Of a stretch of 64,000 bases of DNA, positions 1-64,000 are shown in pieces. The notes beneath the pieces are model-generated. The model did no database searches and had not been told where the DNA came from. It was given only the letters and a program-made list of their open reading frames with translations. The first letter of the stretch is position 1; every line of letters starts with the position of its first letter. This stretch comes from Lepidodermella squamata (taxonomy: Eukaryota; Animalia; Gastrotricha). The stretch covers positions 1,860,001-1,924,000 of the forward strand of contig JBLDXI010000032.1 of NCBI GenBank assembly GCA_047495785.1, read 5' to 3'. The translations under genes were made by a program, and so were the position numbers.

Positions 1-773
1 AACTCATTCACGGTGTGAACATAGTGAAAAGGAACCTTTCATGTATTTTTTCGCGCTTGCCGTAAGCTTTGCTTTTCATGACCTCCGGCGAGACTCGGGC
101 CATCATGTTTTTTGAATAGATTTGAAAGTCTCAACTCGCACCGCCCAAGTGATTCAAAGCATAAAAAGGCCACTGTCAATGGTGTTGCGTAGCAAGTACT
201 TGACGACGAACACTGATAAAAGCTACAGAAGCATTTTCCTAATTAATCTAAAGAGAAATATCTCATGCCCACATTTTTACAATCACCGATATATCATTGA
301 TAAATGCACAAATACGGCGTCACTGTCTGCTTCGAAAATATATATACTCTTGAATGATGTCTCAAGTCGGATGAAGATACGATATCCCTATGAATATATT
401 TTCTGCTGTAGGAGCCAATAGCTATTGGTAGCTGACGGCTTGATGCTCGTCATGTACTCGAATTTTTCTTCAAAGCGTGGCGATTTGGAATAGATCGATC
501 TTTATTGTAGCTTCGAATAAACGATACAACGCGCATGCATTTTGGCGCCTTATTGTGGAAGTATGTTCCGCCGGTCGCAACTATATGGCTCCTTAGCAAC
601 GAATCGATTATTTGCACCTGTATGCTAAATACCACCTCATATATATTTTGTATTGTGGGTCGGGCGAACAAAATGACGTGTTATAGCTGCAAAATACTAC
701 GACTATAGGCTAACATAATTACTAAACATTTGAAATTTAGATTATTTTGCTAAGCTAATTTGTAACTTCTGGA

Positions 774-3700
774 ATGTACCCGCAAACGGGATCCCAGAAC
801 CAGATGTTCCCCAGCGTGGTCGAAATTGTGATTGTTCGACCCGTTGGGGGTGTCCACCCGAGACTCTATCCGAAAAGCCAGAATCACAACAGTCGACAAA
901 TTTTGCTGCCAACCGAAGGTGGTGCGACTATTCGCAGCAAGCAACAGCCTCAGCAGTCCCAGCTACCACCGTTAGGATCACAGGCCACAGGAAACCAAGG
1001 AGGGCCCTCGCTATCTAATGCTGGGCTACCGATGATCATTATCAGAGGATCGGACGGTAGAGTTATCCCAACCGACACAATTTGGCAAAGGTTGCTCGCT
1101 CTGGCTAGAATGCGTGTTAGCACAGGTAAAAATATAATAAGGCGGAATGATTATTTGCGCTGATAATTTTATAGGAATGCCACTTACGAACGCCGAAGAT
1201 TGGCGCTTGCCACATGTTCACGCTCCAGCTAAGCCCGATTATTCAAGGTTTATGCCTTTTACTTTGAGAAGATACTACACGTCAAGCGGGCTAACAGTTC
1301 GAACTGGCCACCACCCGGTATGCTATGAGATCCACTGCTACGTTTTCCTTAAATTATACTTATCATAGGGCTGGCCGACCTATTTGACTTCAATGACTCC
1401 GTCAATGAGTGGCATGCAACGTGTCCATCAACAACAGCTACAACAGCACCAGATGATTCAACAGCGAAAGCAATTGGAAATGCAGTTACAGCAACAGCAG
1501 CAACAACAACAAGATGGCCAAGTTACACAGTCCGTGCCATCCCTGGGCACTGGGAACAAATATTGGCCTATGGAAACCAGTTTTCACATAACAGCGCCCG
1601 GTCGTTCTCAGACTTACGCAAATCAGACATATTTCCGAACTCCAGAGGATCGCCGTATCGACACGGGCGTCCCTGCATTCACGCGAGGAAAAGAGCTAAC
1701 CCCAGAGTTTTCATACGGTGTGAAAGGTTATTGGCCAAGGCTCTGTTACGGTTGTCAACGTCAAAATACACCTCAGTAAGTTGTAGCTAAAATAGGGAAA
1801 TTTTATGCTGAATTTTACCTGCTGGTAGTTTCCATTTCGCCAAGACGATTAGAACCGGTGGTGGTTTTACTTACGTCAAGCGAGACATTCCTCGTTTAAC
1901 GAACGCCTCTAACAATCCGCTTCATTGGTACGTTGTTGGACCGCCGTCCCGCATGCAAAAGGACTACATCAGACGAAATCGCAAGTCTGCTGTCGTGCCG
2001 TCAATGCGGAAATTTCCTCCAAAGCTGCGTCGGCAGAAGACGACGGCGAGCAGCCAACCTACTGCCGAATCAGTTAAATTCGCATCTGTGGCCGAAGTTG
2101 TTGAAATTCCCTCAGAAGTTGAAGACGCTGCAACTAGCGATGAGGATGATGAGGACGAAGAAATCGCTGAAATCATTGCACACGGCACTGAGGGTGAGCT
2201 GCTTGGCGCGGGTGAGAGCCCTGGTATTCTCGCCGACAGCTTGGAGAAAGAGAACAACAAAACTGATTTATCACTTAATCTAAATACGGATAGACGGTCT
2301 TCGTTCCAAGCATGGTCTGAAGAACCGACCGAACCTTCAAAGGATGACGAAATGGAGCAACCCCCAGCCGCCATTGTGCTTGTGGTTCAGCATACTCCTG
2401 AATCTGGAGCCTTGGACATCGAAAGGATGTCCAGAGCGGGTAGCCGTAAAGACAGCCGTCACCCGAGCCGAGAATTCGACCCCAACTTCAGCGCCGACAC
2501 AACTGGGCTGAACAGCGCTCGAGATCCTCCAACGGCGACCGAATCTTTGGAATTCGTTTCCGGGCTTCAAAGCAGTGCTTTTCTGGAAAGTCAAAGAACA
2601 GAGTTTGATACGACTCTAACAACACCGGGCGTCGCTCCTTTGGAGCAAATTCCGTCTGTTCCAGTCTCCGCAAGATCAATCTCTCCACCAATTACCCCAG
2701 CTAAAAAGCCAAAGCATTCCAGGGGCTCAGTTGGTATGTTTCTAATTACTACTTAGCTTATAAGACTTACGCAAATTATGTGGGAAATGAATTTTTATTG
2801 AACAACTTGAATTGAAGTCGACCAGGACTTATTCGCTGACGGATACAGAACTCCTAAACATACTCGCTTCGGGTCGATTTTAACGACCCCGCGAGGGCTT
2901 GTTCGTTCCAGAACTCGTGAGTTGTAGTATCCCATAAAGTAGATCCGTTTAGTTCAAACATGTTAATCGTTAATTCAGCGCCAATTTATAGAAGCGTTAT
3001 CATATAATTTCCAGCGAGTGCTAATTTTAATTTTAAAATTCCCCAAAATACTTGCAAACACTCGAACATCGTACAGAAAGCGCTACAATGTCTCGAGAAG
3101 ACCGAAGTTTCATCACACCACCTCCTGTCAGTATGAGCGCGATCGGCAGCTATGACGATGCTCAGGTGCCTCTGGCTCATTTGATTGACATAACCATCCC
3201 GAACCCTGACTCTGGCTCTCGCGATACATCATCTACCGAATTACCCCAGATATTTTCTCAAAACGAGAGTGTTAACCCTGAAATTTCTAGCGAGCTGAGC
3301 TACGCCAGCAACAGATCGCAAGCACTACCTGTTATTGCACACTCCCCGACATCGATTGTCGCAGTTGCCCCAGAACCTTCTTCAGTTTCGACTGGTCTGC
3401 CTCAGTTAACAAGACGATCGTCCGTCGTATCTACTACTACGACGATGAAGTCAGCTGCTGGATCGGGGAAATCAGCGAAAGGTTTAACGCTTGTGGAAGC
3501 GCGGTCTTGTATTAGACGTGTTGATTCTGCGTGGTCTCTTCTTATCTTGGCGTTTTAAAGATCTATTTTATTTAATTTTATCTTTTTGGTACTATAAATA
3601 ATTGAATTTTCTGATATAAAACGGCCTTTCTTAATTCCCGTCTTAAGAGCCCCTGAAACTAGACTCGCCGCCATTGATGCCCAGCCCACCCCCTCCTCCA

Positions 3701-6700
3701 GTTCAAGAGCTGCCTGTTCTGCCACCAATTCCACCAGAACCTGAGCCTGTCTTGCCACCAATTCCTAGCGTGTCAGTTTCTGAATCGGCAACAATACCTG
3801 CCTCGCCATCTCGTGGTACGTCAGTTGTCCCGCAAGAAGAAGAAGACGAGCTTCCTGGGATGGACATCGACAAATTTCTTTCCGAGAGCGCGCCGCCTTT
3901 ACCATCTCTTCTGGGATCGCCCGAATTGGTGAAAGAGCAACAAACGCCACCTGCAATTACAAACAAAGCCCAGGCTATAACACCAGGGCCGATTCAAGCT
4001 TTTGATACATGGGCTCCTAAAACTATCATAGAAGACTCCCAACCACCGTCTAATGCCGAGATACCTTCTGCTAATGATCATTCCAGCGAGATCTCATCAA
4101 TAACTACTCCGATTCCACGACAGCAGTCTGTACCACCCCGCTCAGCTATCAGCAGTGAATCTTCTAAACAAGCTCGACAAGCGAATCCTCCAAGAGTTAG
4201 AATTGCCGAAGGTTCTCGCGGTTCGCCGTCTCCAACTTGGAAAGCGAAATCGCCCGGCAGCGGCTCGTCAACTCGTGCTCCAAGTCAACCACAGATATCT
4301 GGTACTCATCGATGTTGTACACCCCTTCAACCCACCTTATTCAACCCTTATAACCCACTTTTCCAAGTGCAATCACGTTTTGTGTTGCCAGTTAACCCAG
4401 AAACAACCCACAGAACTGCTAAGTTTCCGCTATTATCTCAGTATGCTTTTCTAAGCTTTAAATTTCACAAAGCACTGCTAACCTTCATTCTTACTACTTT
4501 TCCTCATTAATTGAAGCACATAACGCACGTTTAGCTGCATAACATCTTATGTTCCCCTGATTAACAATTTTCCTTGCATCTTTCTCACAGAGACTCCAAT
4601 CACTGCTGAGTCGAAGCCTGAAAGTGCAACACCTGTGCGACGCCCGATGGAAGAAGAATTCGTTCCATTCGTGAAACGCGAGGTCGAATACAAGCCGCTA
4701 CAACATTTCGAAGCTCGAGAGGTCGAACATCACCCAGCCTCTCCGCTGAGGTCAGCTTCTAAAGTAGTGCCCCGCCCTCGACCCGCAGTTTCTTCTGAGG
4801 ATCTAAAAACGCCGCCCGAGCTGGTATAGTTTTGAAGAGGATGTTTGTGACCAATGAATACGCGTTTACGTTTTTGAAGGTTCAAGCTCCCCCTCCACCT
4901 CCTCCGCAACAGGTTGTGAAAGAAGTTGCCGCAAAACTGTAAGAATCCAATTAAACCATTTTGAGAATTTCGCCTATATATGCCCTTTTCTACCGCAGTA
5001 AAGAGGACAAGCCGACACCAAAGGCAAAAGAAAAACCACGTGAGTTGAAAACAAGAATTTCGCCGGTGGAAGAATGTAGAGCGGTCCATTTTTTATTTCT
5101 TTTTCGCACTTGCACTCTGCTCTAATTCAGCTTTTAAAGTGTCTTTTTCGCAGCTCTTGGAGACGCGCTCATTATATTCTTTTCATCTCAATGGATTCTT
5201 CAAGAATGCTACGCGATTATTGATATAGATATTTTAGCACGCGAGGTGTTGCACGTTTATTTTATCGCCGGTTATAGCGGTTGTCTAAACATTAATATTG
5301 CATTTTTTGAGTCGCACCTGCTGTCTCTTGGTGAATTTTTTTAAGCCGGCTCTCCCCCTGGGCTTGATTGCGTTCTAAGATGGCGAAATTGCGTGTATCT
5401 TAATAATTCAACAGTCTTGTTGTGCATGTTTTATTACTTTTCAAGCAATTTATTGTTTCATGTAATATAAACGCATATAGAGCCCAAGCCGAAGGAACCC
5501 AAGGAGCCGAAGCCAAAACCGATAAAGGAGACTAAAGTTAAGGAACCGAAAGAGCCTAAGGAACCACCACCGCCACCACCTCCACCTGTCGAGCCAGAAC
5601 CAACGTCAACTGACCTTGTGCCTCCGACTTCATCAGAGGACAACAAAAAGTCGAAGAAATTCCACACTAAGAAAACTAAGGTAATTAATGCATGATATGA
5701 AGGTGGAATGTTTTCCATCTTTGGAATGTTTATAGATCGCACCAACACCAACTATTATCGCACCACCTGAGACTGAATCTGTGCCTCCACCTACTGCTGC
5801 CAGTTCTCAACCCTTACCAACTGTTGAAGAGCTCACAGATCGCGGGCTCTCAGGAATGTCTGTTGAACCACCCCCAGTCCTTCCTCCGATTACAAAGACA
5901 CCTTCGGTCATACCCGAAAATACTGATAACCGACAGCCCAGCCGAGCTGCTACTGAAGCAAGTGTATGTAGTGACTCAGTAGTGTCTTGCCTTTAGCTGT
6001 AGATTGTTCTTTCCCCGTCTGTCTATAGGATGCTGGTAGTGGTGGACCTGATTTCATCTACGTGGATGATGAAGTAGTAAAACTGAAACTAAAAGTTAGA
6101 ATTTCATGTTTATTCCGTGCGCTCTAGGATGATGGATACGACGACGAATACGGACCTGAAGGTGCCACTGCAGTCGGTGGCGTCGTCGAAATCGATGCCA
6201 GCGGGAAACCGAAGTTACAACGAGCCCAAGTACAGCGCAAGTCCAAAAAGGCTCTGGGGCTAGAGTAAGTTTCCCATTCACATGTTTCGATTAATGTTCA
6301 TGAATAATGCCTGCAAAAGTTTGTGGAGGTAGGAAAACATGAAACCTCTTGCGACCCCTTCTAGATACGTAACTTTAATTTGAAACCTGGTAGAATCCCA
6401 TTCTGAAATATTAGAACCAACTGCAGAGCTGAACCATTATTCAAACCCATTAATTATTAGGTTTTGTAGAACCCGCGGAAAGCTGAATTAGCCTCAAACA
6501 ATATTGGTGTTTCGTTTAAAATTCGCCTCCATTTTTTACCGAAATTTTTTTCACAATGTTCTCCCATTTCACGACTGTAGCGATACTGAGGATCAATTGC
6601 AAAGGTAAGGCCTTCTTATCGACCAATCCACATCGTTTTCCGCTATGCCCATTTTGTTACGAAAGGCGCGTGTAACGCGCGCTTAAAATATCTCGCTGAG

Positions 6701-8512
6701 TTGCAATCGCTTTTCTCGCTTTGATGTGTTACGTTTTGAATATAAACTCGAACGCTTACTCATGTACCGGGACATCAGAAATCGCATTGACTCGACTACA
6801 GCTATTTGTGCAGTATCGCTGGATACAACAACTCGATAGTAGTATTAGCTCTCCGGAGTTGTGTTGCTTTTTCCCTGTTGCCTCAAGAATTTGTGTCGTG
6901 TCGGACGACGCTCATTATTTTTTGTGTTTGACATAGGCGGATGCGAAAGGTGCGCCTCGATGCCAAAGGCCAACCTTTGCCTGCCACAGCCGAAACGGAC
7001 GATGATGACCCGCGTGGAGGCGGCGATGCACTTGATTTGCTGGCTAAATACTGCATCATTCAGTGCGAAGATTCACTTGTACTTCAGACTAAATTAACAA
7101 CATTCCCATTTCAGTTTAAGCCGTATTCCAGTCTACGAAGGCGTTTTTAGAGCGACAGTCCAGCGACAACGGTACAAATACGAATCCATCGGCGGAATGG
7201 ATACTCACAACGATGACACGCCGGGCGGTGGCTTGGGATTTCCAGTTCATCTAGCTGCCCAGGTTCAAATGGACTTGGTTCACAAACCAGTCGGAGGATG
7301 TCGCGATTATTCAGTAAGAAAAATGTATAATTCCGCTTTTAACTTACGCAAAATGGTGACTTTTAGTGGGAGAGCGTTGGCGATCATCAGCTGGATCGGG
7401 TTGACTTTGAAATAACCGAATTGATGAAACGCCAAGTCGACATACAATCTGAGCTGAAAGCCCTGCGCGAGATGCATGCGGAAAAAATTGCGACCATCGC
7501 TCGCGTCGATTACGCCATAGATCCCTCAACTCTGAAAAACGAACGAAAAGGCAAGAAGGGCAAGGGAAAGAAAGGCAAGGCGAAGGTAAGTGCTGATCCG
7601 GAACGGAGCGTCGTGAACGATAGTGGTGGCGAAGAGCTACCTGGGAGTGCGAAGGGCACGCAGACCGATATGATGGTTGGCAATGTTCGCCTACATGATG
7701 ATAGCGATCAGCCTCACATTGACTCTAACGCTCAATTTGTCTCCATGTTACCAGCCAAAATAATGTCCTTGATTTCCGAGAAGCCAGAAATCGCCGCACT
7801 TCATGCGAAGATTGAGGTAACGCGCGAACGCTCACGAATGTTGGAACAGCGCCTCCAAGCGATTTTGCCGCAACGTTCGGTGATGTTTGATGTTTGCCGC
7901 GACTTGTACCACGCTGCCCAAACCTCGAACGCTAAACCGCCGATTTACATGCGACGCCAATCCGCCCGCTTCAGGGCGCTTCATCCGACACCTGATCGCG
8001 AAATGAATATCGAGGACCTGCCAGATGCGCTACGCCAGATTAATAACAACATCACAAAGCAGGAATATGATTTCATCTCTATGGTTTTGCAGCTGCCACG
8101 AAGGCAGCGGATAAATCTAAAGCTTTTCTCCGCAATTTGCGCACTGAGTGAAAAAGTTTCTCAACTAGAGCCGTTACTGCGGGGTCTCATGAACAAAATT
8201 GACGTCGATGCGCTGCATTGGAAAATGGAACGAGCGCAAATTTTGTTCGCCCTGCTCGCTGAACAATCGCCTGGAGCTCATCCGGGGACGATTCCAACGG
8301 AAATGCTGTTTGTCGAGCTGAGAGCTGGAGGTCTTTCAGAAGAGCATGCGATGTATTGCATCCAGAAATTTGACCGTGATAACCTAGGCTACATTAGCTT
8401 TCTTGATTTCCTCATTTTCCTTCCTCTTTACGTTATCATTCATGAGAATGTTCTAAACAACCCACTGTATGACGCACCCGATTTTTTCAATCAACCCATT
8501 GCAGCACGGTGA
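774..8512 (+). CDS. Large multi-exon protein: Gln/Pro-rich low-complexity N-terminus and centre, helical C-terminus with EF-hand-like motifs; function unknown
   Basis: + strand ORFs 774, 1147, 1384, 1953, 3674, 4635, 5781, 6941 and 7421 are separated by short GT-AG introns (e.g. 1126-1174). There is a polyQ tract near 1430-1512 and PKE/polyPro repeats near 5480-5590. The last exon has an EF-hand-like loop (KFDRDNLGYISFLDFL). The central exons are not fully resolved, so this could be two genes. Confidence 0.6.
1430..1512 (+). repeat. Imperfect CAA/CAG trinucleotide tract encoding polyglutamine
   Basis: caacaacagctacaacagcac...cagcaacagcagcaacaacaacaa, within ORF 1384-1779. Confidence 0.85.
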
Positions 8513-8735
8513 TATTTTCTATCGAATCAAACCCTAGGTATATAAACACGTCCCTTCACGATCATTTAACATTTATTACTCAACGTATTAACCAGTGCAA
8601 TTTCAGGTTATTTTCGCACAAAGCTTGATGTTATGTTACATTATAATAGTATGCTTTCTCAGAAAATCAGAAAAATTACATTGAACAATAAAACAGAATT
8701 GTCAAAAAGGTTCGACTGTCATGATTTTCGTTCAT

Positions 8736-11700
8736 TCACAGCTTGAACTGGGCAGTAGAGATCATTTGGTCACGTTTTTCGCAGGCATAAATCCAAGCGT
8801 AATGTACAGTCGTTGCTCCTGAATACGCCGCAATCTGTCATTCAGAGAATAAATATAAAACAGACTTGACAAAAGAAAATAAAAAATTAGAAAAATATAA
8901 AAAATTAGCGCATCTTAGTCGTATTAGTTGAGAAATATTTCGTTTAAATTATAAAAACATATAAAGGACACCCTAAATTCAAGATTCCAATAAAAATCCT
9001 CCTAAAGTTCTTCCTAGTCTGGAATTTTTTTAACATAATGCCGAATAGGTACATAGAATAACAATTAGAATAAGAATAAAGTGAGCCGTCAGTTTAGGAA
9101 TTCATTAGGATTTTCTATATTTCTCAGCCCTAGCCAATATCGATTCCAATTATCGATTTTACAAATCAGTGATTTTTCCGATACCAGAAGTCTTGGAAGT
9201 CCATATTGAAAATGTTTCTATCTACCATTTAGTTGATGGTCCCAGGTACCTAAAAACATATAACCAAAGGAGGGCATGAAGGGCAAAGGATCGATCAGGA
9301 AAAAAATCGCAAAAAAATCTGTCCGAAAGTTGTTGGAACCTCAAGTTAATTAGTGCAAATATCTTGACTAAATTTCAATGTCCTTACCTTGTCAACGCTT
9401 TCTTGAGGCAGGTCAGACTTATCGACAATGAAGTAGCAATTATCGCTTGGAGCAGCTAAAATATCGCCCCCAAATCGTTTGATTACGTCTTCGATATGGC
9501 TCAAAGCTCGGCAGTCTTTCGGCAAAAAAGCGAGGGAAAACTTGACGTTCGAGAACGGCCCGTCATTTGTCGCATTTTGCTTGTTATCAGCTTCCTTAAT
9601 CGTAAGCTCAGGAGCTGAATGAACGCTGCTTTCATCGTCTGAAGGCTGTTTCGTCGCTTGACGCTTGAAGTAATAGACAAAAGGCTGGGCCGAGCCGTGG
9701 CAAAACCACTTTCTAACAAGCCGCTCAACACCGTACCAACGAGCAGCCAAAGGACCTCGTCCAATTCTCGGGAAATGAATCGAGTAAACCACTGAGGAAT
9801 CGCTACTTTCGATGAAGTGCTTCAATCGGCGAAAAACTGTCTCGACGTTAGTTAGTTCAATAGGTTTTTGTTCCCCAGACGGCTTGCGATGCTGGCAAAC
9901 CATCAAAGCCAGAGAAATCTGGATATTTGCATCATCGCCAAGGCCTGTAATCAAATGAAGATCGCCGACATTCAAATCTTTCGCCTCGCTTGAAAGTTCG
10001 TATAAGCGACACGGTTCATCCCCGAGCGACGTGTCGATGGCCGAAAACACGCCGCCGCTACCCCAAGAGCCGCAGTCATCGACCCAGGCGCATACGATAG
10101 CATGGTTTTTGACGTTAGGAACAACGTGATCTTGCGGTTTCGTCACATCGCCGACTACAAAACGAATCGCTCCGGTTGTATTTTTCGATTCCTCGTCTTC
10201 ATCCTGATCCATGTCGAGCGGGTCGACAGGGGTGTTGACGTTATCAGGCAACGGGAGGTTGAGACTCGTGTAACTCAAGCGTTGCCATAGCTTTTCCTTT
10301 GCTTGAGCGCGACGAATTGCTGGGTCAACCTTCGGAGCAGCCTACAAATAAAAAATAGGTATAATTGAGATTAAATTGATTAAGGTGGTAGGACCTTTCG
10401 AGGCTTCGATTCGCGCATGTCTTCATCTGCCAGCATTTCATCGGCCAAAAAAACGGTTTTCTTGCTTTTTCGCTTTCCCTCAGGTAACAGGTCCAAATCG
10501 CTCGATTTTTTCTTGGCGTTTTCTTCAGCTCTCAACTGCTCAGCCTCAACTTTAAGCCGTTCAACGAGGGGAGCAGTTAAATCATCGGTTGTTAAATCTC
10601 CAGCTTCTTTTTCAGCCTCTGCCTCGGCTAGCATGGCTTCTGGGACGTTTTTGTCCTCGTCAGATGACGTCCAGCAGCCATCCTTATTAGTCCGGCCTAA
10701 TATTGCCTCAAAATCGACAGTTGCATCGTCACTTTTATCGTCATCGAATAATTTATCCAATCCGATACGTAGGACTTCTTTCCACCACGTTTTCGATTCG
10801 AAACCAGGCAGTGATCCCGGGGCTGGTTCGGATGATGCCCCGCCAACAACAGCTTCACTCAAACACATTTTAGCCGATTGCCGCCTTAATATATTCTCTT
10901 CAACGGTATGCCGAGAAACAAAACGGATGACTTTGACCTAGAAAAAAATAATATTACTAACAGAGGCTGAGAAAACTCAACTCACAGCTTTTGTTTGACC
11001 GATACGGTGAGCTCTTGCGATAGCTTGAAGGTCATTCTGCGGGTTCATGTCCGAGTCGAACAAAATTACGGTATCAGCTGAGACGAGATTGAGACCAACC
11101 CCGCCAGCCCGAGTCGATAGTAGAAAAACGAACGAAGATTTGTCTTTTCGAGCGAAATTACTGACGGCCAAATATCGCTCTTCGCCTCGGACAGAGCCAT
11201 CAAGACGTTCGTATTGATAATTGCGATAAGTTAGGTAGTCTTGAAGTATGTCAAGCATATGCGTCATTTGACTGAAAACTAGGACTTTATGGCCTAGAGG
11301 CTTAAGATAGGCCAATAGCTGGTCCAACACGACAAGTTTTCCACTCGCTGTTGCCAAATGCTCACCCGCTTCAAATGGCTCAGGTTCAACCCCTGAAAGT
11401 TTAGAATATTAAATCCAGCTTAATGAAACATGAAGAGACAAACCGTCGAAAAGGTAAGGGTGATCAACGCATTTTCGGAGACAAACCAGCGCGTTTTGAA
11501 CGTTATTTCGAGATGTTTTGATTGCCCCGGTTAGAGCTTCGATATTTCTCGCTAGGATCGATCGGTACAACTTCTTCTGAACTTGAGTCAAGTTGACATA
11601 AAGATGAACTACGCCTCGCGACGGTAAATTCGGCTCAACTTCAGATTTCAACCTTCGAATGATGTACGGCGCGATTTCTTGTTGAAGTTGCCGCTGAAGC

Positions 11701-12560
11701 GCCGTATCACTGACTAGATTAGCGTATTTGCAAATGAACGAGTCGGTTTGCGATGGCGGAAATCTCGTCGGCGCTGCAAGGCTAAGAAGCGCGTAAAGCT
11801 CGCGAACATTATTTTGTACCGGAGTTCCAGTCATCAGTATGCACGAGTGGCGGGTCAGGCTTTTGCAAATTTTGTACAATGCGCTCTCGGCATTTTTCAC
11901 GCGTTGAGCTTCGTCGAAAATTAAGGCGGAGTAAGACAGCAAAACAAAAAATTCCTCGTCATTTATCAGCAGCTCAGGGGTGCATAGAATCACCATTTTC
12001 GATTTCCCGGAGCCTGAACGTTTCAAGTCGGCCGAAATTCGGTCTTGCAATATGGGCCGCTCTTCTTTTGAGCCAGTATACACTCGAAGATCAAGCTTAG
12101 GACCCCACCTAAAAGCTGAGATGGTACAAGCAAACTGTCGGAGTAATTTCTCACATTTTGAATTCATCCTGCCAATTTTTGAAAACACTCAGAGGTACGA
12201 TAACCAGCGATGGACGGCTGACATCAGCGACACAATGCACGTATTTCAGCAAGTGAATAGTCTAATCAAAAAGGTTCAATTAGGTTGGAGATTTAGACAA
12301 AAACTGCATACTTGGCATGTTTTTCCCAGTCCCATATCGTCACAGATTAAACCACCATCGCCAGATCCTCGCAGCCAAGTGTTAACTAGCCAATTAATGC
12401 CCTCCTTTTGGTAGTCTCTCAGCGTTAGTCCATCTTAAAATAAATTTTGCTTCTTCCATTTCGTGGAAAATAAAAGCTATCCCACACCTTTTCCATAGTC
12501 GCAAGAGACGAGGTCAACAAAATTCTCCTTCGATTCGCCACTATGCTTAGCTGACGCCAT
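8736..12560 (-). CDS. CHD1L: CHD1L/ALC1 SNF2-family chromatin remodeller: SNF2 ATPase, helicase C domain, macrodomain and a C-terminal BRCT-like domain
   Basis: Motifs in order: [87 protein letters not shown]; macrodomain [43 protein letters not shown] at 12560. Last intron 8835-9387; terminal exon reads [32 protein letters not shown]. Confidence 0.93.
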
Positions 12561-12691
12561 ATATTACGAAAAGTCTACACATGCGAAAAAACAAGCATAG
12601 ATAGAAATGCAAGCTTTTATTCAAGACACGTGAACACAAGGGAAGGCAGCAGACTAAATAATATCAGGAAAAAATATAACAAAAGTCCAGC

Positions 12692-13034
12692 TTAAAAAAC
12701 GCATTTCTGTGAGCGCATAAAATCGTCGATGATTTTCCGCCAATCGGGGCCAATGCAAACAGATGGATGGCAATTTCCGAAGGAAAATTTACATGGCGGT
12801 AGAGTTACAGCGGAATCGCTCGCTGAAAACAGAAGCAATTCAGGAAATTGTCACTAAATAATTAAATTGCTCACGTTTTGCGCGATGAAGTGGGTAATTG
12901 AGCGCTTCATAAAGAGGCGCAGCTAGAACTAAAAAAAATAAAAAAATAAAATTTCTTGAATGTAAAAAAATGAAGGACCGACCTGTTTGATGCATCAACA
13001 GAAGTGAAAAAGAAATCGCAGCGGCAAGGAGCAT
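12692..13034 (-). CDS. Small secreted Cys-rich peptide precursor, 78 aa, 3 exons (13034-12983, 12928-12875, 12822-12692)
   Basis: Two phase-1 GT-AG introns (54 and 52 bp) splice in frame to MLLAAAISFSLLLMHQTVLAAPLYEALNYPLHRAKPSDSAVTLPPCKFSFGNCHPSVCIGPDWRKIIDDFMRSQKCVF*. Hydrophobic signal-like N-terminus; AATAAA on the - strand near 12620. Confidence 0.72.
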
Positions 13035-13576
13035 TTCGAAAAAATCGGTTTGTTTTTCAATTCGTAGAGTGCGTTTCAGTTTTCTAGCAGCTCATATATT
13101 ATAGGTCCAAAGGCCATTACCGTGCTGCGCTAACAATTGCACCGCAACTGCCCGCTAGAGTTGTCATTCAACAACAACAGGAAACCATGTACACGTTGAT
13201 GCGCTAATTTTAATTTCAAGGTGGCTCGTAAACAGAACTGCCAGTACATTTCGCAGCGATGACCATCAGCCGCCCAGTCACATGGTGTCTCATTTGTAAT
13301 ATATAATTCGCACTAATTAAAAACCAGACAATATGGTTAGGAACAGCAATAAAACCCATCATTTGAGATATTCAATACGTTTTTCAATATAAATTAGTGA
13401 CACGCTACAATTTACGATGGGTAATAGCACTAAGAGACACTTGTTTTTGAGCAATCTGACTTTGAGCAAAATGAAAATTTGAAACATCCATATATCACAT
13501 AAATCTGATGAATAGTTGTAATTGCTTTGAAAGAAAGAAAATAGAAGACATAAATAGGACGTAGAAATTTCAAATT

Positions 13577-15289
13577 TCAAAGGGTTTTCTTGAAAATGTA
13601 CTGTTCCGTTTTTTGAGAAGTGTACACCGTCTTCGAGTTGATCGGGCTCAGTGGAATGATGGATTCGGGCGAGAAAAAGCGGCGCAAAAATACTGCAACT
13701 GCCTTTTTGTTCCACGGACTTTGACCAGTCAGCACACCGTCGAGATGGCAGAGCGGGCACAATTTTTGAGGCGGAAATTGAATCTTTGGAGCTAGAGGAT
13801 CTTCGCTAACAGCTCCGGCGAGGCGGTCGTTAACTCGGTTGTGAATTTTCCACAGTAAAACATGAGCCTCACTATTTGGTGTTTGAGCAAATTTATCGGT
13901 CGCATTCCAGAAATGAGCAGCGCATTCGCGGCATCCAAAAAAGCTGCGAACGAATCCTCGAATAGCCGGAAACGCCGTGGTAATTTCAAACGAATCTGGT
14001 TGCCGCGCAGCATTTGCCGTGATTGTGTGAAACAAGAGCCAGAGACTGCAAGGATAACCTCGAAATTGGGGTTTAGTACCTTTACAATGCTTCCAAGGAC
14101 GAGGCTGAGGCATATTAGCATCCTTCACTATGTCAAGCCACTCTGATATAGGCATATCTGTAGGAGCATCTGGGCCAGAAATGTCAGTGAAAATATAGCG
14201 AAGCGAATCGACAATGGCTTGAGTTCGAAACGGAACATACTCAATAATCGCAGAAAGGAAATCCCGAAGATCGTTCATTTGCTCTGAAGTTAGGTCTTCA
14301 TGTAAAGTAACTTCATGATTGATGAAATGATAAACTGCTCCGTATAAATCGTCTTCAGGTAGCCAGACAGTGGTTTCCGAATTATTTTGCGTATCAGTCT
14401 TGTAAGGAGCCAAGGTTGTAGTAGTAGTCGGATCTTGCTTGAAAGTTGCGTAGGCGTTGAAGAAATCGATAATACTTTCGCGACCCATCTTAATAATTCG
14501 GACAGCTTGCTTCTTTACGCCGTCAACTTGTAGCAATATGGGAAATACCAACTTATCGCGGGAGCGGAATTTAAGAGCCGAAAACAGGACGTCTTGAACT
14601 TTTCCTTTATCTGCCTTAGATAACACAACGTACTTGACGTACAATTTTCGTGATACCCGCAGCGATGACGAGTTCAAGCACACTAGAGGACCAAGGCTTC
14701 CGTGCTCATCACTGTCATCTTCAGCTTCTACTATCACCATTTTATCCAGGGCTGAGTTGAAGTTCCAAAAATTTGCGCTGTTGAACTTCGAAGGCAGTAG
14801 ATACTTGAAAGATTCAGGGAGAGCTTTATTACTGGTGGAATTTTTTACCAATCCGAGAATAGCTTTCGCAACACGGGTAGTAATATCACGAGAATTGAAA
14901 GGAAGCAGATTACCAAAATCGTGGTAGGTTTGACCAGATATTACGGGCCAGTATAGTCTGACGCATGGATAACCGCTCACGCGATATTTACGGCAGACCC
15001 GAACGTTTTCCGCACAGTCAAGAGCAGCAGCCTTCACAATTGGATCCCAACGTTGAACGACTTCAACAATCTTAACCCATTTCGGAACGAAGTTTTGGCA
15101 AGAGCCACACCAGTGAGAAAAGAATTGCATCAACCAGATGTTATCAGCCTTTGAGTTCAGAAGAGCGTTGTCAATAGTGTTTCCATCAAGCATGTGCATA
15201 TGTGCACCCGCTGCATCGTTGTACAGATATGCATTGACATCTGAGGTCGAATAAATAACCAACGTTAACAGGCTTAGCAGGAGCCGCAT
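13577..15289 (-). CDS. QSOX: Quiescin sulfhydryl oxidase (thioredoxin domain + Erv/ALR FAD-binding domain)
   Basis: Signal peptide; Trx motif FFSHWCGSC; WKHCKGTKPQFRGYPCSLWLLFHTIT; Erv motifs FFGCRECAAHF and WKIHNRVNDRL; KIQFPPQKLCPLC. Single uninterrupted 570-aa ORF with no obvious C-terminal transmembrane segment. Confidence 0.95.
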   Translation of the reverse strand: MRLLLSLLTLVIYSTSDVNAYLYNDAAGAHMHMLDGNTIDNALLNSKADNIWLMQFFSHWCGSCQNFVPKWVKIVEVVQRWDPIVKAAALDCAENVRVCRKYRVSGYPCVRLYWPVISGQTYHDFGNLLPFNSRDITTRVAKAILGLVKNSTSNKALPESFKYLLPSKFNSANFWNFNSALDKMVIVEAEDDSDEHGSLGPLVCLNSSSLRVSRKLYVKYVVLSKADKGKVQDVLFSALKFRSRDKLVFPILLQVDGVKKQAVRIIKMGRESIIDFFNAYATFKQDPTTTTTLAPYKTDTQNNSETTVWLPEDDLYGAVYHFINHEVTLHEDLTSEQMNDLRDFLSAIIEYVPFRTQAIVDSLRYIFTDISGPDAPTDMPISEWLDIVKDANMPQPRPWKHCKGTKPQFRGYPCSLWLLFHTITANAARQPDSFEITTAFPAIRGFVRSFFGCRECAAHFWNATDKFAQTPNSEAHVLLWKIHNRVNDRLAGAVSEDPLAPKIQFPPQKLCPLCHLDGVLTGQSPWNKKAVAVFLRRFFSPESIIPLSPINSKTVYTSQKTEQYIFKKTL

Positions 15290-16510
15290 CGACAGAGCTG
15301 CGATTTTGTAAAACCCTATGACAGTGCATAAAATTCATTGTGGCTTAATTCAAAAAACTCCGAAGCTGATCGCGATGGGCAGCGCTCAAGATTTCGAGTG
15401 AGCCATCTGTCTTAATCAGACATGGAATTTGCATCAAGGGAGAGATTGTCTCTTGAGTGAATTCATATTTCATATGATATTTTGGCGTGATTATGAGTTG
15501 GTACATTTGGACTAAATATTTCGAATTCGCCTATTGGCGGCCTTTTATTTAACCGGTACAGATGGGAGATGGGCACGCCGATACGGGTTGATTTCCTTGT
15601 TGTAGACATGTAGACAAGGCGCGCAGCAGCTGCGTTGTCTTTGGACCCTCGATGGCTTGAAGATTTCTGGGGCGCGGTTTAAAAGATTCAATTTTATTCC
15701 CGCCATAACCCTAAAATATCTTTCACGCGCATATTTTAACCTGAATTTAACAGTCTTAGAAATATATTTTGTATTTAAATGCAATTTTTTACTTTTGTTG
15801 CTATAGGAACGCGACCTGAGCTGTGAAAAAGTCACCTGACTCGCCTATAACCCATGTGACCTGTGGTCATTGGCCAACCAATTATAAGTTACAGATATTC
15901 GCTCACTGTGCCAACATCTTTTATCATATATCATACTTCTCGATTAGCGGCTTGAATAAAAATTGCATCGGTTTATCATTTTGCTGCGGCAATAAAATTC
16001 TCATTTCGGTATTAAGGGTTGATGCGCCATTTGAGCGGAATTTATTCGATCTGAGTGTGATTGAACCTTCCCATATGATAGTAATATTGTTCAAATTGTT
16101 TTGCTTTAAGGTGAGGTAAGCGTAAAGCCAGCATGTATGATGAATCAAATATCACAGCTTTATCTGACTTGCTGAAATAATTAATATTGCATCAAAATCG
16201 ATTTTTATGTTGTTACTAGCGACAAAATCCACTCCCCAGTTTTGTTTGATCGATTATAGGGACTAGGTATTTTTAAGGCTTAATTTATCTCTCTTGTTTT
16301 AAGTTTATGCATCGTTAACATCGGTTACGCATAAAAATAGTCATGGTATGTTTCTCATACCATCACGGGATTATTCAATACCACAATTCAATACTCATAC
16401 CATTCAATATGCAATTATTCATTACCACAATTTCTTTTTGCTTAGGTACCTCTAGTTACATAATCTTCACGGTAGGTGCATCTTTATTATCACCAAGTTC
16501 CCACTAAGAA
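15290..16510. promoter_or_regulatory. Divergent intergenic region between QSOX (-) and the STAND/ROCO array (+); candidate bidirectional promoter
   Basis: Head-to-head gene orientation; AT-rich; perfect 8-bp inverted repeat ATGGTATG-n5-CATACCAT at 16343-16363 followed by degenerate ATTCAATAC repeats. Confidence 0.4.
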
Positions 16511-19500
16511 ATGGGAAGCTCCTGTTCCTCGGCAAATTCCTCGAGCGCATCTGATGTTCCGTACATCCGTCAAATAAATAATCTTGAAGAAATAAGTTTC
16601 ACTGATATCGATGCTGCCTGGAATTTAGCAAAGCGTGAAAGTTCGAAATCGAAAGGTACAGCAAAATCAACAATAGTCATGCGAACAGGCTGGAAAACTA
16701 TACGTATATTTGTGTCATCAACCTTCCGAGATTTCGACGCCGAGAGAGAAGTGTTGGTGAAGAAAGTGTTTCCTGATCTACGGGAATGGTGCCAATCGAG
16801 GAGATTGAATCTTGTCGAATGTGATCTTCGCTGGGTAATTTGAATTTTCCCTTTATTTTCACTAGTCTGAAGGACTCGTTAAGGGAGTGCCGAAAGATTC
16901 AACGACTGAGACAACGCTGAGGACCTGCCTGGGTGAAATCGACAGATGCTACAGAGAGAATATAATGCCATTTTTCATTAACATGACCAGCGAACGCATC
17001 GGCTGGATTCCGCTTAGTAATAACTTCTTTGTTTAGGTATTTACTGTCTTAATTTTCAATATATTTATAAAACTAGGCCACGAAGTCCCTGGAGCTTTGC
17101 GACAGGAATATCACTGGCTGGACGGTATGAGTGTGACGGAAATGGAAATTATGCATGGGGCATTTCGCATAGACAATCCGAATGGTTTGCCTGATTTGGG
17201 TTGAATTATGCTTCAATGAAAACTATATGTTCATACTCAGCTCTTTTCATGATTCGGGATCCTTCGTTCTTGGAAAGTGTTCCTGAGGAACAGCAGCACC
17301 ACTTCATCGACGAATGTCCATTGGCTCCATACAAATTACAGAAGTTGAAGAAATGCATTGCTGAGAAGTTCCAAGGAAACTCTCGACTTTGCTACTACAA
17401 CTGTCATTATTCAGCGCTGGACAAGGACACGAAAATGCCTCGCTTTAAAGGTCTCGAGGAAAATTTTGCTCCTGTGGTAAGCCTCTTGATGAAAAAGCCT
17501 CAGTCGACAAATATTTTCCTTTGCAGGTTTTAAATTTCTTTAAAGAAAGAATAAGCGTACAATACCCTTTGGTGGACGAGAGAAAACAGGATCCTTATGA
17601 AGACGCTAAAATTCAACATGATGCCTTCATGAAAATGGCATCCGAGCGAGTTGTGGGTCGCGAGGCTCTTATTAACGAGGTAATTTTTACGTTTTCATTC
17701 AGAAATCTTTGATATCGAATTGATTCGGTCTTAGTTTGTCGACACCTATGTAATGAAGAAGAGCGACGTCACACCAGTAGTAATTTACGGTGGGCCTGGC
17801 TTAGGTAAAACGTCGTTGATGGCTGCGTTTGCCGATCGATGCGCAACTCTTGCCGTCATGCAAAAGCTCCCTAAGTATTGTTTGAATGACTTATATGATT
17901 TCAAATATTTAATGTTGCAAATATTAGACCGGTTACCGCTAAGCGCTGGCGGGTGTTTTATCATTTTGTCGGCTCTGTAGCTGGATCTACTGACCAGCTT
18001 TCTATGTTAGTCCGGCTTCTCATTGAAATCAAAGCGCTGAAGAAGAACGACAAACGTCCCACAGCTCTTGACGAAGCTATGGGGTTGGTACGGGGTGCTC
18101 TTTCCAATCCTCGAACAAAGAACTGCATCATTATCATTGACGCTATGAATCAGTTCGACGACAACAGAGGCATGCCTGCTCCGATTACATGGTTGCCTAG
18201 TAAAATGTCCCAACAAGTGCGGTTATTTTTCTCATTGACTCCGGAGAGCTCTCAGTTCAAGGGCGTTCAAGAAGCTGGCGGGGAGGTCTGGACCTTTATC
18301 AAGTTACAACCACTCGATCGCGAAACCAAAGAAAAAATGGTTACTTCAAACTTGACTCGTTATAACAAAGTTTTAGACAGAGGTCAACTCGAGCTATTGC
18401 TCAACAAAAATAGCTCTGATAATCCAATGTGGTTGTCACTCGCCACGGAAGAGCTTCGAGTTTTTGGCCGCTTTCGAGAGCTGACCAACAAAATAATAGC
18501 ATTACCCGATGGGTTGCCCGAGTTAGAAGCCGACATTCTCGGCAGATTTGAACGAGAAGGTGACGGCCGACGGATGATTGCGACCTTGTGTTTACTCGAA
18601 TGTTCAGTCCATGGATTGCTCGAAAGCGAACTCTTAGAGCTGCTGGCCAATCCGGACATTCTACCGGCTGCGTTGATGGACAAAATCGTCGTTACCGGCA
18701 CGATGGATGAACTTTCAGACGACATTGGTAGCTCTGGGCCGACAATCAGATCTAAACTTGAACACAAGCGATTGACGGCTAGCGAGTGGGCAGATATCTA
18801 TCGTGTTCTGCGGCCGTTTATGAGACCATTTGGCGCATCTGGCGAAGGAAGACTGGACTTCTACCATCGATCGCTTAGTAAAGCTGTGCGAAATCGGTAC
18901 TTCTTCAAGTCTACAAAACTTCCTGATGGTACGGTCAAAACAGAACGTTTAGAAGACATCACGAAATGGTTTCACAGGGTGAGTAAATTAAAGCATTGGA
19001 TCTAAAATTTGGAAATGTTGTTTGAAAACAGCGCTTGGCGGATTATTTTTCCGATAATTGCAAACATTTGGAGCGGCAGGTTGAAGAATTTCCTCATCAT
19101 GCGTGGAAATGCGGTGATCGAAAGAGCTTGGAAAAATTCCTGTGTCGATGGGACGTCTTCAACACAATGTACGATCCTGAGTATTCACGCGAGATTGCTC
19201 AATCTTGGGAACATGTTCACTTCATGAAAGTCGACTCTAACTTCAGTCGCGAGAAAACCATGACCGATCTGAAAAAATCAGGCGATGTTTACCTCAGAAT
19301 GGAGCAGTGCTATAACCGCATGATGCAAACGGAGATTGATGAATTCGAAAAGGCCGATGAAACCCGCCGTAAGGAAATTCTCAACCGGATGGAATGTATG
19401 TCTCGCGTTTTAGCCTGCAGCGGTCGATTCGAAGCTGCTTATTCGCTGTGCGAAAAGCTAATCGCATTTGCGTTTCCTAATATCGAAAAACCCAACCCTG

Positions 19501-20525
19501 GAGTAAACAGCGAGACACCGATTAAAGAGCGCGATTATTCGAAAGCAGGCGCTGATCTTCCTGAAGATGAGAGGCTTAAGCTGGCTCGTCTTCTTCACCT
19601 TCAAGCTAGAGTGTACGACGAGGAAATGCGTCAAGTTGATTACATGTACGCCAGCCATATACCGAAATGCGTTCTGATTATCGACACCCTGGAATGTGTG
19701 ATAGGCATTTTGCGCGAATTAGCGCCAAAAGATATGATGTTAGGGCAAAGTTTGAACCGGTGTAGTTTTTTCTACTCCGGCGTCCAACAGCGTGGCGGCT
19801 GTCCAGTATGCACTCGAGCTTATTGCGTCGAAATGTCTATTCAAAGGATAAACGATGCGATCGATTTTTATCAAAAGATGGATGGCCAGGAAATCGCATT
19901 AGGTTTATATTATACTGCTCCTCTCTTATTTACGATAAATATCTTCGAATGATTTCAGCTGATTGTTACATTACCCGTGGAGTGGTTTCGGAGGGCCAAG
20001 AGCAACTTGACTACTATCTGAAAGGCATGAATATGATTCTGGAGAATGCTGGGCAGTTTCATCCCTTGCTTGATCGAACATACCTCAACGTAATTTTTCA
20101 CTTGTACTCGTCAGCTATTTTCAAATCTGTTCAATTACAGATTGGAATTTATTACGAAGAGGCTCGTAATGGACAGGAAGCGTATAACTATTTTAGGAAA
20201 TGGTACGAATTTATGTTGGAAATTTATGGTCGCAACCACCCGCGGACTTATCGTGCCGTCCGAACTTTGAACGAATACCGTTAGTTTCGATTTGGGAAAA
20301 TATTCTCTTGTAAAAAATAGTTTTCTGACGCTAGAGTACGTGAGAATCGCGAGAGACCGCGGGGACGAAGTTCCTCAGCTTGGCGCTCAAGATGTGGATA
20401 ACGAGAATGAGAAAGATGAAAAGGAGAAAGAGGACCCTCAGCCTCAACCTGAAGACGGAGAAGAAGAAGAAGAAGACGACGAAGAGATACCAGGTTCAGA
20501 TGAGGAAGTCGAGGAACACGCATAG
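16511..20525 (+). CDS. STAND-1: DUF4062-NACHT-TPR protein (TEP1/NPHP3/TTC41-like), predicted N-myristoylated, acidic C-terminal tail
   Basis: Starts MGSSCSS. DUF4062 motifs WKTIRIFVSSTFRDFDAEREVLVKKVFPDL..CDLRWGV and SVTEMEIMHGA. Walker A GGPGLGKT (about 17789), Walker B IIIIDAMNQF, NPMWLSLATEELR, LDFYHRSLSKAVR, TPR-like helices. Exons joined by roughly 50-bp GT-AG introns. Confidence 0.88.
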
Positions 20526-20769
20526 CCAAAGTGCAATTTCCAAACTTTCAACAATCAATACTTTGCTGTTTATTAAAACTTTAGTATTATCGCAAATTGT
20601 GATGCAATTTCGAGTTTTTTTTAGCTGAAATCTATCATTTGCTGAGATTTTCAAGTGCCAATATTTATGCAATCTACGACCAATTAACTGTCGTCCGGTG
20701 ATATTTTATTTTATATATTTTCAAGTAAAACATAAACGATTTATATATTGCTCTATTCTAGGCTTTTAA

Positions 20770-23700
20770 ATGAAGAAAGGGCCTCAAAAAGCTGCCCCGG
20801 TGGCCCAGCCTAAACCCGGTGGCCCGGCTAAAAAGACACAACCTGAAAAACCTGGCTCTAAGGCTACAGCTCCTGGGAAAGTAACTCCAGCCCAAGAGCA
20901 ACTGTCGAGCGAGCCAAGTGAAACAGAGGTAATTTCCGAAATATTATAACTCCTATTTCATGATTGACGTTTTGTAGGTAAAAACGCCGGTTTCCCCTAA
21001 ACCTGAGGCTCAGTTATCTTCTCCCGAGACATTTTTGGTATGAAAGCAACATAACTCATTTGGGCTGTGGCATAATCATCAATTTTCTAGAATTACATCA
21101 AATCGCTTGAAAACGATAAGCTGAAAGAGTTGAACTTTCCTCAATCGACGCAAGTCACTGATTGGATGCTGTTTTGGCCAAGGCTTTCTCCTGCCTTATT
21201 CTCATTCATTGAATCTGTTGATATATCTTTGTGTCCAAACGTTACGGACTATGGCGTTTTATTACTAAGCTATTACCTTCCGGCATTAAAAAAAGTAATG
21301 GATTTTAACCTCAAAAAATTCAATTTATAATTTATTATAACTTTGAAGATTAATTTGACTGGCTGCAAGCAGGTCACTGAAAACAGCATGCGTTTTCTTT
21401 TCGAAAAGTGCCAAGTTCTGGAATCTGCTAAGCTTGACTGGACCTCAGTGAGATACATCCCAGCCAATTTACCGAAAGCTAAATTTTCAATCGCAAATTG
21501 CCCGCTCATTGTTGACGAATCGTCGCTACCAAAGCAAATCAAGTATCCAAACGCATTGCCTAAAAGTTTCACATTTGCCAAGATTCTAGTCGTTAAGCCT
21601 CCATCGCTAGCTTCACATTTCGTTGGGCTGAGTATTTTTCCGATGGAAGGCAAACCTGACGCAACTCAAACGATAAATTGTTATCAAAGCGGGATTTTTA
21701 GGGTGATTGAGTGCGTCGATGGGCCTGTTGTCCAGTCGTTGATCAGCGACTTCTCTCTCGTTCTAATCCCGTGTTGTTTTGACGAGGAGGCATATCTCGC
21801 AACGTTGAAATCTCGATGCGCGTGGATATTCAGTCTTGCTAAACATGTTCGAATAGCCATTTATCCGTTTTCCTTGCAGTCAGCGAGCCCGCTCGAAGCT
21901 TTTGGAGCTCTGGAAAAATGGCTTGAAAGTAGTACAAAATTATTGAATGAGAGAATCAACAGCTCCATTATTAACCTAGCTAACAAAGAATCGCCTCAAT
22001 CAAATGATATTTTGAACAAACAAGAGGCGATGCTGGCCTTCAACTTTTCCAGAAACGTATTCATTATGGGCGATGCAGCTTATGTTAGGCAATGGGCGGT
22101 TGACAACAAGCCACATAAAGATATTCCCAAGTCGATTTGGTTGGCCTGCCAATCCTTCGATAAAGCAAAAGCTGTCCTGAAAAAGGCGGCAAAGACGTTC
22201 TTTAGTGTTGATCATTTGAGAAAATTGATTAGCGGAGATTTCTCTGGTTATTGCTGGAATTCCTTAGTTTCGTTCCTGGTAGAAACTGGAAATTGCTGGG
22301 TTGAAACTTCCTATGGTAACGATGGGCTGAATGTCGGACCTAAGCACGCATTTGCTTTAATCGAATCTTTCGTGGCGTTTTTGAACAGCTTAATAACTAT
22401 GGAGAAGCCTCGAACCGCCGCAGGTGAAGATATTACCTGCTTAGACACCGATACTCCGTTGTTGTCTTTTGATGCTGCGTTCAAGTTGTTCATGAATGAA
22501 GAATGCTTTAAAGAGGAGGAATGCCTCAGATTAATGCGATATTTCGAATTCATGGGGCTTGCAATAGTTAGATCCGAATATGTTCTGATACTATCAGATC
22601 TGCGTCCACAGCCACCGATCCCGATAACTCATTTCCATTATGAGAACGAAGACACCATTGAGATCAAAACGAACTATCAGCTAACCTGCCTGCCGAGTAA
22701 CGTTCTCCCTGGATTAGTTGCCCTGATGGTCAAAGTTTTCCCGCCTACGATATTATGGCGTACTGGAGCTTACTTCTGCGAAGCCTCGATTTTAGGCATT
22801 TTATTGACTGCTGACGATGAAGCTCAGGTTATAACACTTAATCTAAGCTATGACAATACCGCTGACTTGGTTCAGTTGCCTTCATACGCCAATAATATCC
22901 AGCAATTCAAGGCTGCCCTTGATTACTCGCTATGTTTGGCAACTACCGCTTGTTGTGTTTACCTTCAGCCGTTTTCGATCGTTGACCTGACTAACGATGC
23001 CAACTTTATTTCTCCTGATTCTATTACCCACCCTGTGAAGTCTATGCCGGAAACTCGGCTCTTCTCCAGGCAGTTTGACCATACTCTTGCGAGATGTACT
23101 CGCTGCTCCATTGATATTTCGGCAATTGCTTCAATAGGTCGCTATCATGTCAGAAACGTTGGCATTAATGACGAGCCAGTTCTTGAACCCGTTAAAGGTT
23201 CAGAGATCGCGACGACGAAATTTAGCCTTGGCAACTACGAGATCGCCGATGGCGAATCTTTGCCGATATTCAACGATTTTGCGCCCAGCTTTTTCGAAAT
23301 TTCGAATACGGATCTTCTGGAGAATTTGATACTTTACCCGGGCAGCTCGTTCACCGGATCGGGATTAGCTATGGCATTTGCCGAGGGTAACAAGCTGATT
23401 GAATGCGTCTACGTATATGGAATCGACGGCGACAAGCCTGCAAAAAAGCCAAGCAAGCCGAGCACGCCATCGAAAATTAGCAGTAAATCTCCGATAGCCA
23501 TTAAATCGAGTTTGCGAGTTGATGTTTGCCTGGGAAAGCAGAAACCTGACCCTGAGCTTTCATTGACAGTCAGTACAGACGGGGCCATTGTATTCGAGAT
23601 CCAAGTTCCATTGAATCATCAGCTAAGTTTGAGGGCTACTTTCCGCAAACTTTCTGTCGAAAAATTGAAATTTGTGTCCTTTAACCGCAACTTGGGTGTA

Positions 23701-26700
23701 TTCAGGCGAGGATTCTTCCCAAGCTCAGGGGGTTCTGCACAGAGAGCCCAAATTGGCATGCGTCTCGAAGCTGTGGACTTAGTTTACCCCCATTTAATCG
23801 CAGTTGCTCGTATCGACGAGATAGCCCTAGATGGAAGATGGCTGATCAAATTCGATGGTTGGGGATCCAGGTTTGATTACTGGGCAGAGCCGACAGCTGA
23901 ACATTTGTTTCCATGCGGTTTTATGGAGTATGCCGGGAAATATCCTGATGTTATGAAAAAGTTGTGTGAAGTGAGAAAGCAGAACATTACAACTCAACTG
24001 CAGCGTCCTAAAAGCACAGATTATTCGCAAAGCCCCTTCCCTTGGCTGCAGTATTTCAGCGTCGTTAAAGAAGAGCGAGATGGAGAGCCAATAATTGCTC
24101 AAGCGGTGCCTTTGCACCTGTTCGGAAAATCGCATTTGTTGGGATTTGACAAGGATCCGAACTGTAATCAATACATGAACGTGGGAGGACATAGTCCGAC
24201 TTTGACCAGCTTGTTGTGCGACCAGGTTGCGAAATCTTTGTCAGCTGATGAAGAAGCTATCAACTATCGCGTGTTCCAGCATCTTGCGCTCCCTGCTGAT
24301 ATCGACTGGTCGCTGCTAGCTTGGCCTTCACGAGCGCAGTTGCTCGACTCGAAGAAAACATACCCACACTTTTTATGCGCCTGGCCGGACTTCGTGCATT
24401 TTGTCAACGAGCCTGGCAAGTTCGAAGATAACACCCCGGAATCGTCGGGCATGACTTTGGCTCTCGCAAATGTTCCTTCAATAAGTGGGCTCGCTAATAT
24501 TCTGAAGAAATGGCTCCTTGAGCAGCCTCGTTATATTCCAAACGATTTCAGCCTTCTCTTCAGTAATTTGGTCAAAGATTGCCCGTATTCTTACACGTTT
24601 TTGAACAAATCCGCCCTAAAAGCAGAGTCCGATGTCAGATATATCGAGGAGTGTATGAGGCAGCGCTTACTACCTTTTCTCCTGGAATATTTGCTGATAG
24701 TCGGGAATCTTGGCATCGAAAAGGTTTCTGAGATACTGCCAAAGCGGGCAGAGGTTGTCGGCGCTTATCAGCGTGTCACACTGGCTGCTCCGGGAACCAA
24801 CAACCAGTCAACATGGGCAAGTGTTACCGCCTCACCAAAATGCCGATTGCTTAACATGGGCGAGGCTGAGAAGCGAGCCTATTTCATGAAAGACTGTCCG
24901 CGACTTCTTTGCGTTCAACATGCTTTCCATTACACCAAATTTATGGAAACTACGACGCTTGATACACAATTGAACTGGAATTCGTCTCTTCCTGCGATCG
25001 GAAATTTTCATGATAATTTTCTAACCGTGTTCGCTCTCAGCCAGAGTGATGCGAGATCTCTCAGCGAGCCATTGAATATTAAGCACCCTTATCTAATGAG
25101 ATTCGCTGGATTTTTGTCGAATTTTATTGAACAAGCTGGTATCCCATCTTTAAGCTATTTGACTGAGCTTTACTTAGCTAGAAATGAGCTGACCAGTTTA
25201 CCTGAGGCCATCTCGAACTTGGCAAACTCTCTCCGAAAGCTTGATTTGTCAAGGAATCTCTTCATTGAAATACCAAATGCTGTATTTGGCTTGAAAGCAT
25301 TGCAAATTTTGAATGTTGACTACAACCCACTGGAGAGAGTAGATGACGGGATTTCTGCTTTGACAAATTTGAAAAAGCTGTCCCTAAAGAGCAATACAGT
25401 TAAAGCTTTCCCAGACGCTTTGTGGCAGTTGACCAATCTGCAGTATCTTGATATATCCGGAATGATACGAATAGCTACAAATAGCATTCACATAGATGAG
25501 GTTGTCACATTCATGCAAAAGGCGAACTTTTCATCGGCTGCCATCGAATATTTTCTCGATGGGGCACATGACGGACAGGGTCGAGGCGATGTTGAGTCAC
25601 TTAATGAGGATTTATTCAACTTCATCCAGCGGCTCGAACTGCCTCCTGGACAGCTTTTCCCTCAGGGGATTCTCCGCCTGAAAAATTTGATTTTCTTATG
25701 CTTGGCAAATCAATCGATTAAAGAGGTCCCTGCTGAAATCCAGTCACTGTCCCAATTGTCCCATTTGGACCTATCAGGCTGCTTGAACCTAGTTAATATA
25801 TCACCATTCATCGCCAAGTGCCCTTTCACCAGATTGAACCTTAACAACTGTCCCCAGCTAAAAACCCCTCCTGAAGAAATTCGTAAGAGTTATTTCGAGC
25901 GACTAATGCAGGGCTCGGTGCAATGCCGTCGAACTAAATTGATGTTCATCGGACTGGGCGGGGCTGGCAAAACCACTCTAGCCCACGCGTTGACCAAAGG
26001 CTCGAAAACTGTATCAAAATTTGAAGTAACTGATGGCATCGATATCACCAAGTGGGAAGTTTCAGATATCGAATTTCGAATGTGGGACTTTGCTGGGCAA
26101 GTAGTTTACTACAACACTCACCAGTTTTTCATTTCAAAAAGGGCTGTTTATTTGTTGGTTTGGAATATCAGGCTTGGCCATGAACATGCGGGTCTTGACT
26201 TCTGGCTTAGTTCTATTGCCTCTCACGCCCCAGGGGCCCCAATTCTTGTCGTGGGCACGCATTGCGATGAAGTTAGTCAAGAGCGCTCCTTCCTACCAGA
26301 GGCTAATTATCGGTCTAGATTCGATTCGATTTCCGGATTCCATTATGTCAGTAGCTTCACAGGTGCTGGCGTTGAAGAATTGAAGGCAGACATCATTAAG
26401 GTGACGCTTGCACAAAAGCACATGGGAGAGGAAATACCGGCTTGCTGGCTAGCTCTCGAGGAAGCCATTTCTGGGCTAGCGGACGAAGAGCTCTTACCGA
26501 TGAAAGCTATGGTTGAGAGTGCCCGCGCAGTAGGCATTTTTTCTATCGACGAGTTGGACCAGGCATTACAGTTTTTGACCGACATGGGATCCATTCAATA
26601 CTTCCGTACCGACTTCTTGCGCGATATTATTATTATAAACCCGCAGTGGGTTGTGGATGTGATGGCTAAAATTGTTTCTGTCAAAAACACGCGTTATATT

Positions 26701-29546
26701 GACCAGGGACGCATTAGGCGCGTTGATATTCCTCATATCTGGGCGGCATATGATCAGAACCTTCATGAGTGGCTTCTGAAGCTAACTGAGGCCTTTGATT
26801 TGACTTTTCCGTTGAAAAACGAGCCTGTCTCGATAGTTCCATGCCTACTACCGGAGAATCCGCCTGAAACCATGGTTTTCCCCAGCCTTGATGAAAACCC
26901 AGGACATCGGCAAACTAAGGTTGTTTTCATGTTCAGATATCTGCCCACTGGGCTTTTCAATAGAGTTCAAGTTCGCCTGTGCCAGTTTTCGGAAGGAGCG
27001 ACAATGTGGAGGCGCGGTAGTTTGCTCAAGAAAAACCAGCATCACGCCCTACTCTCACAGCCCGATTCCACGACTGTTCAAGTCAAAGTTCAAGGCCCCT
27101 GCCCTGAGAATATCGCATTCCTTATTCTTGAAGTCGTTGACACGTTAATAACCGAGTCATTTCAAGGGGTCCAACCCGATTACCTATTCGCATGTCCCGC
27201 GTGTGTTACGATTAGGTCACCAGATCCTAGCATGTTTGAACGATCGCGAATTAGACGCGCTAACGAATTGAAGGTGCCGTTTTTGCAGTGCTTGAACTAT
27301 TTCCATTCAGTTGGAACGCAAGAGCTCCGACAGCTATTCCCAGCTGAATCTTCGGCAGAGTTCGAAACTCAATTCTTCAGGACCATGCAAGACATTACTA
27401 GTCTGCAGCAAAACATTAAGATAGATATTCTAATAATTGGATGCTCGGCTGATGCTAAGCCCGAAGAGCTGGAAAACTGCGTGTCTACACCGGACGTTGG
27501 GAAAGATATCGAGGTGCTTTTTCCTAAATTGAAGGTCGTCACAGTGCCCGATCCGGACTCTTCATCTGATGCTGTTTCGTACGACCAGCTTAATGTCATG
27601 ATTCGCCAAGCTCGTGTTGTCGTCTATTGTCTATCAGCGCCTTTTATGGAGAACGACAGATGCTTAGGCGCCTTTCTTACCGGTCGAGAATCGCTAAAGA
27701 AGCCTAACTTGGTCATTATTTTGCGGGACTTCAATCTTCAGAATTACCCTACTCTCGCATTCCAAATGACCGATGACCTCTACTACAAAGCTATCAATCG
27801 TTCTAGGTACAGTCCAGATGAGTTGAAGAACCGAATTCTAATGCCGTTGGAACTGGTTGAGGCTCAGGAAAGGACCAAGGTTACTGTCTCGAAAAAGAAG
27901 CGACCAGATGTTTTCATTTCATATTGCTGGTCCAACAGTCGCGATGCCGTAAATAAGGGCTCAAAAGCTATTCAGAAGGCTTTGGGAGTAACAGATCCAC
28001 GAGATATTAAGAAGTACCTGGCTGATCATGGCTTCAGTTGTTGGCTTGACATCGAGCAAATCGGACTTGGAGGACTTTTTCGCGATATTGCCGATGGAAT
28101 TCGCTACGCCCAGGTTGTTGTGGTTTGCGTATCGGATGAATATATAAAATCGGAAAATTGCTTACGTGAATTTCACTTCGCCACCACCAGCCTCCGTCGA
28201 CCTATCGTTCTTTGTCCTGTCGGAACGGGAATCGACTGGCAAACGTCCGAAGTTAACCTGATTGTTTGTCAATCAGCTACTACAATAAATTTCCAAGTTG
28301 ATATAAAAGAGAACTGGGAGGCTCTTATTGAATCTGTAAAGAAGCATATCAAAATGAGGGATGACGAAGCAATTGCCCAAAGCGAAGATCCCAACCAGCA
28401 TGCGCTATCTAAACTCGGTCGACGCAAGACGTTATTGAACATAGCCAATGCTGAAGCTAACAGTTCAGCGACTGAGAAATCGTTGATTTTGCATGAGGTT
28501 ATCGAACTTGGTCAAAGGAAAATGCTAAGGCAACTTAGCGGCTACAGCCAAGCGGTCGATACGAGGCCCTATCCTAGGCTCATTTTGCTCGATGCAAAGA
28601 CACTTCCGGATCCTCCGAAAGAGAAGCGGAAAAATAAAGGCAAAAGCGATGATGACGAAGGAGCGAGTGAAAATGCTGATAAGTCCAAAGAAGCAGCGCC
28701 CGAAATTAGGTTAGATCTCCGTTTTAAGATTTTTTCTATACAATTGTTCCGTTTTAAAGGGATAACGATGAGGCGAACGTGCAAGTGGTAGATGAAGCCA
28801 CCGAACCTGCTGAAAAATCTCCTGAATCTGCGGAAGCTAAGGACGATGATAAGAAAGGCGACGAAGATGAGGAGGAACGAGAGGGAGAAATAATTGAAGA
28901 TGATCCATACGAGGGGTTAGACGTAACTGATCCCTTCAATCGACTGAAATGGCAAATTAAGTTTTTGTGTGAACACGAAAGTGGCTGGCATCCAAGTGAA
29001 CACAGCATAGTAGTTACTATACGTCAATTCCAGCAGTTTGGTCTTGGTAGCCCTGGTGAAGCTTTCAGATCCGCAGCTGGCTATTTCGGACCTATGCTCA
29101 CGTTTTTAAAGCAGTCCGGTAACACCACGCTAGAGCTTTTTACTCCGAAGCAACCTGAATTAATGAATACATGTGCTGAAATTGTCGCCCAGGTTGATCA
29201 GCTGATAACTCCTGGCCAAGAAGTGTTTCAGGATAACTACGTCTCCTTCAGGCAAATGGTTATGTCTCTAGATAAACAAAATCAATGCGGCGGTCTTAGG
29301 CGCTGCTTATTGGCGATGGGGAAAGAGCTGTGGCTATGTGATGAGCATCAAGGTTCTTCAAATTATCGCGCCAAAGCTGTGGCCGCAAGTGATAATAGCG
29401 CTGGAGCAACTGCTGAACCTTCAAAAGAAGCGGCTGCTGAGATTGATTCTGCTGATACTTTGGACAATGCAAAATTAGTACCTGTGAACAGACCTCATTT
29501 AGATGCTATCAAATCCTCATATAGTCGAGCTTGTGTTGTGCAATAG
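20770..29546 (+). CDS. ROCO-1: Cys-LRR / degenerate Roc-COR / MBT / LRR / Roc / COR / TIR-like / TIR / CaaX; no kinase domain
   Basis: ATG 20770 (MKKGPQK) with three short 5' exons. MBT GMRLEAVD..FDGW..FDYW at about 23755. LRRs LxxLxLxxN. Roc motifs GLGGAGKT (25951), WDFAGQ, VGTHCD. COR IINPQW..FRYLPTGLFNR. TIR DVFISYCW..NCLREF. Intron at about 28710-28759; ends SRACVVQ*. Confidence 0.88.
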
Positions 29547-29655
29547 TTGTGCTTGCCTATTTTATTTTTTATGATGGATTAAATGACCAATGTTGATGTA
29601 GGCTTGTAATTTGATTTACTTTTTCTCTCAGTGCTCGTGTAGAGTTTTAAAAGAG

Positions 29656-32600
29656 ATGTCCGACGCGCCTAGTCGCAAGGCGAAAAATCAAGGTAGAGTT
29701 CATACATAGCCTTTTCCATTTTCAAAGTTTGAATTTCAGGCGACGGCTCCCCCGAAGTGAGCTTCAACTTGACAAGCCTTTTCTACAAGCTCTCAGACAG
29801 TTTCTCAACTCCGGCAAAATATCTGGTAAGTTTCATTAGTACCTTCCTACTATCTGCTTGACCGAAGAGTTTTCCAGAAACTTTTCGAGCAGTTTGCTGA
29901 CAAAAAGATCGAAGCTATCAACGCGAGGCAACTTGATCCCTTGACAGATGAGCTACTTTGCTTTCCTGCTATCACTACCCCGAAATTCGACTTTGTAACA
30001 ACCCTGGATATTTCTTTCACGTCTTGCGTAAGCGACACTGGAATCCGATGTATTGCTCAGTCCTTGAAAGCGCTGAGTAGCGTGAATGTGGCTGGGTGTC
30101 GCCTTCTGACGGAGAGCTCTTTGCGATGGCTTGATGTTTCAGGCGGCTCAAGGATGATGAAGTTGAATTTCGATTGGACCTCTGTTAGATACGTTCCATC
30201 ATGGACGGTTGATGCTTCACTTCGCAGTTTATCAATCGAAGGCTGTCCCCTAGTGTTGAAACCACAGAAGGTCTGGGACCCGAACTACACCCCAAAATCA
30301 ATCACCTTGGCCAAAATTGTGGTTTTGAAACCTAAAGAAATGGGCCTATCATCGATTTCGGGGCAGATCTTTCCTTGCGATGAACCTTCGTCTATCGCTG
30401 GCATTCCTTCCGTCGCTTACTGCTATAAAAGCGGTCCTTTTCGCGTTTTTGAATGTTGTGATGACGCTTGGGCTCAATTCATTCTTTCCGATAACTGCTT
30501 CGTAATCCTGCCCGTTGTTCTTGAAGAGAGAGCGTCTAGGGCTAATTTGGTAGAGTCGGTGGTTAGCCGGTTGAATTTAGTCGCATGTCTTGTTCGAAAT
30601 GTTAAATTTCTCGTTGTACCTGTTATCAAGGGGATGGCGAATACAAACTTTACACAGCTTCGCGGGGAGCTTACGGAATTGTTTAGTACGGAGACGTTTC
30701 CGACTGAAGCTAACTTCATTTCCGATGTTCGGCAATCAATTTTCAATAACTTGACGAAGACTGATGTGCAATTCACTGATTCCTATGCTGAGGTTCAAAA
30801 ATTTATCAACGCGGAATTGATTTCGCATAAAACATTACCCAACATCGCACAGCCGCTGTTTCAGGCTTTGGAAAATTCGAATTTCTTTTCGCGGCAGGAT
30901 AACGCAATGGGAACTCTGGGGGACTTCCTTGAATCATTGAGTGTTAACGATGTTGTACCAAATTGGTCATCTTTCTTAAGCCTCATGGTCGAGACTGGCA
31001 ACTGCTGGCTAGAAGCTCGAACAGCTATGTGTTCAGATTACCCTTCAGCTATCGGCCCTTCCCATTTGTACTGCCCTATAACGCAGTTTGTGCAATTAAT
31101 CTCAAGTATGGCTCAAACGGCGTCTGAGATAACTGCCAGCCCGGAAAAAAATAGCTGCTTACCCGAGGAAACTCCCTTGCTTACTGCTAGCAGTTTGCTT
31201 GGCGGTTTGGTGGATAGTTATGTGGCAAAACGGTTCATTGGGGTTTTGGAATTAAAGGGAATAGTTTTTGTGTTAAATGACTCTCCTATTTTACCTTTGT
31301 CCTTGAGGCCAGACCCTCCAGTAGATTTGAATCATTTTGTTGAGCGGAAACCAGGTGACACTGTAATTGAGTTATCTTATCCTTTATTGTGTAATTCTAG
31401 TCACACCTTTCCCGCTGTTCTCTCACTGCTGACGAAAATTTTATGCCCGACAACAGTGTGGAAAAGCGGTGCCTTTTTCTGCGAATCTTCTTTCCTCGAC
31501 GTTCTAGTCACCGCGAGTGATCGAAATTTGAATTTGAGGTTTAGCTTCGAAAGTTTTGCCTTGAAAAATGCCGCAGATGATGACCCGTTGAAGTCTTCGC
31601 TGTTAGGCTCTCTATCAATTTTGCACACTGCTTGTTGTGCAGTGCTTGCTCCGTTCGCAGCGGCTAATATTGAAAATGTGGGCACATCACACGGTATAGC
31701 TTGTATCCAGCAAACAGAGCATTGGATTGAATACAGCCGATCACTTCCTTTTTATAATCAAGGCGCTTCAAATAACTTGCGATGCCGTGACTGTTTTCTG
31801 GATTTGAAGAGTCTATGCGCGCTTCAAAAAGTGCAGCTAGTTTCGAGACCATGCAGCGACCTGATTGCAGTCGAAAGTTTGATGACTGATAAAAGCTCCG
31901 AAGATTTGCGATTTGAAGTTGCAATCTCTAACTATTATCTCGCAATTGACGAGACCGCCAAGCCTAACGACTTAGCTAGTGAACCGATTTTCGTGTATTT
32001 TGGCGATGTCAGTAACTTGAAGAAAGTGACGATTAGCCCTTCTTCTACTGAACTTTCCAGCCAATCGGAAACTGAAGCTCTTAACTTGGAATTTATTGCA
32101 GGGACGCTTATCTGCACCACGAAAGGTAAAGATGTTGGTAAAGATAGCCTTAAGCCCGTGAAGTGCGAAACCTGTCTTGTCGAGGCCTGTATCTCTTCCA
32201 ATAGGGAACTGAATGTCATTGTTTCCATAGGGGCTAAGAAGGCGTTTGAAGCTAAATTTAACAGCCCTTCACGATCAATCACATTTACAGTGGATCTCAA
32301 AGCGTCCTCTGAACCGCAATCCGCATCAAAGATGTCCCCTATTTATTTACATTGTCTAAATTCTAACGCAAGAAGTTTGTCGAAAGCTTCTTGTATTGTC
32401 GAGGGTATGGCCTTGGAGGCTGTCGATCGCAAGACACCTCATTTGGTTTGCGCCGCGCATGTCGCTAAGGTCAATACCGATGGCCGTTGGCTTATAAGAT
32501 TCGACGGTTGGTCAAACGACTTCGACTATTGGGCGAAGCCGAATTCGGCAGACCTTTTCCCTTGTGGGTTCATGGAATATCTCGCGCAGAACGAAACGGC

Positions 32601-35600
32601 TTTCGAAGAATGGAATGCTGCCAGAGGTGGGGAAATGAACCGGAATTTACAAGCGCCGCGTGACACGTCATACGGCGTTCCAATTTTTCCATGGGAAAAA
32701 TACTTTGCGGACAATAAAAAATCGAAAATCGGTGTCCCTGTACCATTTCATTTGTTCAATAAGTCACACCTTTGTGGCTACGACAACACGATGTTTTGGC
32801 GGCGCTTTCCCACTCTGACCAGCGACATTAAGACCTTGACGAACTACTGCGCGACCGCTATACCTCGCTTGTACGAAGATTCGATTGATGATTCAGGGCT
32901 TGCGGTTACGCCGGGTATGCGCCTTGAGGCTGTGGATATCAAAAACCCTGAATTGGTCAGTGTTGCCCATGTGAAAGCTGTTACTAGAGATGGCTTATGG
33001 TTGATATCTTTTGATGGCTGGGATTCAAGTTACGATTACTATATTGATCCTTCAGACCCTAAACGAATCGACCTATTTCCATGTGGCTTTATGGAATATG
33101 CGAATTCGAAACCTGGTGTTTTTGACGAGCTACTCGCCGCTTCAGGTCGCGACCTGAAGCGTGAGCTCCAGCCACCATTGGGAACAAACATTGGCAGCGA
33201 GTTTTCATGGGATACGTATCTTGGGCATATTATCAAGGGAAATGACAATGGGCCAGCTCGGCCAGTTCCTTTGAGTAAATTTTATCCATCCAAACTGTTC
33301 GGGTTTATTGTGCCCGAAAATCTTAGTTGTCACGATGCTGTTGAAGAAACGAATAATACTGAAAGTGGAACCAAGCGATTTGCTAGTTATTCATATAGCG
33401 AGATTTTCAAACAACCGCAGTTCATTCCGTTGCCAAAAATGACTAATGAATTGATGCAGTGGCCGTCTCGTATACGATTCACTAAAAAAGAGTTGACCCA
33501 TCCATATTTCATCTGTTGCTCCTGTGATCAACTTCATTTCGTGAACGAGTCTGCATTAAATCGTGGCTGTGTTTCGATCAATGCTGTTCCGCCTTTTGCA
33601 TTGGCTAATATTTTGATTACCCTACTTCAACAGTCCCGAATTGTACCTGATATCTTCGATCATGTTTTCGAGAGTGTTGATACCAAAGAAAAAGGGTCTC
33701 TCGCTGATTTTGAGAAGTCATTGAAACAAGTTGTCTTGCCTTTCTTATTGGACTATCTCACAATTCACTGCGCTTTCGTCGGGGAATCGAAATCTCGTAA
33801 AACTACCGAGAAATTGATCTATTCAATCTACGATCAAAATGAGATCAACAGTGCTAAGTCTGCAGGCGAGCTGTACCTTGCCGGTCTGAAATCAGGATGG
33901 TCAGCTGTTGAATTAGTTCAAGGCCAGGAGCATCTATTGCTTGACATGAGTATTGCCGAGCCTGAGATCTTCGGACGTGATACATTGTGTCCGAGGTTAA
34001 TTTGTGGCCAACATGCCTATCACTACGCCATGTTGAACAAAGATAGCTCAAAACCTCGTTTGACGCTCTCCGCCAAATCGCTCGGGCATTTGCACGATAT
34101 TTTTGTGACAAAATGCTCGTACAGCTCCGAGGATATCCAAAGCCTCGAGAAATCTTTGGACCAACATCACCCAGAAATAGCCCTTTTCTGCGGCACATGG
34201 TCTGAAAATTTGTTCTCAACGGGATTTTCGACTAAAAAAATTACCGAGCTGGTTTTAACTCACAATCAACTCACAGATTTGCCAAGCGGTGTTTCAGCAA
34301 TGGTTGAGACGCTGAAGTCACTCGACCTGTCATACAATCCTCTCGCTCGAATACCCAAAGTTGTTTTTCAAATGAAGTCACTTGAGAGCCTTAGGATAGA
34401 TCACGCTCCGGTAAAAGAAATCGACAATGAAATCGGTAATTTGACATCGTTACGCCGATTATCTCTGCGCTTCAATATGCTATCCGCTTTACCAGAAACT
34501 CTCAAAAGCTTAAATAGCTTGGAAAATCTTGATCTGACCGGAATGCCATTAATATTGAGTAATGACCCTGTTGATAAGGAAAGTATGATCGCCTTCGTGA
34601 AGGAAAATGACTATCCTATCGAAATTGAGCAAAAGTTGTCTAGTTTGTTTGTCAATGGCGTTAAGTCTGTTTCGAAGGATTCAGCGAATAGATTCCTGAT
34701 GAATGAAGTCCCGAGATTGAAAGCGTTCGATCTCCCTCGCTTGCCCTCAATTATTGAGTTGATCATGCCTAACCAAGGTTTCCCTTCGGTATCAGATATC
34801 CTAGGGAGGTGTACGAAGCTTCGAAAGGTTGATTTTTCAGGGTGTTTGAACCTCCAATCAATCGATTCGGCTATCGCATCTTGCCCGTTAGATTCCTTGA
34901 GCTTGGAGAATTGCCCCAACTTGACCACGCCACCTGCAGATATACGAGCAAAAGGCTTTGTAGCAACTCATGCTTATTTCAAAAGACTTGTCTCAGGATC
35001 TGTTGTATGCAAGAGATCCAAGTTGATGCTTGTCGGACTTGGGGGTGCCGGTAAGACAAGCCTACTACAAGCTTTGATGTCATCGGACGATGTAGCCATT
35101 AGTCGGGATGTAGATGTTACAGACGGTATCGACATCCAAACTTGGCGAGTCGCAACTGAGGACGACTCTTTGCTTGATCTGCGTTTGTGGGACTTCGCTG
35201 GACAGGTCGCTTACTACAACACCCATCAATTTTTCATGTCTCGCCGTGCTGTTTACGTTTTGCTATGGAACATTCGTTTAGGCCATGAGCATGCAGGGCT
35301 CGACTTCTGGCTCAGTTCTATCGCTAGCCATGCCCCTGATGCACCCGTCATTGTAGTCGGAACCCATTCGGATCTACTTCAAGGCTACCAACCTGTTTTG
35401 CCAGAGGCGAAGTACCGCCAACGTTTCCCATCCATTCGGGGTTTCTTCTACGTTAGCTCGTTGTCAGGATCGGGAATGGAGCCGCTTAGGAAGGAAATCA
35501 TTCAGGCAGCTCATTCACTAGAGGTAAATTTGAGATTTTTGCCCAGACTTCGCTAATTCTCATTTTTTGTTTATTTAGCATGTTGGTGAAGGTATGCAAC

Positions 35601-38384
35601 TTTTAAGGTAGATTCGTTTGAATTTTTCACTCGTTTTAATGTAGAAATACCTGTTGCTTGGCTGAATTTTGAGAGGCAACTGTTGGCTAGCAAAAATCGT
35701 GACCCAGCAACCACTCCTATTCTTTCGAAAAAAGTTATTCAGAAAATAGCCGACGAAAATGGGATCTACGAAAATGAGGAAATTGATCAAGCCTTGGAAC
35801 GTCTGTCAGATCTTGGCTCATTGCTTTATTTCAGAAACGAAGCGCTGAAAGATCGAGTGATCATCAAGCCGCAATGGATTTTGAACACCTTATCTAAGTT
35901 GGTTTCCGTGAAAAATGCCTGCGTTGTTAATGGCCGCCTTAAACACGCCGATCTCGGTCAAATTTGGAATTTATACCCACCTGAACTTCTCAAATGGCTC
36001 TTGGAATTGACAGAAGCATTTGACCTTACTTTCCCCATTCGAACTGAAGAGCTATCTATCGTACCTTGTCTTTTGCCCGATGATCCACCTAATGCGGTAG
36101 GATTGCCAAAACTTGACGATCATCCGAATCATTACCAAACAACTCTGATGTTGTACTTCAATTATTTACCTGTTGGATTGTTTAACAGGCTTCAAGTAAG
36201 TTACCCTTTCAAACTCCTCATCTTTTTAGCCCTGATAAAAAATAGGTTCGGCTGTGGCATTATTCTGATAATGGATCGATATGGCGGCGAGGAAGTTTAC
36301 TTCACAAAAATCACCACGTGGCACTTTTGACCCAATCGGAAGATAGTTCAATTGAGGTTAAAGTCCAAGGACCTTGCCCGGACAACATTGCCTATCTGAT
36401 TCTCGAAGTTGTTGAGGCATTGATTAAGGAATCTTTTCAAGGCCTGAAACCAGAGTTTTCCATCACGTGCCCGGCTTGCGTTTCTGCCCGAATTTCAGAT
36501 CCTAGCGTGTTCAAACGGTCTCGGGTGAGAAGAGCTCAAGAGCTTCGTATTCCGTACCTTCAGTGTAGCAAGTATTTCCATTCTATTGGAACTCAAGAAA
36601 TTCGGCAGCTCTTCCCCGCCGAAACGCCAGATGACTTTGAATCGCAGTTTTCGCGGGCTATTCAAGCAATATCTAGCCTACAGAAAACGTTGCATATTGA
36701 TGTTCTAATTATCGGTTGCTCAGAGGATTCAAATGCGGCCGAGATCAAAATGCACGTCTCTACTTCAGAGGTCGGAAGAGATATCGTGAAAAATTTCCCA
36801 CAGGCCAAGGTTGTAGTTATTCCCGACCCTGATTCAGCTACGAATCCGATTTTATTCGACCAGTTGGCTTTCATGATGAGATCAGCTCGTTTAATTGTTT
36901 TCTGCTTATCGGAAAAGTTCATGGCCAGTGATCGATGCCAGGCCACGTTTTTCACCGCCCTTTCAACGCTGAAGAAACGTATCCTGACGATTATGATTCG
37001 CGATTTTCAGTGGGCAAAGTACTCGGCCTTGGCTTTTCAGATGAATGATGATTTATTTATTAAGGCGACTGATCGATCGCGGTACAAGCCTTCGGATATT
37101 GCTGATTTGATCAAAAAGCATTTGGCCATTGGGACTGAAAGCTCCACCTTAAAGGAAAAATCTGATGTCTTCATCTCCTATTGCTGGCAGAACAGCCGAG
37201 ATGCGGTTAGCAAAGGTACGAAATCTACAGATAAATCGATAGGATTGACAGACCCAAGAGATATCAAGAAATTTCTTGTTGAAAGCGGCTTGAAATGTTG
37301 GATCGACGTTGAAAAAGTTTCGTTGGGCGGGCTATTCCGCGAGGTTGCTCATGGCATTGAAAACGCTAAATGTGTAGTTGTCTGTGTTTCGGACGAATAC
37401 GCCAAATCTGAAAATTGTCTTCGCGAATTTCATTTCGCTGTCAACGCCGTAAAATGTCCCGTCATCCTATGCGCTGTTGGGACAGGTTCCGCCTGGCTCA
37501 AATCCGAGGTCAGTCTGTTAGCATGTGAGAAAGCGCCTTTCATAAACTTCCAGCTAGCTTTAAAGAGCAATTACGACGAATTGCTGGTGACTATTAAACA
37601 GTTTGTTAAGGAGGATGAGATTCGAAATTTGAATGACGAGGCTAAAAAGTCCGCCTTAATTTTGAACGAAGTAACCGAGTTGGGTCAGCGGAAATTACTA
37701 CGGCATCTTGCTAATTTGAGCTCGCAACTAGCGTATCCTCACCTGGTTGTAGTCGATTTGTTGGAGAGTCCTAAGGATTCGAATTTTTCATCGCCACATG
37801 ACGCAGTTACTAAGGCAAAGTGGGGTGTTCGATTTCTGTGCGAGCATGAAGGCTCGTGGCATCCTACAGATAGCATTATTCCAATTGAAACGACTCGGCC
37901 AATACTAGATTCTCTCAATTATATTAGCGGCATGTTGCAATTTTTATCGAATCTCCCGCGTGTTTTGTCGCTGCAAATTTTCGATCCTCAAAATGAGAAA
38001 ATTATGGCCACTTTGATCGCTGAGATCGATCAATCAAAGTTTGACGTTGAATTTAAGTTGTTTCGTGATTTTGTTGTATCAATGGATCGAAATTTCTCTT
38101 GCGGTTCGTTGAAACGGTGTCATACGTCTCACGGTGTGGATCTTTGGTTGTGTACCCAGCATCAACTTTCAGCCAAGTCTGTGACTGAAACGCGAATTCC
38201 TAGTCTCAAACCGGTTGTTGCGCCGACTGCTGTTGCGAAAAAAGTTGAAACTCCGCCCGCTGCTGCGGCTAAAACTGCGGCTACTACTAATACTGCTGAT
38301 CAACCTGTAAAGCCTGTGGCAAAAGCTCCTTCTGGCAATGAGAAAACTGCTAAATCTAATAGTCGAGCTTGTTCTATGCAGTGA
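29656..38384 (+). CDS. ROCO-2: same architecture as ROCO-1 but with two MBT repeats
   Basis: ATG 29656 spliced in frame into ORF 29941. MBT repeats at about 32404 and 32914. GLGGAGKT at 35035. 13-nt microexon 35579-35591. Intron at about 36196-36245. TIR DVFISYCW; ends SRACSMQ*. Confidence 0.88.
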
Positions 38385-38461
38385 AATTATTTTTTGTTTT
38401 TAATTTTCAAAAATTATATACTTGTCAAATTCTATGACATTTTTCAATTTTTAGATTTTAA

Positions 38462-41400
38462 ATGCCTCCGAAAAAAGCAGCAGTTCCGGAGCCAAAGAAG
38501 AAAGTTCAGGCTAAAACGCTACCTGCTGGGAAAATTCAGCAGTTGGTGAGAAGTCCATCGCCCGTTGAACAGCAGCAACAGCAGCAAATATTTGTCGAAC
38601 AAGTCAGTAACAAAGGCGAGGAAGTTTTCGAAGAAGAAACCGAGGAGTTCCAAGAAGTTTCCCAGGAGCCATATGGCTTGCAACAGGAGTTGAAAGCTAA
38701 TTTGGAAAGAATTCCGTCTTGGGCGCGGAAGAATTCAAACAAAGGCATCGATGTCGTAGAACAGGTTTACATTCAAATAGTTAATGAAAATTGTCGCTTT
38801 ATTTTTGTCTACTTATTATAGAAGTTGGACCAGGCATTTCCCAGTAAGCGCCCTGTGAGGCAGGAGCTGAGTAACAACGCTCGTAAGGCTTTGAAAGGCT
38901 TTTTTCGCGAGATATTTAGTTTTTGTATTAAACAGCCCCAAGACCGATACAGCGAAAAGCTCCAGTTTTGACTACCGTGACAATCGATGTCGTTGATTTA
39001 GCCAAAAAAACGCCAGAAAGTTTCCGCTCGCCATCGGAATTTATAGTGAGTCACTTCAAATTGAGAAATTCGATAACATTAATAATTGATTTTTTTCAGA
39101 AACTGTTCGCAGTCGGGGCTAACGAAGTTCTCAATAGCGTTAAAATGCGCAAAAGCCGTGATGTTACGGATATTCTGTTTTACTGGCCTCGTTTCTCTGC
39201 GAAACAATTCAAAAATATTACGAATCTCGACATATCTTTCAGTTCGTTCGTCACTGATCTTGGTTTAAGGTGGATTTCCTTTTATTTACCCGCTCTTGAA
39301 GAGGTAAATTTCAGCAAGAAACATCTCATTTTAATATTAATATTGTTTTCAATGAAGTTAAATGCTACTGGGTGTCGATATGTTACCGAAAGTGGATTGA
39401 GATTTTTCCAGCGAGGCGAAATCAGCAAAACGCTCAACTTCGATATGACCTCTATTCGCTATCTACCCTCTCGAATTTCCTCCAATAAAGTGTCTGCTAA
39501 AGGGACCCCTATCATGGTGGACGAAGCTGCTGTTCTGAAAACTAAACGTAAAATCAAGCTTAAATGTTTTTCTGATTTTTCATTTCTTTAAAATTTACAG
39601 CGAATATCCCGCCTGAATTACCTGCGAAATTCACTGCTGCAAAAGTTGTGATTTTAAAGTCGAAGGACTTGCGAGATAGATCCATCGGACCGGAAATCGT
39701 GAAACCAGATGATCCCAGCGCTTTGATCGGATCCCCATCTTACATTTGCTCATATCGTAGCGGGCCATTTCGTGTCGTTGAATGCTGCGATTATACCGTT
39801 TCCAAGCTGGTTCTATCTGATAATTGCCTCGTAATTCTGCCATTTTTAACCGGAAGTTCGAGTGACTTTGTAAAATCAACATTAGCTTCAATTGAATCGC
39901 GTTTCAACTACGTGGTCACCGTGGTGAAAAATGCCAGCTTCATCGCAGTTCCAATCAACCTAGACCCGTCCGTAGATACAGATTTTGACCAAGTTCCGGC
40001 TTTGAATTCGGAAGTTGATGCGATGATTAAGGCGGCTGAGAAAGGTTCAGATGGAAAGGGAGAAGAGTTTAATAACTTCCCATCGGATCCTCGCTTAGCC
40101 ACCCTGCGTTTTCTTATGGATCACGATTTGCGAATTGAAGCGTCAAAAAAGGGCGTTCTACCCTGGTTAAGCAACCACATTCCCCACGCTGATATGCCTA
40201 AATCGGTTAATCTTTTGTTCCAAGCTGTTGAAAAATCGGAAATTCTTTCGCAAAAGGATAAGCCATTTTTATCGATCGGAAATTACGTTCAGGCAATGAA
40301 AAAATCTGTGATAACGCCCGAACTATCGCCGAAGTGGCCAGCTTTTTCAACAATTTTAGCCGAGACCGGAAATTGTTGGTTGGAACCTATTTCTTCAAAT
40401 TGTAGCGACGTGGCTAGTTCTATCGGACCGAAACAAATTTTAGCATCTTTTTCGAATTTCGTCAGATTTTTGAATGATTTTCTCGCTGTTTCCGACTCAA
40501 CGGCAGTCGCTGAGGATATTCAATGCCTTGCGCTAGACACGCCGCTTTGTAATGTTGAAAAAGTGAAAACTCTCATCAAACCAGCCGCGGGTAGTCATTT
40601 ATCTGACGAAGATATTTCTCGTTTTATGAACCACCTTGAGTTGAATGGAATCGCAATTTTCCGCCGCAAGTCCGCCCTTGTTCTCGGAAATCTTCGCCCC
40701 GAACCCCCCATTGGTCTCGACCAGTTCACTGAACCAGGTCAGCCGGCTCTGGCTGAAGCGTTAACGACAAATCACTTGAAAGTCTCGAAAAAATCCAAAG
40801 TGGCTGAGCCGAATACTGACCCAGCGCCCAAACATACGACACATTCCCATGTTATAAGGCTAGATTATCCGCTACTATGCAAACCTAGTGCGGTTTTTCC
40901 GCAACTGCTGGCGGTTTTGGTGAAAATTGTCCCGCCGAATTTACTCTGGAAAAACGGAGCATTTTTCTGTGAGACGTCGTTTTTAGACACCCTGGTTAAT
41001 TTCGACGATTCATCTCGCGTTGTCAAAGTCCGCTTTTCAGCTGAAAATTTCGTTTTCGATAGATCGATCGAAAAATCTCGCGGCATGCAACGGCTTGAGA
41101 CGGCAGTTTTGCATTCCTGCTCAGTAATCCACACTTTGTGTTGCCTTGTCTTATCGCCTTATGTTAAGGAGGATCTCACAAAAATCGGCCGATCGAACGG
41201 TATTAAATATTTGCCTTTCGAGAAAATTCGCCATGACGTTCATTTGAAACATTCGAGGGCGATTGAGACTTTCTCACGCCAGTTCGATCAAACCATCGCA
41301 AGGTGTTCAACCTGCCTGTTTGACGTGAAAGCCCTAGCCAATATTCGCAATTTATGCATGAACAGGCCATTTTATAAGGCCGGTGTAATCATCCGTGGCA

Positions 41401-44400
41401 GTGGTGTGAATGATTTATCAAAGAATTTGTCCCTATGTGATTGGGACACGTCTGATGAACTAGGTCAAATATCTTGCCTACCGAGTGCGTTCGTTGATGT
41501 GATGTCAGTCGATAATGTTCAGGCGATATTGGTCTATCCAGGGAAAAAGTTCGAAAAAGATTCTGAACACGTGAAATTGGTTTTCAACGAAGCTGGGAAA
41601 TTGGTCGGCCACTCCCTTGAAACAATCGCTAAGCCATCAAGTGGAGCTAAGGCAGCCCCAGCTAAGACTTCATCAGATTCGAAATCAAAAGCGACCACAT
41701 CTAGTAAAGAGGCGAAAACCACGCAACCTGTTAAGGCTGTTTCTCATTCAATTTCGTGTGGTCTGAGGATCGAAGCCACCTTAACTAAAAAAGGTTCGAT
41801 TGCGATAGAGGTTTCGATTTTAGGAAGCCCGGTTTTTGAGGCGACTTTATCGTCAAAACAGTCGAGCGTGACTGTAGTATTTGAGCCGAAAAATGCCGGT
41901 GAAACCATTAGCATTCCTATAAATTGTCACTCGATTGAACCTCAGGGTTCATACCTCAACGATTTTAGCCAAGCGTCAGTTGGGATGAGGCTAGAGGCAA
42001 TTGATCTGAAGAATAAGCATCTGCTATGTGTTGCTAGAATTGCTGAAATCGATTCAAATGGTCGCTGGCGGATCAGTTTTGATGGTTGGAATAGTACATT
42101 CGATTATTGGGCAGATCCGAAAACTTCGCGGGATTTGTACCCATGCGGCTTCATGGAGTACGTCCGCAGTTCTCAGGATAATCATGTCACGGTCAGGTTT
42201 AACGAAGAAAGACAAGTGGCTGTTTCTAAACAACTACAAGGTCCAAGCGGCAAGCCAGACGAATCACCGTTTTTTCAATGGCCAGAGTATCTGGAAACAT
42301 TGGCGGAGGAAAGCCCCGCCGCAATGCCCGTTCCGCTTCATCTCTTCGAAGAATCTCACCTACTTGGATTCACGGCTGTGGATTTTCGTGGGCAGTACAA
42401 TGTCCAAGTCCAAGACTTGCCTACCTTAACGCAGTATTGCGTAACCGCTCGTTCTTCGCTTCTTCAGCATAACTCTGTTGTGATTGATGGAGTATCCGAT
42501 CAAGGGTTACTTCAAACCCCCCGTTTCATCCCTCTCCCAGCGTTGAATTGGGTGTTATGCTGCTGGCCCTCAAGGGAGAGGTTAACCAACACCAGAGCGA
42601 CCCAGCCAAATTTCCTATGTTGCTGGCCCGATTTTATGCATTTTGTGAATGAAAGTGCGAGAAGTCACCCGACCGTGTCGATAAATTCGGTTCCACCCTT
42701 GGCTCTCGCGATAATTTTGATGAGGCTAATGAATCAGCCTCGATTCATCCCAGACGAATTCGACCAGCTATTCAGCGACCTCAACTCGTCAAATTGTCCT
42801 TATCCCTACGCAAGCATGGCGTCCAATTCGGAAAATAAGTCCTCTGCTGTCGAAAATTGCTTGCGTCAGTTTTTAATTCCATTTTTATTGGACTACTTGG
42901 CAATCCATTCGGCATATGCTGGTCAAACTATCGAAGGAATGGAAGAACGTTATTCGTATTCTATCAACGAGCCTAATAGTGTTGTTGAATCGGTAAACAA
43001 CTCGGTTGAAGCCTACCTTAAAAATTTGCATGCCGAAGGTAGTTCTCAGTCACGCTGGTCCGCAGTTACGATAAGCAACGAAAAACCCAAGCCTAAATGC
43101 TATTTATTAAACATGAGCGAGGCTGATAGCGAAATTTTCAACCGGGACGCGTTCTGCCCGAAATTAATGTGCGCCCAGCACGCTTATCATTACATCAATT
43201 TTACGAAGGCTGAGGAGGGCGAGTCGAAAATGAAATGGACATCGGCCCTTAATTCAATCGGTCATTTTCACGATAACTTTGTAACAATGTGTGCTTACAA
43301 CGCCGAGGATGTCAAGGAAATGAAGGGTCGATTTAACGAGTTATACCCTAATATGTCCGAATTCGCGGGTTTCCTCTCGACTTCCATGATTCGAACTGGA
43401 ATTTTTTCATGTACATTCCTGGCTGAGTTAGTAATTTCACATAACGAATTGGTCGATTTGCCGGCTGAACTTGCCCACCTAGCTGACACGTTGCTGAAAT
43501 TGGACCTATCTTTCAATCCCTTGCCTGAACTACCGAAAGTTGTTTATGAACTGAAATCTCTGGAATCACTGATAATCGACAACGTTCCGATCAAAGGTTT
43601 AGAAGAAAAGATCGGACAGTTAACAAATTTGAAGAACTTATCACTTCGCTATAATTGCTTATCGAAATTACCAGCGAATTTCATGCTATTGACTAAGCTT
43701 GAAACGATTGATTTGACTGGACTGCCGGTGTTGTCGAACAGCAATTCGACGGTTTACCTCGAGGAAATTGTTTCATTTTTCGAGAAAAATAACTTCCCGA
43801 AAGAAGCTAGCGATATACTAACAAAATGGGCCGAAAGTCCAGAGGGAAGCAAAACCCTTGATCGCGCTGCCGTCGATAGATTGAATCACCACCTTTTCCT
43901 CAATATTCCGAGGTTTCAATGCAAAGAAGATGAATTTCCTATGGATTTGTCGAAATTTCCCTCATTACAAGAACTGAGCCTTAGCAACCAGGGTTTGAAC
44001 AAGGTTCCGGATGAAATCGGCAGTTTGCCGAAACTTCGTTCTCTGGATTTATCGGGCAGCCTTACCCTGGAGATGATTTCCAACAAAATCGCTTCGTGCC
44101 CGATCACCTCCCTAAATCTTTCGAATTGTCCAGTCCTGAAAACGCCTCCAGCTGAGATTCGGAAACGTGGCTTGGTCCCGACTTTGGCGTATTTTAAACG
44201 GCTGATTCAGGGCTCAGTCACCTGTAAACGGACTAAATTGATGTTTGTCGGCCTGGGTGGGGCTGGCAAGACCAGTTTAGTCCATTCGTTGCTAGCCGAT
44301 AGCAATCTCGCGACTTCGCACTACGACGTAACAGATGGAATCGATATCAAAGATTGGAAAGTTGACTGTAAGGACGGTTCGACTATCGATTTTCGGATGT

Positions 44401-47400
44401 GGGACTTTGCCGGGCAAGTTGTCTACTACAACACGCATCAATTTTTCATTTCGAGCCGAGCCGTTTATCTTTTGCTATGGAATATTCGACTCGGCCACGA
44501 GCATGCTGGTCTCGAATTTTGGCTCAGCTCTATTGCGTGCCATGCGCCTAATGCCCCGATTATCATTGTCGGGACGCATTGTGACCAAGTGAGCGCTGAA
44601 AGGTCATTCCTGCCCGAAGTCAGTTATCGCGAACGGTTTGGGTCGATTGCGAATTTTCACTACGTCAGCAGTTTGACCGGCGATGGGATAGATGCACTGA
44701 GAGCAGATATCATTAAGGTGGCTCTTTTACAAAAAGTAATTCGATTTTTTGTCTTATTTTAAATTATTTCATTTCATTTTTGTCTTTTTTCAGCACATGG
44801 GCGAACGTGAGTTTTTTCATTATTTTTGCCATTTTTTCTAGATTTTCCGCTTTTATAGCTATCCCAGCTGCATGGTTGACTTTCGAAGAAAAACTCCTCA
44901 ATTCGGAAGCTGCTGAAAAGAGTGAAGCGCCTATCCTTATGTACGATAAGGTGGATAAACTGGGTGCCTCCTGCGGGATCTACGACCCGGATGAAATCGA
45001 CCAGGCCCTTCAATTTTTGTCCGATCTCGGCACTATTCAGTATTTTCGAACGGATTTCCTTCGCGATCGAGTCATCATCGACCCTCAGTGGATTGTTAAC
45101 GTGTGTTCAAACGTTGTTTCTGTTAAAAAAACGACGATAACTGATGGCAGGCTGAAGCACTCTGATATAAAGTTGATTTGGGAAGATTTCCCCACCGATC
45201 TCCATCATTGGCTGTTAAAGTTAACTGAGGCATTTGATTTGACGTTTCCGTTGAGAAAAGAACCGGTTTCAATAGTTCCGTGCTTATTGCCTGAAAATCC
45301 ACCTGAAAATTTGAATTGGCCGAATTTGGACGAAAACCCGGGTTTCAAGCAAACTAAACTGGTTTTCTCGTTTAAATACCTGCCTACCGGACTTTTTAAC
45401 CGAGTTCAGGTCAGGCTGTGCCAATTTTCTGATGGAGCTACAATCTGGCGGAGGGGTAGCTTACTACGTAAGAATCAGCACCTTGCCTTACTGACCCAAC
45501 CCGATGCTACCTCGATCCAGGTTAAGGTTCAAGGACCCTGCCCGGATAACATCGCATTTTTGATTCTCGAAGTAGTTGATACGTTGATCGTCGAAGCTTT
45601 CCAGGGCGTTCAACCCGATTATTTATTCGCATGCCCAGCTTGCGTTGCCGCGAGAGCTTCCGATGTTAGTATGTTCGAGCGGTCGAGGATTCGAAGGGCC
45701 TTCGAGCTTCGAATCCCGTTTTTGCAGTGTTGGAATTATTTTCACTCAGTAAGCACGCAAGAATTGCGGCAATTATTCCCGGCTGAGTCGTCTTCCGAGT
45801 TCGACTCGCAATTTTCTCGGACGGTTCAGGAAATTTCGAATATCAGGCAAACGCTAAAAATTGACATTTTAGTCATTGGATGCTCGGCGGATGCCAATCC
45901 GAAAGATTTAGCTAACAGCGTCTCAACCCCAGAAGTTGGGAAAGACATTGAAAAATCATTCCCGCAATCTAATGTTGTGATAATCGCCGACCCGGACGCC
46001 GGCACTGACGCGTCCTCTTTCGACCAACTCTCTGTTATGATGAGATCGGCGCGTTTGATCGTTTACTGCTTATCGGATAAATTCATGGCGAGTGACCGGT
46101 GCCAGGCTGCGTTTTTCACCGGTCGCGAAACGTTGAGAAAACAGGTTTTAATGATTTTAATCCGAGATTTTAACTGGAACCAATACCCGGCCCTGGCTTT
46201 TCAAATGAATGACGATATTTTCATCAAGGCGATAAACAGGGGTAGATACAAACCAGCCGATATCGCGACTTCAATCAAAAAACACCTTGAGCTTATTGCC
46301 TCGAAGGAGAAGGAAGATGTGAGCAAGAAACGGCCTGAAGTCTTCATTTCTTATTGTTGGCAAAATAGCCAAGACGCGGCGAGTCGTGGCACAAAGACCA
46401 ACCCGAAAGCTCTCGGCGTTACAGACCCGAGAAATTTGAAGAAATTACTCACCGAAAACGGGTTGAATTGCTGGATTGACGTCGAACAAGTCGGGCTCGG
46501 GGGTTTATTCCGCGACATTGCCGACGGAATTCGCTATGCCCAATGCATTGTCGTCTGCGTTTCCGATGAATATGTCAAGTCGGAAAATTGTTTACGAGAA
46601 TTTCATTTCGCGACAACTTCGGTGAAATGCCCGGCTATCCTCTGCGCTGTTGGTAACGGGGCGGAATGGCAGAAATCTGAGGTTAACCTGATCGTGTGCC
46701 AAAAAGCGCCTTTCATAAATTTCCAAGCTGATATGAAAGAAAATTACGAGTCCCTTCTAACCGCCGTCCGCCAGTTTGTTAAACCGAAAAATACCGAAGT
46801 TACCGAAAAACCGGTAACTAAGCGGGCGACCCTTGGTAAAATCGGCCGACTTCAAACCATGTCAAATATTCAAAGCTTTGATTCAACTGACGATCAATCC
46901 GGTGATTTGAAGCACAACTCCCTGGTTCTGCATGAAATGGTCGAATTAGGACAGCGGAAATTTTTAAGGCAGCTTATCGGTTATTCTGAAGCTGGTCGGC
47001 CGTACCCGAGATTGTTGGTTGTCGACGCGTTGGAGACGCCGAAAATCGTTGTGGAAGATGATGATTCAAGCTCGTCGGATGATGCGATAGTTAAGCTGGA
47101 CTGGTGCGCTAGATATTTGTGTGAATACGAAGGCGGGTGGCATCCGACCAGTGTTTCGTTAACACTTGACCCGAAAAACTCGGCGAATATCATCCACCAA
47201 TCGGCCGATTATCTAGGCCATATATTTTCATTCATTCGCCATTTGTCCAGCGCGTCGAGCCTTGAATTGCTGAGCCCTAAATCTGAGGAAATAGCGCCGT
47301 TTTGCGCGAAGGCACTCGCCCAAATCGAGCGAATGTCTAATCCTGATTCGAATTTTGAGGAGTATTATCAGAAATTCTGCGAGGTTGTGATGAATCTAGA

Positions 47401-47800
47401 CCAACACGGCTCGCAGGGTGGGCTGAACAAATGCCAACTCGCCCTGGGAAAGGAGCTGTGGCTGTGTCAGGATCATCAAAATTCGGTGTTATCCCGCGGA
47501 TCTGCTGAAAAAAATAACGTGGAGGCAAATCGGGGCGATGAAGAGCCGGGGCCGCTGATGTCAACTGGCAATCAAGAGGCTGCTAATGTTAATGCGAATA
47601 GAGCACGTGGACATCGAGTTGCTGCGAGAAATCAAAGCAATGACGTGGCGGCTGTTGGGTCTCCAGCAGCAGCTGTCGCCAGTTCGCCGACTCCGTCATC
47701 TGGCGTTGGGGAAAGGGCTCAGGCTCGAGGAGTTCAAAGTTCATCATCTATTCAAAGTGTTGATACAGCTACAACTAGCCGTGCCTGTTCTCTTCAATGA
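38462..47800 (+). CDS. ROCO-3: same architecture with one MBT repeat
   Basis: ATG 38462 (MPPKK). Cys-LRR LDISFSSFVTDLGL. MBT at about 41982. GLGGAGKT at 44250. 13-nt microexon 44794-44806. TIR EVFISYCW..NCLREF; ends SRACSLQ*. Confidence 0.88.
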
Positions 47801-48324
47801 TGAAGAAACAAGAACTTCCACTATTTTTCACTATTAAACTGTGCTGCTTATTTATGCTGTTGTGATATTATATCAAAAATTAGATTATTGGAAAATGATA
47901 AATTTTTTATAATTATTTTTGCTGTTTTTTATTTAGATGTTTTATAAAATCGTTAATATGACTCATCTTCAGAATATCTTCAGGGCCGAGTTCAGAGTAA
48001 TGCAAAAAATACTACGGCTCGTGATGTTTTACTACTAAACACGAGCTTTCCTACTCAATGCTTTTTGCATTTTTTGCTTTCTCTTTTCATAGCTACGCAT
48101 AATAGAATGTGCTGAAGCTGTCTGGCCTTTGGACAACAGGTTAACATCGAGGTGCTATAAATTTCTTTAAATAATTGCCGCTATAATTAATATTGTTATT
48201 CGCGCGCCATGATCACGCCACCTCAGCAACCTCTATGCGACTATTTTTTTCTAAATTTTATTTAAAAATTTAGACTTGTTTTTTGGAATCAGGTTATTTT
48301 TCCTAATCATAACCGGCCGTTACG

Positions 48325-51300
48325 ATGGCCGGGTGCCAGCCGACTCAAATTGTGAAATCTCCGACGGGAAGCAGTCTGAATCAGTCGACGTCAGACTGGA
48401 AAACTGTTCGAGTCTATTTTACATCGTGGTTCTCTGAATTTGACCGAGAACGAGAATTATTACTGAAAAAAGTTGGTGAAAGTATTTAAAAATCGGCTAG
48501 ATTTCACATGAAAATTTCAGGTTTTACCAGATCTCCAAGATTGGTGTCAAACACGACGTATAAATCTTATTGAATGCAATCTACGATTGGTAAAATTTAA
48601 TTTTCAGTTTTTTCAATTTGTTTAATGAAAAATTATTTTTTTAGGGTAGCAGTAAGAAGGATAGAACGTCGTCAGCTATGGTTGAAGCGTCGTTGAAAGA
48701 AATCAAGCACAGCTTTGAAAATAATTTTCACCCATTTTTCATCAATTTAACTTCGGAATGTCTTGGCTCGGGCCAAGTCTCGTCGATGCCGTTCGAGGTC
48801 AATTTTCAAGATCCTCACGACTTCTCAGAAAATGAACTAGAGTTGCTTCGTGAGGCGTACAGATTGGGCAACGAAAATGGTAGAATTTTATTTAAAAAAT
48901 TATTTTTTAATTAGCCTAATTTTTTCTAGCATTTTTCACCGTCCGAAATTCTTCGTCATTCATCGATTCACTGCCGTCTGAGAAAAAATCATTTTATAGC
49001 AAATTACCATTTCCTGCTCAGCTCAGTCCGTCGTCGGGTGCAGGCGATGGGCAGTCAATACCTCCTAACCAAACTTTCGTTTATTCATGCGCCTTTTACG
49101 GGCTCGATTCTGTTAGTTCCCGACCGATATTGAAAGGTTTCGAGGAACAATTCTGTTTAAATGTAAATTTTTACCTATCGGGAGAATTTTTTTTAAATGA
49201 ATTTTTAAGGTGTCGCTATTTTTGCAAAATCGAATAGCTGCGCTATTTCCTGTTACGAAGTCTATTCATCCAGTAAATCCGATGGAAGAGGCAAAGCTTC
49301 AACACGAGGCTTTCATGAAGTTGGCCGCGGCTCGTGTTGTAGGCAGAGATTCTTTTATTGACGATGTAAGTTGAATTTTTTCTTAATTTTCTTTTCGAAT
49401 TTAATCTCAATTCGCCTGTTTGTGCTTGATTATGTGGTATATTTCAACTATTGAAATTCGTTTTTTCACGAATTTTTGGGGTTTCCATGGTTAAGGTTGG
49501 GGTTAGGATTAAATTTGAAAAAATCATGAATAAAAGCATGGAAAAAGTACCACAAAAAGAGCCCATTATATCCAAATATCCCATTTTAATTTTTAATTTT
49601 TCAATTTTTTTTCAAAATTTTCCAGCTTGTCACAAATTATATCGAGCAAGAACATAATTCCACCGGCGTGTTGATTTATGGCCATCCTGGTACTGGTAAA
49701 TCGTCAATAATGGCGTCTTTAGCCGACCGCTGCCTTACCTCGTCCAGCTTAATGCGAACTCCTAGAGCCGGGAATAACAATAATTCGTCGTCAGAATGGC
49801 AGGTTTTCTACCATTTTGTCGGCGCTGTACCGGGTTCAACGGATCTACTCGCCATGTTAAACCGACTCATGTTCGAACTTCGAGTTTTGGACGACTCCTC
49901 GAAACGCCCTTCGAATCTTGAAGAGGCGATGGCCCTGGTTCGAAGTGCACTCTCAAACCCAGCGGCGAGGAATTGCATCGTTATAGTAGATGCTGTTAAT
50001 CAATTCGACGACGTTCAGGACTCATCTGCCCCCGTAGCCTGGTTGCCCGTTAATTTATCGCCAGCAATTCGACTTATCGTCTCAGTCACGCCGGAAAGTA
50101 AACAGTACGATTTGCTGAGGAATTTGTTGACAAATTGGAAATTTATTCAACTGCAACCCCTGGCGAGGCAGACGAAGCGGCATATAGTCGAGTCTCAGCT
50201 GGCGCGGTTTAATAAGCAACTCGATGGCGTTCAAATGGAGTTGTTACTCAATAAACGAAGCTCAGATAACCCGATGTGGCTGTCGCTGGCTACGGAGGAG
50301 TTGAGAGCGTTCGATTTATGTAAAGAAATCACGAATAAAATTCGATCGCTGCCCGATGGATTGTTGGAGTTGGAAGAGGAAATCTTGGCTAGGTTCGAGC
50401 GAGAACCAGTCGGGCGGTACGTTGTTGCGGCTGTTTGTTTGCTCGAGTGTTCGGTTCGCGGTCTTCGCGAGGGCGAAATGGTCGATTTGTTGGCGCAATC
50501 TGATGCTCTGCCTGTGGAGTTGGACGCTGTTGTTGCGGCTTGCCAGCGCCAGCATGCTGCTCTGCGGCAAAGAACTGAGTCGGCTGCTTTAATGGAGACG
50601 TCATCATCGGTGAGTTGAAGAAAATTAATTAAATTTTAAATTAATATCTTTCGGAATATCTTTTAGCCGAACCAAATTTACGGTGAGCGGAACCTAATTT
50701 GCTTTTTGCGGAACCAAAGTCGAAATATGCCAAGAGTAATTTTTTTAATATTTATACGAATTTTAGGCTAAGCATGAATTCTTAATTGAATACTCCGTCT
50801 GATAGAGAATGTTGCGCTGAATTCACTGGTGAATTTTCTAGAATTATTCTGGCCAATCTTGAACTGCGATAAATACTCGAAAAGCGATTTCAGGCCACTA
50901 GAAAAGTCTAAAATTTGGTTCCGCTAACAGCAAATTTGGTTCCGCTGACAGGAGGACCCTTAATTTAAATTATGAACGTGACGTCGTAACTAGCGGCCCG
51001 TTATTTTTTTAAATAATGGCTATCCTTTATCATCGGAATGGTGTATCGACCATATAGCACTATGTTCGATATATTTTGCAACATCAATTTCTATTGCGGC
51101 AAGAGTTCGCTCGTCGTAGCGTTGGGCAGCGGTTACAAACCGCTGGTCGATACCAGTGACGCCAGCTAAGGCGATCGCGTCAATAGGGTGCGTTTCTTGA
51201 GGAAGGTTCAGCCAGGCTCCAAGGGCATAGGCTTGAAGGTCCACAAGGGCTGAATGGCTCATGCAGTACCAGGTCGGGGCACCATACAGCGACACCGGTT

Positions 51301-54300
51301 TTTATAAGTGTCTGATAAAACAAAACACAAACTTCTTTGGGCAAATTTTTAGCTCGGCAAAGGCCGTGCAGACCGTCGGATCTTTGAAGAAATGGCGTCG
51401 AGATGTGTCGACAATGATAGGAGCGGCGTTAGGTGTAGGCCTAGGTATCGAACTTGATTGACCTGCGGTATGGCTTGGCCCTACAAGCTAAAGTTGGCAG
51501 TGGAAGGCTTGGTTAGGGTTAGTAGGGTTACTACGGTCCTCCTGTGCTGTTTCTGAGAGCGCTAGTGATTGCTTCCCAGCCATCGATGACATTGTCGCGC
51601 AATGAGGTTGGCGGCCCACCGTGCAATTTTTTACACCGATTTACAAAAGGCTACCGATTAAAAAACATCCGCTTATAGACTTGTAGTGACTTGTCAAAGT
51701 TGTATTGAGTCAAATTTCTTCGAACTCAAAGCAGCTTTTTTGGGTGATTTTCGCCTTCGCTTCTTCTGATTCTTTGCGCGCTTATATTTTTCGATGAGAG
51801 CGGAATTTTCGACTTTTGCTCTGCGATGAACTCGCCTCAGCTTTTTTACTTCGCCAGATCGATCAAAGTAACAAGAACGCATTTGATGATCAGATCTCAC
51901 CTTTTTTCCTTCAATTTTCGAGCTGCTTGAGTAAATCGGCCTTTTCTTGTTGTAACTGTTCAATCATCGAGATACTCGCTGTTGCGATAGCAACACCTTG
52001 ATTTGCAACTTCAACGGCCTCGTTTCTGTTTACTTGGACACGGATTGAAAACCATCGCGGAATGAATCGACCGCAGGAACGGAGTTTGACGATTCTGAAA
52101 TTAACAAATTCTCGCCGGGTTGGCTGTTTAGATGACGCACTCCAAAAACATGTTTATCTCGAAAGCGTTTGAGCGTAGCCAGTGAAGATTTATTCAATTT
52201 CGCAACGTGCAACGGTCGTAGGCCTTTCTTCTTGCTGGAACCCCATTGGGCTTCTTCTTTGCCGGGAGCTACAGATATTTTCTTAGCTGCACTCTAAATC
52301 TATAGGCGGGTTGTAAGTTGTAAGCATGTACATGGTTTGGTTACAAGTAGCCATAAAAACGGTTCTGAAACCCTGACAATAAGCCTCACAGTGGCGGTTT
52401 ACGTAACGGCTTGTGTGACGGTCCGGAACCCGCACAATTAATTTCTCAATTTCGGCGTCGTCGACATTGAGCGTCGCGAAAAAGCTCACGAGCAAAGCTA
52501 TCCAAATGAACCACAAATCATTGCAATATTACACACCTTACAAGTTGACAATGGGTGGCTTGGTTAGAGTTAGTAGGGTTACTACGGTCCTCCTCTTCTG
52601 TTTCTGATTGCGTTAGTGATTGCTTCCCAGCTGTCGATGACATTGTCGCGCAATGCGCTGCTCGGCATGGCATGCATGGACGCACGACGCGCGACAGGCC
52701 TGGTCGTACTGCGCTGGTGAGGATGACCAGTTTATACTACGCAATTTGCGGATAGAGCTGAGAATTACCACTGTCGGCCTGTGGCCTTTGACAGTTGACG
52801 GGGAACTCCCTTGCAATAACTTTTTCAATGTGCTGGATGGACGCGCATTCAATAAGGGCCGTCGCATTTTATGCAATAGAACTCAGTTTTATTTTAAAAT
52901 GGGGAATTTTATGAAACAATCAAATTGAGTCACGTGGTTTCATCAGCTTTCTTTCTGCATCACTCTGCATCACTGATTCCGGCGATTTCGCCAACTAGCT
53001 CAACGTCTTCCGCATCCGGGACGACATGCTCCAGAAGCTTAATAGTAGCTTTTTCATTCACAAATAGCTGCTTGCGCTCACGGAAACTTTGAAGGAGGCA
53101 GTGGGGGCGTCATCAATTGTGATAACCTGCCCCGAATTTCTGACGAGTCCTTTTTGCGCACCGAAAACGACATCGGCTATCATTTTTTTGTCATCGCGCA
53201 AGAAAAATCGGTCGGGTTGCTCTACAGAACTACGTTCTCATCCTATGGCTGAAATTTGGTTCCGTTAGAAGATAGGAATTATAAATTATTATAAATTATA
53301 AATTATAAATTATTATAAATTATAAATTATTATAAATTATAAATTATAAATTTTAAGTTTTAAGTTTTTAGTTGTACCATTTTTGGTTTTCTGCTACTCT
53401 CTCCATCTAAGATTCTGAATTTTAACTTTTAATCTTATATTTAGAAATTGGACGATTCCCGATGGCAAGATGTTTATCGAGTCCTGCGGCCCTTTATCCG
53501 GCCTTTTGGGGCTAGCGATGACGGCCGATTCGATTTTTACCATCGCTCGTTGAGTAAGGCCGTTCGTCGGCGGTATTTCGCGCCCGCTTCGTCCGACGCC
53601 CCAGAAAGTGCAAAACTACAAGCCGAACGCAATTTCAGCTGGTTCCACCGCCGGCTAGCCGATTATTTCGGCTCACAGGACCAGTGCTCGGACCTGAAAC
53701 GGCGCGTTGAAGAGTACCCGATCCACGCGTGGCGTTGTGGTGACGCCGATGGCCTGATCAAATTTCTATCGAGTTGGGAAGTTTTCGATCTCATGTACGA
53801 TTCGGAGTTTTCGCGGCAACTTAGCAAAACCTGGGCGCTTGTCTTCAGTTTACTTACTGCGAAAGCGAAAAGCGAAGGCACGCTGATTAATTTGAGCAAT
53901 CGCAGGCCGGGCAATCTCGAGGGAATCTACGATAAAATGGAAAAAATTTACGAAGAAGCAGTAGATCAGGTATTTTTGAGAAATTTAAAAAAATTCCAAA
54001 TTTTAAGGTGGATTTTTTATTTTTTTAACAGTTGATGAATTCTGGTTGTGATGATAATTTGATTATCGACCGGCTTGAACGAGTCGCGCGAATTTTCATG
54101 CAAAATGGGAGATTTGAGGCGGCTATGAAGCTGGCGGATAGCATCATTGAAATGACGAGCGAAACGCTGACGGACGCAATAGCGGACGAAAACGAGGGCA
54201 AAACGGCAAGCCTCGATATTAGCTCGTCCGAGGAACAAGTCATAATTTTACCAAATTCAACTGCATCGACAGAAGAAACGCCTTTATTCGACGATTTTAC

Positions 54301-55078
54301 CAAGGGCAGTGAAGATGTTAAAAAAGCAAGGCTACGGCATGCGGGTTATGTATTTCTGAAATCGGAAATTCTCGACGAGTTCATGCGATCTGTCGATTAT
54401 ATTTTGAAAAGCCACCTGCCGAAAATTTTGATACTAGTCGAAGGTTTCGAAAAGGCGCTCGAGGTGTTTCGAGTGCTCGCCCCGGATGACCCGCGTTTAG
54501 GCCGTGGGTTGAATCGGCTCGCGTTTCATTACGCTGGAATAGCCGCTAGGGGTGGTACGGATACGATGACAACTGAAATGGCGAAGGAGAAGGCGGTGCG
54601 ACGGGTTGAGGAGGCGATTGCGTTTTACACGCGGCTAGGCGACCAGCCGGTTAATTTAGCCGATTGTTACATAACGCGCGGCGTGTGTGAGGGTATGGCG
54701 AATGAGGCGCAGCGCGAGTATTACATGCGAGGGTTGAATCTAGTCATTGAACACGCCGGGTTTTTCCACCCGCTGCTCGACCGCGCCTACCTGAACGTCG
54801 GCATCTACCACGAGGAGGCCGGCGAGTTGGAGGATGCGTATGCGTACTTTCGCAAGTGGTACCAGCTGCTGATGACAATCTACGGCGCCGGGCACCCGCG
54901 CGCCCAGCGCAGCATCCGCATTTTGAACGAAGATGCGTATAAGCAAATGGCGCTGTACCACGGCCACACCGTGCCGACAATCACGGCGGAAATGCTGGCC
55001 GAAAGCGAGGCGAATGACGATGACGAAAACGAGGCGGGTAACGACCAGGGCGTCGGCGATCAGATGAACTTTCCTTAG
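48325..55078 (+). CDS. STAND-2: divergent DUF4062-NACHT-TPR paralogue interrupted by a 2.8-kb intron containing mobile-element remnants
   Basis: ATG 48325 MAGCQPTQ..WKTVRVYFTSWFSEFDRERELLLKK|VLPDLQDWC. Walker A GHPGTGKS (about 49680), IVIVDAVNQF. Phase-0 intron 50610-53444 rejoins in frame to KLDDSRWQDVYR. TPR region LADCYITRGV; stop at 55078 followed by AATAAA. Confidence 0.82.
51001..51480 (-). mobile_element. Decayed 3' fragment of a non-LTR retrotransposon (LINE) ORF2: end of the reverse transcriptase and thumb region
   Basis: With two frameshifts the - strand reads QVRYLGLHLTPLLSLSTHLDAISSKIRR / LPKEVCVLFYQTLIK / PVSLYGAPTW. This matches the LINE RT signatures KYLG..L....H...I..K and Y...IRP...YG...W. 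Stop at 51020, followed by a short A-rich tract. Confidence 0.72.
51506..52655. repeat. Dispersed direct repeat pair of about 100 bp (about 51506-51605 and 52557-52655)
   Basis: Both copies read ggcttggttag(g/a)gttagtagggttactacggtcctcct..tgtttctga..gcg.tagtgattgcttcccagc..tcgatgacattgtcgcgcaatg. Confidence 0.9.
53277..53352. repeat. AT-only tandem repeat, (ATAAATT)n with ATT insertions
   Basis: aattataaattattataaattataaattataaattattataaatt..., directly after the right-hand inverted repeat. Confidence 0.9.
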
Positions 55079-56065
55079 TTTTTGTTTCGTGTCTGAATAA
55101 TATCGAATCCGAAAAAAATGTGAATAAATCGATTTATTAATATGCAATTTTCTGTGAGTAGAGCTTTCAGCGAAATATTAAATAAAATCTGCTGTGTAAT
55201 TTTTATGATTCACTGTAAATCCATTTTCCTGCTGTATTTCGATTTGTTACAAGAACAGTGATTTTGTGATAATACCTCATCCCGAAAAATGTTGCTTATT
55301 GCGAATGTCACTTGGCTGTGAAAAATTAAAGATTTAATAAAAGGTCTGGCGCATTTCTCCCGGCTTTTTTTATGCCAGAAATATTGAAATACGCCGGAAA
55401 AGCGGTATCGATGGCGGGTACTATTTTGGGTCGAATTAGAGTTCATATGTAGCCTCTCGAGAGGCAAGCGTATAATGACCTGGAAAATGTTGAATCTGAT
55501 TGTTTAGGCTGGAAGACGCTGAAATACGAATTCGAGATAATTTGGCTTTTAAAGTTATTTCTGAGGGATGTTCCTGAACCTTTTGGCCTTTAAATAAGTG
55601 TAGAGACGACTACGAATTAATTAATTCGAAGCAGAATTTGACAGCTTTTCTGGCAGACTTTTCGCTGGTCTGATCTTACAGACGAGTATTGCTACGCCAT
55701 CATGAAATTCGCGTCTAAAATCGCGAAATTTCTTTATTTTACGCAATTTTGTATGCAACATTCAGCAGTCTTTCCTCACCTACTAGTCGATGGCCATTTT
55801 TTAAGGCTGCTGCATGAAAAGCCAAAAGCGCGCGGCTGTTCCCTGATGTAAATACATAGGATCAATAGGCCGGTCGATTGACGCTTGACAACACGTGTTT
55901 TTGCGTACATCTCGCTGAAAATACCGCGTGTGAGTGAAAAGCCTGTCTCCATCATCGATTGGTATAATGGGCAGCAATGTCAGTCGTTTGCTTCAACTGA
56001 AATCACGCTACCTATAGACAGCGTTCCAGCAAGCACGTAGATGCTGATAGAAATGTTTTAAAATT

Positions 56066-59000
56066 ATGGGCTGCACCTTGACTTCACCGGAAAATCCTAA
56101 TCAAAGCAATAATTCACCTGCCACAACTAGTGCAATGACGTCTCATGGAAGCAACGATGTAGCAAAACCCTTGGAACCTCAGAAAAAGCTCCTACCATCG
56201 TCAAACATTAAACCCGAAGATTCAGCGCGTGGAGAGGACAAAAAGCCCGTTCTTTTAACAAAATCGTTAATTGATCTCGCTTGGAAGATAGCCAGTGAAC
56301 AGGTGGAAAGAAGTCGGCAGAAAAAACCTCCCCCAGTCGTCAAAAGGGCTTCATGGAAGACGATTCGAATTTTCGTATCATCTACTTTCAAAGACTTCGA
56401 TTCTGAGCGAGAAATTCTAGTCAAAAAAGTATTCCCAGATCTTCGACTTTGGTGCCAAACTCGCCGGCTTCATCTTGTTGAGTGTGATTTGCGATGGGTA
56501 ATGATTGGTCTGATTTTTACAGATGGATAAAGAAATTTAATGATTTTCAGGGTGTCCCATTGAACACGACAGCTGAAGCTCCATTGCGAACATGTCTCGG
56601 TGAAATAGACCGATGTATTTCGGAAAATATAGTCCCTTTCTTCATCAATATGGATAGTGAACGAATTGGCTGGATTCCAACTGCTGACCAGTTACCAGAC
56701 TGGGTGAAAACGGAGTACAATTGGATTGAAGGCATGTCTATCACAGAGATGGAAATAATGCACGCAGCATTCAGACACGATAACCCGAACGGTGAGCTAG
56801 TTGACCTTATGTTTTTCATAAAATTAACCTTAATCAAAATCAGCAATATTCCTAATTCGTGATTCATCTTTCCTGGAAACGGTTCCACCTGAACACAAAG
56901 CCATTTACATCGACGAGAACGAAATTGCTGCTTACAAGCTTGAAAAGCTAAAGGCTATGTTGGAAAAGCGATACCAGTCGACGAAGCATTTATTCCATTA
57001 TAAATGTCATTTTGGCGGTGTCGACCCGGTAACTAAATGGCCAAGGTTGATTGGTCTGGAAGAATTCGCTCAAGCTGTAAGTTGCTAAATCCTGTCTGCA
57101 AAAATTTATCTAACCTTGCTCTTGTAGGTTTTCAACTTTTTCCAGGAGAGAATTTCCTATCAATACCCACTAGTGGAAACAGAAAAACTAAACCCGCTGG
57201 AAGAATGCAAGCTGCAGCACGAAAATTTCATGCAGATGCATTCTCAAATGGTTGTGGGCAGGGATGAACTCATCACATCGGTATAATACTATGCTTTCCA
57301 TAACAGTCAGGCATTCTTACCGCCAATGATTTGAATACAGTTAATAGCTGATCACATAGTCAGTCAAACGTCGCGAAAGCCGGTTTTGGTATCAGGCGGT
57401 CCTGGTTTAGGAAAGTCTTCAATTATGTGTTTGCTCGCCACCAGATGCCATGAGAAATCATTGACTGCAAAGTTACCAAAGTAAGTGGTCTTACTCGCCT
57501 TCACTACAGATATCATTTGCTTTACCAAAGGGTGAAAGGTAAGAAATGGATCGTGTTCGGCCACTTCGTAGGGGCTCTCGCTGGTTCAACAGACCTACTG
57601 GCAATGCTGAACCGGCTACTGTTCGAGTTGGAAATTTTAGGCAGAAATGCGAAATTGCTCACCGATCTTGAGGAAGCTATGGGCATGGTGCGAGGAATTC
57701 TTTCGAAAGACTCTACGCCTAACTGCATTATCGTTATCGACGCGATAAATCAGTTTACTGACGTCAGAGGCCAGGTTGCACCTATTGCATGGCTGCCAAA
57801 TCGTTTAGGCGAAAACGTTCGCATCTTTGTTTCTGCGATACCAGAATCTGTGCAATATCAACGCATTCAACGAGAGTTTGGCAATGACTGGAACATCGTT
57901 CAACTTCAGCCACTTGATAGAAAAACTAAAGAGCACGTGGTATCTTCGTATTTGCACCGATATAACAAGTAAGTTTCACTTACTATTGTTTTGATTTGCC
58001 ATTTTAGATGAAATTTAAGGTTACTTGATGAAGCTCAAATGGAACTACTAATGAACAAGCAGGCATCTGATAATCCAATGTGGCTGACTCTCGCCGCTGA
58101 AGAACTTCGTGTTTTTGGCCTGGTCCGAAAATTGACAGCGAAAATCTCCTCTCTTCCTGATGGCTTGTTCGAGCTCGAAGAAGAAATTCTAGCCCGATTT
58201 GAATCTGAGAGTGAAGCATCTCTACTAATATCGACCCTCTGCCTCCTTGAATGCTCGACTTCGGGTCTTCTTGAGGTTGAATTGATTGAGCTTCTGGCTA
58301 CACCGAAACTTATCCCTCAACAATTATCCGACCTGGTCAAGTCCCGTAGCCAGGCTAATCTAGACCACGCACCAGCCGATGATTTGGTAGATGAACGAGG
58401 CTCAACCACAAGGAGGCGTATTACGGCAAGTCGATGGGCTGATGTCTATCGTTTCCTGCAACCGTTTCTGCGACCATTTGGCTCATCCGGAGAGGGAAGA
58501 CTCGATTTCTACCACCGCTCCTTAAGCAAAGTCATCCGGAAGCGTTATTTTCAATCAAATTCGGCCGAAGATTCTGTCGGCGAAATTCAGAAATTCTATT
58601 ATCGAATTCTAGCGGATTACTTTAGCCGTCCTAAGGCCGAGATCGAACGACGCGTCCAAGAATATCCGAATGCAGCGTTCAAATGCGGCGACGTCAACGG
58701 CCTTAAAGCATTCCTTAGTGATCTCGCTGTCTTCGATGCAATGTACGACAAAGACTTCTCTAGTCAACTGAGCCAAGGCTGGGCGTTGGTCCACGAGCTA
58801 ACCGAGAGGCCTAAACCCCCCGAACAAAGAAGCCAAAACGTCTACGGAATAATGGAGGCTACTTATATGCAAATCGTCGACGATCTGTGCGATGGGAAAT
58901 TCACCGGCAAAGATGCGCTGCAATTGCCGGTAAGATTAGGCCGAATCGCCCGCGTTCTCATGCAGAATCGTTGCTGCGAATCTGGTGCGAAAGTTGCAGA

Positions 59001-59760
59001 TCGCCTTGTTAAGATGACCGAAGTTGCCGATGAAGAATCTGCCTCAAACGAACAGCTACTACGCCATGCGAAAAATTTGTTCTTGAAGGCAATCATTATC
59101 GACGAAGATCTAAGGTTTCACGACTATCTTTTCCGAATTCATGCGGCCAATTATGATCCAAAGAAACCGCTACCACAGCTTGTTAATTTGATTAACTGCT
59201 ACCAGTTCGCAATAGCTATTTTCCGGAAGCTAGCCCCTCAGGATGCCCGATTGGGTCGGTGTCTCAATGGTGCAGCGTTCAATTATGCTGGAATCTCCAT
59301 GCGAGGTGGCTGCGATGAAATCTCAAGCGAGGCGGCTAAGCTGGCAGCCAGAGATCTCATTAAACAGGCGATCAATATTTACTCGAAGAAGGAAGATAGT
59401 GATCTGAACGTTGCAGACTGTCTTATCACAAGAGGTATCTGCGAACTGGAACCCACGCCGAAGCAGCTTGAATACTACACAAAAGCGCAATCTATGATTA
59501 TAGAAAAATTCGGGCCGTTCCATACGCTTTTGCTTCGAGCTTATTTCAATATTGGAATTTACTTTCAAGAGCTGGGCGATGGTGACCAAGCTCATCTTTA
59601 CTTTGAAAAGTGGCATCAGCTGCTAGCTGACGTCTTTGGTTCACATCATCCCCGCACGGTTCGCGCAGCTACGTTCGTTAGTGAGGCTAATTACAAGAAG
59701 TTCGCTGCTGAGCGAGCTGCTGCTAAGGCTGCCGATCAGCCTCTGAAAGAAGACCCTTGA
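56066..59760 (+). CDS. STAND-3: DUF4062-NACHT-TPR protein, predicted N-myristoylated/palmitoylated
   Basis: Starts MGCTLTS. WKTIRIFVSSTFKDFDSEREILVKKVFPDL; SITEMEIMHAA; Walker A GGPGLGKS (about 57394); IIVIDAINQF; LDFYHRSLSK; TPR helices ending HHPRTVRA. Confidence 0.88.
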
Positions 59761-60208
59761 AGAAAGAACGAACAAGACTATTTTAACTGCTTATTTTCGG
59801 GTATTTTCGAACCTGAGCTTAACGGGGCATGACCGTGAGCACAGAGGCCTCACTCTGGTCTTGAATAATCATTTTTTCTGTAATTTCTATGCTAGCTTTT
59901 CCAAACGAAAGTTATATTCTTGATACTAGAATGAAAACTTTCCTTTATCGCGAAACCGATAATAATTTCTCGCAGTTAAATCAGCGGGCGGTGTGTTGGA
60001 CCGATAGCTTTTTAATGAAAGCGCGCAGCTAATTGTAACCATGTGATATTTTTAGCTTGTGAGTTGTTCCTTGTTATTGGTCCGATCAATAAAGTTTATC
60101 ATTAAATTTTAATCGTGTTTTTTTATTGGCTGCTTGCCTGAATACAAATTCAATGTATGGAGGTGCATTTTCACTCAGTTCAGAACATAGTTCTGCTCAT
60201 GCCACATT

Positions 60209-60415
60209 ATGGATAATTCAAAAGACAGCAGTCAACCAGTCGATGCGAAGAAATGTGGCAAAGATTTGAACCCAGACCTAAATAGCAACACGGTTCTGCA
60301 ACCACCGCACAATGTCAAGAAAATTGCACCCGGAGCACCTTGGTCCAATACGCCGCGAATAGCATTGGAAAGAGCAAAACAGAACCAGACTTCGGAAGGA
60401 ACGAAAGATTCCTAA
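60209..60415 (+). CDS. Possible small hydrophilic protein (68 aa), no recognisable domain
   Basis: True ATG start; stop immediately followed by AATAAA (60417-60422); co-oriented with the array. No homology recognised. Confidence 0.25.
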   Translation: MDNSKDSSQPVDAKKCGKDLNPDLNSNTVLQPPHNVKKIAPGAPWSNTPRIALERAKQNQTSEGTKDS

Positions 60416-61300
60416 CAATAAAAACTTATATTTTATGGTCTTCGTGTAACGTGCCAACTCATATTAAATTGATATTACTCTGCCTACTGGGTATTAGTAA
60501 AGAGTTAAATGGCGACCGTCGCATATGGTACAATACACTGGATATTGCGACGTTCACTCATGTTTTTGCTACACTCACTCAGTTTCTTGCGACGGTCGCT
60601 CAGCCACCCATAAGTAAATAGACGTACTTGTCATGAGACGTGCCATGGGTTCCCAGTAAATCAGAACAGACGAGCTGAAATGAGATACCACATTGAATGA
60701 AGTAGTCCAACGTGCTGCTGTCTTGAAACGTATTGTGAATATTCACATTCTTGCCCATTGCTTCTTCTTGAGGATATTTTATGTCGGAAGCTTCGAAATG
60801 GAAGCCTAAAGTACTTCTCATGGTAGTGTCAACCAACAAGGCCTGTCGTAAATAGCGTATAAAATTTTTGACTCCACTGCATTATAGTTATAGTATATAT
60901 TTTTAATTTCCAATCCGGCCTTATCAAACGGATGAAACCATTTGATCGATTTATCATACTATGAAAATAAAAGCAACCGAGTTATAACAGGTAAAGACTC
61001 AAAAATTTTATTTGTCGTGGTAGCAGTAAATAGCCTTCTTCAGATATCTTCAGACCATCAAATTGCTCTGTTGATTTAGATGAAATTTGCGTCTCGTGTG
61101 AAAGTTGCTCACTACACGGATGTGAAATCATCGATCGACATTTTCTACTCCAACATTCCAAACTACGATTCATTAATGATTACTAAGCGCAACTATGGAT
61201 TCAATATCGACCTCTGCAAGCATATGTTGGATACTGTAGCTGCGAGTGCTTACTCTTCGAAGCGAATAATTTAGCGTAAAACACCAGAGTTACCAGAGTC

Positions 61301-64000
61301 ATGGGCAGTTGCGGGTCAACGCAGGGTCACGAGATGCCTCCGCAGCAAGAAAAAACCAAGACTGAACCGCCTTCTACGCGACCTGAGAAAGGTCCACCGC
61401 AACAACCGACACAATCAACGCAAGAAATAGTGAAACCACGCGATGTAGCTTATCAAACGCCAAATAATAAAGTGAAGCAGTTATTGGGAAACTACAAAGG
61501 TACGGCTCATGACGAATTCGTGATTTCGACCGTTGATCAATTTTTCGGACGAGATGATTTTGTCAATCAAATTTTGAACAAACACATAGCCACCACAAAC
61601 AATGCTCCAGCTCTAATGCTTTACGGAGAATCTGGAACTGGAAAAAGTGCAGTATTGGCGGGGCTAAGCCGGAGATGCATGGCTATGGCCGCAAAAACTG
61701 AGCTTCCTAAGTATGTTTTCCTGCAGTAACGATTAACTCCGTTTTTAACATCGTTTTTGTATAAAGGACATCTTCAGGGAGACCATGGAGAGTTTTCTAT
61801 CACTTTATTGGCACAGTACCAGGCTCAACAGATTTGTTGGCAATGCTACGACGTATGCTGTTCGAGCTTCAAATAGTTGCTACAGAATGGGACCTGCCTT
61901 CGAAGCTCGAAGATGCAATAGGTCTCGTTTGCAGCGCATTAGCAAAACCCTCGTTGGAAAACTACATAATAATCTTGGATGGGTTGAACCTCATCGATGA
62001 AATCAACAACAAAGACGCTCCTATTACTTGGCTTCCGATGAACCCAGCTCCAAATGTCAGGTTAGTCGTCTCGTCGATACCCGAATGTGGCCAGTATCAG
62101 CAAATGAAAAAGGTATATTCCTCGTGGGTCTTCACGCAAATTCCACCGCTGGCTGTTGCGGCAAAACAGCAAATGGTGTCTTGCATTGCGTCACAGTAAG
62201 TTCGATTTTGAGATAGTTATTCTATAGATATTTGAGATATTGAGATGCAAGCAATGTTTTTAAAAATTAGGCGGCTCGCCCTCAAGAGCGAAATTTTGCA
62301 AGCTTTATTCTCGAAGCCGATATCTGACAACGCAATGTGGCTTACATTAGCTACCGAAGAGCTATGCCATACGAAATTTCAAACCAGCGAAGAGTATTTG
62401 CGCCTTATTGCCTCTTTTCCTGACTCATTGGAAGAAATGTGCGAGATGGTTTTGGAAAGACTCGAGAAAAGTACGAACTCTAGAATGAAAGTATCAGTTT
62501 TGTGCATGCTCGAATGCGCGGTCAACGGTCTCGTCTTGGAGGAAATTTTCGAATTGCTGGCTGTTCCAAACCTTCTTCCCAGTGCTCTTGTTAAAATAAT
62601 TCAAGCAAAGGGCGGCCTCAGCGAACCGGAGCAACCTTATGATCTCGCCTCATTGACAGAGAAAAAGCAGGTTGACTTCGGAGTATGGAAACAAGTAGAA
62701 GAATCGATCAGCTTTTACGTTCGTACTTTCGTCATCAATGCGAAAAACAGATTAGACTTCTGTCATCCATCTTTCAGCCGAGCTGTCCGTCAGCGTTACC
62801 TGCTCTCAACGCGCAAAGTTGACTCGATGTATCGAAATAAAATAATTTTGTACTGGTTTCACAACCGCTTGGGATCTTACTTCAAATCTCAATGTCCAGA
62901 TATAAAGCGCCGATGCGAGTGTTTCCCAATTCATGCCCACCGTTCAAACGACTCTGCTAGCCTCATCACATTTCTTTCGGACTGGGCCAACTTTGACACG
63001 ATGTACGACAAGGAGTTCTCCAGACCATTAAATAAGGCGTGGACTTACGTCTATGATCTAATTACCAAGGCCAATCGCAGAGATAAGCGTGGTAAAGTTG
63101 ATCAGACCTCTTCATCGGAGAAGTCGCCATCAAGCGTTGAACTGTTCAAACCAATGTGTGAGGCATACCTGGCTGAACTCTCAAAGAAATATCCCCTCAG
63201 CGGCGATGAATCACTAGCAAAAGCTAGTAAACCACAAAGGGATGCGTTTTCGGACCGATGTGAACGTGTGGCAACAATATTCTGTCAGAACGGTTGCTTT
63301 GATTTGGCGGTCAGCATCGTGGACCGAGTGTTGATCTTCGTGCAGATGGGGGGCAGAAGTGGAGACGATGTTGAATATCAACTGCAGTATGCCTCACTGA
63401 TGAACCTCAAAGGTGTGATCATTGATAAGAAAAATCGATCTATCGATTATATGTCGAGCGATCAGCTTCCTATCCTTCTGGCAGCACGCGTCTGCTTCGA
63501 AGAGTCAATAGCTATTTTCAGAGACAAAGCTCCAGCTGATGACAGAATCGGGAAAAGCCTCAATCGCTTGGCTTTCACTTACAGCGGAATACAACTACGT
63601 GGGGGTCATGATACTATCAGTGAAGGTGACGCCCATCAGGCTGCTCTAAGATCAATCGACAGTGCATTGGCGTTTTTCATGCCGCTCAAAAATCAGCATG
63701 CAAACTTGGCGGATTGCTATATTACTCGAGGTGTGTGCGAAGGAAAGGCGTGCGATGCCCAGATCGATTTTTATTTGCGTGCCTTCAATGTTATAGTGGA
63801 AGAATTTGGATACTATCACATTCTGTTGGATCGGCTTTATTGCAACATGGCAATTTATTATGAAGAAAGCGGTAACGCGGATAAAGCCTTCGAATTTTTC
63901 CGGAGATGGTATGAGCTTGCTACGATATTGTACGGTCCTACACACCCAACTTCACTTCGTACGATTCGAACCCTCCAAGAAGAAACGTATGCTAAGCTAG
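61301..64000 (+). CDS. STAND-4: NACHT-TPR paralogue lacking DUF4062, predicted N-myristoylated; 3' end runs off the window
   Basis: Starts MGSCGST, then a Pro/Gln linker leading directly to HDEF..FFGRDDFV and Walker A GESGTGKS (about 61625); IIILDGLNLI. Intron at about 62197-62270, then an open frame absent from the ORF track with DNAMWLTLATEEL, LDFCHPSFSRAVR and LADCYITRGVCEG to the window end. Confidence 0.85.

What the first reader, a model, noticed from the sequence alone, without database searches (positions are those of the whole stretch)
16511..64000. Candidate undescribed system: co-oriented cluster of N-acylated STAND-TPR proteins and C-prenylated MBT-ROCO-TIR proteins
Seen: seven large + strand genes from only two families, ordered STAND-1, ROCO x3, STAND x3, with at most one doubtful small ORF between them. 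Both families combine a repeat sensor (TPR or LRR), a nucleotide switch (NACHT ATPase or Roc GTPase) and, except STAND-4, a TIR-like effector (DUF4062 or TIR). They carry lipid-anchor motifs at opposite ends. Established: sensor-switch-TIR is the layout of NLR-type receptors, and TIR domains can be NAD+ hydrolases. Inference: the two families expanded together because they act as one membrane-tethered ATPase+GTPase signalling or defence module. I do not know of a described system with this pairing.
Basis: partly seen in the sequence, partly recalled or inferred. Interest (0 to 1): 0.92.

Follow-up and report, generated by a model that had tools for sequence, protein, structure and literature searches.

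The report
Mixed cluster of two NADase-receptor families
This invertebrate (probably nematode) locus really holds three lipid-tailed ROCO-TIR genes flanked by four NACHT-TPR genes that carry a TIR-like NADase domain, but both are old, separately widespread animal families that sit together only in this lineage, so a joint two-part system is unproven.

Summary
Seven + strand genes of two families fill 16.5-64 kb: STAND-1, ROCO-1/2/3, STAND-2/3/4. The ROCOs are MBT-LRR-Roc-COR-TIR proteins ending in SRAC-x-x-Q CaaX boxes. The STANDs are DUF4062(TeTIR/NIR)-NACHT-TPR proteins. Three start MG-x-x-x-S/T, STAND-2 starts MAGC, and STAND-4 has no DUF4062.

Both families are already known kinds. DUF4062 was shown in 2026 preprints to be a TIR-like NADase of STAND proteins. 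MBT-ROCO-TIR proteins are annotated across invertebrates and were noted in Aplysia. Both lipid motifs are ancestral to their families, not special to this locus.

For the "one module" idea:
- A diverged metagenomic relative keeps an orthologous ROCO-STAND-STAND block and has a second ROCO-STAND junction.
- ROCO-3 and STAND-2 are both transcribed.

Against it:
- The families are not adjacent in six other phyla, in 57 metagenome loci or in one further contig.
- Copies lie in single-family runs, not as matched pairs.
- No informative fusion and no shared upstream motif was found.

Best reading: a lineage-specific mixed cluster of self-contained sensor-switch-NADase receptors. The scan had already noted that the cluster continues into the next window. 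Interest is moderate.

The parts
16511..20284 (+). STAND-1: MGSSCS start, TeTIR/DUF4062 domain, NACHT, winged helix, TPR; multi-exon
   Evidence: Pfam DUF4062, HTH_NWD1 and TPR_NPHP3 hits. Exon 1 matches TEP1 structure 11gz_A at E = 1e-9. SVTEMEIMH catalytic-Glu motif in the exon at about 16881-17186. Walker A GGPGLGKT. Colinear with urchin and Lingula orthologues.
21166..29546 (+). ROCO-1: N-terminal LRR-like region, MBT (about 23758-23931), LRR, Roc (P-loop 25951-25974), COR-A/B, TIR (about 28003-28221), CaaX CVVQ (29532-29543). One short intron near 28700-28790; 5' end provisional.
   Evidence: Pfam; paralogue tblastn; termini; P-loop
29830..38384 (+). ROCO-2: two MBT repeats (best stretch about 32407-32577), LRR, Roc (P-loop 35035-35058), COR, TIR (about 37260-37448), CaaX CSMQ (38370-38381). 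Breaks at 35553/35590 and about 36250-36330 read as introns; start codon not resolved.
   Evidence: Pfam; tblastn
38462..38821 (+). Doubtful Lys/Gln-rich 119-aa ORF between ROCO-2 and ROCO-3. It could be a separate small gene, a ROCO-3 5' exon, or nothing.
   Evidence: No Pfam hit; no tblastn match in the window or in the relative's loci
39145..47800 (+). ROCO-3: N-terminal exon inside ORF 38932-39588, intron about 39540-39609, MBT (about 41985-42158), LRR, Roc (P-loop 44250-44273), intron about 44760-44825, COR-A/B, TIR (about 46433-46633), CaaX CSLQ (47786-47797).
   Evidence: Pfam; tblastn; sequence; RNA contigs cover 44780-47899
48326..55078 (+). STAND-2: starts MAGC (no Gly2). It has a diverged TeTIR (SENELELL motif), NACHT (GHPGTGKS) and TPR, with a 2.9-kb intron at about 50540-53445.
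   Evidence: Sequence; Pfam; RNA joints 48471|48521, 48588|48644, 48878|48929 and 49162|49210 with GT..AG ends; orthologous to the relative's L006 STAND
56066..59760 (+). STAND-3: MGCTLT start, TeTIR with SITEMEIMH motif, NACHT (GGPGLGKS), TPR
   Evidence: Pfam; orthologous to the relative's L002 STAND_b
61301..64000 (+). STAND-4: MGSCGS start, low-complexity linker, then NACHT (GESGTGKS) and TPR. It has no TeTIR/DUF4062 and reaches the window's end.
   Evidence: Pfam nSTAND1/AAA_16; alignable to orthologues only from about residue 296 on

Best explanation
The locus is a lineage-specific mixed cluster built by tandem and block duplication of two old, independent animal families of lipid-anchored receptor-type proteins. 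Each family is a self-contained sensor-switch-effector.

1. MBT-LRR-Roc-COR-TIR-CaaX proteins. The likely mechanism is inferred: a farnesyl anchor at the membrane, an LRR (and possibly MBT) sensor, a Roc-COR GTPase switch, and a TIR domain that keeps the conserved C-x-x-E glutamate as an NAD-cleaving or scaffolding effector.

2. TeTIR(DUF4062/NIR)-NACHT-TPR proteins. Again inferred: an N-myristoyl (plus Cys palmitoyl) anchor, a TPR sensor, NACHT ATPase oligomerisation, and activation of a TIR-like NADase.

Shown here: gene content, motifs, transcription of two of the genes, orthology of a three-gene block with a diverged relative, and absence of the linkage in other phyla. Inferred: enzymatic activity, lipidation, and an immune or cell-death role. 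The two families probably share a neighbourhood because fast-duplicating receptor genes pile up in permissive regions, perhaps with shared regulation, and not because one needs the other.
For: - Domains and motifs.
- The ROCO-TIR family is found in molluscs, annelids, brachiopods, nemerteans, hemichordates, amphioxus, rotifers, Trichoplax and Plectus at about 40% identity. 99 of 120 hits end in a CaaX box with the S-[RKQ]-A-C signature.
- STAND orthologues occur in urchins, sea cucumber, Ptychodera, molluscs, Lingula and Hydra. MG-x-x-x-S starts are seen in urchin, Lingula and Mytilus.
- DUF4062 is a TIR-like NADase of STAND proteins.
- All lineage STANDs form one clade (100/100), as do the ROCOs (100/100), so each array grew from a single ancestor gene.
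- Copies sit in same-family runs.
- The other family is absent within 10 kb in six phyla, on 57 metagenome loci and on L072.
- RNA contigs give separate transcripts, with zero depth over 47900-48289.
Against: - The relative keeps ROCO-STAND-STAND in the same order and orientation, and has a second ROCO-STAND junction. According to the scan's unverified note, the cluster goes on to alternate in the next window.
- More than one family boundary is not what two simple neighbouring arrays would give.
- STAND-4 and the STAND-2/Sa pair have lost or degraded the effector or the anchor. That could mean division of labour with a partner.
- The negative synteny tests cover only 10 kb on each side, in mostly large genomes.
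Confidence: 0.65

Rival explanations
1. The two families form one functional module on a membrane. For example, one family would sense and the other execute, or one would make an NAD-derived signal that the other reads, with the complementary anchors bringing them together.
For: - Orthologous ROCO-STAND-STAND block and a second ROCO-STAND junction in a relative whose QSOX is only 52% identical.
- Both families are transcribed.
- All genes are co-oriented.
- Effector-less STAND-4, and a degenerate TeTIR in STAND-2 and its orthologue, resemble helper/sensor specialisation.
- Alternation reported in the next window (unverified).
Against: - No adjacency in six other phyla, in 57 metagenome loci or on L072.
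- Orthologues lie on scaffolds of different length in Lingula, Pomacea, Mytilus, Lymnaea, Ptychodera and Patella.
- No pairwise co-duplication.
- No specific fusion.
- No shared upstream 10-mers.
- Each protein already carries its own sensor, switch and effector.
- The scan notes conserved local gene order between this genome and a relative for unrelated housekeeping genes too.
Confidence: 0.13
2. The genes form a co-regulated island, possibly partly operon-like in this spliced-leader trans-splicing animal. They are kept together for shared expression control but act independently.
For: - Uniform orientation and short gaps between the ROCO genes: at most 284 nt between ROCO-1 and ROCO-2, and possibly 78 nt between ROCO-2 and the 38462 ORF.
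- The scan notes trans-splicing and operon-like packing in this genome.
- Both ROCO-3 and STAND-2 are found in one RNA run.
Against: - The ROCO-3 to STAND-2 gap is 526 nt with no RNA contig coverage.
- Gaps between the STAND genes are 1-1.5 kb.
- No shared upstream motif was found.
- No spliced leader was seen. The loose 23 letters at 48295 look like a cDNA-synthesis adaptor (my recollection of the SMART oligo; not in the window).
Confidence: 0.15
3. These are not immune genes. The STANDs would act like NPHP3 (a myristoylated ciliary scaffold) and the ROCOs like MFHAS1/LRRK-type trafficking regulators, so the cluster would serve sensory-cilium or membrane-traffic biology.
For: - NPHP3 is a myristoylated DUF4062-NACHT-TPR relative.
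- TPR_NPHP3 and NPHP3_N Pfam hits.
- Human NWD1, NWD2 and NPHP3 showed no NADase activity.
Against: - The catalytic glutamate motif that NPHP3 lacks is kept in STAND-1 and STAND-3.
- Lineage-specific multiplication and rapid divergence (30-60% identity between paralogues) are typical of receptor families in conflict, not of housekeeping scaffolds.
Confidence: 0.07

Closest known systems
TeTIR / NIR (DUF4062)-NACHT-repeat STAND proteins: TEP1, NWD1/2, TTC41, NPHP3. Invertebrate orthologues are annotated 'TPR repeat-containing protein DDB_G0287407-like' or 'telomerase protein component 1-like'.
   Same: - The TIR-like domain sits directly upstream of NACHT, followed by a helical/winged-helix region and TPRs.
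- The RW|G and S-V/I-T-E-M-E motifs are present.
- The sequence matches TEP1 structure 11gz.
- The N-terminal myristoylation signal is as in NPHP3.
   Different: - TPR instead of TEP1's WD40 repeats, and no TROVE/VWA domains.
- Multiplied to at least four tandem copies here, one without the effector and one without Gly2.
- Sits next to ROCO-TIR genes.
Invertebrate MBT-LRR-ROC-COR-TIR proteins, e.g. Aplysia LOC101848126, described as a ROCO-containing 'TLR-like' protein in PMC9334734. Often mis-annotated as MFHAS1, LRRK1 or pats1-like.
   Same: - Same domain order.
- About 40% identity over Roc-COR-TIR.
- Same conserved TIR motif CVSDEY-KS-NC--EF.
- Same S-[RKQ]-A-C-a-a-X end.
   Different: Three tandem copies here. 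ROCO-2 has a duplicated MBT. No function is known for any member.
LRRK/MFHAS1-type ROCO proteins
   Same: LRR-Roc-COR core with Roco-type G motifs (GxxGxGKT, DFAGQ, THxD).
   Different: No kinase domain. The output is TIR domains, with a CaaX tail.
Plant paired or clustered NLRs (TNL sensor/helper pairs) and bacterial Avs/TIR-STAND defence genes
   Same: TIR-type effectors coupled to an NTPase switch and repeat sensors; genes in fast-evolving clusters.
   Different: - Plant pairs are typically head-to-head and of one superfamily.
- Here the second family uses a GTPase (Roc-COR), not a STAND ATPase.
- The genes are co-oriented.
- No dependence between the families is shown.

Membership tests
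ROCO proteins | Roc GTPase domain immediately followed by COR | tested here: met
   Pfam Roc (69-76 bits), COR-A (90-103 bits) and COR-B (44-90 bits) in all three genes
ROCO proteins | Intact nucleotide-binding motifs G1, G3 and G4 | tested here: met
   GLGGAGKT, DFAGQ and THCD/THSD in ROCO-1, -2 and -3
Metazoan MBT-LRR-Roc-COR-TIR family | Domain order MBT, LRR, Roc, COR, TIR, and orthology to annotated members | tested here: met
   Pfam. 120 listed hits at E <= 4e-197 with the same Pfam set. The window genes fall within the invertebrate ROCO-TIR proteins sampled.
Metazoan MBT-LRR-Roc-COR-TIR family | C-terminal CaaX box (my own criterion, derived from the hits) | tested here: met
   CVVQ, CSMQ and CSLQ in the window; 99 of 120 homologues end C-x-x-x. 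Actual prenylation cannot be tested here.
TIR NADases | Catalytic glutamate in the conserved motif | tested here: inconclusive
   The NC-LR-E-F glutamate is invariant in an alignment across phyla. It lines up with the C-W-D-E of Cat1 TIR only in a weak match, E = 0.1. No structure model was made.
TIR NADases | NAD+ hydrolysis | not testable with these tools
   Needs an enzyme assay
TeTIR/NIR(DUF4062)-NACHT STAND proteins | TIR-like DUF4062 domain directly upstream of NACHT | tested here: met
   Met for STAND-1, -2 and -3. Not met for STAND-4, which starts its NACHT after a 75-aa linker.
TeTIR/NIR(DUF4062)-NACHT STAND proteins | Catalytic glutamate equivalent to TEP1 E1008 | tested here: met
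   The urchin orthologue aligns SVTEMEIM to TEP1 SVTEMEVM in 11gz. STAND-1 has SVTEMEIMH, STAND-3 has SITEMEIMH, and STAND-2 has SENELELL with both Glu kept. Numbering to E1008 is inferred from the construct start given.
TeTIR/NIR(DUF4062)-NACHT STAND proteins | Walker A motif of the NACHT ATPase | tested here: met
   GGPGLGKT, GHPGTGKS, GGPGLGKS and GESGTGKS
N-myristoylated proteins | Met-Gly start with Ser/Thr at position 6 | tested here: met
   STAND-1 MGSSCS, STAND-3 MGCTLT, STAND-4 MGSCGS. STAND-2 (MAGCQP) fails. The modification itself cannot be tested here.
Two-gene sensor/helper or operon-type defence module | Conserved adjacency of the two families across lineages | tested here: not met
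   Adjacent only in this genome and one relative. Not adjacent in six phyla, 57 metagenome loci or L072.
Two-gene sensor/helper or operon-type defence module | Pairwise co-duplication (mirrored trees) | tested here: not met
   ROCO-1, -2 and -3 form one young clade, while the STANDs split earlier; the arrangement is RRR / SSS
Two-gene sensor/helper or operon-type defence module | Physical or genetic interaction | not testable with these tools
   No multimer prediction or experiment is available

The most novel reading that the evidence does not exclude
In this lineage a farnesylated GTPase-switched TIR receptor and a myristoylated ATPase-switched TIR-like NADase receptor have become obligate partners on one membrane. 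This would be a GTPase+ATPase two-receptor immune module with sensor/helper specialisation (effector-less STAND-4, degenerate STAND-2), kept together by selection for at least the time since two deeply diverged species split.
Probability: 0.12. Interest if true: 0.8.

Novelty: new member of a known kind. Interest (0 to 1): 0.4.

Why it matters
Both families are timely. DUF4062 was recognised as an NADase effector of animal STAND proteins only in 2026, and no member of the widespread invertebrate ROCO-TIR family has a known function.

This locus gives:
- a compact, nearly intron-free set of expressed paralogues of both families in one probably nematode-like animal, a group whose model species lack NLR-type receptors;
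- natural variants, namely an effector-less copy and an anchor-less copy;
- the observation that each family carries its own ancient lipid-anchor motif (CaaX in 99 of 120 ROCO-TIR homologues; MG-x-x-x-S in several phyla of the STAND family). This predicts that both work at membranes.

If the linkage proved functional, it would be a new kind of paired receptor. On present evidence it is an ordinary mixed receptor cluster.

Tried and rejected
1. Rosetta-stone fusion. Rotaria protein P0103 joins Roc-COR-TIR to NPHP3-type TPRs. Its TPRs match the STAND TPRs only at E = 0.04, which is generic TPR_12 similarity, so I rejected it as evidence.

2. Shared regulatory words. No non-trivial 10-mer is shared by three or more of the seven upstream regions.

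3. Spliced leader at the STAND-2 5' end. The 23 loose letters before 48295 are not in the window. They read like the reverse complement of a SMART cDNA adaptor (my recollection), so they are not evidence of trans-splicing.

4. Synteny around the relative's QSOX gene. The contigs are too short to reach a neighbour.

5. The small ORF 38462-38821 has no homologue and no Pfam hit, so its status is unresolved.

6. PDB sequence search with the ROCO-3 TIR region gave only weak hits, E about 0.1.

7. Taxon assignment by QSOX. The best named hits are only about 30% identical. The nematode reading rests on the TTTCAG acceptors, the roughly 50-nt introns, the Plectus sister position (86/91), nematode-like QSOX architecture, and the scan's notes on a spliced-leader gene.

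8. No structure prediction was run.


Full report
**What is there**

From 16.5 kb to the window's end, all sizeable coding sequence lies on the + strand. It belongs to two families.

*ROCO genes.* Paralogue-to-window tblastn resolves three of them:
- ROCO-1, about 21166-29546.
- ROCO-2, about 29830-38384.
- ROCO-3, about 39145-47800.

Pfam finds MBT, LRR, Roc, COR-A, COR-B and TIR_2 in each, all above the curated cut-offs. The Roc G motifs are intact: GLGGAGKT, DFAGQ and THCD/THSD. The proteins end SRACVVQ, SRACSMQ and SRACSLQ. The breaks between the long ORFs are short and sit at places where the paralogues align straight through. I therefore read them as the roughly 45-55-nt introns typical of this genome, not as damage. 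The true 5' ends lie upstream of the long ORFs and are not fully resolved.

*STAND genes.* Four genes (16511-20284, 48326-55078, 56066-59760, 61301 to the window end) are multi-exon. They are colinear from end to end with the 1042-aa sea-urchin and 1117-aa Lingula proteins P0127 and P0138.
- Pfam gives weak DUF4062, NACHT/AAA_16/nSTAND1, HTH_NWD1 and TPR_NPHP3/TPR_12 hits on the separate exons.
- STAND-1 exon 1 matches the solved TIR-like domain of human TEP1 (11gz_A) at E = 1e-9. The urchin orthologue matches it at 7e-29.
- The stretch that aligns to TEP1's SVTEMEVM, which holds the catalytic glutamate, reads SVTEMEIMH in STAND-1, SITEMEIMH in STAND-3 and SENELELL in STAND-2.
- STAND-4 has no such domain. 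A 75-residue low-complexity linker leads straight into NACHT.
- All four genes keep Walker A.

*Transcription.* Contigs of a 2015 run that behaves as RNA (X2) cover the 3' half of ROCO-3 and the first exons of STAND-2. They show four GT..AG joints in STAND-2 and have zero depth over the 47900-48289 spacer. Both genes are therefore expressed, as separate mRNAs as far as contigs can tell.

**What the two families are**

Neither family is new.

*ROCO family.* The Roc-COR-TIR part of ROCO-1 finds more than 120 proteins at about 40% identity with the same domain set. They come from molluscs, annelids, brachiopods, nemerteans, hemichordates, amphioxus, rotifers, Trichoplax and the nematode Plectus. 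One of them, Aplysia LOC101848126, was described as an Mbt-LRR-ROC-COR-TIR "TLR-like" protein (PMC9334734).

*STAND family.* It has orthologues in echinoderms, Ptychodera, molluscs, Lingula and Hydra. These are annotated "TPR repeat-containing protein DDB_G0287407-like" or "telomerase protein component 1-like". Three 2026 preprints show that DUF4062 (renamed NIR or TeTIR) is a TIR-like NADase. It sits directly upstream of NACHT in TEP1, NWD1/2, TTC41 and NPHP3, with WD40 or TPR repeats behind.

*Lipid motifs.* Both are properties of the families, not of this locus.
- 99 of the 120 ROCO-TIR homologues end in C-x-x-x, nearly always preceded by S-[RKQ]-A/T. This runs from Trichoplax (SSVCSVM) to amphioxus (SKACSLM).
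- The STAND orthologues of urchin (MGCGSS), Lingula (MGSGTSKK) and Mytilus (MGSGSSKK) carry canonical myristoylation starts. NPHP3 is a known myristoylated UNC119 cargo.
- I found no paper mentioning the CaaX box of ROCO-TIR proteins.

**Is the pairing more than neighbourhood?**

*Evidence for.* The window's organism has no close named relative. Its QSOX is about 30% identical to any named protein. ENA metagenomes, however, hold a relative with 52% identical QSOX, from the same samples as the contigs below.
- Contigs L006 and L002 overlap (98.7% over 2.8 kb). Together they read ROCO 3' end, STAND_a, STAND_b, DDE transposase.
- In trees, STAND_a pairs with STAND-2 (96/94) and STAND_b with STAND-3 (100/99).
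- The ROCO tail is nearest ROCO-3: 56% identity, in a weakly resolved tail tree.
- The ROCO-3/STAND-2/STAND-3 block is thus older than the split of the two species.
- A separate contig, L001, carries a full ROCO that falls outside the ROCO-1-3 clade. It is followed on the same strand by another STAND.
- The scan's unchecked note says the next window holds five more ROCO genes bracketed by STANDs.

*Evidence against.* I looked at the neighbours of orthologues in six other phyla:
- STAND loci in Lingula, S. purpuratus and Hydra.
- ROCO loci in Trichoplax, Adineta vaga and Dimorphilus.

Neither the annotation nor tblastn finds the other family within 10 kb. Other negatives:
- Where both families were listed for one species (Lingula, Pomacea, Mytilus, Lymnaea, Ptychodera, Patella), they lie on scaffolds of different length.
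- None of 57 metagenome loci with a STAND relative (239 kb in all) has any ROCO similarity.
- A 24.9-kb contig of a further relative (13.8 kb of it read) has none either.
- Within the window, copies stand in single-family runs. ROCO-1, -2 and -3 form a clade of their own (100/99), while the STAND splits are older, so the trees do not mirror each other.
- All lineage STANDs and all lineage ROCOs each go back to one ancestral gene (100/100 in both trees).
- The single ROCO+TPR fusion in Rotaria is uninformative.
- The upstream regions share no motif.
- Conserved local gene order with a relative is also reported by the scan for unrelated housekeeping genes. Inherited synteny alone is therefore weak evidence of function.

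**Verdict**

The functional claim is only partly supported. The most likely reading (about 0.65) is a lineage-specific mixed cluster of two self-sufficient, membrane-anchored sensor-switch-NADase receptor families. It grew by tandem and block duplication and is plausibly involved in immunity or cell death. A true two-family module remains possible (about 0.12-0.13). Shared regulation without functional dependence and a non-immune, NPHP3-like role are the other rivals.

The organism is probably a deep-branching nematode or similar. The evidence is the TTTCAG acceptors, introns of about 50 nt, the ROCO clade sister to Plectus (86/91) and a nematode-type QSOX architecture. This is not settled.

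Noticed in passing
ROCO C-termini 29532-29543, 38370-38381, 47786-47797; proteins P0001-P0120: The CaaX box is an ancient family signature. 99 of 120 metazoan ROCO-TIR homologues, from Trichoplax to amphioxus, end S-[RKQ]-A/T-C-a-a-X. I found no paper that mentions it.
   Followed up: partly
window about 28500-28700, 37900-38000, 47100-47200 (ROCO tails): A conserved motif LCEHE-x-GWH lies downstream of the TIR domains in every ROCO-TIR protein aligned. It has no Pfam assignment and marks an uncharacterised C-terminal module.
   Followed up: no
window 50540-53445: A 2.9-kb gap inside STAND-2, against the roughly 50-nt introns elsewhere. Presumably a large intron carrying inserted material; its content was not identified.
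   Followed up: no
window 13577-15289 (-): An intronless QSOX-type sulfhydryl oxidase (thioredoxin + Erv1/Alr). It is only about 30% identical to any named protein, and its short architecture is shared with nematode entries. This shows how poorly sampled the lineage is.
   Followed up: partly
window 48295 (RNA run X2): A contig carries 23 foreign letters before 48295. They look like the reverse complement of a SMART cDNA adaptor (from memory) and not like a spliced leader. This places an mRNA 5' end about 31 nt before the STAND-2 ATG.
   Followed up: partly
L002 5746-6330 and L003 4315-4899: In the relative, a DDE_Tnp_4 (Harbinger-type) transposase gene follows STAND_b on the opposite strand, where the window has STAND-4.
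   Followed up: no
window 32400-32900: ROCO-2 carries a duplicated MBT repeat (two Pfam stretches; internal repeat in tblastn). ROCO-1 and ROCO-3 have one each.
   Followed up: no
P0002 (Plectus sambesii): In the alignment, the Plectus ROCO protein has an extra inserted copy of the conserved TIR domain, so it carries a tandem repeat of that TIR that the others lack.
   Followed up: no
L072 306-3833: A further metagenomic relative has a nearly intronless TeTIR-NACHT-TPR gene with an SMTEMEILH motif. It sits near innexin genes, with no ROCO in the 10 kb downstream.
   Followed up: partly

What the first reader, a model, noticed from the sequence alone, without database searches (positions are those of the whole stretch)
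21481..22960. Hidden degenerate second Roc-COR unit in the N-terminal half of each ROCO protein
Seen by manual self-alignment in ROCO-1, colinear segments match the active unit: FSIANCPL with LNLNNCPQL; AKILVVK with TKLMFIG (P-loop lost); FRVIECVD with FRMWDFAG; QSLISDFSLVLI with QFFISKRAVYLL; DIPKSIWL with EIPACWL; FLVETG with FLTDMG; LRPQPP with LPENPP; LPSNVLPGL..LWRTGAYF with LPTGLFNR..MWRRGSLL. The same unit is kept in ROCO-2 (about 30230-31650) and ROCO-3 (about 39620-41160). Established: Roc-COR proteins dimerise through COR. Inference: an internal LRR-Roc-COR duplication gives an intramolecular pseudo-GTPase/GTPase pair.
Basis: partly seen in the sequence, partly recalled or inferred. 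Interest (0 to 1): 0.78.

Follow-up and report, generated by a model that had tools for sequence, protein, structure and literature searches.

The report
Dead second Roc-COR switch module
Each of three neighbouring giant invertebrate ROCO-TIR (probably immune) proteins starts with an ancient copy of its own GTPase switch module that keeps the fold but has lost every GTP-binding motif, a feature that domain databases miss and that is shared by relatives from placozoans to amphioxus.

Summary
ROCO-1 residues ~70-553 (window 21550-23001), and the matching parts of ROCO-2 (30283-31836) and ROCO-3 (39618-41354), are a divergent Roc/COR-A/COR-B unit.

Pairwise comparison shows nothing above chance (BLASTP E=2.5; Smith-Waterman z=0.05), and Pfam finds nothing. 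Deeper tests agree with each other:
- **Profile comparison:** a profile built only from the N-terminal segments of 83 family members aligns colinearly with the family's genuine Roc-COR (hhalign 98.2%, E=3.9e-14, 405 columns).
- **Sub-domains:** each matches only its own counterpart. Reversed and cross controls fail.
- **Structure:** an AlphaFold model (pLDDT 80.8) hits only Roc-COR structures first (LRRK1, LRRK2, C. tepidum Roco; Z about 16).
- **Motifs:** G1, G3 and G5 are lost and G4 only partly kept in the N-unit, while G1, G3 and G4 are near-invariant in the active unit.

The Trichoplax homologue still has an intact P-loop in its N-unit, so this is an old duplication followed by decay.

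The proposed physical pairing of the dead unit with the live one was not testable here. The scan reported the same feature earlier on paralogues about 19 kb beyond this window (s1-368345). I found no paper describing it.

The parts
21348..21549 (+). ROCO-1: end of the short N-terminal leucine-rich repeat region, including the last repeat cap (FSIANCPL, aa 48-55). The exon starts after a tiny GT-AG intron at about 21296-21347.
   Evidence: The cap motif matches the cap before the genuine Roc in a profile-profile test (89%, E 2.4e-6; reversed control 0.31). Pfam LRR hits are below threshold only. The intron was read.
21571..22116 (+). ROCO-1 pseudo-Roc (aa 77-258): G-domain fold. G1, G3 and G5 are lost and G4 is not kept.
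   Evidence: hhalign Roc against Roc E 8.5e-7. The A4 profile hits LRRK2 Roc chains at E 5.1e-5. VIA gives Arl1/Arf6 Z about 12 on model residues 1-190. Motif table.
22117..22584 (+). ROCO-1 pseudo-COR-A (aa 259-414), containing FLVETGNCW and the second winged helix.
   Evidence: hhalign COR-A against COR-A E 6.9e-6, cross controls 0.1 or worse. Alignment.
22585..23001 (+). ROCO-1 pseudo-COR-B (aa 415-553), containing LRPQPP and LWRTGAYF. Model pLDDT drops after aa ~554. A conserved RCxxC follows at aa 584-588.
   Evidence: hhalign COR-B against COR-B E 1.6e-9. VIA gives COR domain 3dpt Z 11.7 on model residues 198-548. W and G are near-invariant in 39 sequences.
30283..31836 (+). ROCO-2 pseudo-Roc-COR unit (aa 115-632 of ORF 29941-35556).
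   Evidence: jackhmmer E 1e-107. Alignments A1 and A2.
39618..41354 (+). ROCO-3 pseudo-Roc-COR unit. The frame is open from 39576; the listed ORF starts at 39648.
   Evidence: jackhmmer E 5e-116. Alignments A1 and A2. Upstream frame read.
23758..23931 (+). ROCO-1 MBT repeat (aa 806-863), between the dead and live units.
   Evidence: Pfam PF02820 E 2.3e-12.
25141..27327 (+). ROCO-1 genuine LRR (aa 1267-1513), Roc (1532-1654), COR-A (1699-1836) and COR-B (1857-1995).
   Evidence: Pfam hits from E 1e-25 to 7e-18. G1, G3 and G4 are near-invariant in 120 homologues.
28003..28221 (+). ROCO-1 C-terminal TIR domain (aa 2221-2293).
   Evidence: Pfam TIR_2 E 5.2e-13.

Best explanation
Shown: residues ~70-553 of ROCO-1, and the equivalent parts of ROCO-2 and ROCO-3, are a homologue of the protein's own Roc-COR-A-COR-B module, together with the last LRR cap before it. 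It arose by an ancient internal duplication, older than the placozoan-bilaterian split. It keeps the fold but has lost G1, G3 and G5 and keeps G4 only in part. It is therefore a pseudoGTPase module that sequence suggests cannot bind or hydrolyse GTP.

Inferred: it has been kept for several hundred million years as a non-catalytic partner of the live switch. Because COR-B is the dimerisation element of Roco proteins, the most likely role is a COR-type docking surface. That surface would pair with the active Roc-COR, in the same chain or in a second chain, and so set the monomer/dimer state that controls the GTPase cycle and, downstream, clustering of the C-terminal TIR domains. I put about 0.95 on the identity and about 0.3-0.4 on the specific in-cis pairing.
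For: - **Profile against sequence:** the N-unit profile was built by jackhmmer only from segments upstream of the genuine Roc. It converges on 83 proteins and then hits the genuine Roc-COR of all 122 family members tested, best E 1e-16. The best reversed control is 0.38. ROCO-1's own genuine unit is hit at E 5.8e-9 in COR and 0.005 in Roc beta4-beta5.
- **Profile against profile:** hhalign gives 98.2%, E 3.9e-14, over 405 colinear columns.
- **Sub-domains:** cognate pairs score 8.5e-7, 6.9e-6 and 1.6e-9. All cross and reversed controls are 0.07 or worse.
- **Against solved chains by sequence:** the 39-sequence profile hits LRRK2 Roc (E 5.1e-5) and M. barkeri Roco2.
- **Predicted structure:** AF2 model pLDDT 80.8, pTM 0.83. 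The Foldseek top 37 hits are all Roc-COR proteins, with LRRK1 at E 7e-14. VIA gives C. tepidum Roco Z 16.5 (334 aa, 4.0 A), LRRK1 Z 16.1 and LRRK2 Z 16.0.
- **Language-model features:** all ten nearest clusters are Roc/COR families, best 0.92.
- **Motif loss:** shown.
- **Intermediates:** Trichoplax keeps Walker A (GNRGVGKS) and VGTH.
- **Sub-threshold Pfam hits:** COR-A and COR-B hits fall inside the N-units of Ptychodera and amphioxus proteins.
- **Retention:** the unit is found in 93 of 124 N-terminal segments across phyla.
- **COR-B as dimer element:** PMC6337361.
Against: - No direct evidence of any contact between the two units.
- About 900 residues, including an MBT repeat and LRRs, separate them.
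- The N-unit is the fastest-evolving part of the paralogues (29-36% identity, against 65-74% for Roc). That fits a sensor or relaxed constraint as well as a fixed docking partner.
- Pairwise sequence similarity is nil and Pfam finds nothing in the window proteins.
- Loss of nucleotide binding is read from sequence only.
- No RNA data were available to show expression.
Confidence: 0.6

Rival explanations
1. Trans rather than cis. With two COR-B surfaces per chain, the dead unit of one molecule binds the live or dead unit of another. This would give open-ended chains or higher oligomers that cluster the TIR domains.
For: COR-B is an intermolecular dimer element in known Roco proteins (PMC6337361). 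COR-B is the best conserved part of the N-unit (E 1.6e-9; near-invariant W and G). From general knowledge, TIR signalling usually needs oligomerisation.
Against: No oligomer data. Cannot be told apart from the cis model with these tools.
Confidence: 0.25
2. A sensor or decoy. The dead Roc-COR is a fast-evolving recognition surface, for a ligand or for a pathogen factor that targets host GTPases, and it does not pair with the live unit.
For: It is the most divergent region between the three tandem paralogues (29-36% identity). The genes lie in a cluster with NACHT/NWD1-like ORFs. Some relatives carry a ~600-residue SPRY-containing insertion inside the pseudo-Roc.
Against: No ligand or interaction data. 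Divergence may only reflect relaxed constraint after loss of catalysis. dN/dS was not computed because the paralogues are too diverged.
Confidence: 0.2
3. A functionless relic of a duplication that is decaying.
For: All catalytic motifs are gone and identity between paralogues is low.
Against: Open frames of about 1.6 kb are kept in all three paralogues. The unit is found in 93 of 124 N-terminal segments from Placozoa, Rotifera, Nematoda, Mollusca, Annelida, Nemertea, Brachiopoda, Hemichordata and Cephalochordata. It yields a confident fold.
Confidence: 0.04
4. Chance resemblance: the region has another fold and is not homologous to Roc-COR.
For: Pairwise and three-sequence profile tests are not significant. 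There is no Pfam hit.
Against: all contradict it, with clean reversed and cross controls.
Confidence: 0.01

Closest known systems
Roc-COR tandem of ROCO proteins (LRRK1, LRRK2, C. tepidum Roco, M. barkeri Roco2)
   Same: Same order of domains (last LRR, G domain, COR-A, COR-B). Same predicted fold (Z about 16, 330-410 residues aligned). Shared COR-B motifs (LLPxxPP, WxxG).
   Different: G1, G3 and G5 are lost and G4 is only partly kept. Below Pfam thresholds. It is a second copy in a chain that also has a live copy. Known ROCO proteins are described with a single Roc-COR that pairs between chains.
PseudoGTPase domains, e.g. the two in p190RhoGAP next to its GTP-binding domain (PMC9840978, PMC6523970; details from general knowledge)
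   Same: G-domain fold without nucleotide-binding motifs, lying in the same chain as a related nucleotide-binding domain, with a presumed regulatory or scaffold role.
   Different: Here the whole Roc-COR supradomain is duplicated, not only the G domain. The family and context (TIR, MBT, LRR) are unrelated.
Pseudokinase-kinase tandems such as JAK JH2-JH1 (general knowledge)
   Same: An internal duplication in which the dead copy is kept and regulates the live one in cis.
   Different: A different fold, and no evidence here of cis regulation.
MBT-LRR-Roc-COR-TIR proteins described in Aplysia (LOC101848126; PMC9334734)
   Same: Same family. P0041 is that protein and carries the N-unit (E 4e-59).
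   Different: The passages of that paper I read list MBT, ROC, COR, LRR and TIR and do not mention an N-terminal unit.

Membership tests
ROCO Roc-COR module (for the N-terminal unit) | Ras-like G-domain fold (Roc) | tested here: met
   AF2 model residues 1-190 against Arl1/Arf6, Z about 12, 141-149 aa, 3.4-3.5 A. The profile hits LRRK2 Roc chains at E 5.1e-5. hhalign Roc against Roc E 8.5e-7.
ROCO Roc-COR module (for the N-terminal unit) | COR-A and COR-B directly C-terminal of the G domain | tested here: met
   hhalign COR-A E 6.9e-6 and COR-B E 1.6e-9, with controls 0.1 or worse. COR structure 3dpt Z 11.7. Full tandem matches to 8r4d, 8e04 and 8tzh at Z about 16.
ROCO Roc-COR module (for the N-terminal unit) | Functional G1-G5 nucleotide-binding motifs | tested here: not met
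   The G1 GxxxxGKT motif is absent in the window proteins and in all bilaterian N-units. In G3 the Asp is replaced by Glu (56 of 63) and AGQ is lost. G4 is partly kept and G5 is lost. Only Trichoplax keeps Walker A.
ROCO Roc-COR module (for the N-terminal unit) | Reaches the Pfam gathering scores of Roc, COR-A and COR-B | tested here: not met
   No hit even at E<=10 for the three window proteins. Sub-threshold COR-A/COR-B hits appear in the N-units of P0012 and P0021.
ROCO Roc-COR module (for the N-terminal unit) | COR-B-mediated dimerisation | not testable with these tools
   Needs complex prediction or experiment.
ROCO Roc-COR module (for the N-terminal unit) | Preceded by leucine-rich repeats | tested here: inconclusive
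   The last repeat cap is shared with the genuine unit (89%, E 2.4e-6, 17 columns). Pfam LRR hits upstream are all below threshold, and the upstream repeats look like the cysteine-containing type rather than the type before the live Roc (sequence reading).
PseudoGTPase | G-domain fold combined with loss of nucleotide-binding or catalytic residues | tested here: met
   by sequence and model only.
PseudoGTPase | Experimentally shown absence of nucleotide binding or hydrolysis | not testable with these tools
   Needs a binding assay on the isolated unit.

The most novel reading that the evidence does not exclude
ROCO-TIR proteins of most animal phyla carry a built-in dead Roc-COR that forms an intramolecular pseudo-dimer with the live Roc-COR. 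The homodimer-based GTPase cycle of Roco proteins would then be replaced by a single-chain pseudoGTPase/GTPase switch that gates TIR signalling, a GTPase counterpart of the JAK pseudokinase-kinase arrangement.
Probability: 0.3. Interest if true: 0.8.

Novelty: new variant of a known kind. Interest (0 to 1): 0.66.

Why it matters
How Roco GTPases, including the Parkinson's-disease protein LRRK2, use COR-mediated pairing to run their GTPase cycle is still debated. A natural family in which one chain holds both a live and a dead Roc-COR gives a ready-made asymmetric pair for testing what a partner Roc-COR contributes apart from catalysis.

It also assigns about 500 previously unannotated residues in over 90 large invertebrate ROCO-TIR proteins. 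It adds the Roc-COR supradomain to the short list of pseudoGTPases. And it offers a decay series: Trichoplax with an intact P-loop, deuterostomes with remnants, and lophotrochozoans and this genome with none.

Tried and rejected
**Searches that found nothing or too little**
- BLASTP of N-terminus against Roc-COR and Smith-Waterman with shuffles: not significant.
- hhalign with only the three paralogues: E 0.087, and it matched the wrong winged helix.
- Pfam on the N-terminal 800 residues at E<=10: nothing relevant.
- Three-sequence profile against PDB sequences: nothing.
- Word-index protein search on residues 40-620: blank.
- Exhaustive HMMER search with the three-paralogue profile: one cluster only, P0001. 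The wider family had to be reached through the conserved C-terminal half and a local iterative search.
- First AF2 run with a three-sequence alignment: pLDDT 36.6, unusable.

**Alternative alignment rejected**
- HMMER placed the genuine P-loop on the N-unit's beta5 strand in some proteins. I rejected this in favour of the full colinear hhalign alignment and the structural match.
- G....GK[ST] matches elsewhere in N-terminal segments are at chance frequency, except in Trichoplax, where the motif sits at the aligned P-loop position.

**Other negatives**
- TIR remnant after the N-unit in the window genes: none found.
- RNA evidence: no RNA run holds the locus.

Full report
**Context**

The window is eukaryotic, with sparse ORFs and tiny GT-AG introns. 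It holds three tandem genes on the + strand with the same architecture. Each has a short basic N-terminus, a few leucine-rich repeats, about 550 residues without annotation, an MBT repeat, LRRs, Roc, COR-A, COR-B and TIR (Pfam).

ROCO-1 is one uninterrupted ORF of 2,482 codons (21343-28791). ROCO-3 is broken between Roc and COR-A by two tiny introns around a micro-exon, so it is not a pseudogene. The breaks in ROCO-2 were not examined. NACHT/NWD1-like and TPR ORFs flank the cluster.

As raw pairwise similarity they are not above chance:
- Smith-Waterman z=0.05 against 300 shuffles.
- A three-paralogue profile against the genuine units gives E=0.087.
- Pfam finds nothing at E<=10.

**Getting depth**

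The region evolves fast. A word-index search was blank. An exhaustive HMMER search of 1.84 billion representatives found a single cluster, P0001.

I therefore collected the family through its conserved C-terminal half. This gave 178 proteins at E<=1e-20, from molluscs, annelids, nemerteans, brachiopods, rotifers, a nematode, hemichordates, amphioxus and Trichoplax. I cut every protein just before its genuine Roc and ran jackhmmer with ROCO-1 aa 70-605 on those N-terminal segments only. It converged on 83 proteins. With the final profile, 93 of 124 segments carry the unit at E<1e-5. The ones without it are short, probably truncated, models.

**Homology to Roc-COR**

The N-unit profile never saw a genuine Roc-COR, yet:
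- It hits the genuine Roc-COR of all 122 proteins tested, best E 1e-16. Reversed sequences give 0.38 at best.
- Profile against profile, hhalign gives 98.2% probability, E 3.9e-14, with 405 colinear columns (N-unit 8-481 against genuine 19-448).
- Split into parts, each sub-domain finds only its counterpart: Roc 8.5e-7, COR-A 6.9e-6, COR-B 1.6e-9. Every cross or reversed comparison is 0.07 or worse.
- The last LRR cap before each unit also matches (E 2.4e-6 against 0.31 for the control). The duplicated block therefore included at least the end of the LRR.
- The 39-sequence alignment A4, searched as a plain HMM against PDB sequences, hits isolated LRRK2 Roc domains (E 5.1e-5) and M. barkeri Roco2 (7.9e-4).
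- Pfam itself gives sub-threshold COR-A/COR-B hits inside the N-units of Ptychodera and amphioxus proteins.
- The language-model search of residues 40-620 returned only Roc/COR clusters among its ten nearest.

**Structure**

With A4 as input, AlphaFold2 gives pLDDT 80.8 and pTM 0.83 for ROCO-1 aa 70-620. The three-sequence run had failed.

Foldseek's first 37 PDB matches are all Roc-COR proteins: LRRK1 7e-14, C. tepidum Roco 3.6e-12, the RocCOR tandem 3dpu 8.9e-11, LRRK2 and MbRoco2. Small GTPases follow.

VIA-align gives:

| Match | Z | Aligned | Notes |
|---|---|---|---|
| C. tepidum Roco (8r4d) | 16.5 | 334 aa, 4.0 A | |
| LRRK1 (8e04) | 16.1 | 395 aa | |
| LRRK2 (8tzh) | 16.0 | 369 aa | model 1-531 on LRRK2 1329-1917 |
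| Arl1/Arf6 | about 12 | | model 1-190 |
| Isolated COR domain (3dpt) | 11.7 | | model 198-548 |

**A dead GTPase**

In 120 genuine units, GLGGAGKT, WDFAGQ and G[TS][HQ]xD are essentially invariant. At the aligned N-unit columns:
- G1 is gone, with no glycines, variable residues and deletions.
- The G3 aspartate is replaced by a conserved glutamate (56 of 63) and AGQ is lost.
- G4 keeps only a partial G and D.
- G5 is lost.

The decay is graded across phyla. The Trichoplax N-unit keeps an intact Walker A (GNRGVGKS) at the aligned position, plus VGTH. The Ptychodera unit keeps a near-P-loop and amphioxus a VGD remnant. This supports descent from a working Roc before the placozoan-bilaterian split.

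**Function**

The unit is retained widely and folds confidently. Among the three paralogues, however, it is the most divergent region: 29-36% identity, against 38-47% for LRR, 65-74% for Roc and 49-72% for COR. COR-B, the dimerisation element of Roco proteins (PMC6337361), is its best conserved part.

I therefore favour a non-catalytic docking or regulatory module that pairs with the live Roc-COR. No RNA run holds the locus.

**Novelty**

Full-text searches for pseudoGTPase with ROCO, for second, tandem or duplicated Roc-COR, and for pseudo-, degenerate or cryptic Roc found nothing relevant. The Aplysia immunome paper describes family members with MBT, ROC, COR and TIR, and the passages I read do not mention this unit (PMC9334734).

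Within this scan the same feature was reported earlier on paralogues about 19 kb beyond this window, and a follow-up agreed (s1-368345). My tests were made independently on this window's genes.

**Verdict**

The identity of the unit as a dead Roc-COR duplicate is very likely (about 0.95). The intramolecular pairing remains open (about 0.3-0.4).

Noticed in passing
P0047 (Trichoplax adhaerens) aa 190-330: The N-terminal unit of the placozoan homologue keeps an intact Walker A (GNRGVGKS) at the aligned P-loop position and a VGTHAEE G4-like motif, while G3 is lost. It looks like an intermediate in the decay and may still bind nucleotide.
   Followed up: partly
P0012 (Ptychodera flava) about aa 390-410; P0017/P0020/P0021 (amphioxus) about aa 300-330: Deuterostome N-units keep P-loop remnants (GLCGGKKS in Ptychodera; VGD/VGDH in amphioxus). 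Lophotrochozoan units and the window proteins keep none.
   Followed up: partly
P0021 (Branchiostoma) aa 778-877: A TIR_2 domain (E 2.3e-7) follows the pseudo-COR-B directly, so the duplicated block may originally have been LRR-Roc-COR-TIR. No TIR remnant was found at the matching place in the window genes.
   Followed up: partly
P0028, P0048, P0029, P0039, P0045, P0053, P0087 and others (SPRY-bearing molluscan members): The pseudo-Roc is split after profile position ~97 (between helix 3 and strand 5) by an insertion of about 450-680 residues; Pfam finds SPRY domains in it in P0028, the one scanned.
   Followed up: no
P0055 (Owenia fusiformis) aa 21-189: This family member starts with a genuine Ras-family domain (Pfam Ras E 4e-39) far upstream of its Roc-COR-TIR. 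It may be a different N-terminal solution or a fused gene model.
   Followed up: no
window 44736-44850: ROCO-3 is interrupted between Roc and COR-A by two tiny GT-AG introns of about 45-60 nt around a micro-exon of about 14 nt that encodes HMGE, matching ROCO-1's continuous KHMGEEIP. The apparent ORF break is splicing, not decay.
   Followed up: partly
window 17953-20284 and 49668-50618: ORFs with weak NWD1-like winged-helix, nephrocystin-3 TPR and NACHT/AAA_16 matches flank the ROCO cluster, suggesting a neighbourhood of immune-type STAND genes.
   Followed up: no
window about 27244-27340 (ROCO-1 aa ~1968-2000) and 23092-23106 (aa 584-588): The genuine COR-B ends in a conserved CPAC...C....H pattern that may bind metal. 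The N-unit is followed by RCxxC, with one Cys invariant in 39 homologues. Whether the two are equivalent was not resolved.
   Followed up: no
window 21709-21711 (ROCO-1 E123) and the aligned column in 63 homologues: The G3 aspartate of the Roc domain is replaced in the dead unit by a glutamate conserved in 56 of 63 sequences. A new conserved role for this position is possible.
   Followed up: no
P0093 and P0095 (Lingula and a metagenome protein), N-terminal 1,300 residues: Two or three overlapping partial matches to the N-unit profile within one protein suggest further partial repeats of the dead unit in brachiopod members.
   Followed up: no

What the first reader, a model, noticed from the sequence alone, without database searches (positions are those of the whole stretch)
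23755..24130. MBT methyl-lysine-reader domain embedded in a membrane-anchored ROCO protein
Seen: GMRLEAVDLVYPHLIAVARI..GRWLIKFDGWGSRFDYW..LFPCGFMEY..LQRP..FPWLQY..PLHLF, conserved in all three paralogues (about 23755, 32404, 32914, 41982). Established: MBT repeats normally occur as tandem arrays in nuclear chromatin repressors (L3MBTL, SCM, SFMBT) and bind mono/di-methyl-lysine through an Asp plus an aromatic cage. The equivalent D, F, W and F/Y positions appear intact here. Inference: a non-chromatin reader of methylated proteins, or an integrated decoy domain as in plant NLR-IDs.
Basis: partly seen in the sequence, partly recalled or inferred. Interest (0 to 1): 0.72.

Follow-up and report, generated by a model that had tools for sequence, protein, structure and literature searches.

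The report
MBT reader domain in ROCO-TIR proteins
Three neighbouring giant animal genes for lipid-tailed GTP-switch (ROCO) proteins with TIR domains each carry a real MBT domain whose methyl-lysine pocket residues are intact. The combination is old, kept in many invertebrate phyla and already drawn in papers, but its function has never been tested.

Summary
Window 23755-24130 translates to the quoted peptide. Pfam calls MBT (PF02820) in all three tandem genes: A 2.3e-12, B 5.3e-31 with two units, C 9.2e-14.

The closest solved sequence is repeat 2 of human L3MBTL1, the methyl-lysine-binding repeat. A confident AlphaFold model (pLDDT 92.8) overlays L3MBTL1 residues 343-444 at 1.5 A (Z 15.1). 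The Asp and three cage aromatics are present in all four units.

The genome is a 121 Mb animal genome. The architecture MBT, LRR, Roc, COR, TIR, CaaX is not new:
- It is annotated in molluscs, annelids, rotifers, a nematode, a hemichordate, amphioxus and Trichoplax.
- It appears in figures of three papers (Trichoplax 2014 and 2016, Aplysia 2022), none of which analyses it.

New here:
- Across 32 bilaterian units the cage is kept (D 30/32, F 31/32, W 31/32, Y or F 31/32).
- The MBT sits at a fixed distance from Roc (median 696 residues).
- It is an island of conservation in a fast-evolving N-terminal half.
- Sister paralogues carry a decayed MBT that has lost the cage.

Best reading: a working mono/dimethyl-lysine reader that serves as input or targeting module of a farnesyl-tethered ROCO-TIR switch. 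An integrated decoy is unlikely. No RNA or binding data exist. The scan had noted an 'MBT-like' remnant in the neighbouring window.

The parts
21343..28709 (+). Gene A, long exon as an open frame. A 5' exon or the true ATG was not determined. Order of parts: N-terminal region, MBT, LRR, Roc, COR-A, COR-B, TIR.
   Evidence: ORF. Pfam hits LRR_8, Roc, COR-A, COR-B, TIR_2 and MBT. Colinear BLAST to the Solemya orthologue P0077 over aa 343-2417. 27 synonymous against 11 non-synonymous allelic differences.
23749..24144 (+). MBT unit of A (aa 803-934). The beta-barrel core is at 23758-23931, followed by a helical linker and the trailing 'arm'. Cage codons: D812 at 23776-23778, F837 at 23851-23853, W840 at 23860-23862, F844 at 23872-23874. 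Y815 sits at the N358 position.
   Evidence: AF2 pLDDT 92.8. VIA Z 15.1, rmsd 1.5 A against L3MBTL1 residues 343-444.
28710..28759 (+). Putative 50-nt GT..AG intron of gene A.
   Evidence: The frame changes here, and the downstream frame continues the homology to B and C. No RNA support.
28760..29546 (+). Last exon of gene A, ending in the CaaX box CVVQ.
   Evidence: The same tail type is present in 25 of 31 MBT-bearing orthologues.
29941..35523 (+). Gene B, long exon: N-terminal region, two MBT units, LRR, Roc.
   Evidence: Donor site.
32398..32775 (+). MBT unit 1 of B (core aa 823-879). Cage D, F, W, F, with Thr at the N358 position.
32908..33300 (+). MBT unit 2 of B (core from aa 993). Cage D, F, W, Y, with Asn kept.
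35579..38384 (+). Rest of gene B: a 13-nt micro-exon (35579-35591), an exon at 35645-36195 (COR-A), and an exon at 36246-38384 (COR-B, TIR, tail CSMQ). Putative introns at 35524-35578, 35592-35644 and 36196-36245.
   Evidence: Pfam. Junctions read. No RNA support. The exons were not joined.
39648..44735 (+). Gene C, long exon: N-terminal region, MBT, LRR, Roc.
41976..42362 (+). MBT unit of C (core aa 780-837). Cage D, F, W, F, with Asn kept.
44794..47800 (+). Rest of gene C: a 13-nt micro-exon (44794-44806) and an exon at 44859-47800 (COR-A, COR-B, TIR, tail CSLQ). Putative introns at 44736-44793 and 44807-44858.
   Evidence: Pfam. Junctions.

Best explanation
The three genes are lineage-specific duplicates of an ancient animal ROCO protein with the order N-terminal region, MBT, about 350 unassigned residues, LRR, Roc GTPase, COR-A/B, TIR, C-terminal domain, CaaX. 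The MBT is a structurally complete single unit: a beta-barrel core plus the 'arm' that in L3MBTL1 leads from repeat 2 into repeat 3. Its Asp-plus-three-aromatics pocket has been kept by selection. It most likely binds a mono- or dimethylated lysine on another, probably non-histone, protein. In that role it would be an input or targeting module of a farnesyl-tethered switch whose Roc-COR GTPase controls assembly or activity of the SARM1-like TIR output. Shown here: domain identity, fold, cage residues, deep positional conservation, coding constraint, the output domains and the CaaX tail. Inferred: methyl-lysine binding, the ligand, membrane location, and coupling to Roc-COR and TIR.
For: - Domain identity: Pfam MBT is well over cut-off in A, B (two units) and C. 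The PDB best match is L3MBTL1 repeat 2, with D355, F379, W382 and Y386 aligned to D, F, W and F. PMC3229088 states that Y, F, W and D355 form the L3MBTL1 pocket and that SCML2 and SCMH1 have Phe in place of the Tyr, as A, B1 and C do.
- Fold: AF2 gives pLDDT 92.8 and pTM 0.88. The top 50 Foldseek hits are all MBT proteins. VIA gives Z 15.1, rmsd 1.5 A over 101 residues, 36% identity, with model 6-136 matching L3MBTL1 343-444.
- Cage retention: in 32 units from this genome, molluscs, an annelid, rotifers, a nematode, a hemichordate and amphioxus the counts are D 30/32, F 31/32, W 31/32 and Y/F 31/32.
- Fixed position: the MBT-to-Roc distance has median 696 residues, range 579-769.
- Island of conservation: the MBT is 38% identical to Ptychodera while its flanks are undetectable by BLAST.
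- Single origin: the ROCO MBTs fall on one side of a branch against the genome's canonical repeats (91/90 support).
- Contrast with decayed copies: the sister protein P0001 and a neighbouring paralogue keep only a vestige with the cage gone.
- Coding constraint: allelic differences are 27 synonymous to 11 non-synonymous (P 2e-10). Within the MBT unit they are 7 to 2, and neither non-synonymous change is in the cage.
- Output and anchor: Roc, COR-A, COR-B and TIR_2 are present. The TIR's nearest solved relative is SARM1. CaaX is present in A, B, C and in 25 of 31 orthologues, and there is no TM helix.
Against: - No binding, localisation or expression data exist. The only public run holding this DNA is a DNA run.
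- An intact cage in sequence is not sufficient. From my knowledge of the L3MBTL1 structure papers, repeats 1 and 3 keep most cage residues yet do not hold the histone methyl-lysine.
- The tools give no coordinates, so pocket openness could not be measured, and the full-length context could occlude it.
- Copy A, the one at the finding's coordinates, has Tyr at the N358 position and B1 has Thr. That Asn matters for binding in L3MBTL1, as the N358A and N358Q mutant entries indicate.
- The Trichoplax orthologue's MBT lacks the aromatic cage.
- Canonical MBT proteins use two to four interdigitated repeats. A lone unit has no experimentally studied precedent that I know of.
Confidence: 0.55

Rival explanations
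1. The MBT is a methylation-independent docking or structural module. It holds a partner or another part of the same protein through its surface, as the MBT repeats of Sfmbt hold Pho. On this reading the cage residues persist mainly because they stabilise the barrel.
For: The Sfmbt-Pho and MBTD1-YY1 complexes appear among the structural matches. The Trichoplax orthologue keeps an MBT at this place without an aromatic cage. The N358-position residue varies across units: N 22, T 4, K 2, H 2, Y 1, R 1.
Against: The Asp that hydrogen-bonds the methylammonium is not a core residue, yet it is kept in 30 of 32 units. Where constraint has lapsed (P0001 and the neighbouring paralogue), the cage positions are the ones that decay, while the 'LxPxGF' and arm motifs persist.
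Confidence: 0.2
2. The MBT reads chromatin after all. The protein would be tethered by its farnesyl group to the inner nuclear membrane, as lamins are, or would be released by cleavage. The MBT would then bind H4K20me1/2-type histone marks.
For: The closest sequence and structure relatives are histone readers. Lamins are farnesylated CaaX proteins of the inner nuclear membrane (general knowledge). A basic cluster, KEKRKNKGK, lies near the C-terminus of exon 1 of A.
Against: Known ROCO and TIR proteins signal in the cytoplasm or at membranes (general knowledge). No nuclear localisation analysis was possible, and the protein has more than 2,700 residues. Nothing here tests this reading.
Confidence: 0.1
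3. The MBT is an integrated decoy. It would mimic a host MBT protein that pathogen effectors attack, so that tampering triggers the ROCO-TIR switch, as in plant NLR-IDs.
For: The genes carry TIR outputs, lie next to STAND/NACHT-TPR-like genes and are tandemly expanded here. The wider ROCO-TIR family swaps N-terminal modules: SPRY, PLAT, C2 and MBT appear in the Pfam lists.
Against: The MBT is not sporadic. It sits at a fixed position in one orthogroup across seven or more phyla and shows one gene per mollusc species in the hit list. No effector that targets MBT proteins is known to me.
Confidence: 0.07
4. The units are relics in non-functional or unexpressed genes.
For: No RNA run is available. 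Several paralogues nearby have decayed MBTs.
Against: The open frames run 5-7.4 kb. Short GT..AG introns restore the frame exactly. Allelic differences are 27 synonymous to 11 non-synonymous. All catalytic-type domains are over Pfam cut-offs.
Confidence: 0.03

Closest known systems
Orthologous MBT-LRR-Roc-COR-TIR-CaaX proteins: Trichoplax TRIADDRAFT_57945 (P0071), Aplysia LOC101848126 (P0048), and for example Solemya P0077, Ptychodera P0006, Branchiostoma P0012, Adineta P0082, Plectus P0113
   Same: The domain order is the same and the Roc-COR region is 47-57% identical. A aligns colinearly with Solemya over aa 343-2417. The MBT lies about 700 residues before Roc, and the tail is CaaX. The architecture is drawn in PMC4104024 Fig. 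1, mentioned in PMC5094078, and drawn in PMC9334734 Fig. 6.
   Different: Here the gene is triplicated in tandem, with the copies 28-37% identical, and one copy has duplicated the MBT, as amphioxus has. Further paralogues have let the MBT decay. Trichoplax has SH3, a cage-less MBT and two Tudor/Agenet-like barrels instead. No member of the group has been studied functionally in the papers I could search.
L3MBTL1 (human), MBT repeat 2; PDB 2RJD, 2RHI, 1OZ2
   Same: 36% identity and rmsd 1.5 A over 101 residues. The Asp, Phe, Trp and Tyr/Phe pocket positions match. The unit spans the repeat-2 core plus the arm leading to repeat 3.
   Different: L3MBTL1 is a nuclear chromatin compactor with three interdigitated repeats. 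Here one unit (two in B) is embedded in a ROCO-TIR protein with a lipid-anchor signal. N358 is Tyr in A and Thr in B1. A roughly 20-residue helical linker (model helices 66-84) lies between core and arm.
SCML2 / SCMH1 MBT repeat 2
   Same: Phe replaces the pocket Tyr, as in A, B1 and C (PMC3229088).
   Different: These are two-repeat Polycomb proteins with a different protein context.
Kinase-less ROCO proteins (MFHAS1/MASL1 type) and SARM1
   Same: LRR-Roc-COR without a kinase, as in MFHAS1; one amphioxus orthologue is even named MFHAS1 by its source. The TIR's nearest solved relative is SARM1.
   Different: MFHAS1 has no MBT, no TIR and no CaaX. SARM1 has ARM-SAM-TIR and no GTPase. The match to SARM1 is weak (E 0.008).

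Membership tests
MBT repeat (Pfam PF02820) | Profile score over the curated cut-off (22 bits) | tested here: met
   47.4 bits (A), 107.1 bits with two stretches (B) and 51.9 bits (C). The genome scan gives 53.6-66.4 bits per unit.
MBT repeat (Pfam PF02820) | Five-stranded barrel core plus extended arm, superposable on solved MBT repeats | tested here: met
   AF2 pLDDT 92.8. The top 50 Foldseek hits are all MBT proteins. VIA Z 15.1, rmsd 1.5 A over 101 residues against L3MBTL1 343-444. This rests on a predicted model only.
MBT repeat (Pfam PF02820) | Ligand pocket: an Asp plus three aromatics (D355, F379, W382, Y386 of L3MBTL1) | tested here: met
   The residues are D, F, W and F or Y in all four units, and are kept in 30-31 of 32 orthologous units. 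The side-chain geometry could not be inspected.
MBT repeat (Pfam PF02820) | Pocket Asn (N358 of L3MBTL1) | tested here: inconclusive
   Tyr in A, Thr in B1, Asn in B2 and C. Asn is present in 22 of 32 units.
MBT repeat (Pfam PF02820) | Occurs as two to four interdigitated tandem repeats | tested here: not met
   A and C have a single unit. B has two, but the model of the pair was poor (pLDDT 42.9), so their packing is unknown. This concerns the usual array form, not the domain call.
MBT repeat (Pfam PF02820) | Binds mono- or dimethyl-lysine | not testable with these tools
   Needs ITC, peptide arrays or a solved complex.
ROCO proteins (Roc GTPase + COR) | Roc followed by COR-A and COR-B in one chain | tested here: met
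   In A, Roc scores 68.7, COR-A 90.4 and COR-B 90.4 bits. In B and C the COR parts lie in the next ORF pieces.
LRRK-type ROCO | Protein kinase domain after COR | tested here: not met
   No kinase family appears; TIR follows COR instead. Source names such as 'LRRK1' or 'non-specific serine/threonine protein kinase' are automatic labels.
MBT-LRR-Roc-COR-TIR-CaaX orthogroup of invertebrates | Same domain order, MBT about 700 residues before Roc, and a CaaX end | tested here: met
   On the Roc-COR tree A lies outside the separate SPRY-type and PLAT/other clades that lack MBT, among the MBT-bearing lineages. Deep branches are weak and A is on a long branch.
Integrated decoy domain (plant NLR-ID type) | Sporadic, lineage-specific integration of an effector-target domain into an immune receptor | tested here: not met
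   The position is fixed and the cage conserved across seven or more phyla. The ROCO MBTs fall on one side of a branch.
Catalytic (NAD-cleaving) TIR | Catalytic Glu in the conserved helix | tested here: inconclusive
   TIR_2 scores 50 bits. A motif SENCLREF is present, but the weak SARM1 alignment puts a gap at E642.

The most novel reading that the evidence does not exclude
The MBT pocket is a working Kme1/Kme2 sensor that gates a farnesyl-tethered Roc-COR GTPase and its SARM1-like TIR domain. That would be a methyl-lysine-to-TIR signalling axis outside chromatin, conserved across bilaterians and lost in vertebrates and insects. In this lineage it would have diversified into cage-bearing and cage-less paralogues.
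Probability: 0.25. Interest if true: 0.75.

Novelty: new member of a known kind. Interest (0 to 1): 0.4.

Why it matters
MBT domains are studied almost only as nuclear histone readers in Polycomb-type repressors. Here a single MBT unit with an intact pocket has been kept at one fixed place in a lipid-tailed ROCO-TIR protein since before the split of protostomes and deuterostomes. That points to a role for lysine methylation in cytoplasmic or membrane signalling, possibly immune or cell-death signalling, that nobody has tested. The family is present in tractable animals (Aplysia, oysters and mussels, amphioxus, bdelloid rotifers). Ready-made chemical probes for MBT pockets exist (UNC669/UNC1215 class; their complexes are among the PDB hits). 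The question is therefore directly testable. The architecture itself is already in databases and in three papers, so the finding is not a discovery of a new kind.

Tried and rejected
- Word search with the MBT region of the full-length protein (aa 790-940) found nothing among long proteins. This was a limit of exact-word seeding, because the Roc-COR search then found 31 MBT-bearing orthologues.
- RNA evidence: the only public run that holds the stretch is a DNA run of another haplotype. Its contig runs straight through the 28710-28759 intron, so nothing can be said on expression or splicing.
- AF2 of the two-unit stretch of B with a four-row alignment gave pLDDT 42.9. There is no verdict on whether the two units pack like SCML2.
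- Pfam at E up to 1 on the flanks (aa 1-100, 101-560, 561-800, 936-1260) gave nothing credible. An Atlas feature search of aa 936-1260 gave nothing usable.
- Transmembrane anchor: no hydrophobic 19-mer above 1.84 in coding parts. The one strong hit in 'C2' is intron sequence. The anchor claim therefore rests on CaaX only.
- MBT as one clade on the Roc-COR tree: the label needs 12 changes, of which at least 7 are forced by starred branches. Most 'absences' are short or partial gene models (Dreissena, Pinctada, Glandiceps, Rotaria), so I do not read this as repeated gain.
- Pfam MBT found no further ROCO-linked units in the genome beyond the four. The 'MBT-like' stretch noted by the scan in the next window is only a vestige (E 0.07 to my own profile) with no cage.
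- Each ORF piece was handled by reference. The Roc-COR tree uses A only, and P0039 was left out as too short.
- The large representative search and the complex predictor were not used.
Full report
**What is there**

The window belongs to a 121 Mb eukaryotic assembly (G000 contig C32). Its own L3MBTL-, Scm- and third MBT-gene loci (C10, C55, C54) and its best protein matches mark it as an invertebrate animal.

Three co-oriented genes on the + strand fill 21343-47800 as long open frames, broken only by 46-58-nt GT..AG introns and 13-nt micro-exons that restore the frame exactly.

Pfam gives the same order in all three: MBT, LRR, Roc, COR-A, COR-B, TIR_2. Each ends in a CaaX box: CVVQ, CSMQ, CSLQ. 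There is no transmembrane helix, so 'membrane-anchored' means predicted farnesylation only.

**The observation**

- MBT (PF02820, cut-off 22 bits) scores 47.4 bits in A, 107.1 bits in B (two stretches) and 51.9 bits in C.
- A six-frame scan of the genome finds exactly four ROCO-linked units, at window 23758, 32407, 32917 and 41985, besides the canonical MBT genes.
- Against PDB sequences the A unit hits L3MBTL1 at 6e-30. Its repeat 2 matches best: 52 bits, against 31 and 23 for repeats 3 and 1.
- In that alignment D355, F379, W382 and Y386 of L3MBTL1 face D812, F837, W840 and F844. B1, B2 and C have D/F/W/F, D/F/W/Y and D/F/W/F.
- PMC3229088 states that these Y, F, W and D355 residues make the L3MBTL1 pocket, and that SCML2 and SCMH1 carry Phe for the Tyr, as three of the four units here do.
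- One departure: the pocket Asn (N358) is Tyr in A and Thr in B1.

**Fold**

I built a 32-row alignment of ROCO MBT units (A1). With it AlphaFold2 models aa 795-945 of A at mean pLDDT 92.8 and pTM 0.88.

All of the top 50 Foldseek PDB matches are MBT proteins. VIA-align gives L3MBTL1 (2RJD) at Z 15.1, rmsd 1.5 A over 101 residues and 36% identity, with model 6-136 on chain 343-444.

The unit therefore equals the repeat-2 core plus the arm that leads to repeat 3. That is a self-contained core-then-arm unit, which may explain how a lone repeat can be stable.

**Relatives**

A search with the Roc-COR part of A found 163 proteins at E below 1e-10. Among the 120 listed, 31 carry PF02820 in their precomputed Pfam list. 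They come from:

- molluscs (many);
- the annelid Owenia;
- bdelloid rotifers;
- the nematode Plectus;
- the hemichordate Ptychodera;
- three Branchiostoma entries;
- Trichoplax (TRIADDRAFT_57945).

Features of these orthologues:

- **Position.** The MBT lies 579-769 residues (median 696) before Roc in all of them; in A the distance is 724.
- **Local conservation.** The MBT stretch of A is 38% identical to Ptychodera, as conserved as Roc-COR-TIR (38.6%). The sequence on either side is not detectable by BLAST in Ptychodera, Adineta or Plectus.
- **Cage.** Across the 32 units it is kept: D 30, F 31, W 31, Y 22 plus F 9.
- **Origin.** On a tree of MBT units the 32 ROCO units fall on one side of a branch against four canonical repeats of this genome (support 91/90, 89% of bootstrap trees). 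There are only four outgroup rows, from one species, so this is consistent with one ancient capture but does not prove it.
- **Roc-COR tree.** The SPRY-type and PLAT/other ROCO-TIR subfamilies are separate starred clades without MBT. The MBT label needs 12 changes, but most 'absences' are truncated models.
- **Tail.** 25 of the 31 orthologues end in CaaX.

**Contrasts that speak for selection on the pocket**

- The closest relative of A on the tree is P0001, from an ENA contig. It and a paralogue in the next window (L005, C32:1944001-1954000) keep a recognisable remnant at the same place: the 'LxPxGF' turn and the arm motif. They have lost D, F, W and Y.
- The Trichoplax MBT also lacks the aromatics but is followed by two Tudor/Agenet-like barrels and preceded by SH3.
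- Within the species, the other haplotype differs from gene A at 27 synonymous and 11 non-synonymous sites among the 38 listed in the frame. The probability of so many synonymous changes by chance is 2e-10. In the MBT unit the count is 7 to 2, and both replacements lie in the linker.

**Mechanism**

My best reading, at confidence 0.55, is a working mono/dimethyl-lysine reader. It would serve as the input or targeting module of a farnesyl-tethered switch in which Roc-COR controls a SARM1-like TIR (nearest solved relative, E 0.008).

- Shown: the domains, the fold, the cage, the deep positional conservation, the coding constraint and the CaaX tail.
- Inferred: binding, ligand, location and coupling to the output.

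Rivals:

- a methylation-independent docking module (0.2);
- chromatin reading from the nuclear envelope (0.1);
- an integrated decoy (0.07), disfavoured because the domain is fixed and ancient rather than sporadic;
- dead genes (0.03).

An intact cage is necessary but not sufficient. From my knowledge of the L3MBTL1 structure papers, repeats 1 and 3 keep most cage residues without holding the histone lysine.

**What is known already**

Full-text searches found three papers that show the architecture:

- Civiero et al. 2014 (PMC4104024, Fig. 1; they also note a Ras-like domain N-terminal of Roc in TRIADDRAFT_57945);
- van der Burg et al. 2016 (PMC5094078);
- the Aplysia immunome paper (PMC9334734, LOC101848126, Fig. 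6).

None of them analyses the pocket or proposes a ligand. So the proteins here are new members of a known but unstudied kind.

The conservation analysis of the cage, the core-plus-arm definition of the unit, and the cage-bearing versus cage-less paralogue contrast are, as far as I could search, new.

The scan itself had already noted an 'MBT-like' stretch in the neighbouring window (s1-368402), the CaaX tails (s1-394078) and the family's breadth (s1-368321).

**Verdict**

Novelty is modest and interest is 0.4. It would be higher if methyl-lysine-gated TIR signalling were shown.

Noticed in passing
L005:3-7025 (G000:C32:1944001-1954000), aa 455-650 of its 2341-codon frame; also P0001:746-909: A neighbouring ROCO paralogue and the closest database relative of A keep a vestigial MBT at the homologous place. 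The turn and arm motifs are recognisable, but all four cage residues are lost. The local family thus splits into cage-bearing (A, B, C) and cage-less copies.
   Followed up: partly
P0071:940-1240 (Trichoplax TRIADDRAFT_57945): The placozoan orthologue has SH3, an MBT without an aromatic cage, and then two Tudor/Agenet/chromo-barrel-like domains with W/Y-rich motifs (weak Pfam hits to Agenet, MSL3 chromo-like and MORC2 chromo-like).
   Followed up: partly
window 35579-35591 and 44794-44806: Genes B and C have a 13-nt micro-exon encoding H-V/M-G-E, flanked by 52-58-nt introns, just after Roc. Gene A has the same residues (HMGEE) without any intron, so the paralogues differ by intron gain or loss.
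   Followed up: partly
window 29547-29940 and 38385-39647: The intergenic gaps between the giant genes are very short. The open frames of A and B begin without an early ATG, in an RNI-type LRR that aligns to aa 150-222 of the Solemya orthologue. 5' exons or trans-splicing are therefore likely, and the gene starts are unresolved.
   Followed up: no
window 24148-25122 (A aa 936-1260): A stretch of about 325 residues between the MBT and the LRR is conserved among A, B, C and the bivalve orthologue (motifs such as WPSR and CCWPDF.HFVNE). It has no Pfam or Atlas match and is an unassigned domain.
   Followed up: partly
window 25884: The other haplotype (run X1) carries an in-frame 21-nt insertion after 25884, inside the LRR-to-Roc region of gene A. 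SNP density is also much higher in 23838-25479 than downstream.
   Followed up: no
window 17953-19952 and 49668-50618: The ORFs flanking the ROCO cluster give weak hits to NWD1-type winged helix, NPHP3 TPR and NACHT/AAA_16 families. NLR-like STAND genes therefore lie next to the ROCO-TIR genes.
   Followed up: no

What the first reader, a model, noticed from the sequence alone, without database searches (positions are those of the whole stretch)
29523..47800. All three ROCO paralogues end in a conserved SRAC-x-x-Q CaaX box
Seen: C-termini are SRACVVQ* (29523-29546), SRACSMQ* (38361-38384) and SRACSLQ* (47777-47800). Each follows an unconserved low-complexity tail, so the motif looks selectively retained. 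Established: CaaX with X=Q is a farnesyltransferase substrate; human LRRK1/2, DAPK1 and MFHAS1 are not known to be prenylated. Inference: these giant ROCO proteins are membrane-anchored in the way small Ras GTPases are.
Basis: partly seen in the sequence, partly recalled or inferred. Interest (0 to 1): 0.8.

Follow-up and report, generated by a model that had tools for sequence, protein, structure and literature searches.

The report
Lipid-anchor tail on giant ROCO-TIR proteins
Three neighbouring giant switch proteins of a little-known invertebrate each end in a signal for attaching a greasy lipid, and the same ending is kept in over a hundred relatives from at least nine animal phyla, so this presumed immune family probably works tethered to membranes.

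Summary
The three tandem genes end in SRACVVQ*, SRACSMQ* and SRACSLQ*, each after an unalignable tail of 68-110 aa. Each protein is MBT-LRR-Roc-COR-A-COR-B-TIR plus an unassigned ~190-aa post-TIR domain. None has a kinase domain or a convincing transmembrane helix.

The box is a family trait, not a local quirk. Of 125 homologues with a complete post-TIR domain and a tail of at least 50 aa, 109 end in C-x-x-x. They come from at least nine phyla: placozoans, amphioxus, a hemichordate, molluscs, annelids, brachiopods, nemerteans, bdelloid rotifers and a nematode.

- The a2 position is I/L/V.
- X is almost only M, Q, S or L.
- Ser at -3 is invariant (114 of 116 unique tails).

A second architecture, Death-TIR-TIR, carries the same S-x-x-CaaL ending. 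CVVQ is the farnesylation site of human INPP5A.

Prenylation is strongly supported by comparison. Ras-like anchoring is only inferred: I found no palmitoylatable Cys and only a weak basic patch. Ser(-3) matches the PDE6delta high-affinity determinant. RNA data did not cover the stop codons.

I found no paper reporting this. The scan noted another "Roco-Death-TIR with prenylation tail" elsewhere in this genome (s1-391802, unchecked).

The parts
20770..29546 (+). ROCO-TIR gene A. The CDS start at ATG 20770 is tentative; the main ORF is 21343-28791 and the last exon 28760-29546.
   Evidence: Pfam finds MBT, LRR, Roc, COR-A, COR-B and TIR_2 in ORF 21343-28791. ORF list.
28710..28759 (+). 50-nt GT..AG intron of gene A that joins the TIR-bearing ORF to the tail ORF in frame
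   Evidence: Sequence and frame arithmetic; the spliced product has no stop. Contig pieces of run X1 end at 28708 and start at 28759, which is weak support.
28003..28221 (+). TIR domain core of gene A (Pfam best stretch)
   Evidence: TIR_2 E=5e-13, residues 2221-2293 of ORF 21343.
28468..29351 (+). Post-TIR domain of gene A, interrupted by the intron and a long acidic insert
   Evidence: Three-way alignment; family alignment A1.
29340..29522 (+). Unconserved low-complexity linker of gene A
29523..29546 (+). Extended CaaX box S-R-A-C-V-V-Q plus TAG of gene A
   Evidence: CVVQ is the INPP5A farnesylation site.
29578..29583 (+). ATTAAA hexamer 32 nt after the stop of gene A (possible poly(A) signal)
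   Evidence: Read directly; not tested.
29656..38384 (+). ROCO-TIR gene B. The start at ATG 29656 is tentative; ORFs are 29941-35556, 35683-36330 and 36318-38384.
   Evidence: Pfam finds MBT x2, LRR, Roc, COR-A, and COR-B and TIR_2. ORFs.
37260..37448 (+). TIR domain core of gene B
   Evidence: TIR_2 E=8e-17.
37641..38165 (+). Post-TIR domain of gene B
38154..38360 (+). Unconserved Ala/Pro/Thr/Lys-rich linker of gene B
38361..38384 (+). Extended CaaX box S-R-A-C-S-M-Q plus TGA of gene B
38462..47800 (+). ROCO-TIR gene C. ATG 38462 lies 78 nt after the stop of gene B; ORFs are 38462-38821, 38968-39591, 39648-44762 and 44780-47800.
   Evidence: Pfam finds MBT, LRR, Roc, COR-A, COR-B and TIR_2. 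ORFs.
46433..46633 (+). TIR domain core of gene C
   Evidence: TIR_2 E=1e-13. Two TIR_2 stretches are found in 45902-46900.
46895..47479 (+). Post-TIR domain of gene C (the folded model)
   Evidence: AlphaFold2 model with pLDDT 92.4 and pTM 0.87. Invariant C, E, W, H, W, L, C columns.
47468..47776 (+). Unconserved 110-aa linker of gene C
47777..47803 (+). Extended CaaX box S-R-A-C-S-L-Q plus a double stop (TGA TGA) of gene C

Best explanation
The three stops are the true C-termini, and the last seven residues form an ancient extended CaaX box with consensus [K/T]-S-[K/R/Q]-[A/T]-C-a-[I/L/V]-[M/Q/S/L]. It belongs to a metazoan-wide family of cytosolic ROCO-TIR proteins. The likely course is as follows. 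The Cys four residues from the end is prenylated. With X=Q the lipid is most probably farnesyl from farnesyltransferase; relatives with X=L/I would take geranylgeranyl. The last three residues are then presumably clipped and the Cys methylated. The lipid sits on a 60-350-aa flexible linker behind the post-TIR domain. It would therefore tether the LRR-Roc-COR-TIR machine to the cytosolic face of membranes, where GTP-controlled self-association could bring TIR domains together in two dimensions. Shown here: the motif, its exact position, its conservation pattern and the absence of any other membrane-anchoring element. Inferred: lipid attachment, membrane residence, and the role of the invariant Ser(-3). 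I take that Ser to be a determinant read by a prenyl-binding chaperone of the PDE6delta type, or else a phospho-switch.
For: The motif is in frame at all three ends. The proteins are ROCO-TIR. 92 of 120 first-pass homologues end in C-x-x-x. Among homologues with a complete post-TIR domain and a tail of at least 50 aa, 109 of 125 do, and 108 fit S-x-x-C-x-[ILVM]-x. Over 116 unique tails, S(-3) occurs in 114, a2 is I/L/V in 114, and X is M 38, L 30, Q 22 or S 18. This is the prenyltransferase-allowed set; no acidic, basic, Gly, Pro or aromatic residue occurs at X apart from two non-family tails. The nearest relatives (41-55% identical, from metagenomes) keep SRAC-x-x-Q. Synonymous codon differences occur within the box. 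Linkers vary in length and sequence. No convincing transmembrane segment was found. CVVQ is named as the farnesylation site of human INPP5A. CCIQ and CNIQ are listed as farnesylated. CSIM, CVIL, CVLL, CTIL and CTII, all present in family members, were modified by human FTase or GGTase-I in a yeast assay. The oyster homologue P0035 comes from 146 Logan assemblies on contigs of about 14 kb carrying an uninterrupted 3800-codon ORF. That is most simply a transcript, and it ends in SQACVLQ.
Against: There is no biochemical or localisation evidence. The RNA-like run did not reach the stop codons. No Ras-type second signal was found, neither a nearby Cys nor a strong polybasic patch, and a lone farnesyl binds membranes weakly. 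One review table lists RAP2C (CVVQ) as C20 rather than C15, so the lipid type is not settled. 16 of 125 full-tailed homologues lack the box, as do all 12 with tails under 50 aa (truncated gene models and a subfamily with a different ending, some members from monogonont rotifers); it is therefore dispensable in some lineages.
Confidence: 0.72

Rival explanations
1. The proteins are prenylated, but the lipid mainly serves as a protein-protein handle or a sequestered switch rather than a standing membrane anchor. It could be held by a PDE6delta- or GDI-like chaperone, or by a pocket in the protein itself, and exposed only on activation, as described for the farnesyl of GBP1 (my own knowledge of the GBP literature).
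For: The invariant Ser(-3) is not required for prenylation. Ser at -3 of INPP5E hydrogen-bonds Glu88 of PDE6delta, and both nanomolar cargoes (INPP5E SSTIC, GRK1 KSGMC) carry it. No second membrane signal was found. The long flexible linker could reach any part of the protein.
Against: Position -1 is mostly Ala or Thr, not the bulky hydrophobic Ile or Met of the high-affinity cargoes. No binding was tested. This reading is compatible with eventual membrane delivery, so it refines the main explanation more than it excludes it.
Confidence: 0.17
2. The terminal Cys motif is conserved for a reason unrelated to prenylation, such as metal binding, a disulfide, a C-terminal degron or a PDZ-type ligand.
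For: The post-TIR domain has conserved Cys and His residues that might need a further ligand. The extra conserved Ser is unexplained by CaaX rules.
Against: The Cys is always exactly at -4. The a2 position is always I/L/V. X switches only among M, Q, S and L (plus rare I, V, C, T), which is the signature of prenyltransferase substrates. Q or S at the last position does not fit a hydrophobic PDZ ligand. The box lies 60-350 disordered residues away from the folded domain.
Confidence: 0.06
3. The stops are not the real protein ends. Transcripts splice past them within this tightly packed array, and the motif is an accident of ORF reading.
For: The genes are 78-110 nt apart with acceptor-like sites before the next ATG. 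There is no read-level evidence at the stops.
Against: More than 100 independently annotated homologues end at the same motif. The box shows purifying selection. Each downstream gene begins with its own Lys/Pro/Ala-rich N-terminus and repeats the whole architecture. ATTAAA follows the stops of A and C within about 35 nt.
Confidence: 0.03

Closest known systems
Ras/Rho/Rap small GTPases with C-terminal CaaX (e.g. RAP2A CNIQ, RAP2C CVVQ)
   Same: A G domain of the Ras superfamily followed by a flexible hypervariable region and a CaaX box. Gene A has the identical CVVQ box.
   Different: Here the G domain (Roc) sits about 1000 residues upstream in a protein of roughly 2,800-3,000 residues (estimated from the gene spans), with COR, two TIR-like units and a further domain in between. 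No palmitoyl Cys or strong polybasic second signal was found. An invariant Ser at -3 is present.
Characterised ROCO proteins: LRRK1, LRRK2, MFHAS1, DAPK1, Dictyostelium and bacterial Roco proteins
   Same: LRR-Roc-COR-A-COR-B core.
   Different: There is no kinase domain; TIR sits behind COR, and MBT repeats and a post-TIR domain are present. To my knowledge none of the characterised ROCO proteins is prenylated, and my literature searches found no such report. LRRK2 is brought to membranes by Rab GTPases (own knowledge), not by a covalent lipid.
Invertebrate ROCO-TIR proteins catalogued as 'ecTIR-DC 14' (Gerdol et al. 2017, as cited by Kamm et al. 2019, PMC6321704) and as ROCO-containing 'TLRs' in Aplysia (PMC9334734)
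   Same: Same family: about 3000 aa, LRR + Roc/COR + TIR (+MBT), no transmembrane domain. The Trichoplax protein P0057 is a hit and ends in CSVM.
   Different: Those papers call the function speculative and, in the text I could read, do not mention a prenylation signal. The original Gerdol paper was not available.
Prenylated innate-immune proteins of vertebrates: GBP1/2/5, OAS1 p46, ZAP-L (own knowledge; the OAS1 paper is cited)
   Same: Large cytosolic immune proteins, the GBPs being GTPases, whose CaaX box directs them to membranes. The family boxes CTIS and CTIL equal those of GBP1 and OAS1 p46.
   Different: Unrelated folds and effector domains. Here the effector is a TIR pair and the switch is a ROCO module.
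High-affinity PDE6delta cargoes INPP5E (…SSTIC-SVS) and GRK1 (…KSGMC-LVS)
   Same: Farnesylated Cys with Ser at -3, the residue that hydrogen-bonds PDE6delta Glu88. GRK1 also has Lys at -4, as does the family consensus.
   Different: Position -1 is Ala or Thr here rather than Ile or Met. Binding was not tested.
Lipid- or lipid-binding-targeted TIR adaptors (TRAM N-myristoylated, TIRAP/Mal PIP2-binding; own knowledge)
   Same: TIR signalling proteins placed on membranes by a lipid device.
   Different: Those are small N-terminally targeted adaptors. Here it is a C-terminal isoprenoid on a giant GTPase-TIR fusion.

Membership tests
CaaX prenyltransferase substrates | Cys exactly four residues from the C-terminus | tested here: met
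   Also true of 109 of 125 full-tailed homologues.
CaaX prenyltransferase substrates | a2 aliphatic or otherwise compatible, and X from the accepted set (FTase: M, S, Q, A, C; GGTase-I: L, I, F) | tested here: met
   a2 is V, M, L and X is Q in the window. In the family a2 is I/L/V in 114 of 116 tails and X is M/L/Q/S in 108 of 116. Literature: CVVQ in INPP5A; CCIQ and CNIQ farnesylated.
CaaX prenyltransferase substrates | Accessible, flexible segment upstream of the Cys | tested here: met
   The 68-110-aa tails rich in A, S, T, P, K and N are unalignable and vary in length. Family tails run from about 50 to nearly 500 aa, mostly 60-350. Disorder is inferred from composition, not predicted with a tool.
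CaaX prenyltransferase substrates | Covalent isoprenoid on the Cys in vivo | not testable with these tools
   Needs metabolic labelling, an in vitro assay or mass spectrometry.
CaaX prenyltransferase substrates | The stop codon is the end of the mature mRNA's reading frame | tested here: inconclusive
   Contigs of the possibly-RNA run X1 cover only 28648-29354. Indirect support comes from the homologues' ends and from the probable transcript contigs of P0035.
Ras-type membrane anchor (CaaX plus second signal) | Palmitoylatable Cys or a strong polybasic stretch next to the CaaX box | tested here: not met
   0 of 103 tails have a Cys within 12 aa upstream. The mean net charge of the 20 upstream residues is +3, and about +3, +4 and +1 in A, B and C (sequences).
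ROCO proteins | Roc GTPase domain directly followed by COR-A and COR-B | tested here: met
   Pfam Roc, COR-A and COR-B above the gathering scores in all three genes.
LRRK kinases (the name many databases give the homologues) | Protein kinase domain C-terminal to COR | tested here: not met
   No kinase hit in any ORF piece that was scanned; TIR occupies that position.
ROCO-TIR / 'ecTIR-DC 14' | LRR + Roc-COR + TIR in one polypeptide of about 3000 aa without a transmembrane domain | tested here: met
   The Trichoplax member described in PMC6321704 is among the hits. The class name is taken from that paper; the original definition could not be read.
High-affinity PDE6delta cargo | Ser at -3 and a hydrophobic residue (Ile, Val or Met) at -1 of the farnesylated Cys | tested here: inconclusive
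   Ser(-3) is met in 114 of 116 tails. Position -1 is Ala (70) or Thr (19), i.e. small rather than bulky. Binding was not tested.

The most novel reading that the evidence does not exclude
The extended ending [K]-S-x-[A/T]-C-a-a-X would be a sorting code rather than a mere anchor. The invariant Ser(-3) would be read by a PDE6delta/Arl-type prenyl chaperone that keeps these proteins of roughly 3000 residues soluble and releases them at one particular membrane, such as the cilium, a phagosome or a pathogen vacuole. Together with the Death-TIR-TIR proteins that share the same ending, this would define an ancient prenyl-dependent TIR signalling platform. It would have been present before placozoans and bilaterians split, and no vertebrate or arthropod member appeared among the hits listed here. 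It would also be the only ROCO lineage with a covalent lipid anchor.
Probability: 0.2. Interest if true: 0.8.

Novelty: new variant of a known kind. Interest (0 to 1): 0.62.

Why it matters
ROCO proteins are studied mainly because of LRRK2, whose recruitment to membranes is central to its activation and depends on other proteins. A whole animal ROCO lineage with its own covalent lipid anchor gives a natural comparison. It also gives a simple handle for experiments: Cys-to-Ser mutants and farnesyltransferase inhibitors.

For comparative immunology, it turns a family so far labelled 'function speculative' into a testable model. That model is a GTPase-switched TIR effector held at a membrane, which parallels the prenylated GBPs, OAS1 p46 and ZAP-L of vertebrates. 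The invariant Ser at -3, shared with a second TIR architecture, is a new and cheaply testable clue to how such proteins are trafficked.

Tried and rejected
**RNA evidence.** Laying them gave no coverage of any stop codon. The pieces of X1 stop and start at the predicted intron borders, but no spliced joint was reported, so I count this as weak support only.

**Fold of the post-TIR domain.**
- Foldseek against the PDB gave nothing with E below 0.1.
- VIA-align against 48,161 chains gave a best Z of 2.7.
- Profile comparisons of the domain with this family's own COR-A/COR-B gave no similarity (Prob 1.6% against the gene C COR sequence, 0.3% profile against profile). I therefore rejected the idea, raised by the ESM Atlas matches to ROCO proteins, that it is a duplicated COR-B.
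- Pfam finds nothing in it.

**Literature.** Searches for ROCO+CaaX, TIR domain+CaaX, Roco protein+prenylation terms and ROCO+TIR+MBT found no report of a prenylated ROCO or ROCO-TIR protein. The PRENbase paper does not mention TIR or Roc proteins in its main text. The Gerdol 2017 paper that defined the class is not held.

**Naming the organism.** The intronless QSOX-like gene has a best named relative at only 30% identity.

**Hydropathy.** The one strongly hydrophobic stretch, at the start of ORF 44780, lies before the apparent start of the exon, so it is probably intron read-through rather than a membrane helix.
Full report
**The observation**

All three sequences are in the window as described. 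SRACVVQ-TAG lies at 29523-29546, SRACSMQ-TGA at 38361-38384, and SRACSLQ-TGA-TGA at 47777-47803.

In genes B and C the box is in the same uninterrupted frame as COR-B, TIR and everything downstream (ORFs 36318-38384 and 44780-47800). In gene A the terminal ORF joins the 2482-codon ORF through a 50-nt GT..AG intron (28710-28759) that restores the frame.

**What the genes are**

Pfam places MBT repeats, LRRs, Roc, COR-A, COR-B and a TIR_2 domain in each gene. A second, weaker TIR_2 stretch lies upstream of the first. I found no kinase domain and no convincing transmembrane helix.

After the TIR comes a conserved segment of about 190 aa that Pfam does not recognise. Then follow 68, 76 or 110 residues of low-complexity sequence, then the box.

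The three genes lie head to tail, 78-110 nt apart. Acceptor-like sites precede the next ATG, and an ATTAAA hexamer follows the stops of A and C. The paralogues are 51-58% identical in the folded C-terminal part and 37-42% in the N-terminal ORFs, so they are old copies.

**Is the box more than chance?**

- Within the window, the linkers align only at the level expected of low-complexity sequence, while S, R, A, C and Q are identical in all three.
- The codons for those residues differ synonymously among the three copies and two metagenomic relatives (AGT/AGC, CGA/CGT, GCT/GCC/GCA, TGT/TGC, CAA/CAG).
- Only 5 of 71 long ORFs in the window end in C-x-x-x, and three of them are these genes.

The decisive evidence comes from relatives:

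- A search with the COR-TIR part found 120 large homologues, of which 92 end in C-x-x-x.
- A full-library search with the TIR-to-end part added more.
- Among 137 proteins with a complete post-TIR domain, 109 of the 125 that have at least 50 residues after it end in C-x-x-x. Of those, 108 fit S-x-x-C-x-[ILVM]-x.
- None of the 12 with shorter ends does. These are truncated gene models and a subfamily with a different ending (…ELKKYD…), some of whose members come from monogonont rotifers.

The species named span placozoans, amphioxus, a hemichordate, molluscs, annelids, brachiopods, nemerteans, bdelloid rotifers and a Plectus nematode. The box therefore predates the split of placozoans and bilaterians.

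Over 116 unique tails, the composition is as follows:

| Position | Residues |
|---|---|
| -4 | mostly K or T |
| -3 | S in 114 |
| -2 | K/R/Q in 93 |
| -1 | A in 70, T in 19 |
| a2 | I/L/V in 114 |
| X | M 38, L 30, Q 22, S 18 |

This is the substitution pattern expected of prenyltransferase substrates and of nothing else I can think of.

**Link to known prenylation sites**

- CVVQ, the box of gene A, is described as the farnesylation site of human INPP5A (PMC12450637). It is also the box of RAP2C.
- CCIQ (PDE6A) and CNIQ (RAP2A) are listed as farnesylated (PMC7674641). That table gives C20 for RAP2C, so the lipid type for CVVQ is not fully settled.
- Boxes found in family members (CSIM, CVIL, CVLL, CTIL, CTII) were modified by human FTase or GGTase-I in a humanised yeast assay (PMC10541624).

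**Beyond the plain CaaX rule**

Two features stand out.

First, the invariant Ser at -3 is not needed for prenylation. In PDE6delta-cargo structures the residues at -1 and -3 set the affinity. Ser(-3) of INPP5E hydrogen-bonds Glu88, and both nanomolar cargoes (INPP5E …SSTIC, GRK1 …KSGMC) carry it (PMC5512577). The family consensus K-S-x-A/T-C resembles this, except that -1 is small. I offer chaperone reading as the best guess for the Ser and a phospho-switch as the alternative. Neither was tested.

Second, no Ras-like second signal is present. No Cys lies within 12 residues upstream in any of 103 tails, and the mean upstream net charge is only +3. The anchor would therefore be weak or regulated, not a K-Ras-like or H-Ras-like one.

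**A second family with the same ending**

Sixteen further TIR proteins of roughly 500-1600 aa in the full-library search end in K-S-[K/S]-[S/T]-C-x-[I/L]-L. The six I scanned are Death-TIR-TIR proteins. Those named come from a nemertean, a limpet and a rotifer. Their TIR parts are 36-44% identical to the query. The S-x-x-CaaX tail thus goes with a TIR module in at least two architectures.

An unchecked note of this scan describes a third, NHR-Roco-Death-TIR with a prenylation tail, elsewhere in this genome.

**The post-TIR domain**

An alignment of 42 sequences shows invariant C76, E77, W82, H83, W189, L190 and C191, and near-invariant C180 and H194. This could be a metal site.

AlphaFold2 folds the domain with pLDDT 92.4 and pTM 0.87. 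It has no PDB match by Foldseek or by an exhaustive VIA-align search (best Z 2.7). The ESM Atlas returns parts of bacterial and plant ROCO proteins at TM 0.61-0.66, but profile comparisons with this family's COR-A/B show nothing. Its nature stays open.

**Transcript evidence**

Run X2 is DNA-like and covers the whole stretch with the box unchanged. One allelic A>C at 29521 turns the Tyr before the box into Ser.

Run X1, possibly RNA, gave short contigs only between 28648 and 29354. Their pieces end at 28708 and begin at 28759, the predicted intron borders, but there was no spliced joint and no coverage of the stop.

Indirect transcript support comes from the oyster homologue P0035. Its cluster holds 146 member sequences from Logan assemblies. 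Its longest contig, about 14 kb, carries an uninterrupted 3800-codon ORF that ends in SQACVLQ.

**Prior knowledge**

- The family is catalogued as 'ecTIR-DC 14' according to Kamm et al. 2019. They note that it is about 3000 aa long, lacks a transmembrane domain and has a speculative function.
- It appears as ROCO-containing 'TLRs' in Aplysia.
- Neither text mentions prenylation, and five literature searches found no such report. The founding paper could not be read, so an earlier mention cannot be excluded.

**Verdict**

Prenylation is very likely, and membrane tethering is the most likely purpose. A 'Ras-like' anchor is only partly apt. I rate this a new variant of a known kind: a ROCO lineage, and a TIR module, with a conserved extended CaaX ending. 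Interest is moderate to high because it is directly testable.

Noticed in passing
window 46895-47479 (gene C); 37641-38165 (gene B); 28468-29351 (gene A): The conserved ~190-aa domain after the TIR has invariant Cys/His/Trp columns (C76, H83, C191; near-invariant C180, H194). It is modelled at pLDDT 92 but has no Pfam or PDB match. Its best shape matches are parts of bacterial and plant ROCO proteins in the ESM Atlas (TM 0.61-0.66). It may be a metal-binding domain of unknown fold.
   Followed up: partly
proteins P0200, P0204, P0206, P0213, P0223, P0235: A second animal family, Death-TIR-TIR with an unassigned N-terminal region of about 450-1000 aa, ends in K-S-[K/S]-[S/T]-C-x-[I/L]-L. This is the same Ser(-3) extended box but of the geranylgeranyl type.
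   Followed up: partly
window 16511-20525 (+): The gene just upstream of the ROCO array looks like nephrocystin-3 (weak DUF4062 hit, P-loop GGPGLGKT, weak TPR_NPHP3 hit). It starts MGSSCSS, which looks like an N-myristoylation plus palmitoylation signal. It would be a second lipid-tagged NTPase next to the prenyl-tagged ones.
   Followed up: partly
window 29547-29656 and 38385-38462: The intergenic gaps are only about 110 and 78 nt. Pyrimidine-rich AG acceptor-like sites (ttttctctcag at about 29621-29631; tttttag just before ATG 38462) have no donor in the gap. ATTAAA lies at 29578-29583 and 47833-47838. This fits operon-like packing with trans-splicing, as another note of the scan proposed.
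   Followed up: partly
window 25884 and 29521: The DNA-like run X2 carries an in-frame 21-nt insertion after 25884 in gene A, just upstream of Roc. It also has an A>C at 29521 that changes the Tyr just before the SRAC box to Ser. The box itself is unchanged.
   Followed up: no
proteins P0052, P0088, P0129, P0132, P0145, P0166: A subfamily (two Brachionus proteins and several unnamed metagenomic ones) has the post-TIR domain but only 36-41 residues after it. Most of them end around …ELKKYD… with no Cys, an apparent lineage-specific loss of the linker and box.
   Followed up: no
window 13577-15289 (-): An intronless QSOX-like gene (thioredoxin + Erv1/Alr) has a best named relative at only 30% identity, while unnamed metagenomic contigs reach 52% and 41%. 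The source animal belongs to a poorly sampled lineage.
   Followed up: partly
locus L002 8359-8413: In the closest metagenomic relative the short intron sits inside the second TIR, not in the acidic insert as in gene A. Intron positions in this family shift while the terminal box stays.
   Followed up: no
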